Positions 1 to 64,000 of a stretch of DNA of 64,000 nt are shown piece after piece. The notes below the pieces were generated by a model. It worked only from the letters and a program-made list of their open reading frames with translations, was not told the origin of the DNA and did no database searches. Location: IMG/VR virus record IMGVR_UViG_3300020356_000001, positions 17,362-81,361 of that record; one strand, 5' to 3'. This DNA comes from a virus (Duplodnaviria; Caudoviricetes). How positions within the stretch are numbered: position 1 is the stretch's first letter; every line of letters starts with the position of its first letter. Both the position numbers and the translations under genes were made by a program.

Positions 1-10
1 GCAACACCAG

Positions 11-229
11 TTGCTTGAATCATTATGGTTAACATGCAACGAGTTAGCAGTAGGTGCATCAGTCAACGTAGCGGCTATATCTTTTATCGCTCAACAAACA
101 GGGCTTGAAGATGCTTTGACAACACACATGCGCGATAATGTGTTTACTCATCCAAGCATGCAAGAACCTGAACCTGAACCATCAAGTCCACCTAAGTTAC
201 ACCTTGTAGGCGATGTTAAGGATGACTGA
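11..229 (+). CDS. Hypothetical phage protein (may begin left of the window)
   Basis: 72-aa ORF whose stop overlaps the next ATG at 229. Confidence 0.45.
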   Translation: MLESLWLTCNELAVGASVNVAAISFIAQQTGLEDALTTHMRDNVFTHPSMQEPEPEPSSPPKLHLVGDVKDD

Positions 230-672
230 TGCGAAAACGTACAACAGGAATGACGTTACCTGAGAAGGTAGATTTCTGGTTAGACCCTGTTAATAAGTGG
301 TCACAATGGGAAGATGATTGTCTGATTTGGTTAGGCAAACTTGCATGGAATGGATATGGATGCGTTAGCCACACACATGAACACGGCAGAAAGTATCACA
401 TCCTGTCACGCCTTGTCTGTATTGTGAAGAATGGTGAACCACCAGCACATAAAGACAGCGCCGAACACACTTGTGGTAGGCGGGCTTGTATAAATCCTAA
501 GCATTTGTATTGGGGTTCAACTAAAGACAACAATAGGGAATCGCGTAGGAATCGCAGGCAAGCAGAAGAATTGCAAGAGTTAAACGAGGATGTTAAGTAT
601 ATGGAAGCAAGAATCATACAGTTAGAACATGAAAAAAGTTTTCATCTAAGACAGAAAGGTTGGCATAGATGA
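229..672 (+). CDS. HNH endonuclease (HNH_3-like) with C-terminal coiled coil
   Basis: CLIWLG...NGYG...HTCGRRACINPKHLYWGSTKDN motif. Confidence 0.75.
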   Translation: MRKRTTGMTLPEKVDFWLDPVNKWSQWEDDCLIWLGKLAWNGYGCVSHTHEHGRKYHILSRLVCIVKNGEPPAHKDSAEHTCGRRACINPKHLYWGSTKDNNRESRRNRRQAEELQELNEDVKYMEARIIQLEHEKSFHLRQKGWHR

Positions 673-806
673 GTGGTGGTTGGAAGCATGAGCAAGGAAC
701 GCTTACAAGAGAAGAATGGTTACATTATCGTAACATAGATGCAAAGAAGTTACGAAGCAAGAACGTAATCGTAAACGAATCTTCACCTAAAAAGAAATTT
801 CAATAA
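669..806 (+). CDS. Small hypothetical protein (45 aa, not in ORF track)
   Basis: ATGA overlap with HNH stop; open frame MSGGWKHEQG...KKKFQ. Confidence 0.45.
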   Translation: MSGGWKHEQGTLTREEWLHYRNIDAKKLRSKNVIVNESSPKKKFQ

Positions 807-818
807 GTAGAATAGTAA

Positions 819-860
819 GTACTAAGTATCTTTTTAGTGTAACTAAAAAGGTACTAAGTA
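819..860. promoter_or_regulatory. AT-rich operator/origin-like site: direct repeats GTACTAAGTA flanking a palindrome
   Basis: GTACTAAGTA at 819-828 and 851-860; CTTTTTAG-tgtaa-CTAAAAAG at 830-850; followed by the GGAGG RBS of the exonuclease. Confidence 0.45.
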
Positions 861-872
861 AGGGAGGTAGTA

Positions 873-1679
873 ATGAACTTAGATTACCCGTTGCATTTAG
901 ATGCAGATGGTAGGTGGGTACACACTTGGGTTAGACAATCGTCTATTAAAACAGCAGATATGTGCATGGAGAAATGGCGCACCGACATTTTTAATGTTGT
1001 AAGCGAACCGTTGAAAGATGCCAGTGAATTAGGTACTGCATGTCATGCGGCTGTTGAAGATTTATTAAACGCACGCATAGAGAACCAAGGTGAAATGTCC
1101 TTGCCGGATATGCTAACTGCGTTTGAACACTATTGGTTTGATGTCGTTGATGACATAACAGTATGGAACAAATTCACGGCTGCGTCTGGGTACGAAGCAG
1201 GGTTATCCAAACTTAAAAACTGGTACGAAGAAATCTACCCGCAGTTAAACCCTGTTGAGGTAGAACACACGTTTAATGTGCCTCTAATAGAGGATGAGTT
1301 TAGAGTTGTCAGACTCACAGGTACTGTGGATCTGATTGAAAAGGATCGCTGTTGGGATTGGAAATTTCCTAGCAGAGACTATACGAAACAGGCATGGGAG
1401 TATCACAGATGGGATGTGCAATCTATTGCATATGCTTTCGCTACTGGTATCCCTGACTTTTCGTATGCGGTGATGCACCCGAAAGGTGCTAGCCGAATGG
1501 ATCTTGTGCGTGACGAGGAGCATTTTGCTTGGTTACGTCAGAAGGTTCTAGCATTATGCAAACTAATCGAAAGCAATCATCGTGGTCCTTACCCGTTGAA
1601 TGACAACGGTTGGTGGTGTAGTGACAAATGGTGTGAAAATTTCACACGGTGTAAAGGTGCAACGATAGGAGGCACATAG
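873..1679 (+). CDS. Cas4/RecB-like PD-(D/E)XK exonuclease
   Basis: SSIK...C, GTACH, GTVDLI, DWK, Q..AY motifs; C-terminal CSDKWC..C (four Cys in total, possible Fe-S cluster). Confidence 0.8.
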   Translation: MNLDYPLHLDADGRWVHTWVRQSSIKTADMCMEKWRTDIFNVVSEPLKDASELGTACHAAVEDLLNARIENQGEMSLPDMLTAFEHYWFDVVDDITVWNKFTAASGYEAGLSKLKNWYEEIYPQLNPVEVEHTFNVPLIEDEFRVVRLTGTVDLIEKDRCWDWKFPSRDYTKQAWEYHRWDVQSIAYAFATGIPDFSYAVMHPKGASRMDLVRDEEHFAWLRQKVLALCKLIESNHRGPYPLNDNGWWCSDKWCENFTRCKGATIGGT

Positions 1680-1681
1680 AT

Positions 1682-2377
1682 ATGGCATTTAAGCCTATGG
1701 CTCCACATGAAAGAGCCAGTATAGAAGCGCAGGTTTGTCTTAAGGGAGGCGTGGAACTTGCGTGCGCAGAAATAGCAAGCAACCCTGATGGGGTGGCTGT
1801 TACAAGCGCAGTGGAAAACGCAAAGGTTTTGGCTGATGCGTTGTCAGACCTCAAGACAATTCTTGCAGGTACAGAAATAGCAATAGCCCCTAGTAATGGT
1901 GATATGGATGCCGCGATTGCAAAGTCAAGCGCAGTAATCTCTGAAGCATTCGAGGGGACAACACAAGTAAGTACATCCAAACCTACTGCCAGTAAGTATG
2001 TGGATGATACGGATTACCCTGAGATACATAAATTGTTTCTCGCTGAAAGCGCATCGGGTATCAAATACGGATCTAAAGACAGTATGTTTTTAGACAACGT
2101 AGAGATAAGAGAAGCCTTTCAAAAAGGAGTAAGAACTTATCCTGCCGACTATTGGATGGAGTCAATGAGAGGCGCAGATATACCTGTTACTAAGCATGGT
2201 AAGTGTGCGTTGGGTGATTTTAAAGTTAAGAAAGGTGTGAGCATCAATTCAGATGGTGCGCCTATTCTTACTAGCGGTGAAGGTAACCATCCTCTTGCTA
2301 ATAAGAGTGGTTACTTTGCTGGACTTGTTAATCATTCCCCGTTCAACTGGGCAGACAAGGAAAAACTTCTTGCCTGA
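1682..2377 (+). CDS. Hypothetical replication-module protein
   Basis: 231-aa ORF with RBS (GGAGG), between exonuclease and helicase. Confidence 0.7.
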   Translation: MAFKPMAPHERASIEAQVCLKGGVELACAEIASNPDGVAVTSAVENAKVLADALSDLKTILAGTEIAIAPSNGDMDAAIAKSSAVISEAFEGTTQVSTSKPTASKYVDDTDYPEIHKLFLAESASGIKYGSKDSMFLDNVEIREAFQKGVRTYPADYWMESMRGADIPVTKHGKCALGDFKVKKGVSINSDGAPILTSGEGNHPLANKSGYFAGLVNHSPFNWADKEKLLA

Positions 2378-3374
2378 TGAAATAAGTCTTGAGGATGCGC
2401 AAGCACTCATAGCAGGGGCGGGAGCAACCGCGGCTCCCGTTCCTGCGCCACCCTCGGAGCCTCCAGCAGAAATAGAGGGGATATCATCTGCTGATCTACA
2501 AAGATTATTTACACCTAAAAAAGAACAGGTGCGCCGTATGCGGCACGACCTGCAAGTAGGTAACGAATGGTCATTTGGAGTTCGTGCGTTTGATGATGCC
2601 ACATTAGGTGGTGCAAGAGGCGGTCAACTTGTGACCGTCATAGGTAGATCACACACAGGTAAAACTTTACTTGCGTTAAACATGGTGGCACGTAATCGTA
2701 ACCATCGAACCTTATGGGTAAGCCCTGATGAAACAGAAACAATGTTTTGGGGTAGATACGCAGCCATCAGGTTAGACACAGACCAGAAAGAATGGATCAA
2801 CAAACTGATCCGTGAAGATCCAAAGGCATGGGAACGAGTAGAAGAAATAATGCGGAAAGATACCAACCTGCATTTTGAATCCACTGGAATGACAGTTGAT
2901 GATCTAGATAAAGCAATGCGTATCGCATCAGTGGAACTATGGGATGGGCAAAGACCAGACGTAATCGTGTACGACTACCTTGAATTGATAAGAGGTGGAG
3001 GAGCAGGAGATGCGGCAAGTGTGCAAGCAAAAATAGAATCCTTCAAACAACTAGTCTCTGACTGGCGTGTTGTAGGCGTAATGTTGCACCAGTCTGGGCG
3101 TGGTTCAGGTAATCGCGGTAAAGCAGGTGGCATAGAAGCAGGGCGTTACGCATCCACAAGTGAAAGCCATTTTCTTATAGAAACATGGCGCAGATGGGAT
3201 GACACTAACCTTGAAGATGAGGTTCGTCACCATTACGAAGATGAAATTAGCGTAGGCTTATGGAAGAACAAATCAGGGGACGGCGAAAAAGCAGAAACTA
3301 ACCTAAGAATAGGATCAAGCGGACGCTTGTTAGAACCCGGAATTGTGTGGGAGCAGATGAATTTCGATGAGTGA
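2370..3374 (+). CDS. DnaB-like (SF4) replicative helicase / RecA-fold ATPase
   Basis: Walker A GRSHTGKT, Walker B VYDYLELI, HQSGR motif; likely TTG start at 2370 with AAGGA RBS (ORF track starts at 2253). Confidence 0.8.
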   Translation: MPDEISLEDAQALIAGAGATAAPVPAPPSEPPAEIEGISSADLQRLFTPKKEQVRRMRHDLQVGNEWSFGVRAFDDATLGGARGGQLVTVIGRSHTGKTLLALNMVARNRNHRTLWVSPDETETMFWGRYAAIRLDTDQKEWINKLIREDPKAWERVEEIMRKDTNLHFESTGMTVDDLDKAMRIASVELWDGQRPDVIVYDYLELIRGGGAGDAASVQAKIESFKQLVSDWRVVGVMLHQSGRGSGNRGKAGGIEAGRYASTSESHFLIETWRRWDDTNLEDEVRHHYEDEISVGLWKNKSGDGEKAETNLRIGSSGRLLEPGIVWEQMNFDE

Positions 3375-4392
3375 TTTAATAAATACATTTGGGTTACTGT
3401 TCAGGGGTTTCATGTCAGCACATGGAACAGATGAAGGTGGATGTAAATGGGCGATAGTAAATCGCACAACATTTGAACGTCACATATCAGGCGAAGAAAT
3501 GATTGGGATTTACCCAATGGTTTACAACCCTGAAAATACAACAGCAGAATTTAACTGGGAAGAAAACGAAGATAATAACCGTTATTATCCAGATATGCAG
3601 CCAGACTTATGGCATTGCAAGTGGGGTGCTATAGACATAGACGAAGGAGATGACTCACTAGTCTTAGCAAAGAATGTGAGTGTGGTCTTGTCAGCATTAA
3701 ACATTCCTAGTTGGGTGGAACTATCCAGAAGTAAAGGATGTCACGTATGGATCTTCAATCAACAATGGACACGTTCATCTGTTATGCGCAGAGCAATGAA
3801 AAGCGCATTGCAACTATTAGAAATACCTTACGATGCTGTCTACCCTAAACAAGATTCACTGATGGGACCGCCCGGAAATTACATGCGTATCCCTTATGGT
3901 GGGAAACGACCAGAAGGCAGACAAGAAGTTTTTGATTCAGAAGGCGAACGCTTAACTCTTGAACAATTCGTTGAACAAGCAGACAACAATCGTGCATCTT
4001 TAGAAGCAATAGAACACGCCGCAACCCTGTATAAAGAACCACAACCAGTGGTTCCAGACTTGCCACCTAAACGAGACTACAACAAAGAACCATTAATGAA
4101 CCCTGATGGGTCACGCTTACGTGGACTATCATCACAAATGTTTGATAATGGACCCGTCCCGTACTACAAAGAACAAGGAGCAGGCAGAGGCAGACACGGA
4201 TTTCTCAACAGATTTGCACGATCTATGTTTGAATCCGGCTATAACCATGTTGATGTCGTATCATGGACTAAAGACTTAGACTCAAGGTTAGGACAGTGGT
4301 GGGATGACGGACCAAAATTCCAAGGCAGGCACGACTGCGAAAGACAAATCGAAAGACTTGTCCAAGAAGCAAAGCAAAGAGCAGCCAAGTGA
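3367..4392 (+). CDS. Archaeo-eukaryotic primase (AEP)-family primase/polymerase
   Basis: AIDID, SRSKGCH and GNYMRIPY motifs; directly after helicase. Confidence 0.8.
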   Translation: MSDLINTFGLLFRGFMSAHGTDEGGCKWAIVNRTTFERHISGEEMIGIYPMVYNPENTTAEFNWEENEDNNRYYPDMQPDLWHCKWGAIDIDEGDDSLVLAKNVSVVLSALNIPSWVELSRSKGCHVWIFNQQWTRSSVMRRAMKSALQLLEIPYDAVYPKQDSLMGPPGNYMRIPYGGKRPEGRQEVFDSEGERLTLEQFVEQADNNRASLEAIEHAATLYKEPQPVVPDLPPKRDYNKEPLMNPDGSRLRGLSSQMFDNGPVPYYKEQGAGRGRHGFLNRFARSMFESGYNHVDVVSWTKDLDSRLGQWWDDGPKFQGRHDCERQIERLVQEAKQRAAK

Positions 4393-4732
4393 ATACTCAT
4401 TTGTTGTTGAAGGCAGACCCAAACCTAAAGCAAGACCACGCATGTCACGCAAAGGAATGGTTTACACACCTAAAGAAACAATCATTGCTGAAGAAGCCTA
4501 CGTTCATGCACTCGGAGATGACTGCCCTGTGTTTGAAGGACCAGTGGAAGTGGAGATGACATTTTGCATAGATCAGACTCTAGTAACAATCAAATCAATA
4601 CCCGAATCGGAGACAAAACTCAGAGGGGATCTGGACAATTATGTGAAAACGTGTCTGGATGGATGTCAAAGAGCAGGGATAATACCCAACGACAGGCTAG
4701 TAATGAGAATCGAAGCAGAGAAAACCATATGA
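4304..4732 (+). CDS. rusA: RusA-like Holliday junction resolvase
   Basis: GRPKPKARPR, GDLDNYVKTCLDG and IPNDRLV motifs; start uncertain (ATG 4304 or TTG 4358). Confidence 0.8.
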   Translation: MTDQNSKAGTTAKDKSKDLSKKQSKEQPSEYSFVVEGRPKPKARPRMSRKGMVYTPKETIIAEEAYVHALGDDCPVFEGPVEVEMTFCIDQTLVTIKSIPESETKLRGDLDNYVKTCLDGCQRAGIIPNDRLVMRIEAEKTI

Positions 4733-5253
4733 TAAAAATAGATTTAGAACCATGGGAATACGAATGGGCATCTCATGTAGGCGCAAGACGTTACATAGAA
4801 AACTGGGATAAAAACGATGCCCTTCATTATGACAGAAGTCGAATGCAAGACGACAGAACTGCACAGGTCGCAGCCTGTGTAGCAGAACTAGCAGTAGCCA
4901 AACATACAAACAAATACTGGTCAGGTCATGTTTGGAAAGTAGACAAACATGACCAGTACAAACACATTGCTGACGTAGGTAAAAACATAGAAGTTAAACG
5001 CGTACGAACCAGCACCAATGCAGCCGTTAGACGTAAACAAAACGGATTAGGTTTAGTCCTGTTTGTTGTGCGAGTTGTTGAACCAGAGTTACGTTCAGCA
5101 GAAATACTCGGTTGGATAAGTCAAGACTTAGGTTGGGCTAAAGGTTTACCCTCAGATTATGACCCTGAAAACACACGAGTGATAAAGGAAGAATATTTAA
5201 ACTCTCCAATGAACTACAATAGTGCATATGGCGAAGAAGGAATTTCCGTTTGA
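4729..5253 (+). CDS. Hypothetical phage protein (possibly nuclease fold, IEVK motif)
   Basis: ATGA overlap with the RusA stop at 4729; AELAVAK...ADVGKNIEVKRVR. Confidence 0.65.
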   Translation: MIKIDLEPWEYEWASHVGARRYIENWDKNDALHYDRSRMQDDRTAQVAACVAELAVAKHTNKYWSGHVWKVDKHDQYKHIADVGKNIEVKRVRTSTNAAVRRKQNGLGLVLFVVRVVEPELRSAEILGWISQDLGWAKGLPSDYDPENTRVIKEEYLNSPMNYNSAYGEEGISV

Positions 5254-5593
5254 TCCCCTTAAAGGTTTACGGGGGGCATCCTACGCCGAGATTCGAGGAG
5301 CGCCCGACACACTCGTACAAGCATTACAACAAGCAAGCCCCTTCAGCGAACCGCGCCTCTCAAAAGAAGAAAGCACGGCTCGCCACGAGGTTGTTCTTGA
5401 CGCGTTGGAAACGCTCGAAGATTGGGAACTCTGGTTACTAAACGCAGTTCTATTTGAACGCATGAGTTTGCGTCAAATCGAATACGTTATGGGCATACCT
5501 AAAACTACAGTCGCACGTAAACGTGACAAGATCTTAGACAAATTAAAAACCTATCTAGAAGATCATCCTGTAATTAAAGAATACTTATCCTAA
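5228..5593 (+). CDS. Sigma-70 region 4-like HTH protein
   Basis: ALETLEDWE...MSLRQIEYVMGIPKTTVARKRDKILDKLK resembles sigma region 4. Confidence 0.7.
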   Translation: MAKKEFPFDPLKGLRGASYAEIRGAPDTLVQALQQASPFSEPRLSKEESTARHEVVLDALETLEDWELWLLNAVLFERMSLRQIEYVMGIPKTTVARKRDKILDKLKTYLEDHPVIKEYLS

Positions 5594-5898
5594 TCTTGAA
5601 AATCTTCTAACGCGTCAGCGGATCTCATAATCAACTGGCTGATTGTAGAAAATACATGCGAGTGTAAAGGGCTGTTATCAAAATCGTTTATCAGATTCTC
5701 AGCAGCGAATGCCATTACGTGTTCGTAAGGCAAAACAATTAACACACCCAAACTATCTTCATGCCATTTAGCATGGTTGTTATCAGCCATCTCCATAAGA
5801 TGTGAAGTATCTCTCATATCTTCCATGATTTCAGTAGCAATGTAATCGTATTCGTCTGTAAAAATTTCAAACTTTTGATTAACCTGCTCCTGATTCAT
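5590..5898 (-). CDS. Hypothetical acidic protein
   Basis: 102-aa ORF, last gene of the late operon, converging on the sigma-like gene. Confidence 0.6.
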   Translation of the reverse strand: MNQEQVNQKFEIFTDEYDYIATEIMEDMRDTSHLMEMADNNHAKWHEDSLGVLIVLPYEHVMAFAAENLINDFDNSPLHSHVFSTISQLIMRSADALEDFQD

Positions 5899-5900
5899 AG

Positions 5901-6077
5901 TTACTTATCCTTTGCTACCTTGTCTTTAACAATAGTCTTAAGTACAGAAACGGCAGCAGCCAAACCTGCAATGCCCGCTCCTTTTGCTGATGACAAATCA
6001 GCAACTACGAATGTTCCAAGAAACGCTTGAGCGAAAGTCCACCCCGCACGTTCCAACATATCCATCATATTTTTCAT
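5901..6077 (-). CDS. Holin (actinophage r1t-like)
   Basis: ERAGWTFAQAFLG plus two hydrophobic segments; ATGA-coupled to the endolysin stop. Confidence 0.75.
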   Translation of the reverse strand: MKNMMDMLERAGWTFAQAFLGTFVVADLSSAKGAGIAGLAAAVSVLKTIVKDKVAKDK

Positions 6078-6829
6078 ACTGTCCACAATACCTTCCATGT
6101 GTTTTTGTCAATAATGTTATTGACTTTCATAGCATAATTTGATTTGAATTTTTTAACTGCCATACCAGTTTTTCTTCCGTAAATTCCATCCACTTTCAAA
6201 TCTGCTTTAACTAAATCGTTTAATCTTTTCTGCGCTAATGAAACCAACTCACCCTTACTGCCTCTTTTGAGTACACGAGTGTTCAAATACGCATCACCCT
6301 TCTCTAATATGTAACGTAAAATAGCCTCAAAATCTATTGCTACATTAGATGGGCTGTCCTCCACGTTTGCGCCTGAATAAATCCATTCAGCCAGATTCTT
6401 GCCGGGGCATGTTGTGCTTGAGAAATCTTTGTGGCACTTGACCCACAAGTGATCTCCATACTTTTTTCTGATTGCCCCGACAACGGTAAGAATTGTTTCT
6501 TTACCGATAGGAGTTAAGTTTTTATCTGAATCACCTACGTAAGAAATTGAAATAGTTTTAGAGTTCCATCCCCTAGTAGCCGCACCTACTTTCCAGCCGC
6601 GACCTTCAAAAATTTCACCAGTCTCACCTGATACCAACCAGTTGTAACCAATCGAATCGTAACCTCTGGTTCTAACATGGTACCTGTCATGTCCTCTCAC
6701 ACGGTTCCACGGGTCGTCTGACGGCCCCGTAGTGTGATGGATGACTATTCCTACTATTTTTCTACGAAAGTTCTTGAGAGGCTTACCAGAGTCAATCGCC
6801 CCCCAATTAGATCTTGAGATGTATTCCAT
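6074..6829 (-). CDS. Endolysin: N-acetylmuramoyl-L-alanine amidase (Amidase_2/PGRP) plus peptidoglycan-binding domain
   Basis: IVIHHT, IGYNWLV, GEIFEGRGW, HKDFSSTTCPG; C-terminal LKRGSKG...DGIYGRKT. Confidence 0.9.
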   Translation of the reverse strand: MEYISRSNWGAIDSGKPLKNFRRKIVGIVIHHTTGPSDDPWNRVRGHDRYHVRTRGYDSIGYNWLVSGETGEIFEGRGWKVGAATRGWNSKTISISYVGDSDKNLTPIGKETILTVVGAIRKKYGDHLWVKCHKDFSSTTCPGKNLAEWIYSGANVEDSPSNVAIDFEAILRYILEKGDAYLNTRVLKRGSKGELVSLAQKRLNDLVKADLKVDGIYGRKTGMAVKKFKSNYAMKVNNIIDKNTWKVLWTV

Positions 6830-6849
6830 ACCCTAAGGATAGTTTGTCC

Positions 6850-9800
6850 CTAACGCAATCTCGCTCCACGTAAAGATTTTTCTTGGCTAATCTCATCACG
6901 CATTTCATAACCACGACTAATTAATTCCATCTGCTGCTCATACTTTGTGTTAGTTCTAAGCCCAATACCAAAAGCAAACGACATCCAACTAGACAACGTA
7001 CGTTCTTGATAACGCTGCTCATCAGGGAACAACCTGCGGAAATCAGTGAACGTAGGTAACAACTGTGCCATCGTGTGCAACTCATAATCTTTCATAGCCC
7101 AATCACCCTGATCGTTCTTAGCCGCAAGACCACCCATATTCAACAAAGGCATAAGACCCGGAATCATCGCGTACGCACGAGGAACAACCTCATACCTGCC
7201 ATCAAAATTGTAATCCTTCCACAAATTTTGCTTTGCTTTCCATTCGTAAGGAGCCTTAATCAAAGGAGTAACTTGTGTACCGAAAGTACCTAACGCTATT
7301 TGAACACGATCAACAACAGACAAATCTTTATCAAAAGCCAACGCAGGATCAAGCAATTCCAACGGAGCCTTAAACGGCATGTCAGGAAGAATAAACATAT
7401 CCTCCCCTTCAAACTTAAACGGCAACTGAATAGCACCTTGACGTTGCATCCAACGAGGATAAACAGAAGGAGGACTCTCAGTCGTAGCCTCAATCTCCTT
7501 CTTCAAACTGTTGTAACGATTGAATACAGCAGGCTTACGAGCAAACATTTCAAACATCAACGGCATGTTCTTACGAGTCCACGTATAAAAAGGAATTACT
7601 TTCTTAACAACATTGCGTTCAAAATCAGACAAGTCATCGTAATCGAAATGAAACTTCATCACATTATCAAACGCCTCATCAACAGCGCCACCCTTATACA
7701 GTGTGTCGAACCCTAAAGAACCACGCACAAAAGTTTCAGTAGCCATACCCAAATTACGAGACAACCTTAAAGGAGCGTTACGACTAGACGCAGGATTCAT
7801 AGCATCTATCAAATTAATTTTCTTACCACGAATAGTTACACTAGGACCAATACCTTTACCACCAGTCTCAACAAACTCAGTTGCAACCTGACCACCAGCA
7901 GCACCCAAAGCACCACTCTCAGACAACTGCCTTATGTATTGCACATGCTCAGGATTAACATTATTAGGATTAATACCACGCGCTTTCATAGCCTTACGCA
8001 TACTGCTAGCACGATCAGTTAAACCTAAACGAGTTGCTTCTTCTTCCTGAAACTTCCAATACGAACGCATAAACCTACGGTAATTAGACCAATTCATACC
8101 AGACAAATGATTCATAAACACAGCAGACATAAAGTTCCTGCCATGAAATCCGGGCTTTGCAATCATGTAAGCGCGTAACAAATTGTGCAATTTGTCATAC
8201 TTGCGGAAGAAACCAGCAGCACCACCCCTAGCAACATACCTTTCAGCAGCAACCATTGATTCAACAATCGCTTCAGGACCCTGCAATGTAGCACCAATAG
8301 GTTTAAAGCCAGAACGGAACACAGTGTCTAACACTTCTTCACGTTTAGGAATCCTATGCAAATCATCAGCACCTTCAGGGAACTGAGACACCAACTCCAA
8401 CCAATCATTAGCGCCTTCCTCGAATTGATCCAAAGCAAGGTTCAACATCTCTGCATCATTATCAATAAGAGCGCCTACAGCCAACCGAATCTCAACAAGA
8501 TCATCAGGTATATCTTCCAAAGGAACATTCTCAGGCGCACCCAACCGAGCAAGAGTTTCTTTTGCTCGATCAATCTGTCCCTGTTTCTGAGCCAATGCAG
8601 TATCCAAAGCCCATTGACTCATGCCAGCATTAACATCTGTCCGTCCTTTATCGGCAACAGCATTAGCAAATTTTCTGCTAAGTTCTGCATGCACTACAGA
8701 AACTTCTTCTAAATTTTGTGTAAGTAAAGCACGTTTATTAACGAGTGCTTCCATTAAATCAATCTGATAAGCATTAGGTCCAACGCCTTGATAATTAGGA
8801 CCCATGTAACTTTGTGCTTGTCCATCCCACCAGTCTAAAAACGAGGCTGCGTCTATAAATTTTGTTTGACCTTCTGCTGCTCCCATTGAACCTTTGCCAA
8901 TAATAGTTTCAATGGCTGCCGCTTCATCTTCCCATAACTCACCAGCAGTTTTAAGAACATTTGATTCATCATCAGGATCAATTATCATAGGCATATCAGG
9001 GTCATCAGGGTAAGGATTATGCAACCTGCGTGCAGCATCATCACTTAAATCGGCGCTATCAAACGCAGCGTCACTAGCAATACGAGAAATGTTTCTGTGT
9101 GTAGTCATCACATCAGAACTGTGTACAGCAAGAGGATTTGTAACCATCATGTTTGCCCAAAGTTGTGGCGATGGCGAAAATCTTTTTCCTTGAAAAGGAA
9201 CTGCTTCAGAAAGAGCATTAGCGCTCATTGTTATTTCTTCTTCATTAAACCAAGCAGTAGCGTTATACCCATCCGCACTTAAAGAACGGCGGTAAGTTTC
9301 ATAAAAGTTTTTAAACAACCACTGTTGAGGTTTAACTGCTTTATCAGACAACTGGCTAATAGGAGTACCCGAAGGTTGCATAGTAAATAGCAACGCATCT
9401 ATACCACCAGCAAAACGAGAAAGCATAAAATTGTTTTTAGCAATTTGACCAGCCCAACCATCAGGATTTATAGCACTATCTATTTGACCTAAATAAACAG
9501 AAAGCATTTCAGGTACATCACCTGTTTTAATATTTAATTCTTTCCGCAACTCAGTAGATAATTTTGCTATATTTTTTTCCCAAGGGTCTGTCAATCTGGG
9601 GCGCATAATCTGACCTTCAGTCAAACGTCTAGAAACTTGCCCCCCACCAGAAGTATCAGTCATCCAAATAGCAAAACGTAAACGTTCCTCGAAACTCATT
9701 GAGTTTAATTTCTGAACCATTTGCGCACGTTGAGGATCAATACCAAACGCACTTGTAGGAATTGCAATATCACCCATCTCTAAAGCCATACGAACAACAG

Positions 9801-12800
9801 CCGCAGATTTACTAATCTGTTCACGCCTTAAACTGCCAGCAGCAAAACCACCACTTAACATATCGGGAAGATCTTTAGCAGTTCGCTCCCAAACTCTTAA
9901 AACTTTTCTAAGCAACTCAGGGTCAGCGTCATGTACGCGAGCAATCTGATCCAACATCATATGACCAGCACCAGAACTTACTAAAGGATCAGCAGCAGCC
10001 AAATAACCACCCCTTCCACTTCCTTTAATAATGTCGTGCATTTCAATAGCAAATCGTTCTATATCTTCAGGCGATTCAATACTTGTCTGACGCATCATCA
10101 ATTCTGCTACACGCACTTCAGTGTCAGCATGTAAACCATAAACCTTAATATTTTTAGCACCCAACGGAGTATCTAAAACAAGGTTGTAACTATAAGGAGA
10201 CGTATTATCTACATACATTCCATCCAAAGTCACATTAAGAGAGGGCTTATCAGCCCACGCCAACTCAGGGCTACCATAACGCAAAGACGGAGCAAGAAAA
10301 GAACTGTTACTCTGATGCAACAACCTTGTTGCAGTACCATTCTTAATAGCCTCATCAATAGTTCTTTGAGGAACTGAACGAGCAGCCAACGTAGCACCAA
10401 TCAAATCATCAGAACCCTGAGCAAAAAAAGGCTGATTAAACTTATTAGCCAAAGCCTCTAATCTAGATTCAAGAAAATCTACATAAGAAGCCTGTTCCTC
10501 TGCTGCTAATCCGGGCATGTGACGGCGAACAAAATTTTCCATACCACCCATACGGTTACGCAAATCTAACAACTCTCTTACTTGATTACCTAACGCTCTA
10601 GTAAGGTCACCATCTACAACACCGCCCTTAACTAAATCCTCGTATGCGAAACGAGCGCTTTGTAACATGCTGTCAATATCTTCTTCAGGATCTAAATAAT
10701 TCCAACCAATATTTTCTTTCAAAGCGCCTTGAGCGCGGTGAAAGAAAGAACCCCCGTTATCAATACGTGTAACACCATCCAAAGCAGAAACGCCTACATT
10801 GTCAAACCCTGTGCCTAACACATCCCAGTTAGATAACAACACATCAGCCGCTAAACCGCGTGCTAAAACTTCAACAAACGGAACACCAACAGCATCAACT
10901 TGTTGCACCCTTGGGTCAGTTGGATCAGCAAGAAACTGCACACCATTACCATCCGTGTAAACCCTTGCAGTAGCAGGATCTAAACCACTCTGTTGAATTG
11001 TAGTTAAATCATCAAGCCAAGGAGACACATGATATATAGAACCATCCGATGCCCTAGAAGCATAAGACGCAGGAGCAGATAAACCTAACTCCCTGTATAA
11101 AGCATTAGACAAAACCTCACCAGTGACACGATCACGCCCGTTACCATTACGGACAAAAAAACTTTCCCCAGTTTCAGGGTCAAACGCTTCATCACCATAC
11201 TGTTTAACATAATAAACTTTGTCACCCAACTGATACTTGCCACCAACATTCGTTCCTAATGGACCCTCAAGTAAAGTTCCATTAATAAGAATGTCATCAA
11301 TGCTTACACCAACAGGACCAGCAGGTATCTGAGAAGTAGTAGGCACATTTTGCATAGCCTGAAGATTTTTTTTCAACTGAACAGCATCTCTGACTGTCAT
11401 AATAATTGGTTCACCACCATTAGGAGGTTGAACTACTAAACGTAAAGGCTGACCCGCTGCTTCCGCAGCATCTTCTAAATCTCGGATAGTTGTAGCGTAG
11501 TAATCTATTTGAATATCAAGAGCCTCATCTATCTGCTGAATCATCTCACTCATTTCACGACCATCAAACAAAGTCGCGCGAGCAGGCAACCCACTACCAG
11601 CATGATATGTGTACAACAAATCCATAACATCAGGAGAAGTTAAAACCTCATCCAAAGACCGACCATCGGCAATACCCTGATCTAATGCTTGAAGAATCCC
11701 TGCTTTAGCAGTCGTCACATTATCAGGAGTAGGAATATCTAAAACATCAACATCAGCAAACTCTGCATAATCATCAATAACTTTAGTTGCTTCTTCCATA
11801 TCTAAACGTATGCGCTTTAATGACCAGTCAAGTTTGTAAGCAGCATTACCCGTTTCCCACCCAGTAAGAACAGCATCTGCTGCACCTGTTGTTGGCACTT
11901 CAACCTTTGGTTGACGAGCCAACACATCTAATTCACGTTCAACACCAAGCCAAACACCAATACCTTTTTCATCAGACTGTTGAAGAATCCCATCCATATT
12001 CCCAAACAACAACTCAACATCAGATTCAAAACCTGCTTCACCAACAAAAATAAACCTGTCACCCTCTTGTCTTAAGAAAGAAGGCAACTCATTAGCAGCA
12101 GCAAACGCAGCCAAATCAGCATTAGGATCAGCAGGATTCAACCCACCCAACTCACGCACAAACAAATCAAAATTATCAGAAGTCTTAAACACACTAGTAA
12201 TAGCACGCTCTAAAAAAAGTACCTGAGCAGTACCACTACCCAAAGTCTCATAAGCAAAACGCAAAGATGTTTCATCCATAGCCAAAGACTTACTCTTATC
12301 AACAAGCCTTAAACGTTCTTCTTCCAACTTAACAATGTTTGCCGCATCAGGATTATCTTCAATGTCTTTGGTCAACCTTGCTATCTGCTCATCAACTTCG
12401 GCTCTTTCAGCCTGAACAGCCACATAACTTTCTTCTTGACGAGTAATCTCATCCGCATAACGCCGTTGAATAGCATCCGCTTCCAACACTTCACGTTCAG
12501 CCTGATCTACAACAGCCTGCAACTCCTCAATGTTCTTATCAACAACAGCCTGATCGCCTACACCTGCTGATTTACGGTTCATAGCCTCCATCAAATTAGA
12601 TGTAGCATTCATCCACGCAGCCTGAGCATCTCTAAAACGGCGACCTGCTTGCACAGCACGAGAACTAGGGAGTTTAACAAACTCAGCCATCCTGTCTATA
12701 AGAATACCCTCAGAAAACAACAGGCTTTCCGTGTAAACCTCACCAGCACGTTTAGAAATCTGATTAACATAACCACGCATAGCAGTCTCAATGTCATCAA

Positions 12801-14823
12801 CAAACAAAGAATAATCCCCACCATTACGTTCAATAATGTCAGTGATCTGCTTCTCAATAGAACCCCAAGTACGCCCATCAGGATCACCAGCGATTTTAGA
12901 TCCGGGTTTATTTAACTTCTCACCCCAAAAATTGTCAGCAATATCACCTTCTTCTTTAAGAAGTTTCCGTGCCTCATCAGGAGTAATCTTCTCACTCTTA
13001 ACACGAGCAGCGACAACAGCCTCAAACTCATCAGGATCAACATACTTACGTCTAAGTTCAGGACCTTGAGGTTTCCATTTACCACGAGACTTATGTATGC
13101 GCCTACTGTATTTACCTGACTTAGCCCACGCTTCCTGAATCGCTTCTTGCGCCTCGTCAGTTAATTGGCGAGGCACATAATTATCTATAAAAGACAACCA
13201 ATCTGCCCCACCACCAGCCCTGTTAGCCTCCACTCTTAACAACTCAAAAGTATCTCTACCTTTCTGCAAAAGAGCATCATCTATACCAGCAGCAGCATTA
13301 ACATCACCAGCCAAAGCATGATACATCTGGCTAACATCTACACCTGCTTCGTCAACATCATTCAAAAAATCGTTAGCGATACGGCTCAACTGAACTTTAG
13401 TACTACGACCTTTTGAATTACCTCGCGCGACAGCATGTATAACACGTTTACCTTGCTGAATAAAAACAGAATCAGAAGATTCACGAATAGCAGTTTTCAA
13501 CTCAGGCAACCGACCAGCAAAACGACCCTTAGTAACCATACGAGTCAACCCGCCACGCTGACCTATAATACCGTTACGTAAACCTTGCGGGATGCCTGTA
13601 ACTAACTTGCCTAAAATAGGAGTTTCAGAAGTCATAATACGCATACCGACAGGAGCCTGAACTCCTTTACGAGTAACCTTATTAATAGCCCTTTCAATAG
13701 GATCAGCAACTCTTAAAGCCCTACCCACTGGACCCGTAAACGGAACCTTCATACCAAAAGACAATTTCATTTTGGCAGCATCATCAGCAGTTAAAAAAGC
13801 ACCTTTAAAACCTTGTTCTGCTTGACGAAAACCTTGACGTAAAGGATCAGTAAAAGCATCATCACCAAATCTTGCAGCACGATCCAAACCACTATCAGCC
13901 CATTTAGAAGCAGCAAAACGAAGATCATCACCATCAACAGATGTCGCACCTTTCTTTTGCGCACGCGCACCTATCTCATATAAACGCTCTAAATCAGCAA
14001 CTTCCTGATCCGTAAACTTAACAACTAAAGACTGTGCATCTTCACCAATTTCTTCAACCGCTGTTCTGGAAGTCCACTCCCAGCCATCATCAACTTTTTT
14101 CAAAGAAGATTTACCACCCTTGGCTATATCACCAGCAATGTCATCCGCTAAAGCAGACCAATTAGCGTTATCCATTTGACGGGCGACATAACCCATACCT
14201 TCATCACCAACTGTTTTACTAAGATTAGTTAAAGCAGACTTACGAACAAGTTCTCTACCTACTTCACGCGCACCTTTTCGAGCCAACGCACTACTAAACG
14301 CTGCACCTTTACCTACAAGACCCAGATAAGACAAAGGATCTAAAGCAACGTCACCAATAAAACCTAAAGCAGCAGCACCAAATTTTTGCCAACCACTATC
14401 ACGATCCTGCATGACATCATAGTCATGCAACAAACGACCAAAAGTATAATTGTCATTAAACTGTTTTTTAAAATCACCCCAACTGGCATCCTGCCCAGTA
14501 AAAACATCAATAGTTTCTTTTAACGCAGAACTAGTAAAAGCCAAAGGCTTTTGAATAACATTAAGAAAGCCGCCTACAGGTCCCTTAGTTAAAGCATTTA
14601 CATACCAAGGAGTGTTTGCTTTAATGTACCGTTCATTAGCCCACGCAACATTGTGACGAGAAGGAGCAATAGTCGTAGACAAAGGCGCTCCTGCGCTTTT
14701 GCCAAGAATTGATTCTAAACGACCACGATCAGTAACTTCACCTACACCAGATATATTACGTTTTTCGCCAAGTATGGCGCTTAATCTGCCTCGGTCTGTG
14801 GATGTAGGAGTTTCATATGCCAT
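6850..14823 (-). CDS. Giant internal virion/ejection-type polyvalent protein (2657 aa) with PI3/4K-HipA-like kinase domain
   Basis: Late-operon position; kinase motifs at about 10450-11280; C-terminal FDYDDLSDFER...VIPFYTWTRKNMP region like large polyvalent virion proteins. Confidence 0.75.
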   Translation of the reverse strand: MAYETPTSTDRGRLSAILGEKRNISGVGEVTDRGRLESILGKSAGAPLSTTIAPSRHNVAWANERYIKANTPWYVNALTKGPVGGFLNVIQKPLAFTSSALKETIDVFTGQDASWGDFKKQFNDNYTFGRLLHDYDVMQDRDSGWQKFGAAALGFIGDVALDPLSYLGLVGKGAAFSSALARKGAREVGRELVRKSALTNLSKTVGDEGMGYVARQMDNANWSALADDIAGDIAKGGKSSLKKVDDGWEWTSRTAVEEIGEDAQSLVVKFTDQEVADLERLYEIGARAQKKGATSVDGDDLRFAASKWADSGLDRAARFGDDAFTDPLRQGFRQAEQGFKGAFLTADDAAKMKLSFGMKVPFTGPVGRALRVADPIERAINKVTRKGVQAPVGMRIMTSETPILGKLVTGIPQGLRNGIIGQRGGLTRMVTKGRFAGRLPELKTAIRESSDSVFIQQGKRVIHAVARGNSKGRSTKVQLSRIANDFLNDVDEAGVDVSQMYHALAGDVNAAAGIDDALLQKGRDTFELLRVEANRAGGGADWLSFIDNYVPRQLTDEAQEAIQEAWAKSGKYSRRIHKSRGKWKPQGPELRRKYVDPDEFEAVVAARVKSEKITPDEARKLLKEEGDIADNFWGEKLNKPGSKIAGDPDGRTWGSIEKQITDIIERNGGDYSLFVDDIETAMRGYVNQISKRAGEVYTESLLFSEGILIDRMAEFVKLPSSRAVQAGRRFRDAQAAWMNATSNLMEAMNRKSAGVGDQAVVDKNIEELQAVVDQAEREVLEADAIQRRYADEITRQEESYVAVQAERAEVDEQIARLTKDIEDNPDAANIVKLEEERLRLVDKSKSLAMDETSLRFAYETLGSGTAQVLFLERAITSVFKTSDNFDLFVRELGGLNPADPNADLAAFAAANELPSFLRQEGDRFIFVGEAGFESDVELLFGNMDGILQQSDEKGIGVWLGVERELDVLARQPKVEVPTTGAADAVLTGWETGNAAYKLDWSLKRIRLDMEEATKVIDDYAEFADVDVLDIPTPDNVTTAKAGILQALDQGIADGRSLDEVLTSPDVMDLLYTYHAGSGLPARATLFDGREMSEMIQQIDEALDIQIDYYATTIRDLEDAAEAAGQPLRLVVQPPNGGEPIIMTVRDAVQLKKNLQAMQNVPTTSQIPAGPVGVSIDDILINGTLLEGPLGTNVGGKYQLGDKVYYVKQYGDEAFDPETGESFFVRNGNGRDRVTGEVLSNALYRELGLSAPASYASRASDGSIYHVSPWLDDLTTIQQSGLDPATARVYTDGNGVQFLADPTDPRVQQVDAVGVPFVEVLARGLAADVLLSNWDVLGTGFDNVGVSALDGVTRIDNGGSFFHRAQGALKENIGWNYLDPEEDIDSMLQSARFAYEDLVKGGVVDGDLTRALGNQVRELLDLRNRMGGMENFVRRHMPGLAAEEQASYVDFLESRLEALANKFNQPFFAQGSDDLIGATLAARSVPQRTIDEAIKNGTATRLLHQSNSSFLAPSLRYGSPELAWADKPSLNVTLDGMYVDNTSPYSYNLVLDTPLGAKNIKVYGLHADTEVRVAELMMRQTSIESPEDIERFAIEMHDIIKGSGRGGYLAAADPLVSSGAGHMMLDQIARVHDADPELLRKVLRVWERTAKDLPDMLSGGFAAGSLRREQISKSAAVVRMALEMGDIAIPTSAFGIDPQRAQMVQKLNSMSFEERLRFAIWMTDTSGGGQVSRRLTEGQIMRPRLTDPWEKNIAKLSTELRKELNIKTGDVPEMLSVYLGQIDSAINPDGWAGQIAKNNFMLSRFAGGIDALLFTMQPSGTPISQLSDKAVKPQQWLFKNFYETYRRSLSADGYNATAWFNEEEITMSANALSEAVPFQGKRFSPSPQLWANMMVTNPLAVHSSDVMTTHRNISRIASDAAFDSADLSDDAARRLHNPYPDDPDMPMIIDPDDESNVLKTAGELWEDEAAAIETIIGKGSMGAAEGQTKFIDAASFLDWWDGQAQSYMGPNYQGVGPNAYQIDLMEALVNKRALLTQNLEEVSVVHAELSRKFANAVADKGRTDVNAGMSQWALDTALAQKQGQIDRAKETLARLGAPENVPLEDIPDDLVEIRLAVGALIDNDAEMLNLALDQFEEGANDWLELVSQFPEGADDLHRIPKREEVLDTVFRSGFKPIGATLQGPEAIVESMVAAERYVARGGAAGFFRKYDKLHNLLRAYMIAKPGFHGRNFMSAVFMNHLSGMNWSNYRRFMRSYWKFQEEEATRLGLTDRASSMRKAMKARGINPNNVNPEHVQYIRQLSESGALGAAGGQVATEFVETGGKGIGPSVTIRGKKINLIDAMNPASSRNAPLRLSRNLGMATETFVRGSLGFDTLYKGGAVDEAFDNVMKFHFDYDDLSDFERNVVKKVIPFYTWTRKNMPLMFEMFARKPAVFNRYNSLKKEIEATTESPPSVYPRWMQRQGAIQLPFKFEGEDMFILPDMPFKAPLELLDPALAFDKDLSVVDRVQIALGTFGTQVTPLIKAPYEWKAKQNLWKDYNFDGRYEVVPRAYAMIPGLMPLLNMGGLAAKNDQGDWAMKDYELHTMAQLLPTFTDFRRLFPDEQRYQERTLSSWMSFAFGIGLRTNTKYEQQMELISRGYEMRDEISQEKSLRGARLR

Positions 14824-14831
14824 AACATTTT

Positions 14832-17405
14832 TTAATTGCCAATACCTGTTGCGCCTTCATATTCAAGGAAATCAGCAAAAGTCTCACCTTCAAATTTAGG
14901 TTTAGTTTGTTTAACAGGTTCAGGATTTAACGGAGCATAATTAGGAACCCAATCCCATTCACCACCAAAATTCCTATCAAACCATCCACGATTATCACGA
15001 ATCTTTTGACCATTTGCACCTATGTAATAATAACGTATCCCATCATGATAACTTTCTATATAAATAGGACGACCATTTACCCATGAGTCAGGAGTTATAG
15101 CAACACCTGCTGCATTTTGTTCATACATTTGAATAGGTGCTTGTTTACCTGTTTTTGGTTCCATCAAATTATCTCTTGAACCGTAACCGCCTTTTTCAAA
15201 AGTAATTCCTTGACCAGTTTGTTTTACTGCATCAGTTTCTTTACTGCCCATACCGCCCGTTTTAGGATCAGTAGTAACTTTTGGACCTGCATCAGTAGCC
15301 ATACGAGCAAAATCTTTTCTTTCTGCTGCAAGTTCAGCATCAATACCTGCTGCCTCTGTTCCAAAATTAGGTTGATTATAAGGAGCGGCGGCTTCTTCAC
15401 GGGCAGTTGTTAACTGCCCCATTTCACTAGCATAAGCCTTAATAAGAGCAATATCTTCTGTACTCATTTGCTTGCCTTGACCTAAAGCATCTGTTTCTGC
15501 AAGACCAGCAAAAAATCCTTCTTGGTCATTTTCGTTCATACCTGCTGCTTCTTGAGCCAAACGAATTAAAGGAGCCTGATTCTCACCATAACGGCGAACC
15601 ATGCTTTCATAAGTACCTTCATCACCAAACTGACCATACAAAGCACGATCAGCAATATATTGATCGCGTACAGCCTTACGTTCAGAAGCACTCATCTGAT
15701 CCCAAAGGATCTTACCCATTTCAGGATTACCACCACCAAGACCATAAAACTCTGCTGCTGCTAAAGAACCAGCAGCCTCAGCCTCAGCAGCCGCATTGTC
15801 TGCCAACCTTGTTGCTTCTTCTTCAGTTTTAGCAGCCGCTATTTCAGCATCATATGCTTCTTTACGGAACTTGTAATCACGAGCATCTTCAAATCTACGT
15901 GTTCTTTCAAACGTATCTCGTTGGTCACGATCCAACTCTGCTTCACTTACACGCAAAGCACGATCCAAAGCAGACTCACTTACACGCAAAGCACGATCCA
16001 AAGCAGACTCACCTTCACGGAACTCACGATCCAATGCAGCCTGACCGGCCTGATAATCTTGCCCTTGTAAGCGTATTCCTTCATCAACCAAGAATTGTTC
16101 ACGGCGCATTTCATCACCAAGCAGAGCATTAATCATATCCTCATCACGAGCCTGATTAAATTGTTCCTGACGTAACTGTTCTGCCAACAAACGTTCAGAT
16201 TCCTCAGCATTCAAACCTTGCAATACTTGGAACGCCTCGTCACCCAAAGCCAAACGAGACTCAGCAGCCAACTGTGCAGGCGCAGCCTGTCTTTCAGCCG
16301 CAGCCATATTCGCTATCTGAGCAAGACGCGACATAGCATCCTGCGAAGAAGCGGCTTGCGAACTAGCAAGACCAGAAGCCAAAGCAGCAGCCTGCTCAAA
16401 CTCGTCTGTAACCTGTGGACCCAAAGCCTGCCTCGCGGCAGCAATACGATCCTCTGAACCAGTAGTTAAACCAGTAGCACGACCAGCAATAGCATCAATC
16501 AAAGCCTGTTGTTGTGCCGTACGATCTGTTTCCAAAGCGCCAATATCACCAGTTAAAGTTCTAGCAATCTCACCAATTTGCTCATTTCGTCTAGCCTCAG
16601 CATTACTTAAACTTGTGCGTCTACCAGAAATTAAATCAATAATATTCTGAGACAAATCTGTTGCTTGACGTTCACCAAACAAATCACGAATAGTTTCTTC
16701 CATATCAGCAGGACGATAATATTCATCGCCTACACCACCACCTGTAACTGCACCTACACCAGCAGGAATACAAACACCATTTGCCCAAGTCCCACCAGTA
16801 AGCGCACACGCTATTGCTGGATCAAAAGTAGGAGGAGGATCATCACCTCCACCAACAGGAACCTCGATTTCAGGGTCAACAACTGTCTCTGCCGCAGCAG
16901 CAGCATTCTGAGCATCAATACGTCTTTGAACTTCTTCCCAATCAACATCACCCAAACCTAAAGTTTTAGGAACCGGCACGCCAGCAGCATCACCATAACG
17001 CTCAGGCACAACCTGACCCGCAGGAACCTGCGCAAACCGATCACCATACTGCTTCTTCAACTCACGCAACTGAACAGCAGCCGCACGAGGATCAGCAGTT
17101 CTACCCGTCATAGCCAACTCTTTACCAGCAGTCATAGCACTACCAGCAGGACGCATCATAGAACCACGTTGAGCAGTTCTGTAATTAAACGGAACATTAG
17201 AACCAGCAGGCAACTGGCTAGTAGGAGAATCATATTTGTTTTGCAAAAACCTTAAAGTTTCTGCTTGACCAACATCACTTCCTTTAAACCCTGCCGCTCT
17301 AGGATCAGCACTTATTTGAGCCGCCGCATTTTTAGCAGCATACTCAGCAGCAGTTTTAGCCAAAGCATCATCAATTAACTTTTGAGTTCCTGCACCAAAA
17401 ACCAT
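14832..17405 (-). CDS. Putative internal virion protein (857 aa, Ala/Gln-rich helical)
   Basis: Composition and position just upstream of the giant protein. Confidence 0.6.
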   Translation of the reverse strand: MVFGAGTQKLIDDALAKTAAEYAAKNAAAQISADPRAAGFKGSDVGQAETLRFLQNKYDSPTSQLPAGSNVPFNYRTAQRGSMMRPAGSAMTAGKELAMTGRTADPRAAAVQLRELKKQYGDRFAQVPAGQVVPERYGDAAGVPVPKTLGLGDVDWEEVQRRIDAQNAAAAAETVVDPEIEVPVGGGDDPPPTFDPAIACALTGGTWANGVCIPAGVGAVTGGGVGDEYYRPADMEETIRDLFGERQATDLSQNIIDLISGRRTSLSNAEARRNEQIGEIARTLTGDIGALETDRTAQQQALIDAIAGRATGLTTGSEDRIAAARQALGPQVTDEFEQAAALASGLASSQAASSQDAMSRLAQIANMAAAERQAAPAQLAAESRLALGDEAFQVLQGLNAEESERLLAEQLRQEQFNQARDEDMINALLGDEMRREQFLVDEGIRLQGQDYQAGQAALDREFREGESALDRALRVSESALDRALRVSEAELDRDQRDTFERTRRFEDARDYKFRKEAYDAEIAAAKTEEEATRLADNAAAEAEAAGSLAAAEFYGLGGGNPEMGKILWDQMSASERKAVRDQYIADRALYGQFGDEGTYESMVRRYGENQAPLIRLAQEAAGMNENDQEGFFAGLAETDALGQGKQMSTEDIALIKAYASEMGQLTTAREEAAAPYNQPNFGTEAAGIDAELAAERKDFARMATDAGPKVTTDPKTGGMGSKETDAVKQTGQGITFEKGGYGSRDNLMEPKTGKQAPIQMYEQNAAGVAITPDSWVNGRPIYIESYHDGIRYYYIGANGQKIRDNRGWFDRNFGGEWDWVPNYAPLNPEPVKQTKPKFEGETFADFLEYEGATGIGN
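15944..16009. repeat. Two perfect 33-bp coding tandem repeats (11-aa unit, e.g. ESALDRALRVS) with degenerate flanking copies
   Basis: CACTTACACGCAAAGCACGATCCAAAGCAGACT x2. Confidence 0.85.
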
Positions 17406-17818
17406 TACAACAACCCCTGCAACGTCTGCGAAATAGCAAACCTTCTCATAGCATTAGCAATCTGATCGTCAACCAAACCGCCATACAAATTCTCATCCAA
17501 AATAGCACGCTGCTTATCTAATTGGCGTCTCGCCTGCTCCGCAGAAGACTCAACACCAGTCAAAGCCAACTCCGCTTCACCCGCTGCTATTTCTCTACCC
17601 CTGCGAAATAAGCCAGAATCCAACATCCCACGCCTATTAAACTGACCCGGCAATGTACGAGCAGCATTCTTAATCTGCTGATTAGTTCTAAAAGTATTCA
17701 TCGCTTGGTCACGACCCAAACGTTCAGAGGCACGCTGAATATCATCCATGCCGTAACCGTACTCTTGTGTACGGCGACCCATCGAACCTTTACGTTCGGT
17801 GTACCCCGAATAAGCCAT
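17405..17818 (-). CDS. Putative virion protein (137 aa)
   Basis: Overlapping stop/start coupling; RGMLDSGL motif. Confidence 0.6.
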   Translation of the reverse strand: MAYSGYTERKGSMGRRTQEYGYGMDDIQRASERLGRDQAMNTFRTNQQIKNAARTLPGQFNRRGMLDSGLFRRGREIAAGEAELALTGVESSAEQARRQLDKQRAILDENLYGGLVDDQIANAMRRFAISQTLQGLL

Positions 17819-18198
17819 TAGTTAAATACTTGCCCTGATAGTAAAAGAGTTGCTGTTTCAACATTAACATTAACAGTCACATCCCCGCTTGCACCCCCGC
17901 CGCTGATCGCAACACCCGCAGTCACACCTGTGATATCGCCTGTTGTAGGAGCAGTCCACGACAACCCAGATGCTGTTGACGAGTCCGCAGTTAACACATG
18001 TGTATTTGTTCCCACTGACAATTTCGTTGCAGCATCCGCACCCGTTCCGACAATCAGATCCCCCTTGGCATCCGTGTCCACAGTCAGAGTCACAGCACCC
18101 TCGCTGCCGCCCCCCGCAAGACCCGACCCCGCAACAACATCGCTGATATCGCCCGTCTGACCCTGAGTTAACCTCTGATCTATTCTCTGTATACTCAT
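17818..18198 (-). CDS. Tail-fibre-like small protein with an internal GDI..V.AG...GGG repeat
   Basis: GDISDVVAGSGLAGGG and GDITGVTAGVAISGGG; KGDLIVGTG motif. Confidence 0.6.
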   Translation of the reverse strand: MSIQRIDQRLTQGQTGDISDVVAGSGLAGGGSEGAVTLTVDTDAKGDLIVGTGADAATKLSVGTNTHVLTADSSTASGLSWTAPTTGDITGVTAGVAISGGGASGDVTVNVNVETATLLLSGQVFN

Positions 18199-18206
18199 GT
18201 CGTTCC

Positions 18207-18500
18207 TTATTGTCCAAAGTAAGTAATGTGAATAGTGCTGCTTGAAGAACCAACGCGAATAAATTTCACATCCGCTAAGTCATCTTGGTACAAATCTAAA
18301 ACACTGTAAGGATTTAGATAATGCCCCACAGAAGCAGTTGGTGTACCCCAACGCACCCTTATAGGTTCCGCCCCATTAGTAATCATGCACGCTACTGAAC
18401 CTGCTGGAACTGTTAAAGCCACAGCACTATCGGCAACTGTAAGCGACTGATCTCCTACAAGATTTCCGTATGCTGAAGCCGCTTGAATTATTCCTGCCAT
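18207..18500 (-). CDS. Small beta-rich structural protein
   Basis: 97-aa ORF in late operon; PTASVGHYL motif. Confidence 0.6.
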   Translation of the reverse strand: MAGIIQAASAYGNLVGDQSLTVADSAVALTVPAGSVACMITNGAEPIRVRWGTPTASVGHYLNPYSVLDLYQDDLADVKFIRVGSSSSTIHITYFGQ

Positions 18501-18647
18501 TTAATTTCGCCTTCCGAAAATATTCATATTTGCCACCATTTCTATTTCTTCTATACTTTGGGACAACTTACGAAGTTCGTATTCAATACTTACTGCGTTT
18601 TGTCCCAAAAACTTGTGAGAAGGTCTATATAAAGTAGAAGTTGTCAC
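18501..18647 (-). CDS. Small hypothetical protein (48 aa, GTG start, not in ORF track)
   Basis: Fills the gap between coupled genes; MTTSTLYRPSHKF...NIFGRRN. Confidence 0.45.
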   Translation of the reverse strand: MTTSTLYRPSHKFLGQNAVSIEYELRKLSQSIEEIEMVANMNIFGRRN

Positions 18648-19075
18648 TAATCCTCCAACTCATCTATACGCTCATGCACCATCGTAAACTCTGTAGGAAT
18701 CCACGCGAGTCCAGCAACAATTTCTTTCATATCATTAACTTCTCTTATTACTTGATTCATGTCAGATGCCATTGCCTCTACCACAAGAGAAGGGGCGAAT
18801 CTGTCCAAATCATCAAGACGAGCAGCGCGTACATCACTAATAGAATCCGCATTTTCTTCGACACCATTTTGAATCTCATCCAGTTTCGCTAAAACACTGG
18901 AATCAGTACCAGTATTCTGTTCAATAACAGCAACCTTCGCTTCCAAATCAGAGATTTGGTTAGCGACTGATGCGGCTTTCCAAACGACCACACCTGAGAT
19001 GGAGGCTACAGACATGATGAGTCCAAGCGTTAGTCTTGATACTCCTATTCGTTTTATGTCTGTTACGTCATCCAT
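18647..19075 (-). CDS. Membrane-anchored coiled-coil protein, homolog of 44681-45157
   Basis: N-terminal TM segment; aligns with VSRITLGLIMSVA...NTGTDS.VLAKLDEI. Confidence 0.7.
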   Translation of the reverse strand: MDDVTDIKRIGVSRLTLGLIMSVASISGVVVWKAASVANQISDLEAKVAVIEQNTGTDSSVLAKLDEIQNGVEENADSISDVRAARLDDLDRFAPSLVVEAMASDMNQVIREVNDMKEIVAGLAWIPTEFTMVHERIDELED

Positions 19076-19079
19076 TTAG

Positions 19080-19388
19080 TTATTCGGCTGCCTTTGCTGC
19101 TGCTGTAGGAGGATCATCAGGCCAAACAACTTCGGACACCTTGCTAAAACTAGCAGGTAAGTCACGTAGTTCTTGTCTGTATGTCGCCCATTCCTCAGCG
19201 GTATGATCGCCTAATGTTGCGTCTGCTATTTGAGTCCAGTCACAATCACGCAACAATGCGTTACGATGCACTCTGGTAAAAGTGAAATCCAGATCCATTG
19301 CTGTGGCTCTATCTTCCATTTCTTTTATTTCTTCTGCCGTGAGTTCGATGTACTCACCGTTCACGACCTTATATCTTGGTTCTGCCAT
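19080..19388 (-). CDS. Tail-fibre assembly chaperone-like protein (copy 1)
   Basis: RNALLRDCDWTQ...WATYRQELRDLP...WPDDP motif. Confidence 0.8.
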   Translation of the reverse strand: MAEPRYKVVNGEYIELTAEEIKEMEDRATAMDLDFTFTRVHRNALLRDCDWTQIADATLGDHTAEEWATYRQELRDLPASFSKVSEVVWPDDPPTAAAKAAE

Positions 19389-19427
19389 ATTTTCTCCTAT
19401 CCTGCTCCATTTATTCCATATAATGTA
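19080..19427. repeat. Direct repeat, copy 1 (copy 2 at 63653-64000; offset 44,573 bp)
   Basis: Manual alignment: 2 mismatches over 19246-19427, about 15 over about 19102-19245. Confidence 0.95.
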
Positions 19428-19924
19428 AAAGTGCTGTATTGCACAAAATCTCCACTGGCGCCATAAACTATGTATTTAAAAGCGTTAACAGCGGCAGTAT
19501 TGTTCCAAAGAGTTCCCGCCATATCAACAACGATTTGACCACCTGTAGTCGAATTATTAGGTGAAGTGGCTCTTGACAACACAGATTTTTTATTAGTGCT
19601 GTTTGCATAGTTAGGTATCCACATTTCCACACAACCAAAAGTGTCCGCTAAAACAGAAGCGGCGGGACAATAACCGCCCCAAGCATACGCTCCAAAACCT
19701 GTAGAACCTGTCCCACTGTTAGCATATAAAAACTGATAATCATAATTAACATCTGTTGTGTCTCCATTCAAAGCAAAATGACACCAATCTTCATAAGCGC
19801 TAGTATCTGCTCTAACTGAGGCTACAAAATACAAATGATCGTAAGACGAAGGGATCGAAGTTTTCTCATAGTAATTAGCCGCTCCGCTAAACTCTGTGTG
19901 ATCTATAACATTCCAAACAGCCAT
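19397..19924 (-). CDS. Tail-associated paralog 3 (175 aa)
   Basis: Shares YDHL...R.D...LNGD...Y...WNNTAA...FTLYGI pattern with its neighbours. Confidence 0.7.
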   Translation of the reverse strand: MAVWNVIDHTEFSGAANYYEKTSIPSSYDHLYFVASVRADTSAYEDWCHFALNGDTTDVNYDYQFLYANSGTGSTGFGAYAWGGYCPAASVLADTFGCVEMWIPNYANSTNKKSVLSRATSPNNSTTGGQIVVDMAGTLWNNTAAVNAFKYIVYGASGDFVQYSTFTLYGINGAG

Positions 19925-20442
19925 TATGAACTCTTTATCCCATATAGTGTGAACTCTGAACCACGCCTCATGTTTCCGTTAGCAGGCGTAAATTTTATTT
20001 GTGTAATAGCCGCCGTGTTATCCCAAAGACCGCTACCCCACCAGATCCTTCTATTAGTATTACTAATCGACTGACCGCCAAATAATAAGACGCTTGTATT
20101 TTTGTTCGTGTTCGTATAATCCAAAACATCCATTATCATCGTTGCATATTCACTGACATCAGTATTGACACCCTGAGTGCCATCCCAAATTTTAACATAT
20201 GCCTGAGAAGTCAAAGCATCTGCATACTGGGTGGCACCGCTTCCCCTCCAAATAAATGATGAGTAAGCCGTTCCAGCCGATCCGTTAAATTCAATGTAAA
20301 AAGCCTGACCAGTAGACGCCCCTGTTGCCGCATCCGATCCACGTACTTGCAAATGCTCGTATGTTGCAGGAATAGACGAGAACGTTACTGACGCAGCGTC
20401 GGCTTCTAAATACTGTGTTGCGATTGCTTCCATAATAGCCAT
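19924..20442 (-). CDS. Tail-associated paralog 2 (172 aa)
   Basis: YEHLQVR...FNGS...WDNTAAITQI...FTLYGI. Confidence 0.7.
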   Translation of the reverse strand: MAIMEAIATQYLEADAASVTFSSIPATYEHLQVRGSDAATGASTGQAFYIEFNGSAGTAYSSFIWRGSGATQYADALTSQAYVKIWDGTQGVNTDVSEYATMIMDVLDYTNTNKNTSVLLFGGQSISNTNRRIWWGSGLWDNTAAITQIKFTPANGNMRRGSEFTLYGIKSS

Positions 20443-21029
20443 TATGCTGTCACCATCCTTGGGAGAATCCCAAACAAATCAAAACGTGTACCTGCCTCTC
20501 CAGCAGCAGCACTTACACCTGTAAGATCAATTTCCGTAATTGGTGCTTCATATTTCCACACATTTGCAAAAGTAGCGATGTAATTAGTGACATCATTAGT
20601 CTCACCAGACCATGCCATAACGGACTTGAATTTACCGCTGTTAATGTCAAACAAATCTATAACCACAGTCGAAAAAACGTTGGCAGTAGCATTGTCACCT
20701 GCAACCCATCCTGCATAAGCATAAGTCGTTGTGGCTGTACCAGAGGCAACAGTAGTACCACCGCCGTATAAATACTGCATGGAGTAGTTGTTGCCGTAAT
20801 CATTGTTCAAATTTAATAAAAGAGAAGTTGATACTGCGGCTTTGGAAGTTCGCACATAGCCAATAATTTTAAGATCCATGTACTGTGACCAGTCGTTAGC
20901 ACCAGTCGTAGAAGTGAAAACCACATCTGCGGCAGATGGTGTTGCTGTACCAAGAGCAACCCACGCTTCACCATCAGTGAGAACGCCGTCAACTATGTAA
21001 TCAGGTGTTGCTGTGTTTACTGTCATCAC
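20442..21029 (-). CDS. Tail-associated paralog 1 (195 aa)
   Basis: YMDLKII...LNND...APITEIDL...FDLFGI. Confidence 0.7.
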   Translation of the reverse strand: MMTVNTATPDYIVDGVLTDGEAWVALGTATPSAADVVFTSTTGANDWSQYMDLKIIGYVRTSKAAVSTSLLLNLNNDYGNNYSMQYLYGGGTTVASGTATTTYAYAGWVAGDNATANVFSTVVIDLFDINSGKFKSVMAWSGETNDVTNYIATFANVWKYEAPITEIDLTGVSAAAGEAGTRFDLFGILPRMVTA

Positions 21030-21877
21030 GCCACCGCATATCTGATTAGAACAATACCCGTTGCGCCCGCTGCTGAAACGGTTGATGAATAACCGCCGCC
21101 CCCGCCACCACCAGTGTTGGGGACACCGCCTCTGGCATAACCCGCACCAGCGGCACCGCCGCCACCGTCACCGCCGAGAGAATCGCCACTACTTCGACCG
21201 CCACCGCCACCGCCCGCATAATATGGAGTCGTAGCAGTGATTCCATAACCCGTGGCACCGTCGCCGCCGTAACCCGCAGCATCAGTACTGCCCGCTTCGG
21301 CTTTGCCGCCACCACCGCCGTAAACATAACCAGCAGGAATGTCAACAGCGCCGCCTGCGTTACCCTGACCTGCTGTACCAGCCCCAGCCGCTCCTACACC
21401 AGAAGCAGTAGTGTTCCAACCAGCGCCGCCGCCAGAACCACCTGCTGAGCCGTCATAACCGCTTGTGTAACTGTTTCCTCCGTGACCTCCACCCGTCGCT
21501 GTAACACTCAACGCTACAGAGTTAGCCCCGTTGGTGGCTGTCCCTGTCGCACCGTTTTCTCCACCGTCGCCGCCTGTACCTACGGTGATTGTGTACGGAC
21601 TAGAAGCCGCATCAACGGTAACACTTGTACCTGTCAACATACCACCAGCGCCGCCGCCACCTCTGCCACCGCCACCAGCGCCTCCTGCGACTATCAGATA
21701 GTCAACGTCAGCGGAACCAGCAGAAACAGTTAATGTGCCAGTACCCCTGAAAGTATGGACACGATATGTTGTACCAGAATCCTCATACTGTGTGATAATC
21801 CCACCAAAAGCAGTCATAGGAATAGCACCAGCACCACTAGCGGAAACCGAACCAGCTAAAGCATGTATGAGAGACAT
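21026..21877 (-). CDS. Glycine-rich tail/receptor-binding protein A
   Basis: YRVHTF...DYLIVAGGAGGG...GGGG tracts...GIVLIRY; paralog of 23146-24066. Confidence 0.75.
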   Translation of the reverse strand: MSLIHALAGSVSASGAGAIPMTAFGGIITQYEDSGTTYRVHTFRGTGTLTVSAGSADVDYLIVAGGAGGGGRGGGGAGGMLTGTSVTVDAASSPYTITVGTGGDGGENGATGTATNGANSVALSVTATGGGHGGNSYTSGYDGSAGGSGGGAGWNTTASGVGAAGAGTAGQGNAGGAVDIPAGYVYGGGGGKAEAGSTDAAGYGGDGATGYGITATTPYYAGGGGGGRSSGDSLGGDGGGGAAGAGYARGGVPNTGGGGGGGYSSTVSAAGATGIVLIRYAVA

Positions 21878-21878
21878 G

Positions 21879-22721
21879 TTAAGCCTGCAAAGCGCCGATA
21901 AGCTGCCAAGTATCTGTAGCTGTCTTAATTATCGTCACCGAAGCGTGTTGCCCATCAATCGCCTTCTCACTGTCTTTACTGTTAATCGTCACTCCTGACC
22001 CTTGAGCCAAAGTTACTTTACCAGCACCTATACCAATAATCGTGATAGCTGTACCAACATCGAAAGCCACACTTGAATTAGGTGGAACAGTGTAAGTCTG
22101 AGCGGAACCGTTACTAGCTGTAACAAGTTTACTTGCGTCAGCGGCGACAAAGGTATATGTAGTTCCTGTTTGAGCGTTTATAGCAAGAGGAGCAACGACA
22201 CTACCAGCAGTCACAGCACCAGTAACAGTTAAAGAAGTAAGAGTACCAACAGAAGTAATCGCCGATTGAGCCGCTCCAGTAACAGTCGCGGCTGTACCCG
22301 AAGCGTTACCAGTAACATTACCAGTAAGAGGACCAGAAAAAGCTGTCGCTGTTAAAGTCCCAGTCCCAGCATTATAAGTTAAACCCCCATCCGATTTAGG
22401 AGCAAGATCACCAGTAGCTGATTCAAACAAAGCCACCGAACACGAAGTATCAGTAGTGTCCGCTACCGTAATAGCAGTAGGTGTAGCAGGAGCATTCCAA
22501 GCTGTCGTTCCGCTACCTGTATGAGTCAAAATAGTGTTAGCTGAAGCTGAAGCGGCGTTTGCTGAACCTATACCAACTTTGGTTTCAAGTTCAATAATGG
22601 CATCAGAATGGTTCGTGTGAACCAAGTGATGCTCGTAACCGGATGCGTCAAGGTCAGTTGTCGCTCCGGGAGCCGGTTGCTGTGTCGCTGTATCTAGTGA
22701 GGTCGGGTAATTACTTGCCAT
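21879..22721 (-). CDS. Tail fibre protein A (280 aa)
   Basis: MASNYPTSLD..., LETKVG, INAQTGTTYTFVAADA...W.LIG.L; paralog of 24066-25079. Confidence 0.75.
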   Translation of the reverse strand: MASNYPTSLDTATQQPAPGATTDLDASGYEHHLVHTNHSDAIIELETKVGIGSANAASASANTILTHTGSGTTAWNAPATPTAITVADTTDTSCSVALFESATGDLAPKSDGGLTYNAGTGTLTATAFSGPLTGNVTGNASGTAATVTGAAQSAITSVGTLTSLTVTGAVTAGSVVAPLAINAQTGTTYTFVAADASKLVTASNGSAQTYTVPPNSSVAFDVGTAITIIGIGAGKVTLAQGSGVTINSKDSEKAIDGQHASVTIIKTATDTWQLIGALQA

Positions 22722-22762
22722 AGTTATCTCCTAGCATAAAGTAGATTCAATTTGAAATCCAC

Positions 22763-23143
22763 TCATATCTGATCCCAAGTTTGTGTATCTTCGTTCCATT
22801 CATAAAACGTGTCTATAAACCCTTTTTCGTTTGGTTCACCAATAGGTCGAGCGACAGGTGGTTGCCACCGAAAATTTTCATCTAAAGCCCACGATGGGAA
22901 AGGTTGTGGTGCATGAAAAGCATCATTACTTGGATCGTAAATGTGATTTATTCCTGCATAATTAAAACGCATGTTTTTGTTATAAGATGTTTGCACCCAT
23001 GTTCCAGAATCAGGTAATAAGTCGTTAAGAAAATCAATTCCTAACTGTTCGTTTTCTACACCGTCAACAGTAGTTATATCGTTACTAATAACAAGCACTT
23101 GAAGGACTTTGTTGTTTTCGTCTAGTTCCGCGAAATGAGCCAT
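22763..23143 (-). CDS. Conserved tail-region protein (MAHFAELD... family)
   Basis: MAHFAELDENNKV...WVQTSYN...YAG...PQPFPSW motif. Confidence 0.75.
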   Translation of the reverse strand: MAHFAELDENNKVLQVLVISNDITTVDGVENEQLGIDFLNDLLPDSGTWVQTSYNKNMRFNYAGINHIYDPSNDAFHAPQPFPSWALDENFRWQPPVARPIGEPNEKGFIDTFYEWNEDTQTWDQI

Positions 23144-23145
23144 AC

Positions 23146-24066
23146 TTACCCCAATGCCGCTGTTAAGAAACGAACTACAACAATTCCAGAACCACCAAGC
23201 GAGTCAGCGCTGTAAGCTGAACCGTCATAACCGCCGCCACCGCCGCCTGTATTAGCAGTTCCAGATCCGGGGTTAGTAGAATTTTGTTCACCGGCACCCC
23301 CACCGCCAGTACCGCCGGTACCATAACCACTCTGACCGCCACCACCGCCACCCCCACCGGCGTAAGCTATATTTGAGCCTGTCCGATAATCATTATTTGA
23401 ACCATTACCACCTGCTCCTGCCGCCGCTGGCCACCACATCCAACCATTCCAAGAGCCATAACCTCCATAACCAGTCTGACCGGCACCGCCACCACCACCA
23501 GAAGTAAACGGACCACTTCCACCAGCGGCGGCACCAGCACCGCCGCCATTTCCTTGAGATGGACTTGTTGAAGGAGTATTACCCGAAGCACCATATTTGT
23601 TGTAACCGCCACCGCCACCTGAACCACCTGCTACGGCAAGATAACCTGTAGCAGAGTGACCGCCACGACCACCACCATTACTTGTGTATGATCCGAACGA
23701 AGTGTCGCCACCCTGATTTGGCGACCCAGTAGTATTAGAAGCAAAACTGCCTGCTCCACCAGCCCCGATTGTAACTGTGTAAGTTTGAACCGTTGGAATT
23801 AAATTAACCGTACGCAAACCGCCAGCACCACCACCACCTGTAGGTGAACCGTATTCAATACTTGCCGCTCCACCGCCTACAATTAAAACATCTATAGCGG
23901 CTCCAGCACTATTGTCTGTTACTTGAAAAGAACCTGAGCCTTGAAAAGTAACCGAAGTGTAAACGCCGTGAGTTTGTGGTGTTTCATTACCTGAAGCGGT
24001 ATAAGCGAGAACACCACCTGCACCAGATTCTTGAATCGCTCCCACTATAAGTGGATTAAAAGTCAT
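23146..24066 (-). CDS. Glycine-rich tail/receptor-binding protein B
   Basis: DVLIVGGG...AGGLR...YAGGGGG...GSGIVVVRF. Confidence 0.75.
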   Translation of the reverse strand: MTFNPLIVGAIQESGAGGVLAYTASGNETPQTHGVYTSVTFQGSGSFQVTDNSAGAAIDVLIVGGGAASIEYGSPTGGGGAGGLRTVNLIPTVQTYTVTIGAGGAGSFASNTTGSPNQGGDTSFGSYTSNGGGRGGHSATGYLAVAGGSGGGGGYNKYGASGNTPSTSPSQGNGGGAGAAAGGSGPFTSGGGGGAGQTGYGGYGSWNGWMWWPAAAGAGGNGSNNDYRTGSNIAYAGGGGGGGGQSGYGTGGTGGGGAGEQNSTNPGSGTANTGGGGGGYDGSAYSADSLGGSGIVVVRFLTAALG

Positions 24067-25079
24067 TACTTCAGCTTACCGATAAGTGTCCAAGCATCAG
24101 TGGCAGTTTTAATCAAACATGCCGAAGCGTATTGACCGTCGATCTCTTTGTTGGAATCAACAGACGTTATCGTCACCCCGGAGCCTTGAGCCAACGTGCA
24201 GTTAGCTGAACCAATGTTCTGAACAATGATCTGAGTACCCACATCAAAAGCAACCGACGAGTTCGGAGGAACCGTAAAAGTTTGCGCTGAACCGTTAGAA
24301 GAAGTAACAAGCTTACCAGCGTCTGCGGCCACGAAAGTGTAGGTGGTTCCAGTCTGGGCGTTTATCGCTATGGGAGCTACTACGCTTCCACCAGTTATAG
24401 CGCCTGTCACAGCAAGATCATCAGCGACGGTAACATTTCCGTCAGCGATATCTAACGCTGTCGCAGAATTAGTACCTGTTATCGTGAGTTTCTCCTCAGA
24501 AGCATCCCACACCATCGAATCGCCAGCAGTGTCAGAGTAGAAAGTAACATCCCCACCCGTACCGTCACTACCTACAGTCAAACCTGTTAAAGCCCCCAAA
24601 GAAGTAATAGCTGTTTGCGCCGCGCCTGTGACAGTAGCCGCAGTACCAGAAGCATTCCCGGTCACGTTACCTGTCAAAGCACCAGCAAAAGCAGTAGCAG
24701 TCAAAGTACCACTACTCGCATCGTACGTGGCACCACCATCAGTTTTCGGAGCGAGATCGCCAGTAGCGGACTCGAACAAAGCGACACTACAAGACGAATC
24801 CGTAGTATCCGCAACAGTGATAACAGTAGGCGTTGCCGCCGCAGGAATAGCCTCCCACGCTGTACTACCATCAGCCTGCCTAGTCATAACATGACCGTCA
24901 GAAGCGTCTGCCGCCGCAGAAGCCCCAATACCCAGCTTTGTTTCTAACTGAATTAAAGCACCAGAGTGATTCGTGTGAACCACATCATGTTCCAAACCTG
25001 AAGTGTTTAAATCATCAGAAGCAGAAGGCGACGGTTGTTGCGTCGCCGTGTCAAGCGAGGTCGGATAATTTGTAGCCAT
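24066..25079 (-). CDS. Tail fibre protein B (337 aa)
   Basis: Paralog of 21879-22721 with a roughly 55-aa insertion. Confidence 0.75.
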   Translation of the reverse strand: MATNYPTSLDTATQQPSPSASDDLNTSGLEHDVVHTNHSGALIQLETKLGIGASAAADASDGHVMTRQADGSTAWEAIPAAATPTVITVADTTDSSCSVALFESATGDLAPKTDGGATYDASSGTLTATAFAGALTGNVTGNASGTAATVTGAAQTAITSLGALTGLTVGSDGTGGDVTFYSDTAGDSMVWDASEEKLTITGTNSATALDIADGNVTVADDLAVTGAITGGSVVAPIAINAQTGTTYTFVAADAGKLVTSSNGSAQTFTVPPNSSVAFDVGTQIIVQNIGSANCTLAQGSGVTITSVDSNKEIDGQYASACLIKTATDAWTLIGKLK

Positions 25080-25465
25080 TAAGCAAGGGTAACAGTTAGC
25101 TGACCTGCCGCGAGGGAAATCGTGTCACCAGAAGCCACAGCCTTAGAAGAAGACACAGCACCATGATACAAAAGATTCCCCGAAGAAGAAGCATCCCAAA
25201 TACCTATATGCGTAACAGTACACGCAGGCATATCAGTAAACTCCTCCGCAGTTGAATTAGTCACCGCACCACCTGTACCAGCGGCGGCATTAAAATCAAT
25301 AGTCTGCCTAGCGTAAGACCCACCAGAACACTCCGCACCCGAACCAGCATCAGTCGGATCGGCAGTATGCAAAGCAAGATACGCTTGCGAAGGATGCGTA
25401 AAAGCGGCAGTCCCTAAAGTATGGTCAAGAAGCTTACGCTCCAAATAATCTGACATCGCGGCCAT
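25079..25465 (-). CDS. Tail-associated protein (MAAMSDYLE... family), first gene of the late operon
   Basis: SDYLERKLLDH...YLALHTADP...GGSYARQ...THIGIWDA motif; GGAG RBS. Confidence 0.75.
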   Translation of the reverse strand: MAAMSDYLERKLLDHTLGTAAFTHPSQAYLALHTADPTDAGSGAECSGGSYARQTIDFNAAAGTGGAVTNSTAEEFTDMPACTVTHIGIWDASSSGNLLYHGAVSSSKAVASGDTISLAAGQLTVTLA

Positions 25466-25806
25466 AAAAAACTCCTATAAAGGTTTGAACATGTTCCAAC
25501 CCATGATATAAATATATAGCCCCTCCGTCCATACTACAGAGGAATAAATAAAAACGAAGTATGCGGACCCTTATCAGGTTCAGTTCGCCCGTCAGAAGGG
25601 CATCCGCCCCCTGCAATCAAGTCAAGCAGAGGCAGAGTAAAACGTGATCGCTCGAACTCGAAGTGGAGCCGTACTTAAAACGGTCGGAAGGCACACCCAG
25701 GGGAAACAAGGCTCAAAAACAACCAACGGTGGTGTCCACGAAAAGAACAACACCTCAGACATTTGTCTATATCTAGGGGGTCTGGTACATGGGGGGGATG
25801 TCGGGG

Positions 25807-26276
25807 TAAGAAAGGTAGCGTAGCGTACCCTTTCTTAGGGCGACGCTCTTAGAAATCGCGTCGATATCTGAAGAGGCTATGCCTCGATGATATCGGCTCA
25901 CGGGTTTTAAAGAGAGGCGGATGCTAAAATGCGAAGCCTTTAGGCTTCAGCATCCGCCGAACGCATGAGCGCCGAGTATAATAGGAGCCGAAGGCTCACT
26001 CGGCGCGAATAAATCGCACACAGAGCGACGACAGGTCGCTAGAGGTGCATAAGTGCAGGTCAGAGTGTCTGTGGGGTTGTGTGTGGACAGCGCCTGTCGG
26101 GGCTGTGTGTGCGTAGAAAAAAGGGCGCCGGTAGGCGCACCGTTTTGGGTGGGGTCGAGGGGTCGCCGTAGGCGAGGGCTCGCAGGAAATGAGGCGAGCT
26201 TCGCTCGGCATTAATCAAAGGGGTGGGGCTTCGGGCGATTACGGCGAGACCGTTGGCTTTGCCAGCTGGTCGCCGT
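25807..26276. other. Non-coding cluster of inverted repeats/hairpins (putative genome end or control region)
   Basis: e.g. GGCGGATGCT/AGCATCCGCC (25916-25958), GCGCCGAGT/ACTCGGCGC, TCGCC-GTA-GGCGA, CGAGC-TTC-GCTCG. Confidence 0.7.
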
Positions 26277-26417
26277 TATCGGGGGAAGGATTTTTGTGGG
26301 GTGTCGGCGAATAAAAGAAGCTCTATTTCTGCGGTTTTCGCTTGCGAAAAAGTCCAAGTGAATGTTCTCTTTCATTCACCTGGACTAGTAGAAATGGCGC
26401 TTCTTTTGTGGAAACAC

Positions 26418-26426
26418 TGCTATAAT
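26418..26426 (+). promoter_or_regulatory. Extended -10 promoter (TGnTATAAT) for ORF 26477
   Basis: TGCTATAAT about 50 bp upstream of the ATG. Confidence 0.6.
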
Positions 26427-26476
26427 TTAAGGGTAGTCACAAAGGCTACGAAATATAAATAAATGAAAAGGCAATA

Positions 26477-27340
26477 ATGACAAACAAGAGTTCGAGCGGA
26501 ACTAAAACGCAAACCAAAAAATTGATTTCACCTGAAGATCAATTTGCTAGAGATCCAAACGCTAACCCTGAAAAGGCAAGCACTGGGCTCGATCCTATTA
26601 CAGATGCAAAGCTAGAAATCCTTTCTACCGTTGCATCTGCTCCGGTGTTTTTTACTCCGGCGATAGCAATACCCGAAGCAATTCAAAACCTTTTAACTTG
26701 GGAAGATTCCAACTTGGAAAACGAATTGTATAGCCGAAATTTTAAGAACGTAATTTTGTCTAGAATTTCAGGCACTCCAACCAAGTTGGAAACTTATCAG
26801 GAAGCCAACAAAAAAACCGGAGAACTAAAGGACAAGACACGAGTAATAAGTAACGTGACAATGCCTCATTCTTCGGGTGAGATTGTTGGACTTGAGGAAA
26901 ACGGCAAACAGAAAAGGGAACTCGCCTTTGCTGGTGGTCGTCTAATTCAAGTTAGCCTCACCGAACTAGGTGAAGCTTGCCCTTATTCAAAAATGACAGA
27001 AGGAACGGACACGGTAGAAATGGTGGTGAATTTCTTCGAACTTCACCACGACCTGCGTCTATGGTGTGACGTTCACGAAGTCGGGCAACCAGTCCGAGAG
27101 GGAGTAGAAATAAATCTACGACCAGCACAAGGCAAAGAGGAAAAAGTTTTTGCCTGTGGTGTTGAGATTCTCCCACCTGATGAAAAGACGGGCGGAATGC
27201 GTACCCGTGCTTGGTGGGTTGCTCATGTTCCCGATTTCTCACATGAGAAACATGTGGAACAGGTCAACTTGAAGCTAGGCGCAAAACGTGCGACAGATAA
27301 CGCACGCCAGCCGATGCCAAGCGAGCCTGAAAACTGGTAA
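26477..27340 (+). CDS. Orphan 287-aa protein in a monocistronic unit
   Basis: Long ORF bracketed by a promoter and a terminator; no family recognised. Confidence 0.7.
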   Translation: MTNKSSSGTKTQTKKLISPEDQFARDPNANPEKASTGLDPITDAKLEILSTVASAPVFFTPAIAIPEAIQNLLTWEDSNLENELYSRNFKNVILSRISGTPTKLETYQEANKKTGELKDKTRVISNVTMPHSSGEIVGLEENGKQKRELAFAGGRLIQVSLTELGEACPYSKMTEGTDTVEMVVNFFELHHDLRLWCDVHEVGQPVREGVEINLRPAQGKEEKVFACGVEILPPDEKTGGMRTRAWWVAHVPDFSHEKHVEQVNLKLGAKRATDNARQPMPSEPENW

Positions 27341-27349
27341 AAAATTTAA

Positions 27350-27382
27350 GGCGGGGGGCTTCGGCTCCCCGTCTTTTTTTTT
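27350..27382 (+). terminator. Rho-independent terminator
   Basis: GGCGGGGGGC-TTCG-GCTCCCCGTC stem (C(UUCG)G loop) followed by a T run. Confidence 0.85.
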
Positions 27383-27748
27383 GCGCCATAATTCGCAAGC
27401 AAATTACGCCGCTACGAAAAAAAACCGCCAAACCTCTCCGTTCCTGCCATCTCTTTAAAAACGGAGCCGTCGGTTGCTTTGCCGGTGACGGCGAACTGCT
27501 GAACAACTTTAAATAACTGACCAGCTATTAACATTCAAGACCAGTAAAGCTTTTGTTGTAATGCCGGAAGCGAAGGAGGCATTACATAAGAAAGCTTTAA
27601 ATTAGAAAAGGATCGCCGAAGGCGAGTGATATAAAAAAAATTTTTCCTCGCTACGCTCGGAGATAAGACCGAACCTTCGGTTCGACTTATTTCTTTCAGC
27701 CCTTTGCTCGTACCTCGCAAACCCCTGCCCCACCCTTAAATACTTTGG

Positions 27749-27984
27749 TTCAAGGTTATGAGTCTATAAGATTGGGATTCAAGGTTATGATTCTATAGTA
27801 GTGGGATTCAAGATTATGAGTCTATAGGAGTGGCATGTCACGAGTTGATTTTAAATATAAAGATGATAAGTACACATATCTTTCAGGCTTTCATGGTAAA
27901 AGCTGGGGTATTTCTTTAACAGATTTTATACTCGGTTGCGTTTCACGCACCGAGTGTCAAGGTTCCGATTCTATAGGAGTGGCA
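27749..27984. repeat. Four 29-bp iteron/operator-like repeats (three tandem at 27749-27835, one at 27956-27984)
   Basis: Consensus TTCAAGGTTATGA(G/T)TCTATAG(G/T)AGTGG(G/C)A read directly from the sequence. Confidence 0.85.
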
Positions 27985-27996
27985 GGTAGATAATCG

Positions 27997-28132
27997 TTTC
28001 CTCTTGTGTGTTTCGGATTGCCACCATATCAGCCCGCTCGTACCTCACGGGTTCCCGGCTTCGCCGGCTGATTTGTATGGTGTCATCCGCTCCCCACAAG
28101 AGGAAAAGATATGGTTTTGTGGGGAGTGGGTG
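27997..28132 (+). promoter_or_regulatory. Structured leader with mutually exclusive helices upstream of the early operon
   Basis: 27997-28008 pairs with 28095-28106 (12 bp); alternatively 28084-28099 pairs with 28117-28132 (16 bp, 2 G.U). Confidence 0.5.
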
Positions 28133-28162
28133 TATAATAAATGATAATAATAGGGAGAAGAA

Positions 28163-28330
28163 ATGAATACAATTAATGGAATTGATTTCTGTTTAATGGT
28201 TCTTTGCTTTGTTTCTTATTGGTTGGGATACATGAGAGCTAAGCATGTAGCTCAGAAGATAAGAGATTCAGAAATGAATCGTTACTATCAGGACTACGCA
28301 AAGATTCGTAGAGAAAGGGGTGATTGGTAA
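28163..28330 (+). CDS. Small membrane protein (55 aa, not in ORF track)
   Basis: GGGAG RBS; TM segment FCLMVLCFVSYWLGY. Confidence 0.55.
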   Translation: MNTINGIDFCLMVLCFVSYWLGYMRAKHVAQKIRDSEMNRYYQDYAKIRRERGDW

Positions 28331-28644
28331 TGAGTTTGAATTGGGATATAAGCAAGTGTAAAAACTGGCAACGCCTGATGAAAGAAGATGAGTACCCAAT
28401 TACTGAAGCCTTGATTCATTGGATGATGGTGATTGGTTTCAAAAGTATTACTGAAAAGAATTGGGGTAAAGTTTTCGCACGACTTGAGATGATGAACAAA
28501 GACAACTTCACAGTTGACGAGGTTTATGATCGGATTGGGCTATCAACTAATTGCTCTGAATTAACTGATGCTCAATGGGCGAAGCAACAGATAACAACAA
28601 AGATTAATAGCCGTGCTATTGAAGTAATAGAAGGGAGAAAGTAA
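28330..28644 (+). CDS. Hypothetical early protein
   Basis: TAATG coupling; MSLNWD...IGLSTN. Confidence 0.7.
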   Translation: MSLNWDISKCKNWQRLMKEDEYPITEALIHWMMVIGFKSITEKNWGKVFARLEMMNKDNFTVDEVYDRIGLSTNCSELTDAQWAKQQITTKINSRAIEVIEGRK

Positions 28645-28787
28645 TGACAATACATATAAGCGTGACTATACCTGATGAGTACTACACATCAGAGGTAGAG
28701 AAACTTATTAATGAATGCCAATCAGCAGTTGGTTTGCTATGCAATGAAAAGGATAGCTGGGCTGAAAGTACATGGAGAGATCGATGA
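28644..28787 (+). CDS. Small hypothetical early protein (47 aa)
   Basis: Coupled to both neighbours. Confidence 0.5.
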   Translation: MTIHISVTIPDEYYTSEVEKLINECQSAVGLLCNEKDSWAESTWRDR

Positions 28788-28972
28788 CAACATGTAGATA
28801 CTGTGAACAAACAATAGACCATGATGGGTTAAATGATTTATGGCGAAGCAGGGAGGGCGGCAAGCTTTCATGTCGAGCGCATACTTCTCGTGGTTTATAT
28901 AGATTTATGCATCAGCCTAAATCACTTAAAGAAATTAAACCCAATATGTATATGGAGGTTGATGATGTTTGA
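28784..28972 (+). CDS. Small Cys/His-containing early protein
   Basis: CRYC...C...H; ATGA overlap. Confidence 0.55.
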   Translation: MTTCRYCEQTIDHDGLNDLWRSREGGKLSCRAHTSRGLYRFMHQPKSLKEIKPNMYMEVDDV

Positions 28973-29288
28973 AGAAAGAAACATACCGAAGGTAACTCAT
29001 CCAACAGATAAACATAATTTCTTTATCATACATACACATGACTTTGAAATAGGTTACTCATACAGTACACCTATTGCATTCAATGAATGGAATGGTAAAG
29101 GTTGGGTAGTCAGAGTTAATGACTGGTCAAACACAACAGGCAAACACTTGAATTGGTTTGAAGTACCAGCTAATCAACGTATACCAGGATGGTCATTCAT
29201 GGATCAGTTAATTAAAGCATGTGATAAAAGGTACGTGCGTATTGAAGAAGATGTATATGAAAGGGATGATGAGAATGAATCATGTTGA
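28965..29288 (+). CDS. Conserved phage early protein
   Basis: YSYSTPIA...WSNTTGKHLNW motif; GGAGG RBS. Confidence 0.7.
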   Translation: MFEERNIPKVTHPTDKHNFFIIHTHDFEIGYSYSTPIAFNEWNGKGWVVRVNDWSNTTGKHLNWFEVPANQRIPGWSFMDQLIKACDKRYVRIEEDVYERDDENESC

Positions 29289-29583
29289 TGAATACGGAAG
29301 GGTAATGATTGATATGTATCCTTCTGATTGGACACAGTTTCATAAGAAGAATCCTCAAGTATATGAATGGTTAGTTAAGTCAGCTATGCAGTTACAAGCT
29401 AACGGTCATAAGAAGTGGGGTATGAAATCTCTCATTGAAGTAATGCGTTGGCAGGTAGCTATGCAAACTACTGATCCTATATTCAAGATTAATAACAATC
29501 ATGCACCATATTATGCGAGGTACATAATGCACATGAATCCATCATTAGATGGGTTCTTTAATATAAGGGAGACAAAGCGATGA
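29275..29583 (+). CDS. Conserved phage early protein
   Basis: FHKKNPQVYE...EVMRW...FKINNNHAPYYAR motif. Confidence 0.7.
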   Translation: MNHVDEYGRVMIDMYPSDWTQFHKKNPQVYEWLVKSAMQLQANGHKKWGMKSLIEVMRWQVAMQTTDPIFKINNNHAPYYARYIMHMNPSLDGFFNIRETKR

Positions 29584-29777
29584 AGGTTAATGAAATGATA
29601 ATTAAAGACTTTCAACCTGATGATGGAATGCAGGATGAAGGGTCAGAGATACAAGCAGTTGTTATTAATTTGTTTATTGAGGCTACAAGTGATTGGAGTT
29701 CAGAAGAATATCTGATTGCATTGCGTAGCTTACGACACAGGGTTGACATATATATAGATTCAGCAGGAGGTGAGTGA
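29580..29777 (+). CDS. Hypothetical early protein
   Basis: ATGA-coupled ORF. Confidence 0.55.
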   Translation: MKVNEMIIKDFQPDDGMQDEGSEIQAVVINLFIEATSDWSSEEYLIALRSLRHRVDIYIDSAGGE

Positions 29778-29959
29778 TGAGTGATAACTGGAACATACAA
29801 ATATGTTTAGGTAATTGGAGAGGTTCAGTTCAGATACCTAAGTCAGTGATACCTGATGCTTATGATGCTAACCAAAAGGTTATTGACCTTGCATGGGATT
29901 GGGTAAATGAACAACAAAAAGCAATATGTTCTCCTTATAAAGTGAGAGAGGTGAGTTAA
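29777..29959 (+). CDS. Hypothetical early protein
   Basis: Coupled ORF with GGAGG RBS. Confidence 0.55.
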   Translation: MSDNWNIQICLGNWRGSVQIPKSVIPDAYDANQKVIDLAWDWVNEQQKAICSPYKVREVS

Positions 29960-29961
29960 TT

Positions 29962-30117
29962 ATGCATGCAAATTCAGAAGCGTTATGTCAATTATGTGAT
30001 TCAGTTATTGCAGAGGTAGTTACCAGCTCAACTATTGCTGGTGTTACTGAGATGGTTGATGATGCCATTGTTTGTAGTAAATGTTTCGATGAAGAAAGGG
30101 GGGATATATATACATGA
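29962..30117 (+). CDS. Small zinc-finger-like protein (51 aa, not in ORF track)
   Basis: CQLC...CSKC. Confidence 0.5.
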   Translation: MHANSEALCQLCDSVIAEVVTSSTIAGVTEMVDDAIVCSKCFDEERGDIYT

Positions 30118-30407
30118 CTGGTAGAATGAAAGAATATATGATGGAGATGGAGGAGGAACAGATGAATGAACCTGACTTAAGCTCTGTCTTTGGTGCTGAC
30201 ATAGAAATCTATTCACCTTCTGCGATCTTAGAAATTGCAGGATGCTATGACGTAAAGATAAGAGAACACATAGCTTTATATGGCAGAGCAGAAATTAATC
30301 ATGCACATTTTACAGAACGTGTTACTTACTACCAAGCTAGAAAGAGAAATCTTCTAGTGTTATGGGCTGAAGTAACAGATAAAAGAAGGGAGTCAGAACC
30401 TTTCTAA
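30114..30407 (+). CDS. Hypothetical early protein
   Basis: ATGA-coupled 97-aa ORF. Confidence 0.6.
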   Translation: MTGRMKEYMMEMEEEQMNEPDLSSVFGADIEIYSPSAILEIAGCYDVKIREHIALYGRAEINHAHFTERVTYYQARKRNLLVLWAEVTDKRRESEPF

Positions 30408-30415
30408 ATTCGCAC

Positions 30416-30741
30416 ATGTTCTACTAAAGCAGGAGTAATGGATGACTGTGGCGGTGTGCGCTAGTACTGGTCCCGAAGGGAGAATGTACTTGACCGAGTA
30501 GTAGAACATTGATAGTGGCAGGTGGAATACGGGGATAGGAAACTATAGGTATCCACTTGTCACTATCACAATTATTCATGGTTCACCCCTCTATATAGAA
30601 CGAACATAGAACCATGAACGAGTAGAGCAAATGAGTTTTATTTTCATTTCCTCAAGGGCTGATTGTAGTGACCTTTAAGTGTGAGTAATCATGGAAGGCG
30701 CTATGAGAGTGGGTTCGATTCCCACCTACTCACGCACTTAA
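30416..30741 (+). ncRNA. Candidate structured ncRNA of about 330 nt ending in a tRNA-like acceptor/T-arm domain
   Basis: Consecutive long stems with G.U pairs, a GAAA tetraloop, and GTGGG-TTCGATT-CCCAC T-arm. Confidence 0.6.
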
Positions 30742-30759
30742 ACAAATAGAAAGGGGTGC

Positions 30760-31167
30760 ATGATGAGAGATATAACTCTTGTTGGTAATTTAACTCGTGA
30801 GTTCGAGTATAAAGCATTGAGTAATGACAGCGTTGTAGCTAATGGTTCAATGGCTGTTAACTCCAGGACTAAAGATCCTAAGACAGGTGAATGGGGTGAT
30901 GGTGACCCACACTTCTTTAACCTTGCAGTATGGGGTGAAGTTCAAGCAGAGAATGTAATCGAGTCTCTTGATAAGGGGACTAGGGTTATTGTTAACGGAC
31001 AGATCAATATGAAAACTGTTACTGATGATGATGGTAATAAGAAAACATATAGTGAAGTTAGAGTTGAACACATTGGCCCTGAATTGAGATGGGCTACATG
31101 TTCTGTTGCTAGAAACGCTAAAGGTAACAGTACTTCTAAGTACAATACACCTGAAGAGAAGTTCTAA
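30760..31167 (+). CDS. ssb: Single-stranded DNA-binding protein (actinobacterial type)
   Basis: ITLVGNLTR...AVN.R...GEW.DG...FFNLAVWG...AENV.ESL.KG.RVIV.G...IGPELRWA. Confidence 0.9.
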   Translation: MMRDITLVGNLTREFEYKALSNDSVVANGSMAVNSRTKDPKTGEWGDGDPHFFNLAVWGEVQAENVIESLDKGTRVIVNGQINMKTVTDDDGNKKTYSEVRVEHIGPELRWATCSVARNAKGNSTSKYNTPEEKF

Positions 31168-31451
31168 TGGAGCCTGCGAAAAGGCAGGCAAGAAGATTAT
31201 CTGACATTCATAAATTAATTAAACAATTTAGTACAGCTTTGGAAGTTGATCCCTTTGATAGTAAGAGGGATCAAGCCAAAGTTAATGGATTAATTAATGA
31301 CATAAGAAAAGTGTTGGGCGGCGAAGTGCTACCTAAACAACCAGTTCAATACACATATTATGAACCTGAACAAGTGGAGCCTCAAGATCCAGCATTAGCT
31401 ATGGAATGGATAGATAAAATAAGAAAGGAAAAACGTGGAACGATTGAGTAA
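31167..31451 (+). CDS. Hypothetical protein
   Basis: TAATG-coupled ORF. Confidence 0.6.
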   Translation: MEPAKRQARRLSDIHKLIKQFSTALEVDPFDSKRDQAKVNGLINDIRKVLGGEVLPKQPVQYTYYEPEQVEPQDPALAMEWIDKIRKEKRGTIE

Positions 31452-31746
31452 TAAAGAAGCTGAAGAGTTTCTTAATAGATATACAACCAAGCCTAAGTAC
31501 CCTTGGGATGAATGGTTAGATATGGATGTAGATGAGTGGAGTGTACTTGCTAAAGACATTGACTTTGCATGTTCACTTACATCTATGAGGAACCAGTTAT
31601 ATAGGCAAGCGGATAAAAGAAATATTCGTTTGCAGATAGTTGCAATAGTAGCTGGTGAAACAGTGAGTAGTTTAAAGAAGGACTGCTTAATATACAGACA
31701 AGTGGAACGTGATAAACGTTCCTATATGTTGGGAGAAAAGAAATGA
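31435..31746 (+). CDS. Conserved actinophage-type small protein (possibly DNA-binding)
   Basis: KYPWDEWLD...DF...SMRNQLYRQA motif. Confidence 0.6.
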   Translation: MERLSNKEAEEFLNRYTTKPKYPWDEWLDMDVDEWSVLAKDIDFACSLTSMRNQLYRQADKRNIRLQIVAIVAGETVSSLKKDCLIYRQVERDKRSYMLGEKK

Positions 31747-31988
31747 ATAATGTAGATGCATGGCCGGAAGGTCGTACGATTGTAAAGATTAGACCAGCTA
31801 CTGATAAAGATTTAGAGTTACATGGCTTTGAATTTAATATAGATAGTGGGATAGTCCTGGTGCTTGATGATGACAGCACACTTATTCCTTCTATGGATGA
31901 AGAAGGTAATGGATGTGGTGTTTTGTTTGGTGAGCGTGATAATAAATCAATGCAGGTTGTTGCTGAGTGGGTGTTATCAAATGAATAA
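31743..31988 (+). CDS. Conserved phage protein
   Basis: GRTIVKIR...SMDEEGNGCGVLFG motif. Confidence 0.65.
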   Translation: MNNVDAWPEGRTIVKIRPATDKDLELHGFEFNIDSGIVLVLDDDSTLIPSMDEEGNGCGVLFGERDNKSMQVVAEWVLSNE

Positions 31989-32235
31989 AATATCTACTAA
32001 AGGTTACATGTCACCTGATTTTCCTAAAGATAACTTTCATTGGCAATCTCTTGTATACATACATGACATTGATCCAAAAGAATTAAAACTTATAGGTGAT
32101 CGTTTAACTCCACAAAGGTTAGAAAGGATTTGGGCTGATCATATACTAGGTATAACAAGTGATAATGAACATGCCATTCTAAGTAATGAACATGCAGATA
32201 AATACATTTGGGAAGGGAGCAATGAGAGTAAATAG
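31981..32235 (+). CDS. Hypothetical protein
   Basis: ATG at 31981 overlapping the upstream stop. Confidence 0.55.
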   Translation: MNKISTKGYMSPDFPKDNFHWQSLVYIHDIDPKELKLIGDRLTPQRLERIWADHILGITSDNEHAILSNEHADKYIWEGSNESK

Positions 32236-33121
32236 TAAACAACCATTCTTAGTGCAAAAACTAGCTGAACAATGGAGTGAAAATAATGAAGCTCCATCTA
32301 TGCCGGATGATAAAAGTTGGCGTGGTTCAATGGCAGGTAGCTGTGCTAGGCAAGTGGCATACAGGTTGAGTGATACTGAAGCATCTGATCCTATTGACTT
32401 GGCTGGGTTCTGGAATATGGGACTGGGTTCAATGATTCATAATGAATTAGAACAAGCGATACATGATTGGGCTGACAGTCAACCGAATGTAGAAGTTATT
32501 GCGGAACATGAAATGGAACTGGGCGAACGTGGCTATGGTCATGCTGACACATTAGTTATCATGGACATTCCTTGGGTTGGCAAAGTCAAGGTGTTATTTG
32601 AATTGAAAACTGTTGGTGGTTTCGGTTACAAGAACATGATTGGTTTGAACAAAAACAAGTATGCGGAAGGACCGAAGTGGAGTGCATTCGTACAAGGTGC
32701 GATGTATGCAAGTGCTGTTGATGCTGATTTGTTAGTCATCGGTTACTTGGCACGTGAGGGTGTCAGTAAGAACATGGCAAAAAACTACAGCAAGTCAGAG
32801 ATAGAGCGGATGGGGGCAGAGTGGCACTATACAAAGGAGCAGTACATGGTAGTAGCCGCCGAGGAAATCGAACGGCTCGATGGGATATCGGCGGCAGTAG
32901 CGGAAGGGAGAACTCCATCTGAAATACCAGCTAGGTTTTCTAAGAGTGACCCTGAGATCCCATTCCCTGCTGAAGTTACACATCCTGAGAAGGGAGCGTG
33001 GAGATTGTATGCAAAAGATGGAAGCTTAGTGAATGCAGGTACTACTTGGATGTGCAACTATTGTCAGTTTCAACAACAATGCAAGGGAGATACTGATGAC
33101 GTTTTATCTAGGGACGCATGA
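32222..33121 (+). CDS. Cas4-like PD-(D/E)XK exonuclease with four Cys (possible Fe-S cluster)
   Basis: GSCARQ, LGSMIH, GHAD, ELKT, Q..MYA, CNYCQFQQQC. Confidence 0.8.
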   Translation: MRVNSKQPFLVQKLAEQWSENNEAPSMPDDKSWRGSMAGSCARQVAYRLSDTEASDPIDLAGFWNMGLGSMIHNELEQAIHDWADSQPNVEVIAEHEMELGERGYGHADTLVIMDIPWVGKVKVLFELKTVGGFGYKNMIGLNKNKYAEGPKWSAFVQGAMYASAVDADLLVIGYLAREGVSKNMAKNYSKSEIERMGAEWHYTKEQYMVVAAEEIERLDGISAAVAEGRTPSEIPARFSKSDPEIPFPAEVTHPEKGAWRLYAKDGSLVNAGTTWMCNYCQFQQQCKGDTDDVLSRDA

Positions 33122-33824
33122 ACCACACTGGTTAGGAAATGTAGACGTACCTTTATTTGTATCACGTAGAAGATTAGATAGATTAAACAAGCTACCAGTA
33201 GCACTATGTCAGTGGTCTTTGGATAGCGGAGGGTTTACTGAACTACACCAATATGGTGGCTGGCAATTATCTGCTACTGATTACGCATCAAAAGTAAAAA
33301 GATATATAGATGAGATAGGTAATCTAAATTGGGCGGCTCCTCAAGATTGGATGTGTGAAACAACTGCCTTAAAATCTACGGGGTTAACTGTTCACGATCA
33401 TCAAGTTTTAACTGTTGATAACTTTCTTGAGCTTAGACAATTATTAGGTGAAGTTGTTGTTCCAGTTCTACAAGGATGGGAGTATGACGATTACCATAGA
33501 TGTGTAGAGATGTACGATAAAGCTGGTGTTGATCTTTCATCTGAACCTACTATCGGATTGGGTTCTGTTTGTAGACGACATGCTTTAAAAGAAATAACTC
33601 ATATCATTACCAGCCTTCAACCTCTTAAACTACATGGGTTTGGAGTTAAAGGAGATGGATACAAAGCTAACTTACATAGATTAGTTAGTGCTGATTCAAT
33701 GGCTTGGTCATTTGGTGCAAGATATAAACCACCTTTAGATGGATGCACTCATAAGACTTGTGCTAATTGTAAACGCTTTGCTTTGTTGTGGAGAGATCAA
33801 ATGTTAAATGGATTAGAGGATTAA
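33096..33824 (+). CDS. TGT-fold, queuine tRNA-ribosyltransferase/DpdA-like protein
   Basis: LDSGGF, PQDWMCE, PVLQG, IGLGSVCRR, HGFGVK, SADSMAWS motifs. Confidence 0.75.
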   Translation: MTFYLGTHEPHWLGNVDVPLFVSRRRLDRLNKLPVALCQWSLDSGGFTELHQYGGWQLSATDYASKVKRYIDEIGNLNWAAPQDWMCETTALKSTGLTVHDHQVLTVDNFLELRQLLGEVVVPVLQGWEYDDYHRCVEMYDKAGVDLSSEPTIGLGSVCRRHALKEITHIITSLQPLKLHGFGVKGDGYKANLHRLVSADSMAWSFGARYKPPLDGCTHKTCANCKRFALLWRDQMLNGLED

Positions 33825-33826
33825 GG

Positions 33827-34384
33827 ATGCAATTTGTTTTAAATCTTTGTGCTTTGATAGCTAGCCTAATTCAAGTACCAGTTATAGCTGATGTTGAATA
33901 CAGATACTATGAGAGTGGTTCTCATATAGTTGAACTACAAGAGTGGCTTGGTGATGTCCAGGTCGATGGAGTGTATGGCCCTAACACACGCAAGGCGCAC
34001 ATGAAATCGCTAGGCTCTAAAGAGATGGCTTATCACCGATGGTACGGTGGAGGAAAAATTGGGGAACCGGAAAGGCTTGATGTTTTGGTAAGAGAATACT
34101 TCTTGCCGGAGCATCAGCCTTGGGCTATAAGAGTGGCAATGTGTGAGAGCAGTACACAGCCATGGCATACAAGCAACTATGCTATATCTCCTGCGTTAGC
34201 TGTCGGAGTTTTCCAACATTTAAGCAAGTACTGGGATTCGAGATCAACTGCCGCTGGCTGGGCTGGCTACTCACCGTACGATATGCGAGCGAACACAGCT
34301 ACTGCCGCTTATCTCTTCTATAACTCTGGCGATCATCATTGGAATCCATCACGTTCCTGTTGGGAAAAGGCTATACTACAGTAA
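33827..34384 (+). CDS. Secreted lytic transglycosylase (SLT/Rpf-like) with peptidoglycan-binding domain
   Basis: Hydrophobic N-terminal signal; LQEWL...DGVYGPNT; AMCES catalytic Glu, GVFQ...W. Confidence 0.7.
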   Translation: MQFVLNLCALIASLIQVPVIADVEYRYYESGSHIVELQEWLGDVQVDGVYGPNTRKAHMKSLGSKEMAYHRWYGGGKIGEPERLDVLVREYFLPEHQPWAIRVAMCESSTQPWHTSNYAISPALAVGVFQHLSKYWDSRSTAAGWAGYSPYDMRANTATAAYLFYNSGDHHWNPSRSCWEKAILQ

Positions 34385-34403
34385 CAACTAAAAGGGAGAA
34401 CCA

Positions 34404-35264
34404 ATGGTACGTGAGGTAGTACCTGTAGGTACGAACTACAGGATTCCTGAACAGGGAAGAATAAGACTTGGTGTGAAGACAGAACGTGCAATGAAATCCA
34501 TTGACAAGTTCCGGTTCACATCATCAGACAAATCAGCTATTGAAGCAATCGCACAGTTACATGGAGGCACAGTTAACGAGTGGACTCCACCTCGTTCACA
34601 AGAACAACAATGGGAAGTTATCACTCAAGTAGATGAGATACGTGTGTTCCTTCCACCTAACAGTATCAATGTGACTTACGAAGAATGGTCTGGCGGTGGA
34701 CTGGTACGTAGATGTGATGGTATACAAATGGAGATCGGTGTCGATGGACCTGAAGGTAAAGAAATGGATGTGGCTCCATGCTGGTGCAAGTCTGAACTAA
34801 ACAAACAAGATAAACCAATGGCATGTAAACCATATACAAGACTTAACGTCATATTACCTGACATAAAGTTTGGTGGAGTATGGAGATTAGAAACTAAAAG
34901 TTGGAATGCCGCTCAAGAACTACCCGGAATGGCACAGATATTAACTCAGTTGCAAGCTCAAGGTATTCTTGAAGGTTACTTACAAATAGATAAACGTGAG
35001 AAGATAACTGATGGTAAGAAAAGAAAGTTTATTGTTCCTAAACTTGTAACTACTAGCACTCCTGCTCAGATATTAAGTGGGGGTTCAATGGTCGAAGCGA
35101 TAGAACCAGCAAGACCAGCTTCTTCAGAATCACATAGCACTATGGAATTGGGCGCTGTCGTTGATGCAGAAATAGTTGAAGACTCTTGGGATAAGCCACC
35201 AATAGGAGTTAAAGTAAAGAAGAATCCTGATCCGAATGGTTTAAAATATGTACGAGCAGATTAG
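34404..35264 (+). CDS. phiC31 gp3-like (recombination directionality factor-like) protein
   Basis: GRIRLG...FRFTS...RRCDG...C.C...ACKPYTRLNV.LP...GVWRLETKSWNAA.ELPG. Confidence 0.7.
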   Translation: MVREVVPVGTNYRIPEQGRIRLGVKTERAMKSIDKFRFTSSDKSAIEAIAQLHGGTVNEWTPPRSQEQQWEVITQVDEIRVFLPPNSINVTYEEWSGGGLVRRCDGIQMEIGVDGPEGKEMDVAPCWCKSELNKQDKPMACKPYTRLNVILPDIKFGGVWRLETKSWNAAQELPGMAQILTQLQAQGILEGYLQIDKREKITDGKKRKFIVPKLVTTSTPAQILSGGSMVEAIEPARPASSESHSTMELGAVVDAEIVEDSWDKPPIGVKVKKNPDPNGLKYVRAD

Positions 35265-35331
35265 AGAGGGGGTCGTTGTACCGCACCCCACGCATAAGGT
35301 AGCTCCCTGCCTTGTCCAACGATCCCCTCTC
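35264..35331 (+). ncRNA. Small intergenic structured RNA element (68 nt)
   Basis: 15-bp closing stem GAGAGGGGGTCGTTG/CAACGATCCCCTCTC (1 G.U) plus inner AGGTAG/CTGCCT (1 G.U). Confidence 0.45.
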
Positions 35332-35336
35332 GCTCA

Positions 35337-35696
35337 ATGAGTAATATCTATGGAAAAGGAGCAAAAGGAAGAGCTACTAAACTTCATGCTCAGATCATTA
35401 GGAATCTTGGCTATTGTGAGTCTTGTGGGTCTGGCCATAATCTCCAATGCGCTCATATAATCTCACGTAAATACTCTCAGACTAGAACCTCACTAGATAA
35501 TGCGTTCTGTTTATGTGCCAGTTGTCATGCACGTTACACAGATCATCCGGTTGAGTTTGGAAAGTTTGTTACTGACATGATGGGTGAAGAAAAGTACAAT
35601 GAACTTAGGCAGTTAAGCAACTTGACAGACAAGGTAGATTGGGAAGCAGAAGCTGACCGTCTAAAAGAAATAGCAAAGGAAGAAGGGATTATCTGA
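35337..35696 (+). CDS. NinG-like/HNH nuclease
   Basis: CESC...CAHIISR...TR..LDN...LCASCH. Confidence 0.75.
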   Translation: MSNIYGKGAKGRATKLHAQIIRNLGYCESCGSGHNLQCAHIISRKYSQTRTSLDNAFCLCASCHARYTDHPVEFGKFVTDMMGEEKYNELRQLSNLTDKVDWEAEADRLKEIAKEEGII

Positions 35697-35944
35697 TGGA
35701 CGATTCATATTTAGAGGAACCATTTGGTATAACTCTTGAGCTTGAACCAGACACTCGTGTCTTCAATCTTCATGGCAGAGCGTCAGCTTCGATGCTTCTG
35801 TTTTTTTTAATGGATGCATCTGAAGGTGGGTTGTTAAACAAATTACAAGAAGAAGTATCGTTTGATAATTTGTTAACTGGATACCACACGAACGGCAAAG
35901 AACCTGAAGGAGATGTAGATGACGGAAGCACCGAAGAAGAATAG
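35696..35944 (+). CDS. Hypothetical acidic protein
   Basis: TGATG-coupled ORF. Confidence 0.55.
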   Translation: MDDSYLEEPFGITLELEPDTRVFNLHGRASASMLLFFLMDASEGGLLNKLQEEVSFDNLLTGYHTNGKEPEGDVDDGSTEEE

Positions 35945-36074
35945 TAAATACGTTCAATGTTGGAACTGTGATGGTTACATTGGGAGAAAACTTTTAACAA
36001 GAGAAGAGTACAATAATACGTGTCCCCTATGTGAAGCTACCGAGGTTATAGATGGATTGGGAACCACCACTTGA
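35919..36074 (+). CDS. Small zinc-finger protein (51 aa, not in ORF track)
   Basis: CWNC...CPLC. Confidence 0.5.
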   Translation: MTEAPKKNSKYVQCWNCDGYIGRKLLTREEYNNTCPLCEATEVIDGLGTTT

Positions 36075-36228
36075 AATAACAAGATGGAATTTTATACAAG
36101 ATAAATCTTTCGAGAACATGAGTGGCCTACCTGCTGAAGCATGGGTTGAAATGTTTATGACACCGTTAGATTCTTTAAAAGGTAAAAGTGTTTACGATAA
36201 AATCCGTGAAGATTTAGGGTTAGATTAG
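36052..36228 (+). CDS. Small hypothetical protein (58 aa, not in ORF track); last early gene
   Basis: MDWEPPLE...DLGLD; its stop abuts the convergent late-gene stop at 36229. Confidence 0.5.
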   Translation: MDWEPPLEITRWNFIQDKSFENMSGLPAEAWVEMFMTPLDSLKGKSVYDKIREDLGLD

Positions 36229-37290
36229 TTACCAGCCCTCATCTTTTCTGTCTTCAACTAAGATAGGAGTTTGCCAAAGTATTCCTTTCTCAGGTACATT
36301 GATCCATAGAGCTTGTTGTGGAACCTCGAAAGGAAAGTTCTCCACTGAAGCGTACTCATCGTAACCCTTAAGCGAACCGTTCATTATAAAACCAGATGAA
36401 GGAGCTAATATTAATTGATGGAAATGACCCAGGACCATGCAGGTGAAGTCTGAGTTATTTCTTTTACGTGCCACTAGCCTCATTATTGGAGGCCAGATGC
36501 CACCTATCCCACCACCACCACGAGCTTGATCGCCGTGAGTTAGGAGATAAGTAGAATCATGGATAGTAACAAAACAATCAGGACTGTCAGGAATATTAAA
36601 GGTAACTCGATCATCGCCAGCCCAGTGCGATTCGAGAGTCTTAGCGAGGAACCAATCGAAGTTGTCTCTAGCTCTGAGTTTAGATCGGGGCTTCCTCGTG
36701 CGTCTGCCATGATTACCGACGACGCATGGAACATGCACGTTACCAAATTCATCGGCAAGCATCCCGATACCAGAGGAGAGTTGGTCTGCCCAGAAGAGAA
36801 CAGAACCGAGCATGGTGTCTTCGTTGGTTTCTGTGAGTTCGGTGTGGATATCCCCACTGAACAAGTCACCTCCAAGAAAAAGGACACAGCCCGAATAATC
36901 CAGACCGGCGAGATAATCATTGGTGAGAAGGACAATCTTCTCAAAGAACTTTCGGAGTCTCTTGACCCCGATGTCTCTGTTGTATGCGTTGCGCCCTTGG
37001 ATCTCGTCAGGGTTGACGACTTCATCAAAGTGTGTGTCCGAAAGCACAGCACAAACTATGCCAGTTTCCTTGCCTTGCTTCTTGGGACGGAGCCACGAGG
37101 GTGGCTTGACCGAACGGCTTTTAAGATCAGCAAGAAGATTAACTTGGCTGTCAAGAATTTCAATCTCTTTCGTAAGCGCTTTAACTTGAGACTTAGCCGT
37201 TAAAGCTTCAGTTTTATAACGAGATGCTTCTCGTAAAACTTTAGTTATATCTTCACTTGCCGTGAAGTCTTCTAAGTTAACGTCTGGCAC
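36229..37290 (-). CDS. Calcineurin-like metallophosphoesterase with N-terminal coiled coil
   Basis: SDTH, GGD, GNHG, THGD, GHFH motifs. Confidence 0.8.
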   Translation of the reverse strand: MPDVNLEDFTASEDITKVLREASRYKTEALTAKSQVKALTKEIEILDSQVNLLADLKSRSVKPPSWLRPKKQGKETGIVCAVLSDTHFDEVVNPDEIQGRNAYNRDIGVKRLRKFFEKIVLLTNDYLAGLDYSGCVLFLGGDLFSGDIHTELTETNEDTMLGSVLFWADQLSSGIGMLADEFGNVHVPCVVGNHGRRTRKPRSKLRARDNFDWFLAKTLESHWAGDDRVTFNIPDSPDCFVTIHDSTYLLTHGDQARGGGGIGGIWPPIMRLVARKRNNSDFTCMVLGHFHQLILAPSSGFIMNGSLKGYDEYASVENFPFEVPQQALWINVPEKGILWQTPILVEDRKDEGW

Positions 37291-37498
37291 GAGTAAGGAT
37301 CGCCGCTATCTTACCTTGAGTGGCATCAGGATAACCTTCAGAGTGTAACCATCTGGCTATCATTATCTTTCCTATATGCATATCATTATGTATCGCATCC
37401 CATACTTGATTGTAAATCTCGTCAGGTAATGTATCTATCCAAGCTCCAGGTGATCTACGTCCATCACTTGCAAAGTTTTCTAAAGTCCTAGAGCCCAA
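37277..37498 (-). CDS. Small protein upstream of the phosphoesterase
   Basis: 73-aa coupled ORF. Confidence 0.6.
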   Translation of the reverse strand: MGSRTLENFASDGRRSPGAWIDTLPDEIYNQVWDAIHNDMHIGKIMIARWLHSEGYPDATQGKIAAILTRARR

Positions 37499-38231
37499 TA
37501 GGTATCTCCGGTTTCCACATTGCAGTCCATGTCTTATGATCCATAATCCCGCTTTCTTTTATTAGCATCGTACGTTGTAACATCAACACAGCTTTTAAAG
37601 TTTTGCGTCCGTATACCCCGTCGGCTATTCCGCAATTAAAGTCTAACGAGTTAAGCTTTGATTGCACAACCTTGACGATATCTCCTTTAGATCCTCGTCT
37701 TAATGGAGACATACCTACCTGTCTGCCCATGTCATCTATGATTGCTTGGATACCAGTCCAGTTAACCTCTGGTTCTGGTGGTTCTTCTGGTCTACCAAGA
37801 AAGACTGAGCCTGTTCTGTTGAACCAACTGTTGCCGTTACGTGGTTGGAAATGCCACCATTCCCCTTTAACAGTGGGACGTATACCGTACCTGTGAGCAA
37901 CATTTGTTACTTCATCTGTTGTTATACCTCGTTTAACTATACGAAAGTCAACTGCATACGAATATCCGTCCGGTTGTTCTTGATGAAACGACCCACGAAA
38001 GAAACCATCCGGTCTTTTCCAATCAGGGTTAGCCGCAAGGTTACCTTTACCTCTCTTGTAACGGTCGTAGAGGGCCTTCTGAGCGGCGTACGACCTGCAA
38101 CCTGAACATATTGCCACTTTGTTACCTATGCGCCCGTCAGAGAAGAAATCCTCTAATCGTTGTACAAACCTAGGGTGCAGTAAACTTAGATCAATGCTCT
38201 TATCAGTTACCGGAAGTAGGGGGTTGCTCAT
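37488..38231 (-). CDS. Endolysin: M15-family zinc peptidase plus peptidoglycan-binding domain
   Basis: SGCRS..AQ..LY, GSFH...AVD, EWWH; C-terminal LRRGSKG...DGVYGRKT. Confidence 0.85.
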   Translation of the reverse strand: MSNPLLPVTDKSIDLSLLHPRFVQRLEDFFSDGRIGNKVAICSGCRSYAAQKALYDRYKRGKGNLAANPDWKRPDGFFRGSFHQEQPDGYSYAVDFRIVKRGITTDEVTNVAHRYGIRPTVKGEWWHFQPRNGNSWFNRTGSVFLGRPEEPPEPEVNWTGIQAIIDDMGRQVGMSPLRRGSKGDIVKVVQSKLNSLDFNCGIADGVYGRKTLKAVLMLQRTMLIKESGIMDHKTWTAMWKPEIPIGL

Positions 38232-39201
38232 GGATATCCTCTGGTTCAGCCGTCGGAGTATACTCTAGTATAAGTCTACCATCATTGTCAGTACTATCCG
38301 TGTCAATCATGTGTTGATCTTTACGTTCACCTATCACCATCCATTGACAAACTGTTCCTTCATCCCCAGTGATAGTCAGCTTGCATTCATCTAACGACCA
38401 TTCAACCAGCTTGCCTGATGCTGAAACCATAGACCAAGGGTTAGTATTCAATGCTTTCCATGTGCCTTCAGCCATACCATACTGTTCATCCATGCAGATA
38501 GTTACTGGTTCTGCTCCTAATGTCACAGTGCCTCTGTATATTAGATCAGCATACGGTCCCTCTATGAAAGAGTGGCGTAACCTTTTACCTTCTGTTACTG
38601 GGTGGGGTATGTCGAATGACCCGGAACCTTTAGACAATGAGCCTGTAATAGCTAGATTACCTGAACTGTTAAGTGTCATTAAAGTTGTAATTGAACCAGT
38701 ATCAGGAGCGTCATACCAATTATGTGCTTGAGCATAAGAACCTATTAGACTGGTTCCATCTGCATAATGTGACCAGTAAGTAACAGCTTCTCTACCATTA
38801 GTAGTCCCACTATTTAATACACCACTAGCCCAGAAGCAACGGCCTCCATAGCTTTGAGAGTTATCGTATTCTCTACCCCATGCGTAAGCACGAATATTAT
38901 CATTGTGCATTACAGGAGCACCTATTTGTATCTGAGCATAGTCACCGTAATTAGTAGGCGATGTCACAGTGCCAGAAATAGAAGAAACATATCCATTATA
39001 AATTTGACTGTCATGCCCAGTATCAAACGATACGTAACCGTAAGCATCAAGAGTATCAAATGGATGATCTATTACACCAAGTTTTATACTGCCTCCGCCA
39101 TCAGATGATGAGCCTTTGTACTGTGTATAACCACCAGTACCTACACGTTGTTGCGCTCTACGTGGAGGCGTACCGTAACCGTAACTAGGGAAAAACCTCA
39201 C
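38203..39201 (-). CDS. Tail fibre/spike protein
   Basis: C-terminal GSFDIPHP...LRHSFIEGP..DLIYRG domain; GTGA overlap with upstream gene. Confidence 0.7.
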   Translation of the reverse strand: MRFFPSYGYGTPPRRAQQRVGTGGYTQYKGSSSDGGGSIKLGVIDHPFDTLDAYGYVSFDTGHDSQIYNGYVSSISGTVTSPTNYGDYAQIQIGAPVMHNDNIRAYAWGREYDNSQSYGGRCFWASGVLNSGTTNGREAVTYWSHYADGTSLIGSYAQAHNWYDAPDTGSITTLMTLNSSGNLAITGSLSKGSGSFDIPHPVTEGKRLRHSFIEGPYADLIYRGTVTLGAEPVTICMDEQYGMAEGTWKALNTNPWSMVSASGKLVEWSLDECKLTITGDEGTVCQWMVIGERKDQHMIDTDSTDNDGRLILEYTPTAEPEDIHEQPPTSGN

Positions 39202-41033
39202 GATCCTTGCACCGTTACAACAGAAACAGTTAACACTCCTTCAAACCATCCATTGTCATCAGACCATTTACCAATAGATCCCTGTTCATATGACACACCT
39301 GCTATATAAACTGTTTTAGATTCGTCACCCATTTTGAAAGTAACAAGCGAACGATCTTCTAACAGCGAACGTATGTACGTGTAATCATCCCATGTGTCTT
39401 GATATATATCACGATTACCATACTGTGTTTGTGTTGTGAGAATGACAGGTAGTTGTATTACCTCAGCTACGAATGGCATAGGTATAGCACGTACAGTCCA
39501 TCTGTGTAATGTCGGTGTTGCAGTTGAGCCTGCTCCAGTCAGTGTGATAGTAGGAGTTATGTATTCTCCTGTCACACCAGAGATAGATTTAATACCTGAT
39601 GTGTAAGTAGCATCAGTATCAGAAGTTACAGTAGCTGTAGTTGTATCATCAGAAGTTACTGTGATAGCTACTGCTTCACTTGCCGCAAGACTACTGTGCC
39701 GTAGTTCAACAGACACAGGAGCTTTAAGTTCTGTCACACCCCACCTGAACCTACCTTCGTCAACACTCCCAGTTGTTAGATAGTTAGCGGATTCTTTGTA
39801 TACACCTGCGCCACTAATACTGAACAGTAGATTGCCTTGATCCATTACTATTCCCTGCACAGCGGCGGTACTACTAGCCACCATAATGTCACTAGCGTAA
39901 GCTGGTGTTAAAACATCTGTTAGTTCAGCAAGACTTATCTTGCCTAATCCTGAACGGGTAGTCGTATCAAACGGGGAATCATAATTGTCCCAGTTGAAGT
40001 AAACAAACTCTCCTTGTGGTAGTAGATAATTAACACCACCACTTATTTCAACAAGAGGACCATATGTTATGTACCCTTGTCCTTGTATCTGAGCTAGACG
40101 TATACCTTTAGAAGTGCCGATAACAAGCAAACCACCATACTCTGTGATTGCATTAACTGTTTCACCTACTGGTAGTTCAGCGGCTATAACAGGAACATTC
40201 AAAGCAGAAGTCGAATCGTTAATACCTATGTAGTAGATGCGTCCTTGAACACCTTGGTTGCCAGCCGCGAATATACCTACAGGTGAGCCAACAACAGACA
40301 CCCAGGAATCAACTTGGTTAAAACTAGAGCTAGCTATATCAGCATTAGTACTAGCTACAGAGCCAGAAGAAAGAACAGTAAGCCTGTCAGCTACCGAAGC
40401 TATGAGATAACCGTTAGCTACCCACACACCATCAGCGCTATTCAACATCCAATGGTCAGTACCATCACTAGAAGTAGCAAATGTAGTTCCAGTTACTTTA
40501 ACTATCTTCGCATTAGCGGCTGTATGACCTACTACATAAACATTAGTACCATCACTAGCTATGCCAAGTATGTCATCGCCACAAGGATTAGTAATTGCAG
40601 TAGCAGATCCAAACGAATTAGAAGAAGCCTGTATATTAGGACCGTCACACATATAAGCATATGAAGTGCCACCAGATTTAGCTGTAGCCATATACAGATT
40701 CGTAGAACCATCAGACCAAGCACGGTCTGTGTCTTTCAATAAAGTAAGTTCATTCTTAACCCACACGTTGACACCAGTGGATTGGTAAAACCTTCTCAAC
40801 CCAGACTCAGGAGTATCAGACTCACGCTGACCACCACCCAACTCCCAATCATCACGGCTACGTTTCCAAACACCAGCCTGATTCAAAGACTGCTCACCGG
40901 GAGTACCCTGTGTGTCAAGCCCTTGTCGTATAGGGTCAACCGTTGCTCTTGCTAATCGGCTAACATCTATATTATAACGGCGGTTACCTAAACGAATAGG
41001 GAGCGCATCACGAACAGATTGGTGAAGGGTCAT
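39198..41033 (-). CDS. Tail tubular protein B / nozzle-like beta-propeller
   Basis: 611 aa, beta-rich; follows the adaptor gene. Confidence 0.65.
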   Translation of the reverse strand: MTLHQSVRDALPIRLGNRRYNIDVSRLARATVDPIRQGLDTQGTPGEQSLNQAGVWKRSRDDWELGGGQRESDTPESGLRRFYQSTGVNVWVKNELTLLKDTDRAWSDGSTNLYMATAKSGGTSYAYMCDGPNIQASSNSFGSATAITNPCGDDILGIASDGTNVYVVGHTAANAKIVKVTGTTFATSSDGTDHWMLNSADGVWVANGYLIASVADRLTVLSSGSVASTNADIASSSFNQVDSWVSVVGSPVGIFAAGNQGVQGRIYYIGINDSTSALNVPVIAAELPVGETVNAITEYGGLLVIGTSKGIRLAQIQGQGYITYGPLVEISGGVNYLLPQGEFVYFNWDNYDSPFDTTTRSGLGKISLAELTDVLTPAYASDIMVASSTAAVQGIVMDQGNLLFSISGAGVYKESANYLTTGSVDEGRFRWGVTELKAPVSVELRHSSLAASEAVAITVTSDDTTTATVTSDTDATYTSGIKSISGVTGEYITPTITLTGAGSTATPTLHRWTVRAIPMPFVAEVIQLPVILTTQTQYGNRDIYQDTWDDYTYIRSLLEDRSLVTFKMGDESKTVYIAGVSYEQGSIGKWSDDNGWFEGVLTVSVVTVQGS

Positions 41034-41035
41034 GT

Positions 41036-41968
41036 CTAACGAAGAGTGGTCGGAAAGACTGAAGAACCGGCAGAACCAGTCCTCACGCCGTAAAGAGACA
41101 TTAACCGACGAGCTTCCTCACTTACCCGACGATCATATTGCGCCTGTAATACCAATGAATACCTCGCCCGATCTCCGGGATTCAATGCTCCGTCACCCCT
41201 CGAATCACCAGCGGAATGAAGGTCAAGCCGCAGACTTTCTTCTCCAAGAACAAGCCGTGCCGCTCCTCCTAATGCTGGAATATCACGCATCGAATCCTGC
41301 ATTCCGACAGTGGTGTCAAGACGAGTACCCATATCTAATGCACTTACTGTAAACGGATGAGCATAACGCATGTTCACAGTTACAGCTTTCTCAATACCTT
41401 CTTGCCTGATTACTTTAAATGTTCCATCTGTTTGTCTTTGAACTGTCACATTCATATTAAGTAAACGATCTTCAGAACTACGTGCAGTACGAGTAGCAGA
41501 AATAATATGATAAAACCCTGTACTCGCTAGGTCAGTGGCAGTTACAGATTGAGTGCTAGTGCTGGCAAATGTCACACTTGTAGTTCCAACTGCATAAAGA
41601 TTATTAGGTAATGAATAAATAGAATCACGAACTGCTTCTAATATTTGGAACCCAGTGAAACGTGGTTCTACTTCTATTTTAGAATCAGCAGTCCAGGCAT
41701 AGCCAGCACTCCCATCTATGCCACGTTGAACAGTTGCATACTCACCGTTACGAGCATGAACATACATGGTTTCTGGAGGGTTGGTTCCATCTTCTACAGA
41801 GATATAGGAACCTGCACGAATACCATCGGTCTGATATTTCAATCGTATCGTTGTATCACTAGCACTAATGGTTGTATGAATAGCGTCTAATTCAGTACGA
41901 GTATTACTATTTAATAACCTTTTTGTGTGTGTAACACAATCAGCGATGGTAGGTGCGGTATAAGACAT
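41036..41968 (-). CDS. Head-tail adaptor / tail tubular protein A-like
   Basis: Directly after the major capsid gene; VQRGIDGS motif. Confidence 0.6.
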   Translation of the reverse strand: MSYTAPTIADCVTHTKRLLNSNTRTELDAIHTTISASDTTIRLKYQTDGIRAGSYISVEDGTNPPETMYVHARNGEYATVQRGIDGSAGYAWTADSKIEVEPRFTGFQILEAVRDSIYSLPNNLYAVGTTSVTFASTSTQSVTATDLASTGFYHIISATRTARSSEDRLLNMNVTVQRQTDGTFKVIRQEGIEKAVTVNMRYAHPFTVSALDMGTRLDTTVGMQDSMRDIPALGGAARLVLGEESLRLDLHSAGDSRGDGALNPGDRARYSLVLQAQYDRRVSEEARRLMSLYGVRTGSAGSSVFPTTLR

Positions 41969-42036
41969 ACTTTGATATTAGCGCGTTGAGAGGGGTGAGG
42001 CTATGCCCCACCCCCAACAACTTGTTAATACGGTAC

Positions 42037-43212
42037 TTAGTCCGAGTATCCTGTTAAGGTAGTGAACTTGCCCATATGCTGTTCGCCCTTCACTTGAAGG
42101 CCCTCTTCACATACGATTTGTACCTTGTCGCTGTCGCCTGTTTTAGCGAGAGCCTCGACAACGAGAGGTTGCATAACTCTACGAGAGATGCCATCCTTCG
42201 CGACCAAGAACGCTGTCTCAGCGTGACACCAACGGTTCCTGAGCATCTGTGTTTCACCAAACTCGGTGAAGACGGATGCTACAGGTACACGGCCACGGCG
42301 AGGATCATCAATGACTGTGCGTACACGGCCACTATCTGATACTGCGTTGAGTGTAGCAAACGAGGCAGGGTTAGCGATCAAAAGATCTGGCATACCGCCT
42401 GCGTTGTAGCATTTCTGCTGTAGTGCTTCCAATGCGGCGACAGTCAACGTGGTTGTTGTATCGGTATTGGAAGTAATGTGGTAGTTAAGCCCACCAGTTG
42501 AACGACGCTTGTTTGAAGTGTCATTGTTGTACTGACCATACAAGAAAGCCTGTTCACGAGTTATCACGTTCTCAACTGAGCGGCCATAAACTTGCTTGGC
42601 GAACTCATCAGATACACCATAACGTGATACCTGCTGTTCAGTACGTGACATGTGGATAGGGGTAGGTCCGAAGATTTGGGTGCAGTTTGTGCGGATCGTG
42701 CGATCTGCTGAACGTGCTTCTCCCGGATCGGAACCTTCAACCAATGCAGTACCTACACAGATAACTGTGTCTGCATGTGCGGCTGTTGTTGCTGGCCAAT
42801 CAGCAGAGTTTGCCCAGTCAGCAAGAGTCAAAACACCAGCGGTGTTGTTGACATGCGTAACGCGCTTTACTGCCGCATTAACGGCGGCATCTGCTTCACC
42901 TATGGTGATTAGGTCATCAACTTGGAATTTATACGAGTCTGCGGCAGATACAGTAACATCGGTTGCTCCTGCTCCTGCGGCTCCTGTATCGGTTACGGTT
43001 GCACGAGGAATCAAAAGTTCTTCGTCCATCCATTTAAACTCTTGCTGATCTACGGGAGAACTGCCAAGAAGTTGCCTTCCATCAGTTCCAATACCGTTGA
43101 TAAACGGAGAGTCTGTGGGTGAAATCATGTAAATGAGTTCATCCATGTTGATCTTAACGCCAACGGCAAGATCATATGAGGTTACTTTACCTCCATAGCC
43201 AACTATAGCCAT
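42037..43212 (-). CDS. Major capsid protein (SU10/DUF5309 type)
   Basis: I.MISPTDSPF, FKWMDEEL, NCTQIF, EQAFLYG, RRSTGGL, DS.K.QIVCE.GL. Confidence 0.9.
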   Translation of the reverse strand: MAIVGYGGKVTSYDLAVGVKINMDELIYMISPTDSPFINGIGTDGRQLLGSSPVDQQEFKWMDEELLIPRATVTDTGAAGAGATDVTVSAADSYKFQVDDLITIGEADAAVNAAVKRVTHVNNTAGVLTLADWANSADWPATTAAHADTVICVGTALVEGSDPGEARSADRTIRTNCTQIFGPTPIHMSRTEQQVSRYGVSDEFAKQVYGRSVENVITREQAFLYGQYNNDTSNKRRSTGGLNYHITSNTDTTTTLTVAALEALQQKCYNAGGMPDLLIANPASFATLNAVSDSGRVRTVIDDPRRGRVPVASVFTEFGETQMLRNRWCHAETAFLVAKDGISRRVMQPLVVEALAKTGDSDKVQIVCEEGLQVKGEQHMGKFTTLTGYSD

Positions 43213-43224
43213 GTTATCGCTCCT

Positions 43225-43593
43225 TTAATTAGTAGTGGATTGTCTGTTCTTTCTGTCCCGCAACAGCCCTTCATACTTTGAGCGATTATCAGCAAATTCT
43301 TTAATAGGTATGGTTGAACCATCAGCCTTACGGTATGGGACAAAAGACCCATCCGCCCTATGTTCACCGGCTCTTCCTTTTTCCCAATTAGGCTCTGCCT
43401 TTCTTGGAGGAATCTTATTCCGTCCCCTGTTCGGAGTAGCATCAGCGGTTAAAGCTGGTGACTGAAGAATCCGCTTCGCGGAATCCTTGCCACAATGTGG
43501 GCAAACCTTTACAGGTTCGTCCTTCATGCTTTGTACTAACTCCCAAAGAGAGGGAGGAGTACACCCCTTACATTCGTAAACATATGTAGGCAT
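43225..43593 (-). CDS. FmdB-family zinc-ribbon protein
   Basis: MPTYVYECKGC...QSMKDEP.KVCPHCG. Confidence 0.85.
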   Translation of the reverse strand: MPTYVYECKGCTPPSLWELVQSMKDEPVKVCPHCGKDSAKRILQSPALTADATPNRGRNKIPPRKAEPNWEKGRAGEHRADGSFVPYRKADGSTIPIKEFADNRSKYEGLLRDRKNRQSTTN

Positions 43594-44066
43594 TAGTCAG
43601 ATAAGACTCGTTCGTCGTTTTGACTAGCGGCTTCAAGAACAGTGTGTACAAATCTTGCCGCCGAATCTTCCTTCGGCGTACCTGCATCATACGCTTTTTT
43701 AAATTCTTGGAACCCTTGTTCATAAGGACTTTGAGTAGTTGCTTCTACTGAAACACTTTCATCAGCTAAAAGTTTTCTCTCTTCCATTACTTTAACGTCA
43801 GTCTCATTAACAATTTCCTTCGCCGGTTCCGGTTCTACAACGGGATCCGGGGACGGAGCTAGTTCCTGCCACTCACTTTTAATAGAGTCTGTATCCAGTT
43901 CTCCATCATAAGCTTTGAATAAGAGTTGCCCTGCTTTTGAATCAGTATCAACACCTGCTTTCATAAAAGCTACCTCTCGTTTAAGTAGATCACGTTCAGC
44001 TATTGCTTCTTTACCACGATCTGCCGCATCTCGAAGTTCTTTTATGCCACCAGTTTCATCTTCCAT
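43593..44066 (-). CDS. Capsid scaffolding-like protein
   Basis: IKELRDAA...FMKAGVD...F.KAYDG; likely ATG at 44066 with AAGGAG RBS (ORF track starts at 44210). Confidence 0.7.
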   Translation of the reverse strand: MEDETGGIKELRDAADRGKEAIAERDLLKREVAFMKAGVDTDSKAGQLLFKAYDGELDTDSIKSEWQELAPSPDPVVEPEPAKEIVNETDVKVMEERKLLADESVSVEATTQSPYEQGFQEFKKAYDAGTPKEDSAARFVHTVLEAASQNDERVLSD

Positions 44067-44250
44067 ATCTACACTCCTTTGCTGTCGCACATAGTCGGAG
44101 GAACTATGCGGTGCGTGACTAAATTTGTCTCCCCAGTCGTCACTAGCTGGTTCAACCTCCACTACATACTCATCAGGTGCGTGGGTAATCCCGACGGCTA
44201 TAGCACACACCCGGCCAGTAATAGCTCGCAGGCGGCCAATAAGATTATTA
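44067..44250 (-). promoter_or_regulatory. Structured 5' leader of the scaffold/capsid genes
   Basis: Minus-strand stems GGTGTGTG/CACGCACC (G.U), CATAGT/ACTATG, CCAG/CTGG. Confidence 0.4.
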
Positions 44251-44260
44251 TAACCTAATA

Positions 44261-44506
44261 TCAGTCAGGATCAAGGAATATGCACTCTCCAGGGCATTCT
44301 TCTGCCGCTTCAATAACACTTTCTAACAAGTGGTCAGGTACTTTAACTGACTCTCCCATACGGTGAGTGGGTTCTTTAGGTACAGGAGTGCCTACTTCTC
44401 TTACATAAAACAAGCCGTCATCATGCCCAAAGAATACATCGGGTGCTATCTCTTCGCACAAGCCATCGCCTGTGCATAAGTCTTGGTCGATCCAAACTTT
44501 TGGCAT
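44261..44506 (-). CDS. fdx: Ferredoxin (actinobacterial [3Fe-4S]-type), auxiliary metabolic gene
   Basis: KVWIDQDLCTGDGLCEEIAPDVF...AAEECPGECI (CxxDxxC...CP). Confidence 0.9.
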   Translation of the reverse strand: MPKVWIDQDLCTGDGLCEEIAPDVFFGHDDGLFYVREVGTPVPKEPTHRMGESVKVPDHLLESVIEAAEECPGECIFLDPD

Positions 44507-44688
44507 TAACCGGGATGATTCTGTATGAACTGCTCGTATTTTTCTGGGCTATCTAGAACTATTGTGGTGTAAGAATACTTAGCGCTGTCATCACCCTTAC
44601 CTAAAGTAACAGTGATCGTTCCGATTAAAGTACCTACAGCTACTAACAAGGCTGTTATAGCAGTAATGAGCTTAACAGTCTTATTCAT
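44506..44688 (-). CDS. Small membrane protein
   Basis: TM segment LITAITALLVAVGTLIGTITV. Confidence 0.65.
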   Translation of the reverse strand: MNKTVKLITAITALLVAVGTLIGTITVTLGKGDDSAKYSYTTIVLDSPEKYEQFIQNHPG

Positions 44689-45157
44689 TTTCGTTGTAGA
44701 ATTTCTCTCCCCACGCTTTACTTTGGATAGCTTCTTCAGCTAGATAGATACGATCCCAGATCGTACTAAATTCTGAAGGAACCCAAGCCATAGAAGCAAT
44801 GATCTCTTTCATCTCATCAACATCATCTCTGATTACTTCTAAGTCAGCCGCCATAGCGCTTGTAATGTGAGCAGGAGTAAAACGGCTAAGGTCATCGACC
44901 CTAGCGCTCCGCAAATCATCAAGACCGCCAGCATTTTCCATGACACCTTGAGATATTTCATCAAGTTTTGCCAAAACTGTACTGTCTGTCCCAGTGTTTC
45001 CTTCAATTACCTGCACCTGTTTTTCCAAATCATCTATCCTACCAGCGATACTAGCCGCATTCCATACGACTACTCCACTGGTGATAGCCACGGACATGAT
45101 AAGTCCGAGGGTTATCCTAGATACTTTGACTTGCTTCAGGTCGGTAATGTCAGTCAT
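44681..45157 (-). CDS. Membrane-anchored coiled-coil protein, homolog of 18647-19075
   Basis: Manual alignment with the arm A copy. Confidence 0.7.
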   Translation of the reverse strand: MTDITDLKQVKVSRITLGLIMSVAITSGVVVWNAASIAGRIDDLEKQVQVIEGNTGTDSTVLAKLDEISQGVMENAGGLDDLRSARVDDLSRFTPAHITSAMAADLEVIRDDVDEMKEIIASMAWVPSEFSTIWDRIYLAEEAIQSKAWGEKFYNENE

Positions 45158-45456
45158 TATTGAGAGCTTAACTTTTTTCTAATAGCGTTTTTTGCTTTAG
45201 TTCTTGCTAGTTGTTGTGCAGTACTAACACGATTTGATTTGCCGCCCTTTGAATATCTATCAAAAAAACCTTTACGAGCCATAGCTACTTCTAAAGGCAA
45301 CTCGCTAGGTTTTGAAGCTTTATAATTTTTGCTTCTAACAGACTTACTTGGCATACCGCCACGCTCACCCGGATCTCTAGTTTTCCCAGAGTATCTATGC
45401 CCTAAAGCAATAGCGGCATTATGGCCGAATACTTTTTTTCTAGCCTTTCTAACCAT
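45157..45456 (-). CDS. Highly basic small protein
   Basis: 99 aa, K/R-rich; coupled stop/start. Confidence 0.6.
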   Translation of the reverse strand: MVRKARKKVFGHNAAIALGHRYSGKTRDPGERGGMPSKSVRSKNYKASKPSELPLEVAMARKGFFDRYSKGGKSNRVSTAQQLARTKAKNAIRKKLSSQ

Positions 45457-45644
45457 TAGCTTGCCGCTGAAGCTGATCCGTCACCAAACTGCTTGGCAAC
45501 AACGCTCTTAACAAGGCTGAGAACAGCAGTAGCTCCTGCAAGTCCAGCCGCTTTCATGCTTCCCATGTCACCAATGGTGAACACAGCAAGGAATGACTGC
45601 GCGAATGTGGCAATCACTCTCTCAAGTACGTCTTTGTTAAACAT
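45456..45644 (-). CDS. Holin (actinophage r1t-like)
   Basis: LERVIATFAQSFLA...; homolog of 5901-6077. Confidence 0.75.
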   Translation of the reverse strand: MFNKDVLERVIATFAQSFLAVFTIGDMGSMKAAGLAGATAVLSLVKSVVAKQFGDGSASAAS

Positions 45645-45727
45645 TATTTACGTTTACCTTTCTTTACCTTCTTGTATGGTACTTTCTTAGCCTTCCCTTT
45701 GGAAGAGCTAGTTGCATATTTAGGCAT
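45644..45727 (-). CDS. 27-aa lysine-rich peptide (not in ORF track)
   Basis: MPKYATSSSKGKAKKVPYKKVKKGKRK; GGAG RBS; TAATG-coupled to the holin. Confidence 0.55.
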   Translation of the reverse strand: MPKYATSSSKGKAKKVPYKKVKKGKRK

Positions 45728-45735
45728 ATATTCTC

Positions 45736-47037
45736 CTATCTATTTGCGCTCCCGAATCCAGTAGCACCTCTTTGCCCTACGACAGCACCACCTCCACCAC
45801 CGAAAGCGGCTCCACGTTCTTCAATTCTTTGTTCAACTGTATTCATAGCTCCTGTATCAACACCGAATGCAGATGCGACACCTTCTGTTTCAATTCTCAA
45901 ATCAGTATCTTCAGTTATTTTTTCAGCGTACAAAAGTTCCTGCCTTGACAAATCTCTGAACTGGCGGTACTGAGCTTCCTGAGTCATACCAAGATTAGCT
46001 ATATTCTTAGCGACACCTTTAGTTATACGCTCACCTAAAATCTGGTCAGCCGCCGCTTGAGTGTAAGCTTCCTTAGCTACCTGTTCCAAATCAGTGAAGT
46101 CCTTATTAGGATCAAGAAGAACACTAGCTAACATGCCGTCACCAGCTTGACCGTACTCGCTCATAAACCAACTCTTAACATCAACAGGTGCGTTAAGAAT
46201 CTCATCGTAAGCTATCTGCAAACGATCACGAACCTGCTGGATACTAATGTTCCCACCCATAAGTGTAGTAACAAGAGTATCAACATTACCTACAGTCTCT
46301 CCGGGTAACCATTTGTCAACGAGTTCACGTAACGAATCTTCGTACATGATGTACTCGTCAGGTGAGGGAGGGCCATAGCCTGCGTCAATAGCGGCTTGCA
46401 TTCCGGGAAAGCGAGCTTTGAATTGTGGCTGGTCCATGATTAAAAGAAGTATTGAATCTGGTGGTACTCCTGCTTGTATCTGTGTCTGCACCCAACCTGC
46501 TAATCCTGATACTTCATCGGCTGAGAAACCCCATCGTCTAAGTGTGGATGTGATTACTGCTGTGTCACCGGGAGTTCCTTTAGTGTCAGTAGTAGTACTG
46601 CTTTGAGCGCCACCACCACCTTCACCACCATATATTGGATTGCCTTCTTTGCCGCCACCAAGCATGTAATTGTCCCAGAACATGCCCCAGTTGCCTTCTT
46701 TATTTATAAATGTATCAAGTAAGCCTTGACTTTCTAGCCATGCGGCGAAACCTGCTTGGTCTGGATCAGAATAATCTATTGTATTTAAATCAGTACCAGC
46801 ATTTTGAGCATCAATAACAGCCTGTGCGCTTCCAGTAAGTTCAGTAGAAGAAGATTGTGTATTAACAAGTCTTCCTTCTTTCCAAACCATAGACCCAGAT
46901 GCCATAGCTCCTCTGTTTGCACGAGCCATTTCATCAGCTTTTGTTTTTACATCTGCTATCGCTTTATCTTGTGCCGCTTTTGCTTCTTCAGGAGTTTTTC
47001 CTTCAGCTAATTTTGCTAACTCATCTAAGAAAGTCAT
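45736..47037 (-). CDS. Putative internal virion protein (433 aa)
   Basis: Position in the ejection cluster; FKARFPG...SPDEYI.YE motif. Confidence 0.6.
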   Translation of the reverse strand: MTFLDELAKLAEGKTPEEAKAAQDKAIADVKTKADEMARANRGAMASGSMVWKEGRLVNTQSSSTELTGSAQAVIDAQNAGTDLNTIDYSDPDQAGFAAWLESQGLLDTFINKEGNWGMFWDNYMLGGGKEGNPIYGGEGGGGAQSSTTTDTKGTPGDTAVITSTLRRWGFSADEVSGLAGWVQTQIQAGVPPDSILLLIMDQPQFKARFPGMQAAIDAGYGPPSPDEYIMYEDSLRELVDKWLPGETVGNVDTLVTTLMGGNISIQQVRDRLQIAYDEILNAPVDVKSWFMSEYGQAGDGMLASVLLDPNKDFTDLEQVAKEAYTQAAADQILGERITKGVAKNIANLGMTQEAQYRQFRDLSRQELLYAEKITEDTDLRIETEGVASAFGVDTGAMNTVEQRIEERGAAFGGGGGAVVGQRGATGFGSANR

Positions 47038-48032
47038 TGAAACATCCTGCTCAATCCAGTGCCAATAGCACCAACTTCTCTCTTATAAATATCAGAGTTA
47101 AGGAACCTGTCATCCTGCCTTGCGTACAACTTAGCTTCTTTCATAGTCATAAATCTTTTCTTCCCGTCATCACCAGTAATAATAAGATTGTCAGCACCTA
47201 TATCCATAAGATCTATTTCATTATCTCCAAGATCCCAGTACTGACCAAGAGTTCTTTTTACTCCATCCAACCTGTCAGACAAAGTAGTCCCATCAGTAGC
47301 GTAAGCTTCTCCGATATCAAAGTCGTCTACACCCCAGTCATTAGCCGCAACAGTATTGATACGTTGCAACGCATTGTCCATAGTGTTCTTACCTGTTGTG
47401 ATATCCCAAGCCCATTGCCAAGCATCAATAGCGTTATCGCCTATGAGTTGCTTGTTAGCTAACCCTTGTAGTCGTTTAGCTAAACGATTAATGCTACCTG
47501 TGGTTGGTTTAGAAGTAGGATCGTACTTTATTTTAGCAAGTTCCATTTCTATTTCTTCTGCCTGCCAGTTACCCATCACAGCATCTTCGCTGTATTCGGC
47601 GAGTTCTTCGTCTGTTAAAGAGAACCCTAAAGCTGTAGCAGTGTTTCTAATTCTGTCTTTTTGTTCTCGAATACGGTTGTCGTAATCTGCACGATCTGTA
47701 ACTTTTAGTATTAAAGCCGCGCGTTCTTCAGGTAGATGTGTTGTGTACCATGTGCTGTTACGAATCACATCATCTAAATTGTTTATCAATACTTGTTGAG
47801 CTTCAGGCTGATCCCATATTGCGTTTGATTTATCTGAATACTCGTCATACCAATCAGATAAACTATCTATCAATCCTTGATCGCCGAGCATCATTATGTA
47901 CTTGTACTGAGGGTATATTTCTAACCATTCATCAAGATCCAACTCTTCTTCAACAGGTATTTCAGGTGGAGTAGATCCAATAACACCTATACCACCACCT
48001 TCAACGGGTCTTCCTCCCGGAGTAAAAGACAT
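47034..48032 (-). CDS. Putative internal virion protein (332 aa)
   Basis: Coupled ORF in the ejection cluster. Confidence 0.6.
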   Translation of the reverse strand: MSFTPGGRPVEGGGIGVIGSTPPEIPVEEELDLDEWLEIYPQYKYIMMLGDQGLIDSLSDWYDEYSDKSNAIWDQPEAQQVLINNLDDVIRNSTWYTTHLPEERAALILKVTDRADYDNRIREQKDRIRNTATALGFSLTDEELAEYSEDAVMGNWQAEEIEMELAKIKYDPTSKPTTGSINRLAKRLQGLANKQLIGDNAIDAWQWAWDITTGKNTMDNALQRINTVAANDWGVDDFDIGEAYATDGTTLSDRLDGVKRTLGQYWDLGDNEIDLMDIGADNLIITGDDGKKRFMTMKEAKLYARQDDRFLNSDIYKREVGAIGTGLSRMFQ

Positions 48033-48892
48033 TATTCAGACTCCTTTAACCAAGCGTTATTAAACCGTTTCTTAAACGCTTTATCATCAGGGTAAGCGGT
48101 AGTAGCACCAGCTTTACCCCCACGCCAAGCACTAGCAACCCTGTTCCAATCCTTATACTTATCGAAAAGAATCTGAGACATACCAGCCGCTACACGATCC
48201 TGAGTTATCTTGTCAGGTGCAGTAATAACACCAGTAGTCTCATCCTTTTGAAGTGGAATTTTCTGACCGAACACCTGTTCAGTCCACTTATCCCAATGCT
48301 TAGGAAGAATCTGCCAACGTCCAACAGCACCAGTATCAGGATCAACAGCACTGTAATTATTATTAGAAGTAATAGAACCCATCACACGCAAAAACTTTTT
48401 ACTAGCTTCATCTATAGGAATACGCCTGTTGTTAGTTTCTCTAGAAGCATTCATTACTTCTTGATCCCCGTAATGCATTTCACCTAACACACGATCAAAC
48501 CCTCTAGCAATACCCTCATTGCCATCAGCGATAGACTTACTCAAATACTTATCCGCTTTTACACCAGGAGGTTTAAGTACACCTTCGCGTAAACCTAAAG
48601 GTTCAACATGCCAAGGAGTATTACCATCAAACTTTAAACCGTGTCTCACTGCTATACGTTTAGCTCTCTCCATTTTATGAGGAGGGATATGCACAGTTGC
48701 CGCAAGACCATCAACGTAAGGGCTTTCTTCAGCAGTAGTCCAAGGAACACCAGCAGGGTTAGTGGCACGAATGCCGTCTATGATCTGCTGTTCTTGTTCA
48801 GGTGTTGTAACACCACGAATAACTTTACCGCCTACATCATCAATCCACCTGTGTAGATTGTTTTCAAATGGTTCCCAAAGTGTGTCTGCCAT
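48032..48892 (-). CDS. Virion protein with degenerate M15-like and lysozyme/SLT-like domains
   Basis: HGLKFDGNTPWHVEP and NNNYSAVDPDTGAVGRWQILP..W motifs; catalytic positions appear substituted. Confidence 0.6.
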   Translation of the reverse strand: MADTLWEPFENNLHRWIDDVGGKVIRGVTTPEQEQQIIDGIRATNPAGVPWTTAEESPYVDGLAATVHIPPHKMERAKRIAVRHGLKFDGNTPWHVEPLGLREGVLKPPGVKADKYLSKSIADGNEGIARGFDRVLGEMHYGDQEVMNASRETNNRRIPIDEASKKFLRVMGSITSNNNYSAVDPDTGAVGRWQILPKHWDKWTEQVFGQKIPLQKDETTGVITAPDKITQDRVAAGMSQILFDKYKDWNRVASAWRGGKAGATTAYPDDKAFKKRFNNAWLKESE

Positions 48893-50781
48893 TAAAACCC
48901 TACTTTTCCTGTGCTAGCAATAGACCGCAAAACATTACTTATAGCGGCACCCATATTAGGATCGTAGTTCTGGTTGTCAGGTAGATTCAAAGCATCAATA
49001 GCATTTTGAGCCATATCACTATGTATATCTTGTGCAGTTGTATCAACTGGTTGTGCAGTTAACCAATCTACACCAGCCGTACTACTCATAGAATCTACAA
49101 GAGCTTGTATACGAGAATCATCATACCCGTTAGTAGCACCTGTAGCTTTACCAAACGTGTTGTTAAAAGAACGAAGAATATCTGTATCAGATTTACTTCG
49201 GCTAGGGTCATTAGGATCATAACCTGCCATATCGAAATGGTATTTCATAGCTGACCTAGCTATATCAACTGAATTAGCTTCAAGCTTGCTTCTAATCTGT
49301 TGCGCTCTAGCGCGCTGATCGGCAGGTAATTTACCGACAGGTGTTGAAAGAATACGCGCTTCTTCTTCTGTTATATGCCCGGACATTAAAGCCCAATGGC
49401 CGTAATCATTGTTTGAATTAGCACCAACAACAATACTGTCTGCCCAGTCGCTTGCGAAAGTACCATCCGAATAGTAGGTAGCAAGCAACTGTTCAATTCT
49501 TTCATTATCAGCGGCTTGACCAGCTTCTGATAAAGCAATTTGGTCTTCACTTGAAAGATTTGCAAATCCTTCAGACATAAAAGAATTGAAAAGTTCCTTA
49601 CCTCTTTCAGTAAGAACTGCACCTGATTCATCTAATGCAACTGTTAAAGCTTGTTGCCCTATCTGTCCAGCATTATTAATCATCATGTTACGAGTCTGTC
49701 TTATCGCTTCGCTATCAGCGTCACTTGTTATTTGTCTATGGCGAGCAACATTTTCTAAACGCTTTTCAAAAAGAAAATCGTGTACAGAATAATCCCCACC
49801 ATTATTTACTTTTGCTTTTAACAAATCGTGAGTAAAATTTAACACCGCTTGATGAGTAGCTTCATCAGAAGTTATACCAAACTTAGGCATTAAACGCGCC
49901 CCGTCTTTAGTGTCAAAATATCCAAGCTCCTGCAATCTTGACTGTATAAGACTCATCTCTTGGCTATCTAAACTTCCTAACCTCTTTACTATTTCTTGTG
50001 GGGCAAGTGACATGCCAGAAATTAAATCATCCAAACTGTCAATAACACCTTGTGGAGTGCCATCGAAAGTTATTTGGATAAAGTCTTGGAATTGTGTCGG
50101 ATCTTTTTCTATTTCTTCGACAAGCGCAGACATATCTTCGTCAGTAGTAGTCGCTAACATTCCTGCAACCGTTCCAGTAGCTAAAACAAATCTGCTGTTA
50201 TGGCGAAGATTCTCAATGTAATCATTAATCATTTGTTCTTTTACTTGCTCTGAGTTGTAAAACTCTTTTTCAAAATCTTCAGGCGTGTACCCAAAAGTCT
50301 TTTCAAAAATAACATCTGTAGACAAAATCCTTGACATTTGCATTACGCCTTCGGGCTTACCTAAATCAATTCTTTGAGCGCCATCAGCTTCCATAAAGTG
50401 CTGTCGGCTACCAGTACCCATCATGGATTCCCAAAGGCTGTCAAGAGTTCCAGTACCGCTTGTCCCACCTAACGTAATAATAGATCGGTCAGATAAAAAT
50501 GCTATGAACCTTTCCCAATTTTTATCTGGTCCTTCAAGCTCTGCCACAATGTTTTTTGCTAAAGCTAGTTCATCTGTAAGCCCAAGATCTTTAGGCAAAT
50601 CTTCAAGTTCAGGATATTGAGCGCGAAGTTCAGCTATAGTTTTATATCCTGATGGAGAAGGTTCATCCGATCCATCAATACCAACTAAATCTTGTGCTAG
50701 TTCGGTTACATCCCCAATAGCGTCTGCAACATTTTCTACAATACCTGGAATCTTTACCATTACAACGTAACTCCTGTCCAC
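48892..50781 (-). CDS. Putative internal virion protein (629 aa)
   Basis: Directly downstream of the giant protein. Confidence 0.6.
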   Translation of the reverse strand: MDRSYVVMVKIPGIVENVADAIGDVTELAQDLVGIDGSDEPSPSGYKTIAELRAQYPELEDLPKDLGLTDELALAKNIVAELEGPDKNWERFIAFLSDRSIITLGGTSGTGTLDSLWESMMGTGSRQHFMEADGAQRIDLGKPEGVMQMSRILSTDVIFEKTFGYTPEDFEKEFYNSEQVKEQMINDYIENLRHNSRFVLATGTVAGMLATTTDEDMSALVEEIEKDPTQFQDFIQITFDGTPQGVIDSLDDLISGMSLAPQEIVKRLGSLDSQEMSLIQSRLQELGYFDTKDGARLMPKFGITSDEATHQAVLNFTHDLLKAKVNNGGDYSVHDFLFEKRLENVARHRQITSDADSEAIRQTRNMMINNAGQIGQQALTVALDESGAVLTERGKELFNSFMSEGFANLSSEDQIALSEAGQAADNERIEQLLATYYSDGTFASDWADSIVVGANSNNDYGHWALMSGHITEEEARILSTPVGKLPADQRARAQQIRSKLEANSVDIARSAMKYHFDMAGYDPNDPSRSKSDTDILRSFNNTFGKATGATNGYDDSRIQALVDSMSSTAGVDWLTAQPVDTTAQDIHSDMAQNAIDALNLPDNQNYDPNMGAAISNVLRSIASTGKVGF

Positions 50782-53700
50782 TCACGATCAGGTATAATCT
50801 TCGGTGCAATCCTTATAAGCCCTGCTCTAAACTGACCAACCCATTCCTGATTCAAATAAGGGATAACAAGGTTATTTAACAAAGGTTGTAGATGCGGTTT
50901 GCCTGCCACTTTTTCCTCAATTCGTCTTAAAAAGAATGCTTTCACAAAACTCCTATAGTCTTCAACATTTGGTCTTTTATTAATAACTTCCAATTCGTAG
51001 TTTAATCTAACAATGTCCATCATTACATCTAAAATCTCATTCTTATAAGGTGAATCAGGTATCATTTCAGGGTTTCTAACAATCTTTCTAAACTCTTGGA
51101 ACGTAGCTTCACGCCTTATAGATGAACGTCCCTTCTGAGTTTCAACAAAGAACACAGGATGTCTGTCCATGAAACCTTTATCCCAAATATTGAACCTTTC
51201 AGTAAGTTCCTTAGCCGCTTTCATTTGATTCTGTGATTGTAAAACTGCAACAGCATAAGCATTGCGTTGTTTACGGTCATAATATTCTGAAGCCGCGCCA
51301 TTAAAATAGAAATCTTTAACGTATTCTTCTTTGCTTTTAAGTTCTCTTAAACCTTTAGCTATCTGACGTTGCTTCCAACCCCAAGCCATGTCTTCGTTGT
51401 ATTCCAAACCAACTTCGTAAGGAACTAAGAAGCTGGTTGAATGAGGGAAATTCATAGCCCATTCACCGTTTTCTGTTAACCATTTATCAACAGCCTTACT
51501 TTGTTGTGTGTAACCAACACCTGTTTTTTTGCTGGTACCAGTCTGGAAGAGAGACATCTTTGTTTGAGTTTCCCAAGAGTCTTTATCAAAATCTTCATCA
51601 TACTTATGGTTGTCATAGAACATCAGCAAAGCTTCATCATGTGTCCATCCTTGCTGAATGTACCAATGCAACTCAGAGTTCCAATCCCAAGCATCACCGA
51701 AACGTAAATCTTTGTTTGTTCCTTTACCTGTACCTAAGAACCATGTAGTGAAATTCATGCCCATTATCTGTTGCGCTTCATGGTCTAACTGTTCCATGAA
51801 CTCTTCATTGAACAAATCAGGGTCTTCTTTTCTGGATATCTGATCTTGTGTAGGCATACGCCCTGTTGCTTGACGAAGTTTAACTGCTTGTATTTGTGCA
51901 GAAGCGAACTGTTCTCCCCTGTTCCAATGCTGTTGTGTCATAATTAATCCCTGAGATATTGGATAAGGGAAGAAAGCATCAAGGAAATCATGCAGTTTTG
52001 AATTACCAGCATCTTCAGCATCTCTATTGTCTGCTACATAAGCAAACCGTTCTTGCATGAAAGGACTTATATCTTCAAAAATTGTAGGATCAGACACAGC
52101 TAACCGTGTCAATGGGTAAGAAATAAACGGTCCGACTTGTGGCCTGCCAACAGTTTCTAAATCGTATCCTGGCATAAGTCTGTCAAGTCTGAACATTTGG
52201 TCAACTGTAGGTATGCTTGCTACACCTGCAAGATATCCACCTATAACTGGTATTTCATGTAAAGCATCCATTAAAACTTGACTTGACGGCAACGTAGCAG
52301 GAATAATCAAGTACCTTCTCCCATTCTGATCTTCTCTAACAAGCCCTGCTTTTTCACCGCCACGAATAGTTAACTGAAGATTACGTAACATCAAAGGATT
52401 TTGTGTCAAGCCTCTAACCCAACGTCGTAAATACAAATCTTCAGCAAACCAGAATGGGATTAATGATCCCATCATTTCTTGGAATTGTGACCGTATACGA
52501 TGATCGTCAATGAATGAAGCTGTAACTGAACCTGCTTTTTCCATAGCATGATTGACACGGTTCTGATGTGCGTTGAATCTACGGTTAGAGTATTTAGTTA
52601 ATTCTCTAATAGCTCCTGCTTTATTATTACTCTTTTCTATAAGAGCTTTCATAAAATCAAGATCAGAGTTTCTTGCTATAAGTTCTGCAACTTGAGCGTG
52701 ATCGCCTTGAGACATAGCATAAGCAACTCTTGACAATGCATCATTGGGATCTAACGCTTGGTTAGACCATACGTGCTTAATGAAATCTTCCAACTGAGGA
52801 ATAATATCTGCTTCATCTACAGTGGAGAATAATCCAAGCTTGTTTAAAATAGGAGATTCTTTCGCGGCGTTAATCATGTATGTGCCTTCAGTTTTCTCAT
52901 ACAATCTCCACGCTTCAGCAAAGTAATGAGTGAACATTGGTTCACGTACCATAGCTTCCATAGCAGGATGAATCACACCATCGAACCATGCGGTAAGAAC
53001 TTTATTCCAAAGGTAATCAAACTTTTGTTGCCCTTTAAATTCGTGCGCGCCTACTCCTATTTCTGCATAAATACTTTGCGGTAGATCAGAACGTTTCCCA
53101 TTAGCCATTAAGCGAGAAGGAATAACCTCGTCATCTAAAAGTTCAAATAAGATTTCATGCATAGCAGTTTCAGATGTTTGAGATAAAGTTATTTTCTTTA
53201 ACCCTTCCAACTGGACTCGTGCCATATCTTCAACCATTGCATCAGTGTCGTTTAACACTGTGTAAAATTCGTCAGCTATTTCCCAATCGTCAGGGTTGAA
53301 ATCTTTGTTTGTGTAATTTGCTTGAGATGTGTAATATTCCGTTTTCCCAGTCGTAGGATCTTTACGCTTATATGTTCTCTTTAAAATAACTTGAGGAACA
53401 GAATCTTGTATCTGTACCACACCTCCGGGTTGAGCAAGAACGTCTTGTGCTACAGCGAACACTGATTGGTTTTCAAAACCACCGACATCTTCAGGAGAGA
53501 TTATGCTTCCGTCATCTCCAACAGTGTAAAAAATTCTTGAACCATTTGGTTCTATACCAGCTACTTCTGAAACAACTGTTCCATTCTGATTCACACGAGG
53601 CGTTGTACCATACTGATTAGTTAACCGAGCTTCAGTAAGACCCGGCTTAGCAAAGAAAGCATCCGAACTAATATCCCTTACTTCTAATTTAGGTCCGATC

Positions 53701-56700
53701 CAATCAGTACCAACCCCTGTACCTGACCGTATTTCAGCTACCTCACGTAAGGCTTCATCTATAGCTTCACCTATTGAATGAGCAACGTGAGGATCAGATG
53801 ATGCAGTTAACAAAGGTATATGTGTTTGTTCAGCCGCTTGACTGAAACCAATCATGTCTTCAAAAGAACCAATCGTTCTATTCTGATAAGGAGTAGCTGA
53901 AGGATGTATAAGACTCAATACTTTGTCAGCTACCTTTTCTCTATCAGGTAAAGTTTGAGGCAATCTTCTCATCAATTTTCTGTAGATAGCATTTTGTATA
54001 TGTATAACAGAATCAGGATCTTGCCCTGCCATAATGAAATAATCAGCAAGAACACGTATAGCTGGTTCAGAAAGTTTAGGAGTCCAAACACGAACCGCTC
54101 CTCTTTGTGGAGGAGCCATGCCTGTTTGTCCTGCTATACCATGACCACCTAATTCATAAGCAACCATTGAATGAGCCAACTGTTGACCTTGCGGACTACG
54201 CATATATGTTGTATTAGCGTCATGTGCCAAAGCTAAAACTTCATCAAGATTAGAACTCATTCTTGTAGAATCTGGTGCTATTAAACTCATAGCCATTAAA
54301 CGAGACATAGCAGTGCTACCTGTCTCATCACCTAATCTAGCTATCATCCAGTCTTGATTAATTATAGATGTCCAAAAATTCACATCAGTTTTACTAGGAG
54401 TCTTTGGATCAGTTAACAAACCTACAAAAATTTCCATAAGGTTATTATCGTCACCTACATTATTAGCCCAGTTGTCGAACTGTGTATGAAAATGTGTAGG
54501 CGCATCAGCATCAGGCGACAACGTAAGATTACCTGTGCCATTATAAAGTTGTTTTAATGCTCTTCTTTCTTGAACAGATAATCTTTCTATTATGCGAGCA
54601 ACTTCACGACTTGCACCTATCGGATCATCAGCATCAAAAACAATACCTAGCTCATCTAAAATAATTCGGTTTGTTCTTTCAGCTTGAACACTAACATATT
54701 GAGATAACTCTCTAGCCATAAGAACATGCGCTGGACTTTGACTCATTTCAACTAATTGTGAATTAAGACCGTTCCAATAATCTAAAGTTCTGTCTCCATC
54801 CTTATCAACCCAAGTAAAATCTGATCCCGCATAATTTAAAGGTATACGATGTCTAGCTTGTATAGCCTTACCGAATCCACCTGATCTCATAGCTTGATCT
54901 AATGAATGTTGAGGATTCAAATACGGATCGTAAGTATTAAACAGATCGCGCATAAACGAATCTCGTACACTTGGATGCGATAATAGAATATCCATTGCGT
55001 CCATGTGCGCTTCAAATTCTGTTTCATCAGTTAACTTCTTACCGAACCATTGAGCAGTAGCCGCTTTGCTAGGTAACCCTGCGCTATTAGCGAACTTGTG
55101 CATTACCTCACTTGATCGTGCCGCCGCCCACTGACCTAACACCCAGTTACGGTAAAAAATTTTACCTCTTATAGTTGACGACATTTCAGAACGCACGATT
55201 TTTCTATTGTCTTCAAACATTTTGCGTTGAGTTTCCCAATCAGAGAATTGGAACTTTCGTCTTTTAGTTGGGTCGTCAGTTAAACGTTTCAAAGTTTTAC
55301 GTGTAACTGCAATATCTCCAACACCGCTTATTTCTGATGCGAAACGAAGCGGAGCCGTAAGTAATCCCATAAATTTATTGTGATGAACCTCACCCATAGA
55401 TTTAAGGTTCAGATTTGCTATTTGTTTAAGATCAGAACCAACAAGCAAATCTTCATATTCGCCTTTACGAATACGTTTTCCTGTTACAGGATCAAATACA
55501 TCATGGACTGCTCGACCTTTGTAAACAGGGATCTTGGTTCCATACTGGTCGAACATTACTGTTCTTCCATTAACTACTCGTGCTAAACGACCACGTATAG
55601 TTGCGCCCATCCCTTCGCGTAAAACAAACTGTAAAAGCTCGTCGCCACCATTTCTCGGAACGTAACCAAACCGTAACAATACTGATGGTCGCCAAACTTT
55701 ACTGAACATTTTATCAATAGTGGGCAAGCTCATAGCCCAACCCATATGTCGAATGAATCCCATGTACCTAGCGATACCTGCTAGTTCCCGAAAATCAGGA
55801 ATGATATTCATTTTTGACAACTGGGCTGATTGAGCAGGCCCCGGAACTACCGCTCGTTTAACTTCAAACCCACCAAAGAAATCAATATTGTCTTGCCTGT
55901 TAATGTCATATACATGATCTGCTTTGCTAATGAAACGTCGCATGAATGTTTCAACTTTTGGACCACCATGCAGTATCGCTCCTGATCTGGCCATGAAATC
56001 CATAAGGAACTCGACTTGCACATTCCATCTTTGAGCTTCCGTTCCATTAATGAACGTGTGTTTAAAATGTTCAATAACTTCACGAGGCATGTCAGCAAGA
56101 ATGCCCATCTCTACAAGAGCATCAAATTCTTTCAAAGCAGTCTTATCATCCAAAACATCAATAATATTATTTAAAGGAACATGCGTTGTAAGTTTCTTAG
56201 CTAGTTTCGCTGGGTGATACATAAGTTGCACAGCGACTGCTTTAACATGATCTCCTACACCTAACGCACCAGCTTTAAGACCACCTATCAATTCATAGTT
56301 TCTACTTCCCGGCTTGTGCCTAGCATGTTCAAGATAATTATTGTAAACACGGAACCATCCACTGAAAGTTTCAGGGCGTTGACCTGTCTTAATATTTTTC
56401 AATACATCTTGGTCAGCAATATTTATTCCTTGATCTGCATAGAAGTTAAACAACTCGTCAAACATTGATTGCTTTGATGCATAATCAACAAATTCTTTCT
56501 TTAAAGTCTCAGCAGTTTTAATAAGATCTTCTACTTGAGCAGGATCGCTAATACCCATACTTTGCAGAAGCCGACTATCAACAGGCCCATCAGCAGTCGA
56601 TTGTAAAATAAGACCAATCGACCTAGCATCTAATGGTTTTTTAAGATCCTTAATCACAATACGATTAGCGTCACCTACAGGTAAATTCATACGATCAGAT

Positions 56701-58736
56701 AATTCTCTAGCAACCCAACGTCCTTGTTGAGCTAAATACTGCATTCCGATACGAGACATGTCTTTAGCTAAAGCAGTAGTTTGGAAATTTCTAGCACCAA
56801 AATCTACAATTACATCTATATGTTTGCGCGCTAAACCTAATGATCTACCGACTACACCAGTTGGGAGCAACACGGCATTAGCCGCGCCTCTGCCACCAAA
56901 GCCTGTTGATAAAGCCGCAGTTCCAGCCTCACTGTACATAAATTCCCATATGCCATCAGGAGTTGAAAGCCCTGTATTAGCTTTTGTAAACCCAGCCGTG
57001 TACATGTTTTCCATAGCTTCGCGCCCAAGAGTTTGCGTACCTACAGTTTCAACAAATGTTTCCCATACGTCACCTTTAGGAGCGACATATTGTAAAGTTC
57101 TTTTTTGTTTATGCCATGCTTTCATTCTTTCATAAACAGGTTTTAATCCTTTATATTTTTGAAGCAGATAAGTTTCAGGATGAATCCAATCAGGGTTAGC
57201 TTTTGTTAATCTGCTTTCAGCTATAAGCTCAGCATCTTTTATTGTTATTTTTTTACCAGCTTCAGCGGCTTCTCTGAAAATTTCACTAGTTAAAGTATCC
57301 AACTCGTCTAAACTTTTAAACGATTCAGCAACTTCATCTTGGAACTTGATTAACTGTCTACCTCTCCAAAGAAGAATAGGTTTAATACCACCAAAGAAAT
57401 TTTCTGATCTGGCTTTACTAAACCAGTCAGCCATCTCATCTGCACCTGAAGTTCCACGTAACGAATACTTATTGTTAGCTCGCATCGCGTCAGTTAAATT
57501 ATTCCAAAAATCAATATTATTCCACGTAGATTCTCTTGCTTGCCAAGGGCCTTTCTTAAGATCCTTACCTTGAATACGAGCTTTGTTTTTTAAGAAAGTT
57601 CGCTTAACTAAACCGGGACGAACCATTGCCATTTGAGCAGGGCGTGTCAACTTAATAGCTTTCATCCAGATTCCACCAGCCCAAGTAGTTGGGTCTAACA
57701 AAATCTCAGTAGTCATTGAACCAGCGAAACCTACAATGGTTCCATATGTAGTTCCACGTTCAGCATCAGGTAAAAAAGCATTATTCTTATTCCAGAACTT
57801 GCGTGAATACTCCATTGTGTCCACGCGACCTTCATCAAAAACATTTATAGCTTCACGCGCACGATCAGAATTAATCCAGTCCATTTCTTTTTCAAATTCT
57901 TGACGAATAGATTCATCGTCTTCTAAACCTGTTCGACGGACAATAAGATCCCACACGCCGTTCTGTCCGAAACCTGCGTACATTCTCAGCATCTCTACTT
58001 GAGAATCATCAAATCCCATTTTCATTACTTGAGCGTAAGAGTTCTCATCAAAAGAAGTTTCCGCATGTTCAGTCATACGCCAACCATCCATCACAGAACC
58101 AATGTCACCAAGGAAAGATCCTTCTTTAGCATCTGTGTAAGCAAGCGATCTTCCTGCACGTTGAGCGAAACGCCCCGACATCATAAGAAGTTCCCAAGCT
58201 TTATCAAGCTGAACTATTTTCGCGCCAATGCCTAAACCTTTAACAGAAAGTTTTGTAACCCCTTTAACAAAATCACCAACATAAGGAATACCACCAAGAC
58301 CCCAAGCAAAACCGGGGCCTTTCTCTCCGGGTGGCCTGTATCCTATATCACGTAATCTTTTCTGAGCGGCTGGTGGAAGATTAGCAAACTCTTGTTCTTG
58401 AATCGGATCAGCCATACTTTCCAACATGGATTTACCATCAGATACAGATTCAGCATTACGTGTAGTTAAATACTCATCTAACATGTCGTCATCGCTTGTA
58501 TCAGCCATGACAATATCTGTTAATTGGTCAAGATCCCCACCGAATATTCCGAACCCACCATTGTTTGATATGAGTTCAAACCTGTTATTAAGACGTACGT
58601 CCTCATAAGAAGGAGCATGGTCATAATTTTCTGGAACATCAGAATCCGGCAACTCATAATTATTTGAGCCACTAAAAAATGGCGATACGCGAGTTCTACT
58701 ATATGGAACTAATTGTTTCTCAGCCACGAGACTCAA
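50760..58736 (-). CDS. Giant internal virion/ejection-type protein (2658 aa)
   Basis: Two genes after the portal; C-terminal SLIPFWFAEDLYLRRW region parallels the VIPFYTWTRKN region of the arm A giant. Confidence 0.7.
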   Translation of the reverse strand: MSLVAEKQLVPYSRTRVSPFFSGSNNYELPDSDVPENYDHAPSYEDVRLNNRFELISNNGGFGIFGGDLDQLTDIVMADTSDDDMLDEYLTTRNAESVSDGKSMLESMADPIQEQEFANLPPAAQKRLRDIGYRPPGEKGPGFAWGLGGIPYVGDFVKGVTKLSVKGLGIGAKIVQLDKAWELLMMSGRFAQRAGRSLAYTDAKEGSFLGDIGSVMDGWRMTEHAETSFDENSYAQVMKMGFDDSQVEMLRMYAGFGQNGVWDLIVRRTGLEDDESIRQEFEKEMDWINSDRAREAINVFDEGRVDTMEYSRKFWNKNNAFLPDAERGTTYGTIVGFAGSMTTEILLDPTTWAGGIWMKAIKLTRPAQMAMVRPGLVKRTFLKNKARIQGKDLKKGPWQARESTWNNIDFWNNLTDAMRANNKYSLRGTSGADEMADWFSKARSENFFGGIKPILLWRGRQLIKFQDEVAESFKSLDELDTLTSEIFREAAEAGKKITIKDAELIAESRLTKANPDWIHPETYLLQKYKGLKPVYERMKAWHKQKRTLQYVAPKGDVWETFVETVGTQTLGREAMENMYTAGFTKANTGLSTPDGIWEFMYSEAGTAALSTGFGGRGAANAVLLPTGVVGRSLGLARKHIDVIVDFGARNFQTTALAKDMSRIGMQYLAQQGRWVARELSDRMNLPVGDANRIVIKDLKKPLDARSIGLILQSTADGPVDSRLLQSMGISDPAQVEDLIKTAETLKKEFVDYASKQSMFDELFNFYADQGINIADQDVLKNIKTGQRPETFSGWFRVYNNYLEHARHKPGSRNYELIGGLKAGALGVGDHVKAVAVQLMYHPAKLAKKLTTHVPLNNIIDVLDDKTALKEFDALVEMGILADMPREVIEHFKHTFINGTEAQRWNVQVEFLMDFMARSGAILHGGPKVETFMRRFISKADHVYDINRQDNIDFFGGFEVKRAVVPGPAQSAQLSKMNIIPDFRELAGIARYMGFIRHMGWAMSLPTIDKMFSKVWRPSVLLRFGYVPRNGGDELLQFVLREGMGATIRGRLARVVNGRTVMFDQYGTKIPVYKGRAVHDVFDPVTGKRIRKGEYEDLLVGSDLKQIANLNLKSMGEVHHNKFMGLLTAPLRFASEISGVGDIAVTRKTLKRLTDDPTKRRKFQFSDWETQRKMFEDNRKIVRSEMSSTIRGKIFYRNWVLGQWAAARSSEVMHKFANSAGLPSKAATAQWFGKKLTDETEFEAHMDAMDILLSHPSVRDSFMRDLFNTYDPYLNPQHSLDQAMRSGGFGKAIQARHRIPLNYAGSDFTWVDKDGDRTLDYWNGLNSQLVEMSQSPAHVLMARELSQYVSVQAERTNRIILDELGIVFDADDPIGASREVARIIERLSVQERRALKQLYNGTGNLTLSPDADAPTHFHTQFDNWANNVGDDNNLMEIFVGLLTDPKTPSKTDVNFWTSIINQDWMIARLGDETGSTAMSRLMAMSLIAPDSTRMSSNLDEVLALAHDANTTYMRSPQGQQLAHSMVAYELGGHGIAGQTGMAPPQRGAVRVWTPKLSEPAIRVLADYFIMAGQDPDSVIHIQNAIYRKLMRRLPQTLPDREKVADKVLSLIHPSATPYQNRTIGSFEDMIGFSQAAEQTHIPLLTASSDPHVAHSIGEAIDEALREVAEIRSGTGVGTDWIGPKLEVRDISSDAFFAKPGLTEARLTNQYGTTPRVNQNGTVVSEVAGIEPNGSRIFYTVGDDGSIISPEDVGGFENQSVFAVAQDVLAQPGGVVQIQDSVPQVILKRTYKRKDPTTGKTEYYTSQANYTNKDFNPDDWEIADEFYTVLNDTDAMVEDMARVQLEGLKKITLSQTSETAMHEILFELLDDEVIPSRLMANGKRSDLPQSIYAEIGVGAHEFKGQQKFDYLWNKVLTAWFDGVIHPAMEAMVREPMFTHYFAEAWRLYEKTEGTYMINAAKESPILNKLGLFSTVDEADIIPQLEDFIKHVWSNQALDPNDALSRVAYAMSQGDHAQVAELIARNSDLDFMKALIEKSNNKAGAIRELTKYSNRRFNAHQNRVNHAMEKAGSVTASFIDDHRIRSQFQEMMGSLIPFWFAEDLYLRRWVRGLTQNPLMLRNLQLTIRGGEKAGLVREDQNGRRYLIIPATLPSSQVLMDALHEIPVIGGYLAGVASIPTVDQMFRLDRLMPGYDLETVGRPQVGPFISYPLTRLAVSDPTIFEDISPFMQERFAYVADNRDAEDAGNSKLHDFLDAFFPYPISQGLIMTQQHWNRGEQFASAQIQAVKLRQATGRMPTQDQISRKEDPDLFNEEFMEQLDHEAQQIMGMNFTTWFLGTGKGTNKDLRFGDAWDWNSELHWYIQQGWTHDEALLMFYDNHKYDEDFDKDSWETQTKMSLFQTGTSKKTGVGYTQQSKAVDKWLTENGEWAMNFPHSTSFLVPYEVGLEYNEDMAWGWKQRQIAKGLRELKSKEEYVKDFYFNGAASEYYDRKQRNAYAVAVLQSQNQMKAAKELTERFNIWDKGFMDRHPVFFVETQKGRSSIRREATFQEFRKIVRNPEMIPDSPYKNEILDVMMDIVRLNYELEVINKRPNVEDYRSFVKAFFLRRIEEKVAGKPHLQPLLNNLVIPYLNQEWVGQFRAGLIRIAPKIIPDREWTGVTL

Positions 58737-59151
58737 ACGATTCTACAAGAGCAGTCAAGTTAGGATTGCCTGTAGTCATAGCGAGTCTCTTAATCAATCT
58801 GTTACTTCTCTCAGAAGAGTAAGTACCCAACTGTGCGCCCGGCATAGGTTGAGGTTCAATACCAGCAGTCAACCCAAGATCAGGGCGATCATCTGCCGCT
58901 GTTAAAGGAGTGACATTAGGTATCCACTGCTGTGCTAAATCCAAAGGTGCATTAACAGCACCTTGAGGTTGAGCCGCCGCTACCTGACCATCAGGTGTAC
59001 GCGCAGTATCATATTTAGTTTGCATGTTAGGAAGAGCTATACCACCCTCGTTAGGATTTTGAGCCTGAAGATTCTCAGACTTCTCACCATATGAAGCACC
59101 AGCTTCCAAACCCGGAGCTTTAGCTCCTTGAGTTTTCTTAGCTCTAGGCAT
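58720..59151 (-). CDS. Small post-portal protein
   Basis: 143-aa coupled ORF; YGEK.E motif. Confidence 0.6.
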   Translation of the reverse strand: MPRAKKTQGAKAPGLEAGASYGEKSENLQAQNPNEGGIALPNMQTKYDTARTPDGQVAAAQPQGAVNAPLDLAQQWIPNVTPLTAADDRPDLGLTAGIEPQPMPGAQLGTYSSERSNRLIKRLAMTTGNPNLTALVESFESRG

Positions 59152-60949
59152 TAGCGCCTGCTAACAATGCGGCTCTCATCTCAGCTAAACCCGGAGGAGC
59201 TTGTTCAGGAGGAGCGCCAGCCGCCATCTCTGGACCACCGGCTAATCCTGGTGCCGCTTCAGGAGCCATCATTTGACCTTCGGCAGGTTCAGGAATTTCC
59301 TGAGCTTGTTCTTGGCGTAGCTCTTCGTCAGCCCTACGGATAGACTCAAAAATGTCATGTCCATCCTTTCTGAACTTTTCGATTTTCGCTACATAAACAA
59401 TAGGCATAGTTCCTTGAGCGGCTTGTTGTTGTATACCTGCCATTACCGCTTCTTCTAATTGTTCCTCATCAACCCTTCTGCCTTCAGCTTCAGGATCGTC
59501 AACGAAAGGATGCTTCACACGAAAAGTATTAAGACTAATACCTTTCATCTGTAGCAACTGACCTAACTGAATTGTTGTACCCTGAACATCTGCTCCGGGT
59601 ATTGAATGAGAAACAACATTATCGAAAGACTCGAAATGTTCTTCAGGTGTGAACTCTACGTGACCGAAGTCACCTGAGTAGCCTGTGAATGTAACAAACT
59701 TTTGTTGATCGAAGTAACCTCTGTAACAAGCAAAGATGCATTCATTCAAATAGGGAAGATGTGCTTCCATTGTCTCTTGAAGCTCCTGCACACGTGGATC
59801 AAGAGAAGCGCCCATGAGAGCGTCAATGCCCCTACCAGTCCGTAAAGCACCGTAACTTTCTCCACCGATCTGGGGAACCGTGCCAGTAGAGATCCTCGCA
59901 TTACGTTCAAGTCTATCAATGGCGATATTGGTCGAGGGATCGGGTGAGGAGCGAAGCTCTCCAATTTGTTCTGCGTCAAGCAGTACGTTGACTTCACCTT
60001 CGCGCCCATCTTTCCATTCACCTCCTACAATCATAGGCACTTGACCTGAACGGCCAATGATGTACCTATCAGGGAAAATTGCTTTCTCCTGTGCGATTAT
60101 TTCCAAAGCCATAAGCTTTGCCATCAAGTCTGTCATACCAACAACATTTGAAACTGATGAAGCTATCTTATCTAAAGTGATACGTCCAGGAGTTATTACA
60201 CAAGGCATGCCTGCTCTGTTAATAGCCCTTGACAATTCTAATTGTGTGCTGTGATAAGAATACGTTGAGTTGTGATAACCATAACGTGGCCCCATTATTC
60301 CAATGACGATATGTTCACCGTCAATCCATTCGCATACATCCCATAGTTCTTGCCTAGCGTTTTCATCTGAATCTATAGGCCCACCGTTTTCAGTTCTAGA
60401 AGCAGGATAATTTGCGCGTAGCCAGTCACCAGACTTGCCGTACACAAAACCACAGTTACGAGGAACATCATAATTCTCAGCGGCTTGTGGTTCAGGATAA
60501 ACACCTAAAGGATCACGTACCTCTATCTTTGGCATACCTAACTTGAAATCAGGGTATACGCATAAAGCTGTCGTAGCATAACCAGCGAGGTGACGATACG
60601 CTCTACGCATCTTAACTTTGAAACGATTCTGATACCACGTAGCGGCAAGCGCACGTTTACGCACATCAGCATATTGTCTCGATCTTCTACCTCTTTCTTT
60701 GCTAGGGTCTATAGCAGGACATCCGATAAATGGCATAACAGATGCGGCTCTTTGAGCTACAGCATCAATGTTCTCAGAAATTAAAGAAGGAGTTAATGGA
60801 GGAAGAATAGGTTCTTCATCCATAGAAGGAAGCGGTATAACATAATCACCGTTATAACGTTCTTTGATATCAAGCATACGTTCTAATAAAGGAGACTGTG
60901 CTTCTTGCCGCTGTCTTATTATTCCAACTATTTCTTCAAATGTGTACAT
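59144..60949 (-). CDS. Portal protein
   Basis: 601 aa directly after the terminase; typical size and acidic/Pro-rich C-terminal tail. Confidence 0.8.
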   Translation of the reverse strand: MYTFEEIVGIIRQRQEAQSPLLERMLDIKERYNGDYVIPLPSMDEEPILPPLTPSLISENIDAVAQRAASVMPFIGCPAIDPSKERGRRSRQYADVRKRALAATWYQNRFKVKMRRAYRHLAGYATTALCVYPDFKLGMPKIEVRDPLGVYPEPQAAENYDVPRNCGFVYGKSGDWLRANYPASRTENGGPIDSDENARQELWDVCEWIDGEHIVIGIMGPRYGYHNSTYSYHSTQLELSRAINRAGMPCVITPGRITLDKIASSVSNVVGMTDLMAKLMALEIIAQEKAIFPDRYIIGRSGQVPMIVGGEWKDGREGEVNVLLDAEQIGELRSSPDPSTNIAIDRLERNARISTGTVPQIGGESYGALRTGRGIDALMGASLDPRVQELQETMEAHLPYLNECIFACYRGYFDQQKFVTFTGYSGDFGHVEFTPEEHFESFDNVVSHSIPGADVQGTTIQLGQLLQMKGISLNTFRVKHPFVDDPEAEGRRVDEEQLEEAVMAGIQQQAAQGTMPIVYVAKIEKFRKDGHDIFESIRRADEELRQEQAQEIPEPAEGQMMAPEAAPGLAGGPEMAAGAPPEQAPPGLAEMRAALLAGANA

Positions 60950-62646
60950 TATGTTACGACTTTCGCAGGTGTCTTCAACTTACTCCAAGGTAGCGCTTTA
61001 AACTTAAATTGTGAAGAGTCAACGTCAAATGCTTGCTTCCTTTGTCTCCATAAAATCCATATGAACCAGAGTGCCATTACCTGATCCTGTCTTAGTTTAG
61101 TACCCCTTTTTAATGGCCGCCATGATTTTAGCTGTCTAATTAGCTGGTCAGCCTGATGTCTTGTTGACGGATCATCAGCGTAAGGTATCTCAATTTCCTC
61201 ACGCATAAACGATAAAGCCATAGAAGGAACACCTATAGTTTCATCATATTTGTTCACACCTGTCAGATGTTCCCTTACTCTAAACCCATATTTATCTGTC
61301 ATTTCAATAAGACGTTCATCACGAGATAACCCTTTTTGAAACACCATTGCTTCAATAACAACATCAGAAACAGTACTACCATTCTTCATACACCTGAGTA
61401 TCGCGTCTTCAACTACTTGCAATATTTGTTCATTACGTGTCAACCCAATATCTTCACGAACAAAAAGAATCTTCAACTTTCCTTCATGGGGTGTCGCCGC
61501 AACAACACAATTATTGGAACCCAACGCAGGGTCTAACCCAATGTAAACACTGCACTCTTTAGGTGGGTCATGTAATACCGACCTTAAAGGATTTAAACAT
61601 TTCTTTATAGCATCATCTGTAAATGTCGCAGAAAGAGAACTGGTAGGTTCCTGCATGTAGTTTCTTGACCATGCTTCTTCACCAACCTTACGACGAATAC
61701 GATCAAGCTTTTCCATAGAAAACATTTCAGGCCATAACGGTTCAGGTTCACCCTCATCGTTTGTAACGATTGCAGGAAACTTAATAACAGTAAGGATGTC
61801 TTCATCTATTTCATTCATTACTCTTTCATAGAAATCATCCTCACCTACCCTTGTGCCATTAATACTTGTGCGCCCATTCTCACCCGGACGAGTCAACCAG
61901 TCCTGTCGGAACACCTCGAACATTTGTTCTGTAAGGTTTAACGAAACACGAGACTGAATATCATCCACATGCAAATGGTCGGTTCGAGTACCAGCAATTT
62001 TAGATCGCCAACCCAAAGCCACCATCGAATAGTCACGCTCATCATGCCTTTGCTTTTTGAAAACATCAAAATAATCAGCCCCCCACATTTGAGCAGTCTT
62101 ACGACCACTCTGGTTCTGTGGAACAAACGGTCCGAACTTGCTTACATATTTAGGGAAAGGACCATGAGGTTCCATACGTGTACGGATACGCCCAAGAATT
62201 TTACGGCTCATATCCTGCCCTTCAGAACCAACAGTGATTCTGAACTCAGGGTTCGTAGCCAGCTTGTAACAAAAGTAATCCTCAGCAAGAGTAGTTTTAC
62301 CATGCTCAGGTGGCCACAAGATAAGAGTTAAGTTACCCGGAGGTGTATTCTCATACGCATTGATAGCTTGAAGATGAAACCAAGGTGACATATGTCCGAA
62401 GTATTCATCTCTGAAACTTTTAAAAGAACCGTCCCATTCTTTCTTAGGTTCATTAATTGAGAGTTCATTTCTTAAAGCATCAGCTTTAGCCGCGAACTCT
62501 GGGAACCTTTGTCTCCACTTCTCATAAGCAGAACGTGTAACACCAACAATGTTACAAGCACCCTGGACTGTCCCTTGATCTTCTAAAGCTTGAAGAAACA
62601 GTTTCCTATTCTTCTCGCCTCGATCTTTACTAGCGTTTTGTGTCAT
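60949..62646 (-). CDS. terL: Terminase large subunit with N-terminal HTH extension
   Basis: PPEHGKTT Walker A, HVDDIQ Walker B, YMQEP, IGLDPA, QDQVMALW. Confidence 0.9.
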   Translation of the reverse strand: MTQNASKDRGEKNRKLFLQALEDQGTVQGACNIVGVTRSAYEKWRQRFPEFAAKADALRNELSINEPKKEWDGSFKSFRDEYFGHMSPWFHLQAINAYENTPPGNLTLILWPPEHGKTTLAEDYFCYKLATNPEFRITVGSEGQDMSRKILGRIRTRMEPHGPFPKYVSKFGPFVPQNQSGRKTAQMWGADYFDVFKKQRHDERDYSMVALGWRSKIAGTRTDHLHVDDIQSRVSLNLTEQMFEVFRQDWLTRPGENGRTSINGTRVGEDDFYERVMNEIDEDILTVIKFPAIVTNDEGEPEPLWPEMFSMEKLDRIRRKVGEEAWSRNYMQEPTSSLSATFTDDAIKKCLNPLRSVLHDPPKECSVYIGLDPALGSNNCVVAATPHEGKLKILFVREDIGLTRNEQILQVVEDAILRCMKNGSTVSDVVIEAMVFQKGLSRDERLIEMTDKYGFRVREHLTGVNKYDETIGVPSMALSFMREEIEIPYADDPSTRHQADQLIRQLKSWRPLKRGTKLRQDQVMALWFIWILWRQRKQAFDVDSSQFKFKALPWSKLKTPAKVVT

Positions 62647-62649
62647 AAG

Positions 62650-62952
62650 TTAAGCGTGGTCAAATACCGATTTGACTACCTCTAATTCAACCGTTTCTGC
62701 GGCAATGATACCTTCACTACCAACAAACCTTATTGTGTGAACACCTATCTGATCTAATGTGAAATCTTTATAATACACACCTGTACCAGATCGTGTCATA
62801 CCACTTGACCCTGTGTAAGAAGTGTTAGTTCCATCAGGTTTATTCCAAGTAATAGTCACATCATCTTCATTATCTGTTGGATCGTCAGCAGTCCCACCAG
62901 TTGTAAACGTGGCAGTTACGCGCACTTGGTCATTTTTATCGTATGTTGCCAT
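62650..62952 (-). CDS. Small Ig-like/beta-rich structural protein
   Basis: 100 aa; TGVYYKDF motif. Confidence 0.6.
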   Translation of the reverse strand: MATYDKNDQVRVTATFTTGGTADDPTDNEDDVTITWNKPDGTNTSYTGSSGMTRSGTGVYYKDFTLDQIGVHTIRFVGSEGIIAAETVELEVVKSVFDHA

Positions 62953-63644
62953 TAAACACCTACTGTAATCGAAACGTCATCTACTAAAGATGATACAAGA
63001 GTAACATCGCTTGGCAAAGAAACTGCCAAAGTTACATGAGGATTTGGTCTGTTAGTCTCAATAGTGCAACTAATTGTTGCCGATCCTGTAAGCGAAGCGG
63101 CTATCAAAGCCTCCTCGATAATAGCTGTTAACGTAGAACCAGTAGAAGAAAGCGACTCGCCAGTAAGATAATGTTTTTGAAATATCGTAGCTGACAGTGA
63201 CGAAGATGCTGATATGCCTGCACTCAACAAAGCTTCTTCGATGATTGCAGTTACTGTAGAACCAGTAGCTGAAAGCGAAGAACCTATAAACTGTGTTGAT
63301 TGAACAGTCGTTGAAGTGGAACCCGACCCAGTGACACTACCCCCAATAAAGTTCGTCATCTGCAATGTGACACTGGAAGAACCAGAAGCAGATATTGAAG
63401 CTGCTATTGTGTGCGTTTCGTAAGAAGCTGCACCGTCGTAACGCCAGTCGGCGCTTCGGTAACTTACATTAGCTTTCCGATACCCGATATTGAATGTTTG
63501 ATCGGCATACTCGGTTGTTACATGGTTGTAATTTAATCCGGGTTCGCTGTATTTGTAAGTTGATCCTGTATACGCAGAAGATCCACCAGAATACTCTAAT
63601 GTGGTTGAGCTATAGTCTTGTCCGGGTGCTGGATATACAGGCAT
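62952..63644 (-). CDS. Ser/Thr-rich repeat structural protein
   Basis: Repeats such as SLSATGSTVTAIIEEALL / SLSSTGSTLTAIIEEALI. Confidence 0.65.
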   Translation of the reverse strand: MPVYPAPGQDYSSTTLEYSGGSSAYTGSTYKYSEPGLNYNHVTTEYADQTFNIGYRKANVSYRSADWRYDGAASYETHTIAASISASGSSSVTLQMTNFIGGSVTGSGSTSTTVQSTQFIGSSLSATGSTVTAIIEEALLSAGISASSSLSATIFQKHYLTGESLSSTGSTLTAIIEEALIAASLTGSATISCTIETNRPNPHVTLAVSLPSDVTLVSSLVDDVSITVGV

Positions 63645-63652
63645 TAATCACG

Positions 63653-63961
63653 TTACTCTTCGGCTTTAGCTTTAGCTGTAGGAGGGTCATCAGGCCAAAC
63701 AACTTCGGACACCTTGCTATATGTTGCAGGTAGGTCACGTAGTTCTTGACGGTATGTCGCCCATTCTTCAGCAGTATGATCGCCTAATACTGCGTCTGCA
63801 ATTTGAGTCCAATCACAGTCACGCAACAATGCGTTACGATGCACTCTGGTAAAAGTGAAATCCAAATCCATTGCTGTGGCTCTATCTTCCATTTCTTTTA
63901 TTTCTTCTGCCGTGAGTTCGATATACTCACCGTTCACGACCTTATATCTTGGTTCTGCCAT
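63653..63961 (-). CDS. Tail-fibre assembly chaperone-like protein (copy 2)
   Basis: 97 of 102 residues identical to 19080-19388. Confidence 0.85.
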   Translation of the reverse strand: MAEPRYKVVNGEYIELTAEEIKEMEDRATAMDLDFTFTRVHRNALLRDCDWTQIADAVLGDHTAEEWATYRQELRDLPATYSKVSEVVWPDDPPTAKAKAEE

Positions 63962-64000
63962 ATTTTCTCCTATCCTGCTCCATTTATTCCATATAATGTA
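63653..64000. repeat. Direct repeat, copy 2 (runs to the window edge)
   Basis: Last 77 bp (63924-64000) exactly match 19351-19427. Confidence 0.95.

Follow-up and report, generated by a model that had tools for sequence, protein, structure and literature searches.

The analysed window is a stretch of 64,000 nucleotides that forms the final part (positions 17362-81361) of an 81,361-bp IMG/VR contig, and it contains a direct repeat at 19079-19427 and 63652-64000 with about 93% identity and a spacing of 44,573 bp. A repeat search paired 19079-19378 with 63652-63951, and BLASTN lengthened the match to 345 bp at 93% identity (19083-19427 versus 63659-64000); the two methods agree with the preliminary description, which had reported a tail-chaperone gene occurring twice in direct orientation. 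The second repeat copy is the extreme terminus of the contig, whose last 77 nt (63924-64000) are an exact copy of 19351-19427; counted from that end, base 78 is the first to differ. At the other terminus, the opening 72 nt of the contig match window positions 20916-20987 exactly, and over 155 nt the identity is 92%; contig positions 1-155 run in register with 20916-21070, and the g001 and g055 stop codons line up.

The repeated gene is a 102-aa ORF on the minus strand, present as one allele at 19080-19388 (repeat copy 1, hereafter the A allele) and another at 63653-63961 (repeat copy 2, the B allele), and the two proteins are 95% identical. Both exceed the gathering cut-off of PF16778 (Phage_tail_APC), with 64.1 and 65.9 versus 26.6 bits, and are also matched by PHROG tail-fibre-assembly families (phrog_4912 for the A allele). 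No mismatch separates the copies in the 39 nt upstream of the gene, the BLASTN mismatch list has two in its 5' third (~98% identity), and identity falls to ~93% in the middle third and ~83% in the 3' third before the alignment breaks down immediately beyond the stop codon, so that both the gradient and the unrelatedness past the stop codon described earlier are real.

Next to the first chaperone copy lie three small minus-strand ORFs, g052 (19397-19924), g053 (19924-20442) and g054 (20442-21029), which are written once in the record. None of them has a family in PHROGs or Pfam, and in the protein atlas g052 and g054 fall solely into virus-only hypothetical clusters. They are 98-100% identical in contig L138 and show 33-73% aa identity in 20 other cassette-bearing contigs. 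The order of fibre gene, g054, g053, g052 and PF16778 chaperone applies to both phages described below, here called A and B, and recurs in A-type, B-type and a third background in 21 contigs. The gene bodies of g052-g054 are hypervariable, and short boxes at every gene boundary are almost invariant, with 90-100% conservation even where the gene bodies of relatives cannot be aligned.

Phage B corresponds to a genome of 44,573 bp (window 19428-64000 treated as a circle), with the B-specific sequence at 20988-63923, and its genes match only the B-type genomes G001, G003 and G004 (44,224-47,537 bp). It carries fibre genes, an early/replication module, lysis and head genes, a giant ORF, portal and terminase. 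The glycine-rich fibre genes g055-g060 (21026-25465, minus strand) include PF21722 (Gly_rich_2) matches in 21026-21877 and 23146-24066 and the paralogues g056 and g059, which are 60% identical. The endolysin (37488-38231; phrog_2649), the major head protein (42037-43212; phrog_1328, E 1.9e-46), a giant 2658-aa ORF (50760-58736), a portal with a weak match to phrog_104 (59144-60949) and the terminase large subunit (60949-62646; phrog_38, E 1.5e-49) are all encoded on the minus strand, and the portal/terminase region is 80-83% identical in G001, G003 and G004. B closes on itself, since a 27,922-nt contig from run X12 carries all 16 B-specific chaperone letters together with the B upstream flank (63645-63674) and continues through 19428-20226; the IMG/VR contig itself ends at 64000. 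Contigs L043 and L151 likewise hold portal, TerL, g113, g114, chaperone, cassette, g055, g056 and g060 on one piece, as does G001, in agreement with the earlier view that the region from 19.1 to 64.0 kb is one closed genome.

Phage A starts outside the window, in contig positions 1-17361, and extends over window positions 1-19350, where its genes match only the A-type genomes G006 (38,987 bp) and G007 (40,929 bp). Its part of the window comprises a replication module, lysis genes, a giant 2657-aa ORF, an 857-aa ORF and the chaperone allele. We identified a PD-(D/E)XK exonuclease (873-1679; PF12705 with 48.5 bits, phrog_1218, phrog_69), a DnaB-like helicase (2253-3374) and a primase (3367-4392), all on the plus strand and the latter two matched as a pair by phrog_19 and phrog_21866, and on the minus strand a holin (5901-6098; phrog_443), an endolysin/amidase (6074-6829; phrog_1493, phrog_822) and the giant ORF (6850-14823), a presumed virion protein that shares 41% identity with the G006 giant across 2053 aa. 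The preliminary description counted one terminase, portal and capsid gene, which is correct within the window, but the preceding 17,361 bases hold a second, non-homologous terminase/portal/scaffold/capsid set of families unlike those of B, so that the full record has two TerL, two portals and two MCPs in different PHROG families. In L003 the A packaging and head set consists of TerL ATPase and nuclease ORFs, a portal (phrog_156), a scaffold and an MCP (phrog_9953).

The segment from 1 to 19.1 kb had been taken for an arm of a different phage; the phage is indeed different, but its genome is present in the record in full or nearly so, as a second genome of about 38.3 kb (contig 1-38276 treated as a circle), which also closes on the cassette. 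Its closure is based on gene order in relatives and on the exact end match of the contig. Contigs L147 and L156 have the order g048, chaperone, g052, g053, g054, g001, g002-g005, MCP, portal and TerL, the same closure order is found in L139, L140, L142 (38,409 bp), L144 and G007, and in total at least 13 independent A-type contigs place the cassette between g048 and g001-g004. The genes of A span almost the whole of G006 (positions 364-38581 of 38,987). Low-depth contigs of run X1 that bypass 19445-19893 and 19949-20426 (depths 10.3 and 7.5; anchors 30-36 nt) hint that the g052 and g053 alleles of A are absent from the record and that A may be incompletely represented; its own alleles of these two genes would then differ from those written there. 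A 47-mer search of IMG/VR for the exact chaperone allele of A gave no independent contig.

The two phages each have their own replication and lysis genes, and all-against-all BLASTP found just eight similar pairs among the 115 ORFs. The coiled-coil proteins noticed earlier are homologous, with 59% identity between g050 (18647-19075) and the protein encoded at 44681-45157, and the presence of two endolysins was confirmed. The remaining pairs proposed in the preliminary description stand in part. For the two holins, the A gene has a family match and the 73-aa candidate of B has none. For the two Cas4-like exonucleases, A has the PF12705 protein, and B has a phrog_284 exonuclease (36229-37290) and a Cas-associated match of weak score (32186-33121). 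The two giant ORFs exist, but no homology between them was detected: BLASTP of the A against the B giant gave no match, HMMs of the giants from three A-type and four B-type phages picked up nothing, and hhalign returned a probability of 1.4%. Pfam contains no family for either giant or for eight further large virion ORFs, nor does PHROGs for that of B, which shares 25-27% identity with its counterparts in B-type relatives. The giants of relatives measure between 2746 and 4465 aa, and the agreement in length here is therefore a coincidence rather than a trace of duplication. A and B also have in common a ferredoxin-peptide pair, the g050/g102 gene and a non-coding element of roughly 114 nt.

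G001, G003, G004, G006 and G007 are 100% complete according to CheckV, near-complete relatives measure 37-41 kb for the A type and 44-47.5 kb for the B type, and A (38.3 kb) and B (44.6 kb) are of corresponding size. The hallmark gene of the other type was found in none of nine long relatives, and none of at least 120 related IMG/VR contigs (80 B-type, 40 A-type) carries both types, although the two sets have many samples in common.

Sequencing depth was taken as one k-mer mean per exact-match Logan contig of short-read runs, disregarding Logan joints with anchors shorter than 30 nt, in the likely source run (X1) and in runs of two other studies (X12 and X16). In X1 the depth is 7.9-8.4 for A, 111-116 for the cassette, g052-g054 following the depth of B, and 92-108 for B, which places A and B about 13-fold apart (about 8 versus about 106). 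One X1 Logan contig begins exactly at 19351, where the depth rises from ~8 to 116, and an X1 Logan contig terminates exactly at 20987. In X12 the depth is 25-30 for B and about 0-1 for A; in X16 an A-like strain stands at about 6 and B at about 0-3. In these other studies each part thus occurs independently of the other. The depths add up (116 for the cassette versus 108 for B plus 8 for A), but this was given no weight because the depth of B itself ranges from 92 to 108. Gaps in the X1 cover of 9351-15983 likewise carry no evidential weight.

The preliminary description left three origins of the join open. We conclude with high confidence that the 81,361-bp record arose as an assembly chimera of two unrelated tailed phages co-occurring in the same seawater sample, because the last 77 nt of the contig copy an internal site exactly, the two parts differ about 13-fold in depth and occur separately, and packaging and head genes are present separately in each half. 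Stretches of the cassette identical over at least 72-77 nt in A and B would make the two circles touch as a figure-eight in the de Bruijn graph. The assembler would have started on the branch of A just past the cassette, where the 72 nt at 20916-20987 mark the exit of the A path towards the fibre gene g001, and gone round A to its chaperone allele. At 19351-19427, the 77-nt vertex where the paths of A and B merge, it would then have switched to the path of B, which is far deeper, passed along the cassette and gone round all of B, until the B chaperone allele led back to the same vertex and the walk ended. The assembler k was presumably 77, which suits the end of the contig exactly and its start only roughly.

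That roughness, together with the fact that no same-strain contig was seen passing from the cassette into g001, is what could be said for a mis-join in which A amounts to no more than a fragment, the contig start agrees with 20916-20987 incidentally, and A does not close through the cassette. We regard this as extremely unlikely given the register of the contig start with the cassette and its aligned stop codons, the position of the cassette in the A-type contigs and the near-complete coverage of G006 by the genes of A. One genuine phage genome of at least 81 kb with two alternative ejection, lysis and head sets would fit the CheckV estimate of 100% completeness, the IMG/VR entry as a single linear contig and the similar GC content of the two halves (0.44 and 0.43). 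The probability of such a genome is negligible in view of its two complete, non-homologous terminase/portal/capsid sets, its unequal depth, the finding of each half without the other in other studies, relatives of 37-47.5 kb devoid of the other half's hallmark gene, and the closure of B on itself in an independent contig.

Homologous recombination at the cassette in a co-infected cell could also have fused A and B into a real cointegrate or recombinant, and the long identical stretches, possibly a cassette identical over up to about 1.6 kb, the co-occurrence of the two types in many samples and the 95% identical chaperones make recombination between them plausible. A real molecule of this kind is nonetheless very improbable as the source of the record: the depth gap in X1 leaves at most a small fraction of B in it, the contig comes to its end precisely on the shared vertex, which is how a graph walk behaves, DNA of 81-83 kb would probably be too big for heads that package 37-47.5 kb in every near-complete relative of either type, and no related contig has both types.

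The sharing of the cassette by A and B is ordinary phage mosaicism, and a shared putative host-recognition cassette argues for a common host. The identity gradient along the chaperone gene had been read as a recent swap of the tail cassette. The 5' end of this gene is one of several short conserved junction boxes; taken alone, the gradient does not point to a recent swap of the whole cassette, and it reflects conserved boxes around hypervariable fibre genes. The chaperones of A and B are nevertheless 95% identical to each other versus at most 87% to those of the A-type and B-type relatives examined, which still suggests a local exchange; only the chaperone of L138, which bears the record's own cassette allele, reaches 95-96%. 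We tentatively propose, as a possibility and not as the likelier case, that the boxes at the chaperone/g052, g052/g053, g053/g054 and g054/fibre boundaries could be shared recombination linkers by which at least three unrelated marine lineages keep swapping hypervariable fibre-tip genes, and that A and B could infect the same cells together and still be exchanging genes. If true, this would explain the ferredoxin-peptide pair, the g050/g102 gene and the non-coding element shared by A and B.

Tail-fibre and assembly-chaperone modules such as H/G of P2, S/U of Mu and stf/tfa of lambda are exchanged among unrelated phages. As in those modules, the chaperone lies directly downstream of fibre genes, is common to otherwise unrelated phages and is bounded by sharp breaks of homology at or near gene ends; unlike in them, it is of the PF16778 type and follows three small genes, g052-g054, with hypervariable bodies and almost invariant boundary boxes. 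Repeat regions are known to cause chimeric contigs in phage assembly (Phables, PMC10563150), and the record resembles inter-genome chimeric metagenome contigs in that it ends in a repeat with an exact overlap of k length and its halves differ in coverage and occur independently. It differs from the usual cases in that A and B are not close relatives, their terminase, portal, capsid and giant proteins show no detectable similarity, and the two touch only via a small exchangeable cassette, yet both were traversed nearly whole. IMG/VR contigs that exceed their expected length more than twofold have been described (PMC8116208), and like such CheckV-type concatemers the record has about twice the expected genome length and a direct repeat one genome length (44,573 bp) apart; unlike in concatemers, just 0.35 kb is repeated and the rest is a second genome, for which the k-mer-frequency test would read ~1.0 and raise no flag.

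Chimeras of unlike genomes thus evade the k-mer-frequency test that detects concatemers, and an IMG/VR record of this kind taken as one virus misleads analyses of genome size, gene content, clustering and host prediction. An exact k-length match of the contig end to an internal site, combined with two sets of hallmark genes, offers a route to their detection. The record should be split at window positions 19351 and 20987, which yields two genomes, both close to complete, from marine phage groups that are abundant and uncultured, a useful if unsurprising gain. A tblastn search for cultured relatives among 50,697 phage records gave only distant matches: the TerL of B is at most 28% identical to any of them, and the portal of A is 40% identical to that of one 42-kb spring-water metagenomic phage.

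The 115 ORFs called on the whole 81,361-bp record, which IMG/VR lists as linear and 100% complete and of which the window is bases 17362-81361, belong to two phages strung together, A (~38.3 kb) and B (44,573 bp). The packaging and head genes of A lie in the 17 kb before the window, i.e., a terminase large subunit as two overlapping ORFs, portal (phrog_156), scaffold, major head protein (phrog_9953), and internal virion proteins, while its window part encodes an HNH nuclease, a PD-(D/E)XK exonuclease, a DnaB-like helicase, a primase, a sigma-like protein, a holin, an endolysin, a 2657-aa giant ORF and an 857-aa ORF. B encodes TerL (phrog_38), portal, major head protein (phrog_1328), a 2658-aa giant ORF, an endolysin, an exonuclease, SSB, DpdA, and a NinG/HNH nuclease. 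Only eight similar protein pairs were found among the ORFs by all-against-all BLASTP. With separate packaging, head, replication and lysis genes for A and B, the record thus comprises two full sets of phage genes, which belong to different families.

The terminase large subunit of A consists of an ATPase part (295 aa) and a nuclease part (222 aa) overlapping by 4 nt (L003:8625-10177, in the contig bases preceding the window); the split recurs in the relatives G006, G007, L147, and L156, and is therefore conserved and not a sequencing error. Between the giant ORFs of A (6850-14823) and B (50760-58736) no homology was found, profile methods included, and the Pfam search gave no family for either. 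In relatives, the corresponding proteins are 2746-4465 aa long and only 25-58% identical, which indicates fast evolution. The DpdA-family transglycosylase of B (33033-33824; PF23859, 275 bits; phrog_1279) suggests that B DNA may carry a 7-deazaguanine modification.

A repeat search of the window detected one long repeat only, direct, at 19079-19378 and 63652-63951 with a spacing of 44,573 bp; in a BLASTN self-alignment of the whole record it is 345 bp long at 93% identity and reaches the final base of the window. Each copy contains a 102-aa chaperone ORF on the minus strand (19080-19388 and 63653-63961). By BLASTP the encoded proteins share 95% identity, and each scores above the Pfam cut-off for phage tail assembly chaperones (PF16778) and has matches among PHROG tail-fibre-assembly families. 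Identity in the BLASTN alignment is 98-100% across the 5' third of the gene and the 39 nt upstream, declines 3'-wards to ~93% and then ~83% near the stop codon, and is absent beyond it, so the repeat and its gradient were correctly drawn in the preliminary description.

Since the window runs to record base 81361, the second repeat copy is the physical contig end. The final 77 nt of the contig match window 19351-19427 exactly, the nearest mismatch being at base 78 from the end, and the initial 72 nt match 20916-20987 exactly; the initial 155 nt align from 20916 in register at 92% identity, with the upstream fibre genes aligned at their stop codons. Both ends therefore point into one 1.6-kb stretch, 19351-20987, a convergence characteristic of a figure-eight in the assembly graph, in which circle A would comprise contig 1-38276 and circle B window 19428-64000 (44,573 bp). 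The 77-nt overlap is consistent with a vertex of a de Bruijn graph at k=77; that at the contig start falls 5 nt below this, which may reflect end trimming.

The gene orders implied by the two circles occur on independent contigs. In IMG/VR, 172 stretches are related to the TerL of B, the best 80 of which were taken as loci, and 40 loci are related to the portal of A; these two lists share no contig and many samples. The longest contigs (44,224-47,537 bp for the B type, 36,775-40,929 bp for the A type) are mostly 96-100% complete, and in none of them was the hallmark gene of the other type found. By tblastn of all 115 ORFs against five whole relatives, A genes matched only the A-type G006 and G007 and B genes only the B-type G001, G003, and G004, the exceptions being a ferredoxin-peptide pair, g050/g102, and the fibre cassette, i.e., the chaperone, g052 (19397-19924), g053 (19924-20442), g054 (20442-21029), and adjoining fibre genes. 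The g053-stop/g052-start boundary contains a 24-nt box that 21 IMG/VR contigs share without a mismatch, and at least 13 of these contigs have A-type flanks as classified by tblastn. Contigs L147 and L156 carry in a single piece g048, chaperone, g052, g053, g054, g001, g002-g005, MCP, scaffold, portal, and TerL, and L142 is part of a 38,409-bp contig. Similarly, L043 and L151, close B relatives with g113 and g114 96-97% identical, carry portal, TerL, g113, g114, chaperone, cassette, g055, g056, and g060 in a single piece. The gene orders of G001 and G007 are consistent with these closures. Both joins of the figure-eight are thus natural gene orders of two lineages.

Window 14351-24350 is present in part in twenty public runs, where the word shares form clusters at about 0.95-0.98, 0.5-0.63, and 0.3, and Logan contigs of four runs were placed on window 9351-29350. 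In X1, possibly the source sample of the record, exact-match contigs have depths of 7.9 and 8.4 for A, 116, 113, and 111 for the cassette, and 108, 106, and 92 for B, with contig breaks precisely at 19351 and 20987. In X12, from a separate study, B has a depth of 25-30 and A is nearly missing. A 27,922-nt contig of this run terminates on 19102-20226, differs from the reference at 16 positions in 19147-19350, every letter being that of the B chaperone allele, and has an overhang that is exactly window 63645-63674. Because it carries the B allele and then the cassette well past a 77-mer, this contig closes B into a circle of 44,573 bp, and does so in a sample nearly without A. In X16, plankton from a third study (2025), an A-like strain (95-99% identity) is present at a depth of ~6 and B at 0-3; it tracks the record through g050 and diverges at 19075-19087, at the chaperone stop codon and gene boundary, and therefore has another cassette.

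The abundances of A and B thus vary independently across X1, X12, and X16, which rules out one genome of 81 kb; a real A-B cointegrate could be at most a minor species. We conclude that the A-B join is almost certainly an assembly artefact; the two-genome interpretation proposed earlier is supported by the gene sets, the relatives, the run depths, and the closure contigs. Over-long IMG/VR contigs with one genome repeated have been described, as has the failure to detect chimeras assembled from related viruses (CheckV; PMC8116208), and it has been noted that chimeric phage contigs arise from repeats and that phage variants have unitigs in common (Phables; PMC10563150). The fibre region of B is likewise mis-assembly-prone, as Logan contigs contain several joints between its glycine-rich repeats; its paralogous fibre genes lie at 21879-25079, with g056 and g059 60% identical and Pfam Gly_rich_2 in both g055 and g058.

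The biology beneath the chimera is the exchange of fibre and chaperone modules among unrelated phages, a process well known from P2, Mu, and lambda. The cassette is found in three or more phage backgrounds unrelated to each other, the third being that of L146 and L152. Across 19030-21050, compared with L043 and L138-L157, every cassette gene boundary has a short box conserved at 90-100% (g050 start and chaperone stop; chaperone start and g052 stop; g052/g053; g053/g054; g054 start), while the gene bodies between them are hypervariable (33-73% aa); the cassette proteins of close B relatives share only 35-43% identity with those of the record. By sliding identity, the L138 allele is 98-100% identical to the record, whereas in L139 and L140, from A contexts, only the boxes stay at 90-100% and the gene bodies fall to 30-60%. 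As the boxes persist where gene bodies diverge, the high identity at the chaperone 5' end is a conserved junction box; the gradient from which a recent tail-cassette swap had been proposed is real, but does not by itself prove a recent exchange of the whole cassette. The boxes might serve specifically as recombination linkers through which putative fibre-tip genes are shuffled between lineages, a proposal we regard as tentative. Low-depth X1 contigs (10.3 and 7.5, near the depth of A) connect 19445 with 19893 and 19949 with 20426 through short anchors, hinting that A has different g052 and g053 alleles, which the assembly discarded as bubbles of low coverage; in that case the record would show the cassette of B.

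Small modules are also common to A and B. A ferredoxin (Pfam Fer4_15) and a 60-aa peptide (L003:10181-10602 in A, 44261-44688 in B) share 74-91% aa identity; their order is swapped and their genome position differs, the pair being directly upstream of TerL in A. The g050 (142 aa; A, 18647-19075) and g102 (158 aa; B, 44681-45157) proteins are 59% identical, the former adjoining the chaperone and the latter close to the head genes. Among the whole genomes compared, g050 matches B-type relatives only, and it is found again next to the chaperone in L139, L140, L146, and L152. Finally, a non-coding element of ~114 nt at window 30409-30522 is 91% identical by BLASTN to L003:14487-14600, within early regions of A and B that are otherwise unrelated.

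Follow-up and report, generated by a model that had tools for sequence, protein, structure and literature searches.

A predicted mosaic of structured RNA modules, with a tRNA-like cloverleaf lacking an anticodon loop, upstream of ssb in a marine phage

The 3′-end signal of MALAT1/mascRNA has the shape of a tRNA but does not decode, and RNase P or RNase Z creates the RNA ends there. In HDV-like ribozymes, which include the theta ribozymes of gut phages, and in exonuclease-resistant RNAs, a 5′ tail is paired to a junction strand. The t-elements of plant mitochondria act as tRNA-like end-forming signals (Forner et al. 2007, PMC1920247). YrlA and other bacterial Y RNAs are tRNA mimics with a T arm that are also found in phages, and YrlA of M. 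smegmatis is cut by RNase P and has CCA added to it (Chen et al. 2014, PMC4201824). In mycobacteriophage L5, a member of Cluster A, transcription from Pleft starts at 51,672 and about 90% of the transcripts end at 51,140–51,190; the Pleft RNA, ~500 nt in length, is very abundant, stable and processed into 100–400 nt species (Dedrick et al. 2017, PMC5712189). The region of L5 that holds the counterpart element discussed below is toxic to M. smegmatis when expressed, the determinant not having been mapped to the cloverleaf, and the 2017 study mentions no tRNA-like fold in the Pleft RNA (PMC5712189). A literature search found no paper describing such a fold for this RNA.

Here we describe a gene-free gap upstream of the ssb gene of a marine phage that shares features with each of these systems. 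The window (the whole 64,000-nucleotide stretch that was analysed) covers positions 17362–81361 of an 81,361-bp IMG/VR virus record. Self-comparison of the record found 36444–36788 repeated at 81020–81361 with 93% identity, which supports reading the record as two joined phages, part of phage A and a complete ~44.6-kb relative, phage B. The gap studied here belongs to phage B. A second, related T-arm element lies in phage A of the same record; the idea of two copies per genome was dismissed, the record being two joined phages with one copy each.

All features described below are on the plus strand. In phage B, a plus-strand run of small early genes is followed by DNA-metabolism genes, and those near the gap encode SSB, a Cas4-like nuclease, DpdA and a Gp3-like protein. 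The gap itself (30408–30759) has no credible ORF and is bounded by a 97-aa ORF (30114–30407) that has no family match and whose stop codon (TTC TAA) is 3 nt before the first structured module, domain 1, and the gene for the single-strand DNA-binding protein, ssb (30760–31167; Pfam PF00436 SSB, E = 2e-23; phrog_44). The gene order with the 97-aa ORF is also found in loci L046–L049 of the comparison set described below. Directly before ssb there is an A-rich leader (30734–30759) with the ribosome-binding site AAAGGGGUG.

The predicted fold of the entire gap has an energy of −116.4 kcal/mol (z = −4.3), a value equalled by none of 100 shuffles, and the reverse strand folds less well (z = −3.8). 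The original prediction had described an ORF-free gap folded into adjacent helices, and all four of the inverted repeats that it named are present: the 11-bp helix ATGTTCTACTA/TAGTAGAACAT (30416–30426/30499–30509), a pair of 17-nt arms with G.U pairs (30510–30526/30552–30568), a 10-bp helix (30575–30584/30609–30618) and the T-arm GTGGG-TTCGATT-CCCAC (30709–30725), which is followed by CTACTCA. Taken by module, the z-scores are −2.3 for domain 1, −8.8 for hairpin 2, −4.1 for hairpin 3 and −2.6 for the tRNA-like part. The suggestion that such an RNA might be undescribed has also held up, with no Rfam family found at gathering scores and no tRNA or tmRNA called by ARAGORN, run with its default settings, in the window or the whole record. 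With Rfam relaxed to E up to 10, the best weak match was to tRNA-Sec, which spans the acceptor and T arm only and scores 20 bits where 47 are needed, and at a lowered threshold ARAGORN made 174 calls over the record, which is noise. BLAST against cultured phages found no relatives of the region, the only matches being T-arm matches to tRNA-Thr of Streptomyces phages.

What did not survive comparison with relatives is the proposal of a single unit of ~330 nt. The comparison loci are contigs obtained via SSB homologues, and the four modules occur separately among them. In L046–L052, which are contigs from Tara Oceans samples and whose SSB is 100% identical, all four precede ssb, with one hairpin of domain 1, P4, reduced to a stub in L048. 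At 96% (L053–57) domain 1, hairpin 2 and the cloverleaf are found and hairpin 3 is missing; at 86% (L058–64) there are hairpin 3 and the cloverleaf only, ahead of a 78-aa ORF; at 72–80% (L065–73) all four are present with extra modules on either side, the noncoding sequence reaching ~700 nt; and at 64% (L074–82) none of the four is found, only another structured module. In L058/59 it is the unit of hairpin 3, cloverleaf and ribosome-binding site that precedes the 78-aa ORF, with ssb following another gene after a 13-nt gap. The 600-nt noncoding region of phage A (L002) recurs in its close relative L034, but there domain 1 is neatly absent, with two bases where L002 has ~104. In a complete 47-kb phage, domain 1 and hairpin 2 follow ssb and no T-arm occurs anywhere. 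Separability thus runs both ways, the 47-kb phage having domain 1 without the cloverleaf and L058/59 the cloverleaf without domain 1. In four records of domain-1 phages no T-arm was found elsewhere, the lone motif match being inside a 993-aa ORF. Judged by these loci, the gap is a mosaic of modules gained and lost independently by relatives, and one 330-nt RNA would be at best one arrangement of independent parts.

Domain 1 (30411–30509), of which ~30 homologues were found, has a predicted pseudoknotted fold. The pseudoknot, PK1, joins a 5′ tail lying just 5′ of helix P2 to the junction (CGCACA 30411–30416/UGUGCG 30455–30460). Within the outer helix P2 (30417–30426/30499–30508) are P3 (GCAG 30429–30432/CUGU 30446–30449) with its invariant 13-nt loop GAGUAAUGGAUGA, a 3-bp helix, Px (CGG 30452–30454/CCG 30494–30496), and the variable hairpin P4 (30463–30490). 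Over 19 distinct sequences the alignment has 95% of its cells paired, and 0/500 shuffles reach its covariation. Compensatory changes are seen in PK1, where C-G becomes U-A in three sequences (CGCACA/UGUGCG to CGUACA/UGUACG), in P2 (A-U to G-C via G.U, and G-C to A-U) and in Px (C-G to U-A in L016). Several pairs are retained solely as G.U, which fits a plus-strand RNA; the strand had been assigned in the same way from the window sequence, and natural variants now bear this out.

Variation in domain 1 is concentrated at its periphery. Among the homologues P4 comes in at least six unrelated versions that differ in length, and in L070/73 an extra 39-nt hairpin is inserted in L3, whilst the domain as a whole is almost invariant across about 30 marine phage contigs, with >40 invariant positions. 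The phage A copy (L002) is 91% identical. Exact-word scans found domain 1 in 4 IMG/VR contigs, 25 marine metagenome contigs and 1 contig binned with a Flavobacteriaceae MAG, and a model of the domain (R1) recovered 25 instances at E ≤1e-17. Two copies occur in one 94-kb contig, which looks like a 47-kb genome in duplicate; each phage thus seems to have a single copy. Domain 1 starts directly after stop codons in several contexts, and in most phages it is found downstream of ssb. With these invariant positions, the pseudoknot and an exchangeable hairpin, domain 1 is a strong candidate to be a functional RNA of a new class.

Several more familiar explanations for parts of domain 1 were considered and rejected. 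A mini-ORF (MDDCGGVR) follows AGGAG and its two substitutions are both synonymous, but its tail varies in length and frame, and the 39-nt hairpin of L070/73 falls between AGGAG and AUG. The string GGUCCCGAAGG resembles the GGUCCGA of Y RNAs, as if it were a Ro60-binding site, but no match to the TROVE protein (PF05731) was found across the 81-kb record in a search that detected the control genomes; the hairpin is, moreover, missing from many homologues and is found in P4 or L3 interchangeably. A hammerhead was suggested by CUGAUGA, which occurs only in P4 of L004, L019 and L026 and gives no Rfam match. Finally, the promoter-like TTGACC sits in the variable P4 and is not conserved.

Hairpin 2 (30510–30569) is long and imperfect. 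Almost all relatives share its base, GAUAGUGGCAGG/CUUGUCACUAUC; the interior, which includes AAUACGGGG, is variable, and in other loci the arms are rewritten yet still complementary. The hairpin is also found in L034, which is without domain 1. Hairpin 3 (30575–30618) has a 10-bp stem and a conserved 24-nt loop with CACCCCUCU, and one of its stem pairs is G-C in the window, G.U in L065 and A-U in L058/59. Part of it (30576–30596) is complementary at 16 of 21 positions (76%) to 30746–30766, the ribosome-binding site and AUG of ssb. This complementarity is missing in L053–57. It is kept in L058/59 ahead of a different gene, so that a start site could additionally be exposed by cleavage at the cloverleaf. 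Anti-start-site pairing is thus possible, though statistically weak.

At the 3′ end of the gap, the original prediction had seen a T arm but no canonical cloverleaf and no CCA. CCA is indeed not encoded, but a non-canonical four-way cloverleaf without an anticodon loop (30619–30733) is predicted both by RNAalifold, from an alignment of 8 distinct sequences only, and as the centroid fold of 30619–30733. It consists of an acceptor (GAGUAG 30620–30625/CUACUC 30726–30731), an arm 1 with a U-rich loop (AAAUGAG 30629–30635/UUCAUUU 30643–30649), a long arm 2 (30663–30706) capped by GUAA (30685–30688), a T-arm (30709–30713/30721–30725) with the loop UUCGAUU, and a 3′ tail, AC (30732–30733). The T stem is of 5 bp, its loop fits the UUCRANY consensus and it is stacked straight onto the acceptor, which has six pairs and a C.A mismatch, not seven pairs. 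In these respects the module mimics the acceptor/T-arm half of a tRNA, as had been proposed. It is not a canonical tRNA: arm 2 ends in a GUAA tetraloop, ARAGORN reports 0 genes and the Rfam tRNA model gives no match.

The acceptor and T stem are 100% paired in 8/8 distinct relatives. Where single bases differ in the acceptor, arm 2 or T arm, standard pairs are always retained, with G30681A converting G.U to A-U in arm 2, G30705A converting U.G to U-A, C30729U giving G.U in the acceptor and A30724G giving U.G in the T stem. No two-sided pair changes were found in the marine lineage and the shuffle control was not significant. Support for the cloverleaf in this lineage is therefore conservation and pair-preserving change, not covariation proof. 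A model built for it (R2) scores the window cloverleaf at 138 bits. The T-loop UUCGAUU and the acceptor/T-stem stack are invariant, or have G.U-only changes, where SSB has diverged to 72–86%, and they persist in lineages in which the flanking modules are replaced. In L058/59 CGAGUAG, the T arm and CUACUCAC are kept, the middle of the module is replaced and GUGAGUA is missing; the arm in the anticodon position is exchanged for an unrelated hairpin in a sister lineage. The A-rich leader and ribosome-binding site are kept along with the tRNA-like module in L053–59.

Two partners had been offered for the 3′ strand of the acceptor, and relatives back GAGTAG at 30620 but not GAGTA at 30683. The latter would form a 53-nt mini-tRNA (30681–30733; GUGAGUA/UACUCAC) that competes with the cloverleaf. 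Its terminal pair is broken in 4/8 relatives, L058/59 are without the GUGAGUA strand, and both G30681A and G30705A would give A.C mismatches in it. These comparisons favour the distal pairing of GAGUAG 30620 with CUACUC 30726. As the cloverleaf has no anticodon loop, its proposed role as a decoy for anticodon nucleases is unlikely, and the exchange of the arm in the anticodon position, which in the window ends in the GUAA tetraloop, tells against it too.

Clues to the function of the cloverleaf come from outside the marine lineage. A search pattern derived from the two T-arm elements of the record matched 11 IMG/VR loci, all of which carry a 5′ GGGUAG-type partner. One has an odd tRNA (36.5 bits with Rfam, anticodon unassignable by ARAGORN) and the others match neither a tRNA nor an Rfam family. 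Six of the 11 are Cluster A mycobacteriophages, and BLAST finds the unannotated Cluster A element in 120–155 Cluster A records. Across 12 diverse members its cloverleaf has 31 pairs, 13 of them with compensatory changes; the T stem comes in four versions, the T-loop and acceptor do not vary, and the tail is ACUA or ACCA. In L5 the element is at 51,132–51,226, and the reported transcript ends (51,140–51,190) fall inside it, although the drop in coverage could instead reflect a hairpin just downstream of the element or poor sequencing of a tRNA-like RNA. The marine model R2 matches Cluster A elements over their full length, weakly (E 0.007–0.17) and at loci that had been picked with a pattern from the window element. 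The Cluster A and marine elements would therefore appear to be the same kind of element, possibly the same family, though their likeness may be convergence rather than common descent.

How might these parts work? On the reading that we favour, to which we give a probability of about 0.45, the gap yields an early-transcript RNA whose tRNA-like module is an end-forming and stabilising signal and whose 5′ end is plausibly domain 1. The gap would be transcribed with the early plus-strand genes into a chain of independently folding RNA modules, of which that at 30619–30733 would copy the top half and four-way shape of a tRNA whilst being unable to decode. The host machinery for tRNA ends (RNase P, RNase Z or 3′ trimming exonucleases, and the CCA-adding enzyme) would recognise the cloverleaf, and the early transcript would be cut there, freeing the ssb message and parting the ssb start site from the complementary segment at 30576–30596. 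The RNA upstream (domain 1, the hairpins and the cloverleaf; ~320 nt) would be left with a structured, exonuclease-resistant 3′ end, and domain 1, its 5′ tail knotted into its own junction, would plausibly form or protect the 5′ end of the same RNA. Every enzymatic step in this scheme we infer, as we do a stable RNA in this phage.

The end-forming role is favoured by the fact that conservation falls on the parts that RNase P, RNase Z and the CCA-adding enzyme recognise. Promoter-like and terminator-like sites are in no excess within the gap, so that RNA ends would have to come from processing, and the t-elements provide a precedent (PMC1920247). Of the roles that the original prediction had put forward, that of a processing signal is thus the best backed, with a similar cloverleaf at the 3′ boundary of the L5 Pleft RNA. 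A bolder version of the scheme is doubtful. It would make domain 1 a new 5′-end-forming RNA class, either a self-cleaving ribozyme of HDV topology or an exonuclease-stalling knot, that excises and armours a ~320-nt stable RNA together with the cloverleaf, and would place the cloverleaf in a class of phage tRNA mimics without anticodons, widespread but undescribed, that would account for how the L5/D29 Pleft RNA ends, for its stability and perhaps for its toxicity. Since the modules are separable, one RNA with two armoured ends cannot be the general arrangement.

The gap could instead be a purely cis-acting leader for ssb translation, its folds and the 30576–30596 pairing tuning ribosome access with no separate stable RNA being made. 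The cloverleaf ends only 26 nt before the ssb AUG, the stretch between is A-rich, and the 16/21 complementarity is to the ribosome-binding site and AUG themselves; as a variant, SSB would possibly bind the A-rich leader, and T4 gp32 is known to bind its own mRNA. Other structured modules, rich in CCUCC, stand right before ssb in relatives, and the candidate structured RNAs reported upstream of phage SSB genes (PMC10690425) count for this reading too. We nevertheless consider a leader of this type unlikely, with or without SSB binding, because the cloverleaf and start site of L058/59 precede the 78-aa ORF with ssb elsewhere, domain 1 is downstream of ssb in most phages and the Cluster A counterpart does not adjoin an SSB gene. 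Another thought is that the modules, and domain 1 above all, are mobile or recombination-promoting cassettes that owe their conservation to recent transfer and not to a role as RNA. Promoter/stem-loop cassettes do spread between T4-type phages. Domain 1 is precisely present or absent in the otherwise near-identical noncoding regions of L002 and L034, it is missing together with hairpin 2 from L058/59, ATTC flanks the window insert on both sides, the core is near-identical where SSB is 60–72% identical and the neighbouring genes vary. Mobility and function are compatible, however, and the pattern of invariant junctions and loops, compensatory or G.U changes in stems and a freely varying P4 is that of a functional RNA; with no transposase or homing endonuclease gene beside domain 1 as well, transfer as the sole explanation seems to us quite improbable.

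A role in trans, in which the tRNA-like module is a sponge or decoy for host enzymes or defence toxins that read the acceptor/T-arm or the tRNA 3′ end, would suit the conservation of the acceptor/T-arm stack and the elbow-forming T-loop, the handling of tRNA-mimicking Y RNAs by RNase P and the CCA-adding enzyme (PMC4201824), and the toxicity to M. smegmatis of the L5 counterpart region and the extreme abundance of its RNA (PMC5712189). Yet such a sponge is without a known target, anticodon nucleases are excluded by the missing anticodon arm, the toxic determinant in L5 is not mapped to the cloverleaf and the marine element is inside an operon without a strong dedicated promoter, and we hold this to be decidedly improbable. 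A reading of the T-arm region as a decayed tRNA gene or as the core of a tRNA-derived attachment site, with the other hairpins incidental, is very improbable indeed: the T-arm sequence is generic, its BLAST matches being T-arms of tRNA-Thr, and neither ARAGORN nor Rfam calls a tRNA, but no tyrosine or serine integrase was found in the record, both acceptor strands and the four-way fold are kept in diverged lineages with replaced flanks, a related element occurs in the other phage of the record, and hairpins 2 and 3 have arms that are rewritten but complementary. Hardly any weight attaches to the idea that the element works as DNA, whether as replication origin, primosome-loading site or packaging signal. 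It adjoins ssb and other DNA-metabolism genes, and single-stranded DNA of its inverted repeats could fold into hairpins; against this, the gap has no iterons or AT-rich unwinding tract and a single 11-nt direct repeat, its composition is the same as that of neighbouring sequence, several pairs are kept solely as plus-strand G.U, and we know of no DNA role for the T-loop consensus.

These marine phages, of ~40–45 kb, devote 350–700 nt of an early operon to folds that are outside the databases and, presumably, important in infection. The tRNA-like module also offers a testable reason for the abundant, stable and toxic early RNA reported for L5 and D29 in 2017: with the 3′ boundary of the Pleft RNA lying within a tRNA mimic supported by covariation, the RNA end, the enzymes and the effect of a deletion can be predicted.

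How, then, does the locus compare with known systems? Domain 1 shares with HDV-like ribozymes the covariation-supported order P1-P2-P3-P1′-P4-P2′ (here PK1, P2, P3, PK1′, P4, P2′), and with these and exonuclease-resistant RNAs an outer enclosing helix, a variable peripheral hairpin and an intergenic site in phages. Unlike HDV-like ribozymes, its first pair is C-G and not G.U, its P3 loop is of 13 nt and not ~7, and it has an additional helix, Px, of 3 bp around the junction strand and P4. The CCG before P2′ is paired with CGG in Px and so is not an unpaired catalytic C, and L3 tolerates a 39-nt hairpin where the short L3 of HDV-like ribozymes forms P1.1. None of the Rfam HDV and xrRNA models scores on domain 1 at E up to 10.

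The cloverleaf resembles the t-elements and mascRNA as a non-decoding tRNA shape, in its case between co-oriented genes. Those signals lie within longer transcripts, but they are organellar or nuclear and have had their cleavage mapped, whereas the cloverleaf of the window is a predicted fold. YrlA is encoded beside Ro60/Rsr, has the Rsr-binding motif GNCGAA and closes its acceptor-like stem with a loop; in the window the acceptor is made from the 5′ and 3′ ends of the module and there is no GNCGAA on the 5′ side. This difference in topology and the lack of a TROVE gene in the record rule against identity with YrlA. The tRNA-like domain of tmRNA has an acceptor and T arm, no anticodon arm and pseudoknotted RNA flanking it, as in the window. 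A tmRNA was rejected, there being no ARAGORN or Rfam call (an 11-bit match to the T-loop of permuted tmRNA is all that Rfam gives at E up to 10), no tag reading frame and no encoded CCA; the third acceptor pair of the window is, in addition, G-C and not the G.U of the G3.U70 alanine identity.

There remains the Pleft RNA of Cluster A phages (L5, D29 and StarStuff). Hosts and phage types are unrelated to those of the window, the RNA upstream of the Cluster A element is unrelated too and has no domain 1, and the Cluster A element is directly behind a strong promoter at the genome end whereas that of the window is mid-operon. UGGCG and a loop GGAAUG mark the first arm of the Cluster A element and are absent from arm 1 of the window; in the window the string GGAAG is found only inside arm 2. 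Both elements are unannotated and absent from Rfam. In both cases, nevertheless, a cloverleaf without an anticodon loop closes a gene-free stretch of several hundred nt in the early transcript, which for the window is a predicted one. The acceptor has 6 bp, GGGUAG/CUACCC in Cluster A and GAGUAG/CUACUC in the window, which differ in both bases of one pair, and the two elements have the T-loop UUCGAUU and the AC tail in common.

A stretch of 345 nt at positions 36444-36788 of the genome record is repeated with 93% identity at 81020-81361 (window 19083-19427 and 63659-64000), marking off one unit of ~44.6 kb. The record seems to comprise the complete phage B, which carries the gap upstream of ssb, joined to part of the related phage A, and it is this joining that would account for the presence of two 2657-aa virion proteins and two copies of the pseudoknotted domain 1 in a single record. 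Among species genomes, the sole match to domain 1 lies in a 10-kb contig (L032, PACY01000001.1) binned with a Flavobacteriaceae MAG, which is either a weak hint of the host or a mis-binned phage contig. The window also encodes a TGT-like DpdA protein (33033-33824; Pfam E=5e-82), suggesting that 7-deazaguanine is present in the phage DNA.

Within domain 1, the sub-hairpin UGGUCCCGAAGGGAGAAU (window 30468-30485) is found in the P4 hairpin of most phages, in the P3 loop of L070 (135-175) and L073, and is missing from others; its behaviour is that of a peripheral element that can be moved. An 11-nt direct repeat (TGACCGAGTAG at window 30491-30501 and TGAACGAGTAG at 30615-30625) places the same GAGUAG on the 3' side of domain 1 and on the 5' acceptor strand of the cloverleaf, the tRNA-like module downstream, so that CUACUC could pair with either. 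Upstream, the 97-aa ORF preceding the gap ends in ...ESEPF (window 30387-30407), resembling the acidic ...PEEKF tails of SSBs. In other phages SSBs with such ...PEEKF tails precede domain 1, and TTCTAA before domain 1 is common to the 97-aa ORF and to these SSB genes.

In related lineages, another structured module, rich in CCUCC-like (anti-Shine-Dalgarno-like) strings, is located immediately 5' of ssb (L065:1867-2000, L070:462-591 and L074:1778-2000), and L069 and L073 have a further module of ~190 nt upstream of domain 1. Phage A possesses a larger T-arm element ~180 nt upstream of its own domain 1 (CGGGUUCGAAUCCCG, then ACUACCCAC; L002:1101-1310, genome about 14087-14296), also present in L034, a close relative without domain 1. 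Either UUGGUAG or GUGGGU could be the 5' partner of this element, and one internal hairpin shows a compensatory change between L002 and L034. A tRNA-shaped gene at L035:697-770 has the CUACCCAC end in common and scores 36.5 bits against the Rfam tRNA model; ARAGORN gives it a 2-nt, unassignable anticodon.

A tRNA-like cloverleaf is also found in Cluster A mycobacteriophages, where it is supported by covariation, unannotated and located at the 3' boundary of the abundant non-coding Pleft RNA (L045, at 51,132-51,226 of phage L5; L083-L089; L033, L036 and L038-L042). The version of this cloverleaf carried by Rachaly, Miko and the L036 provirus has an ACCA tail.
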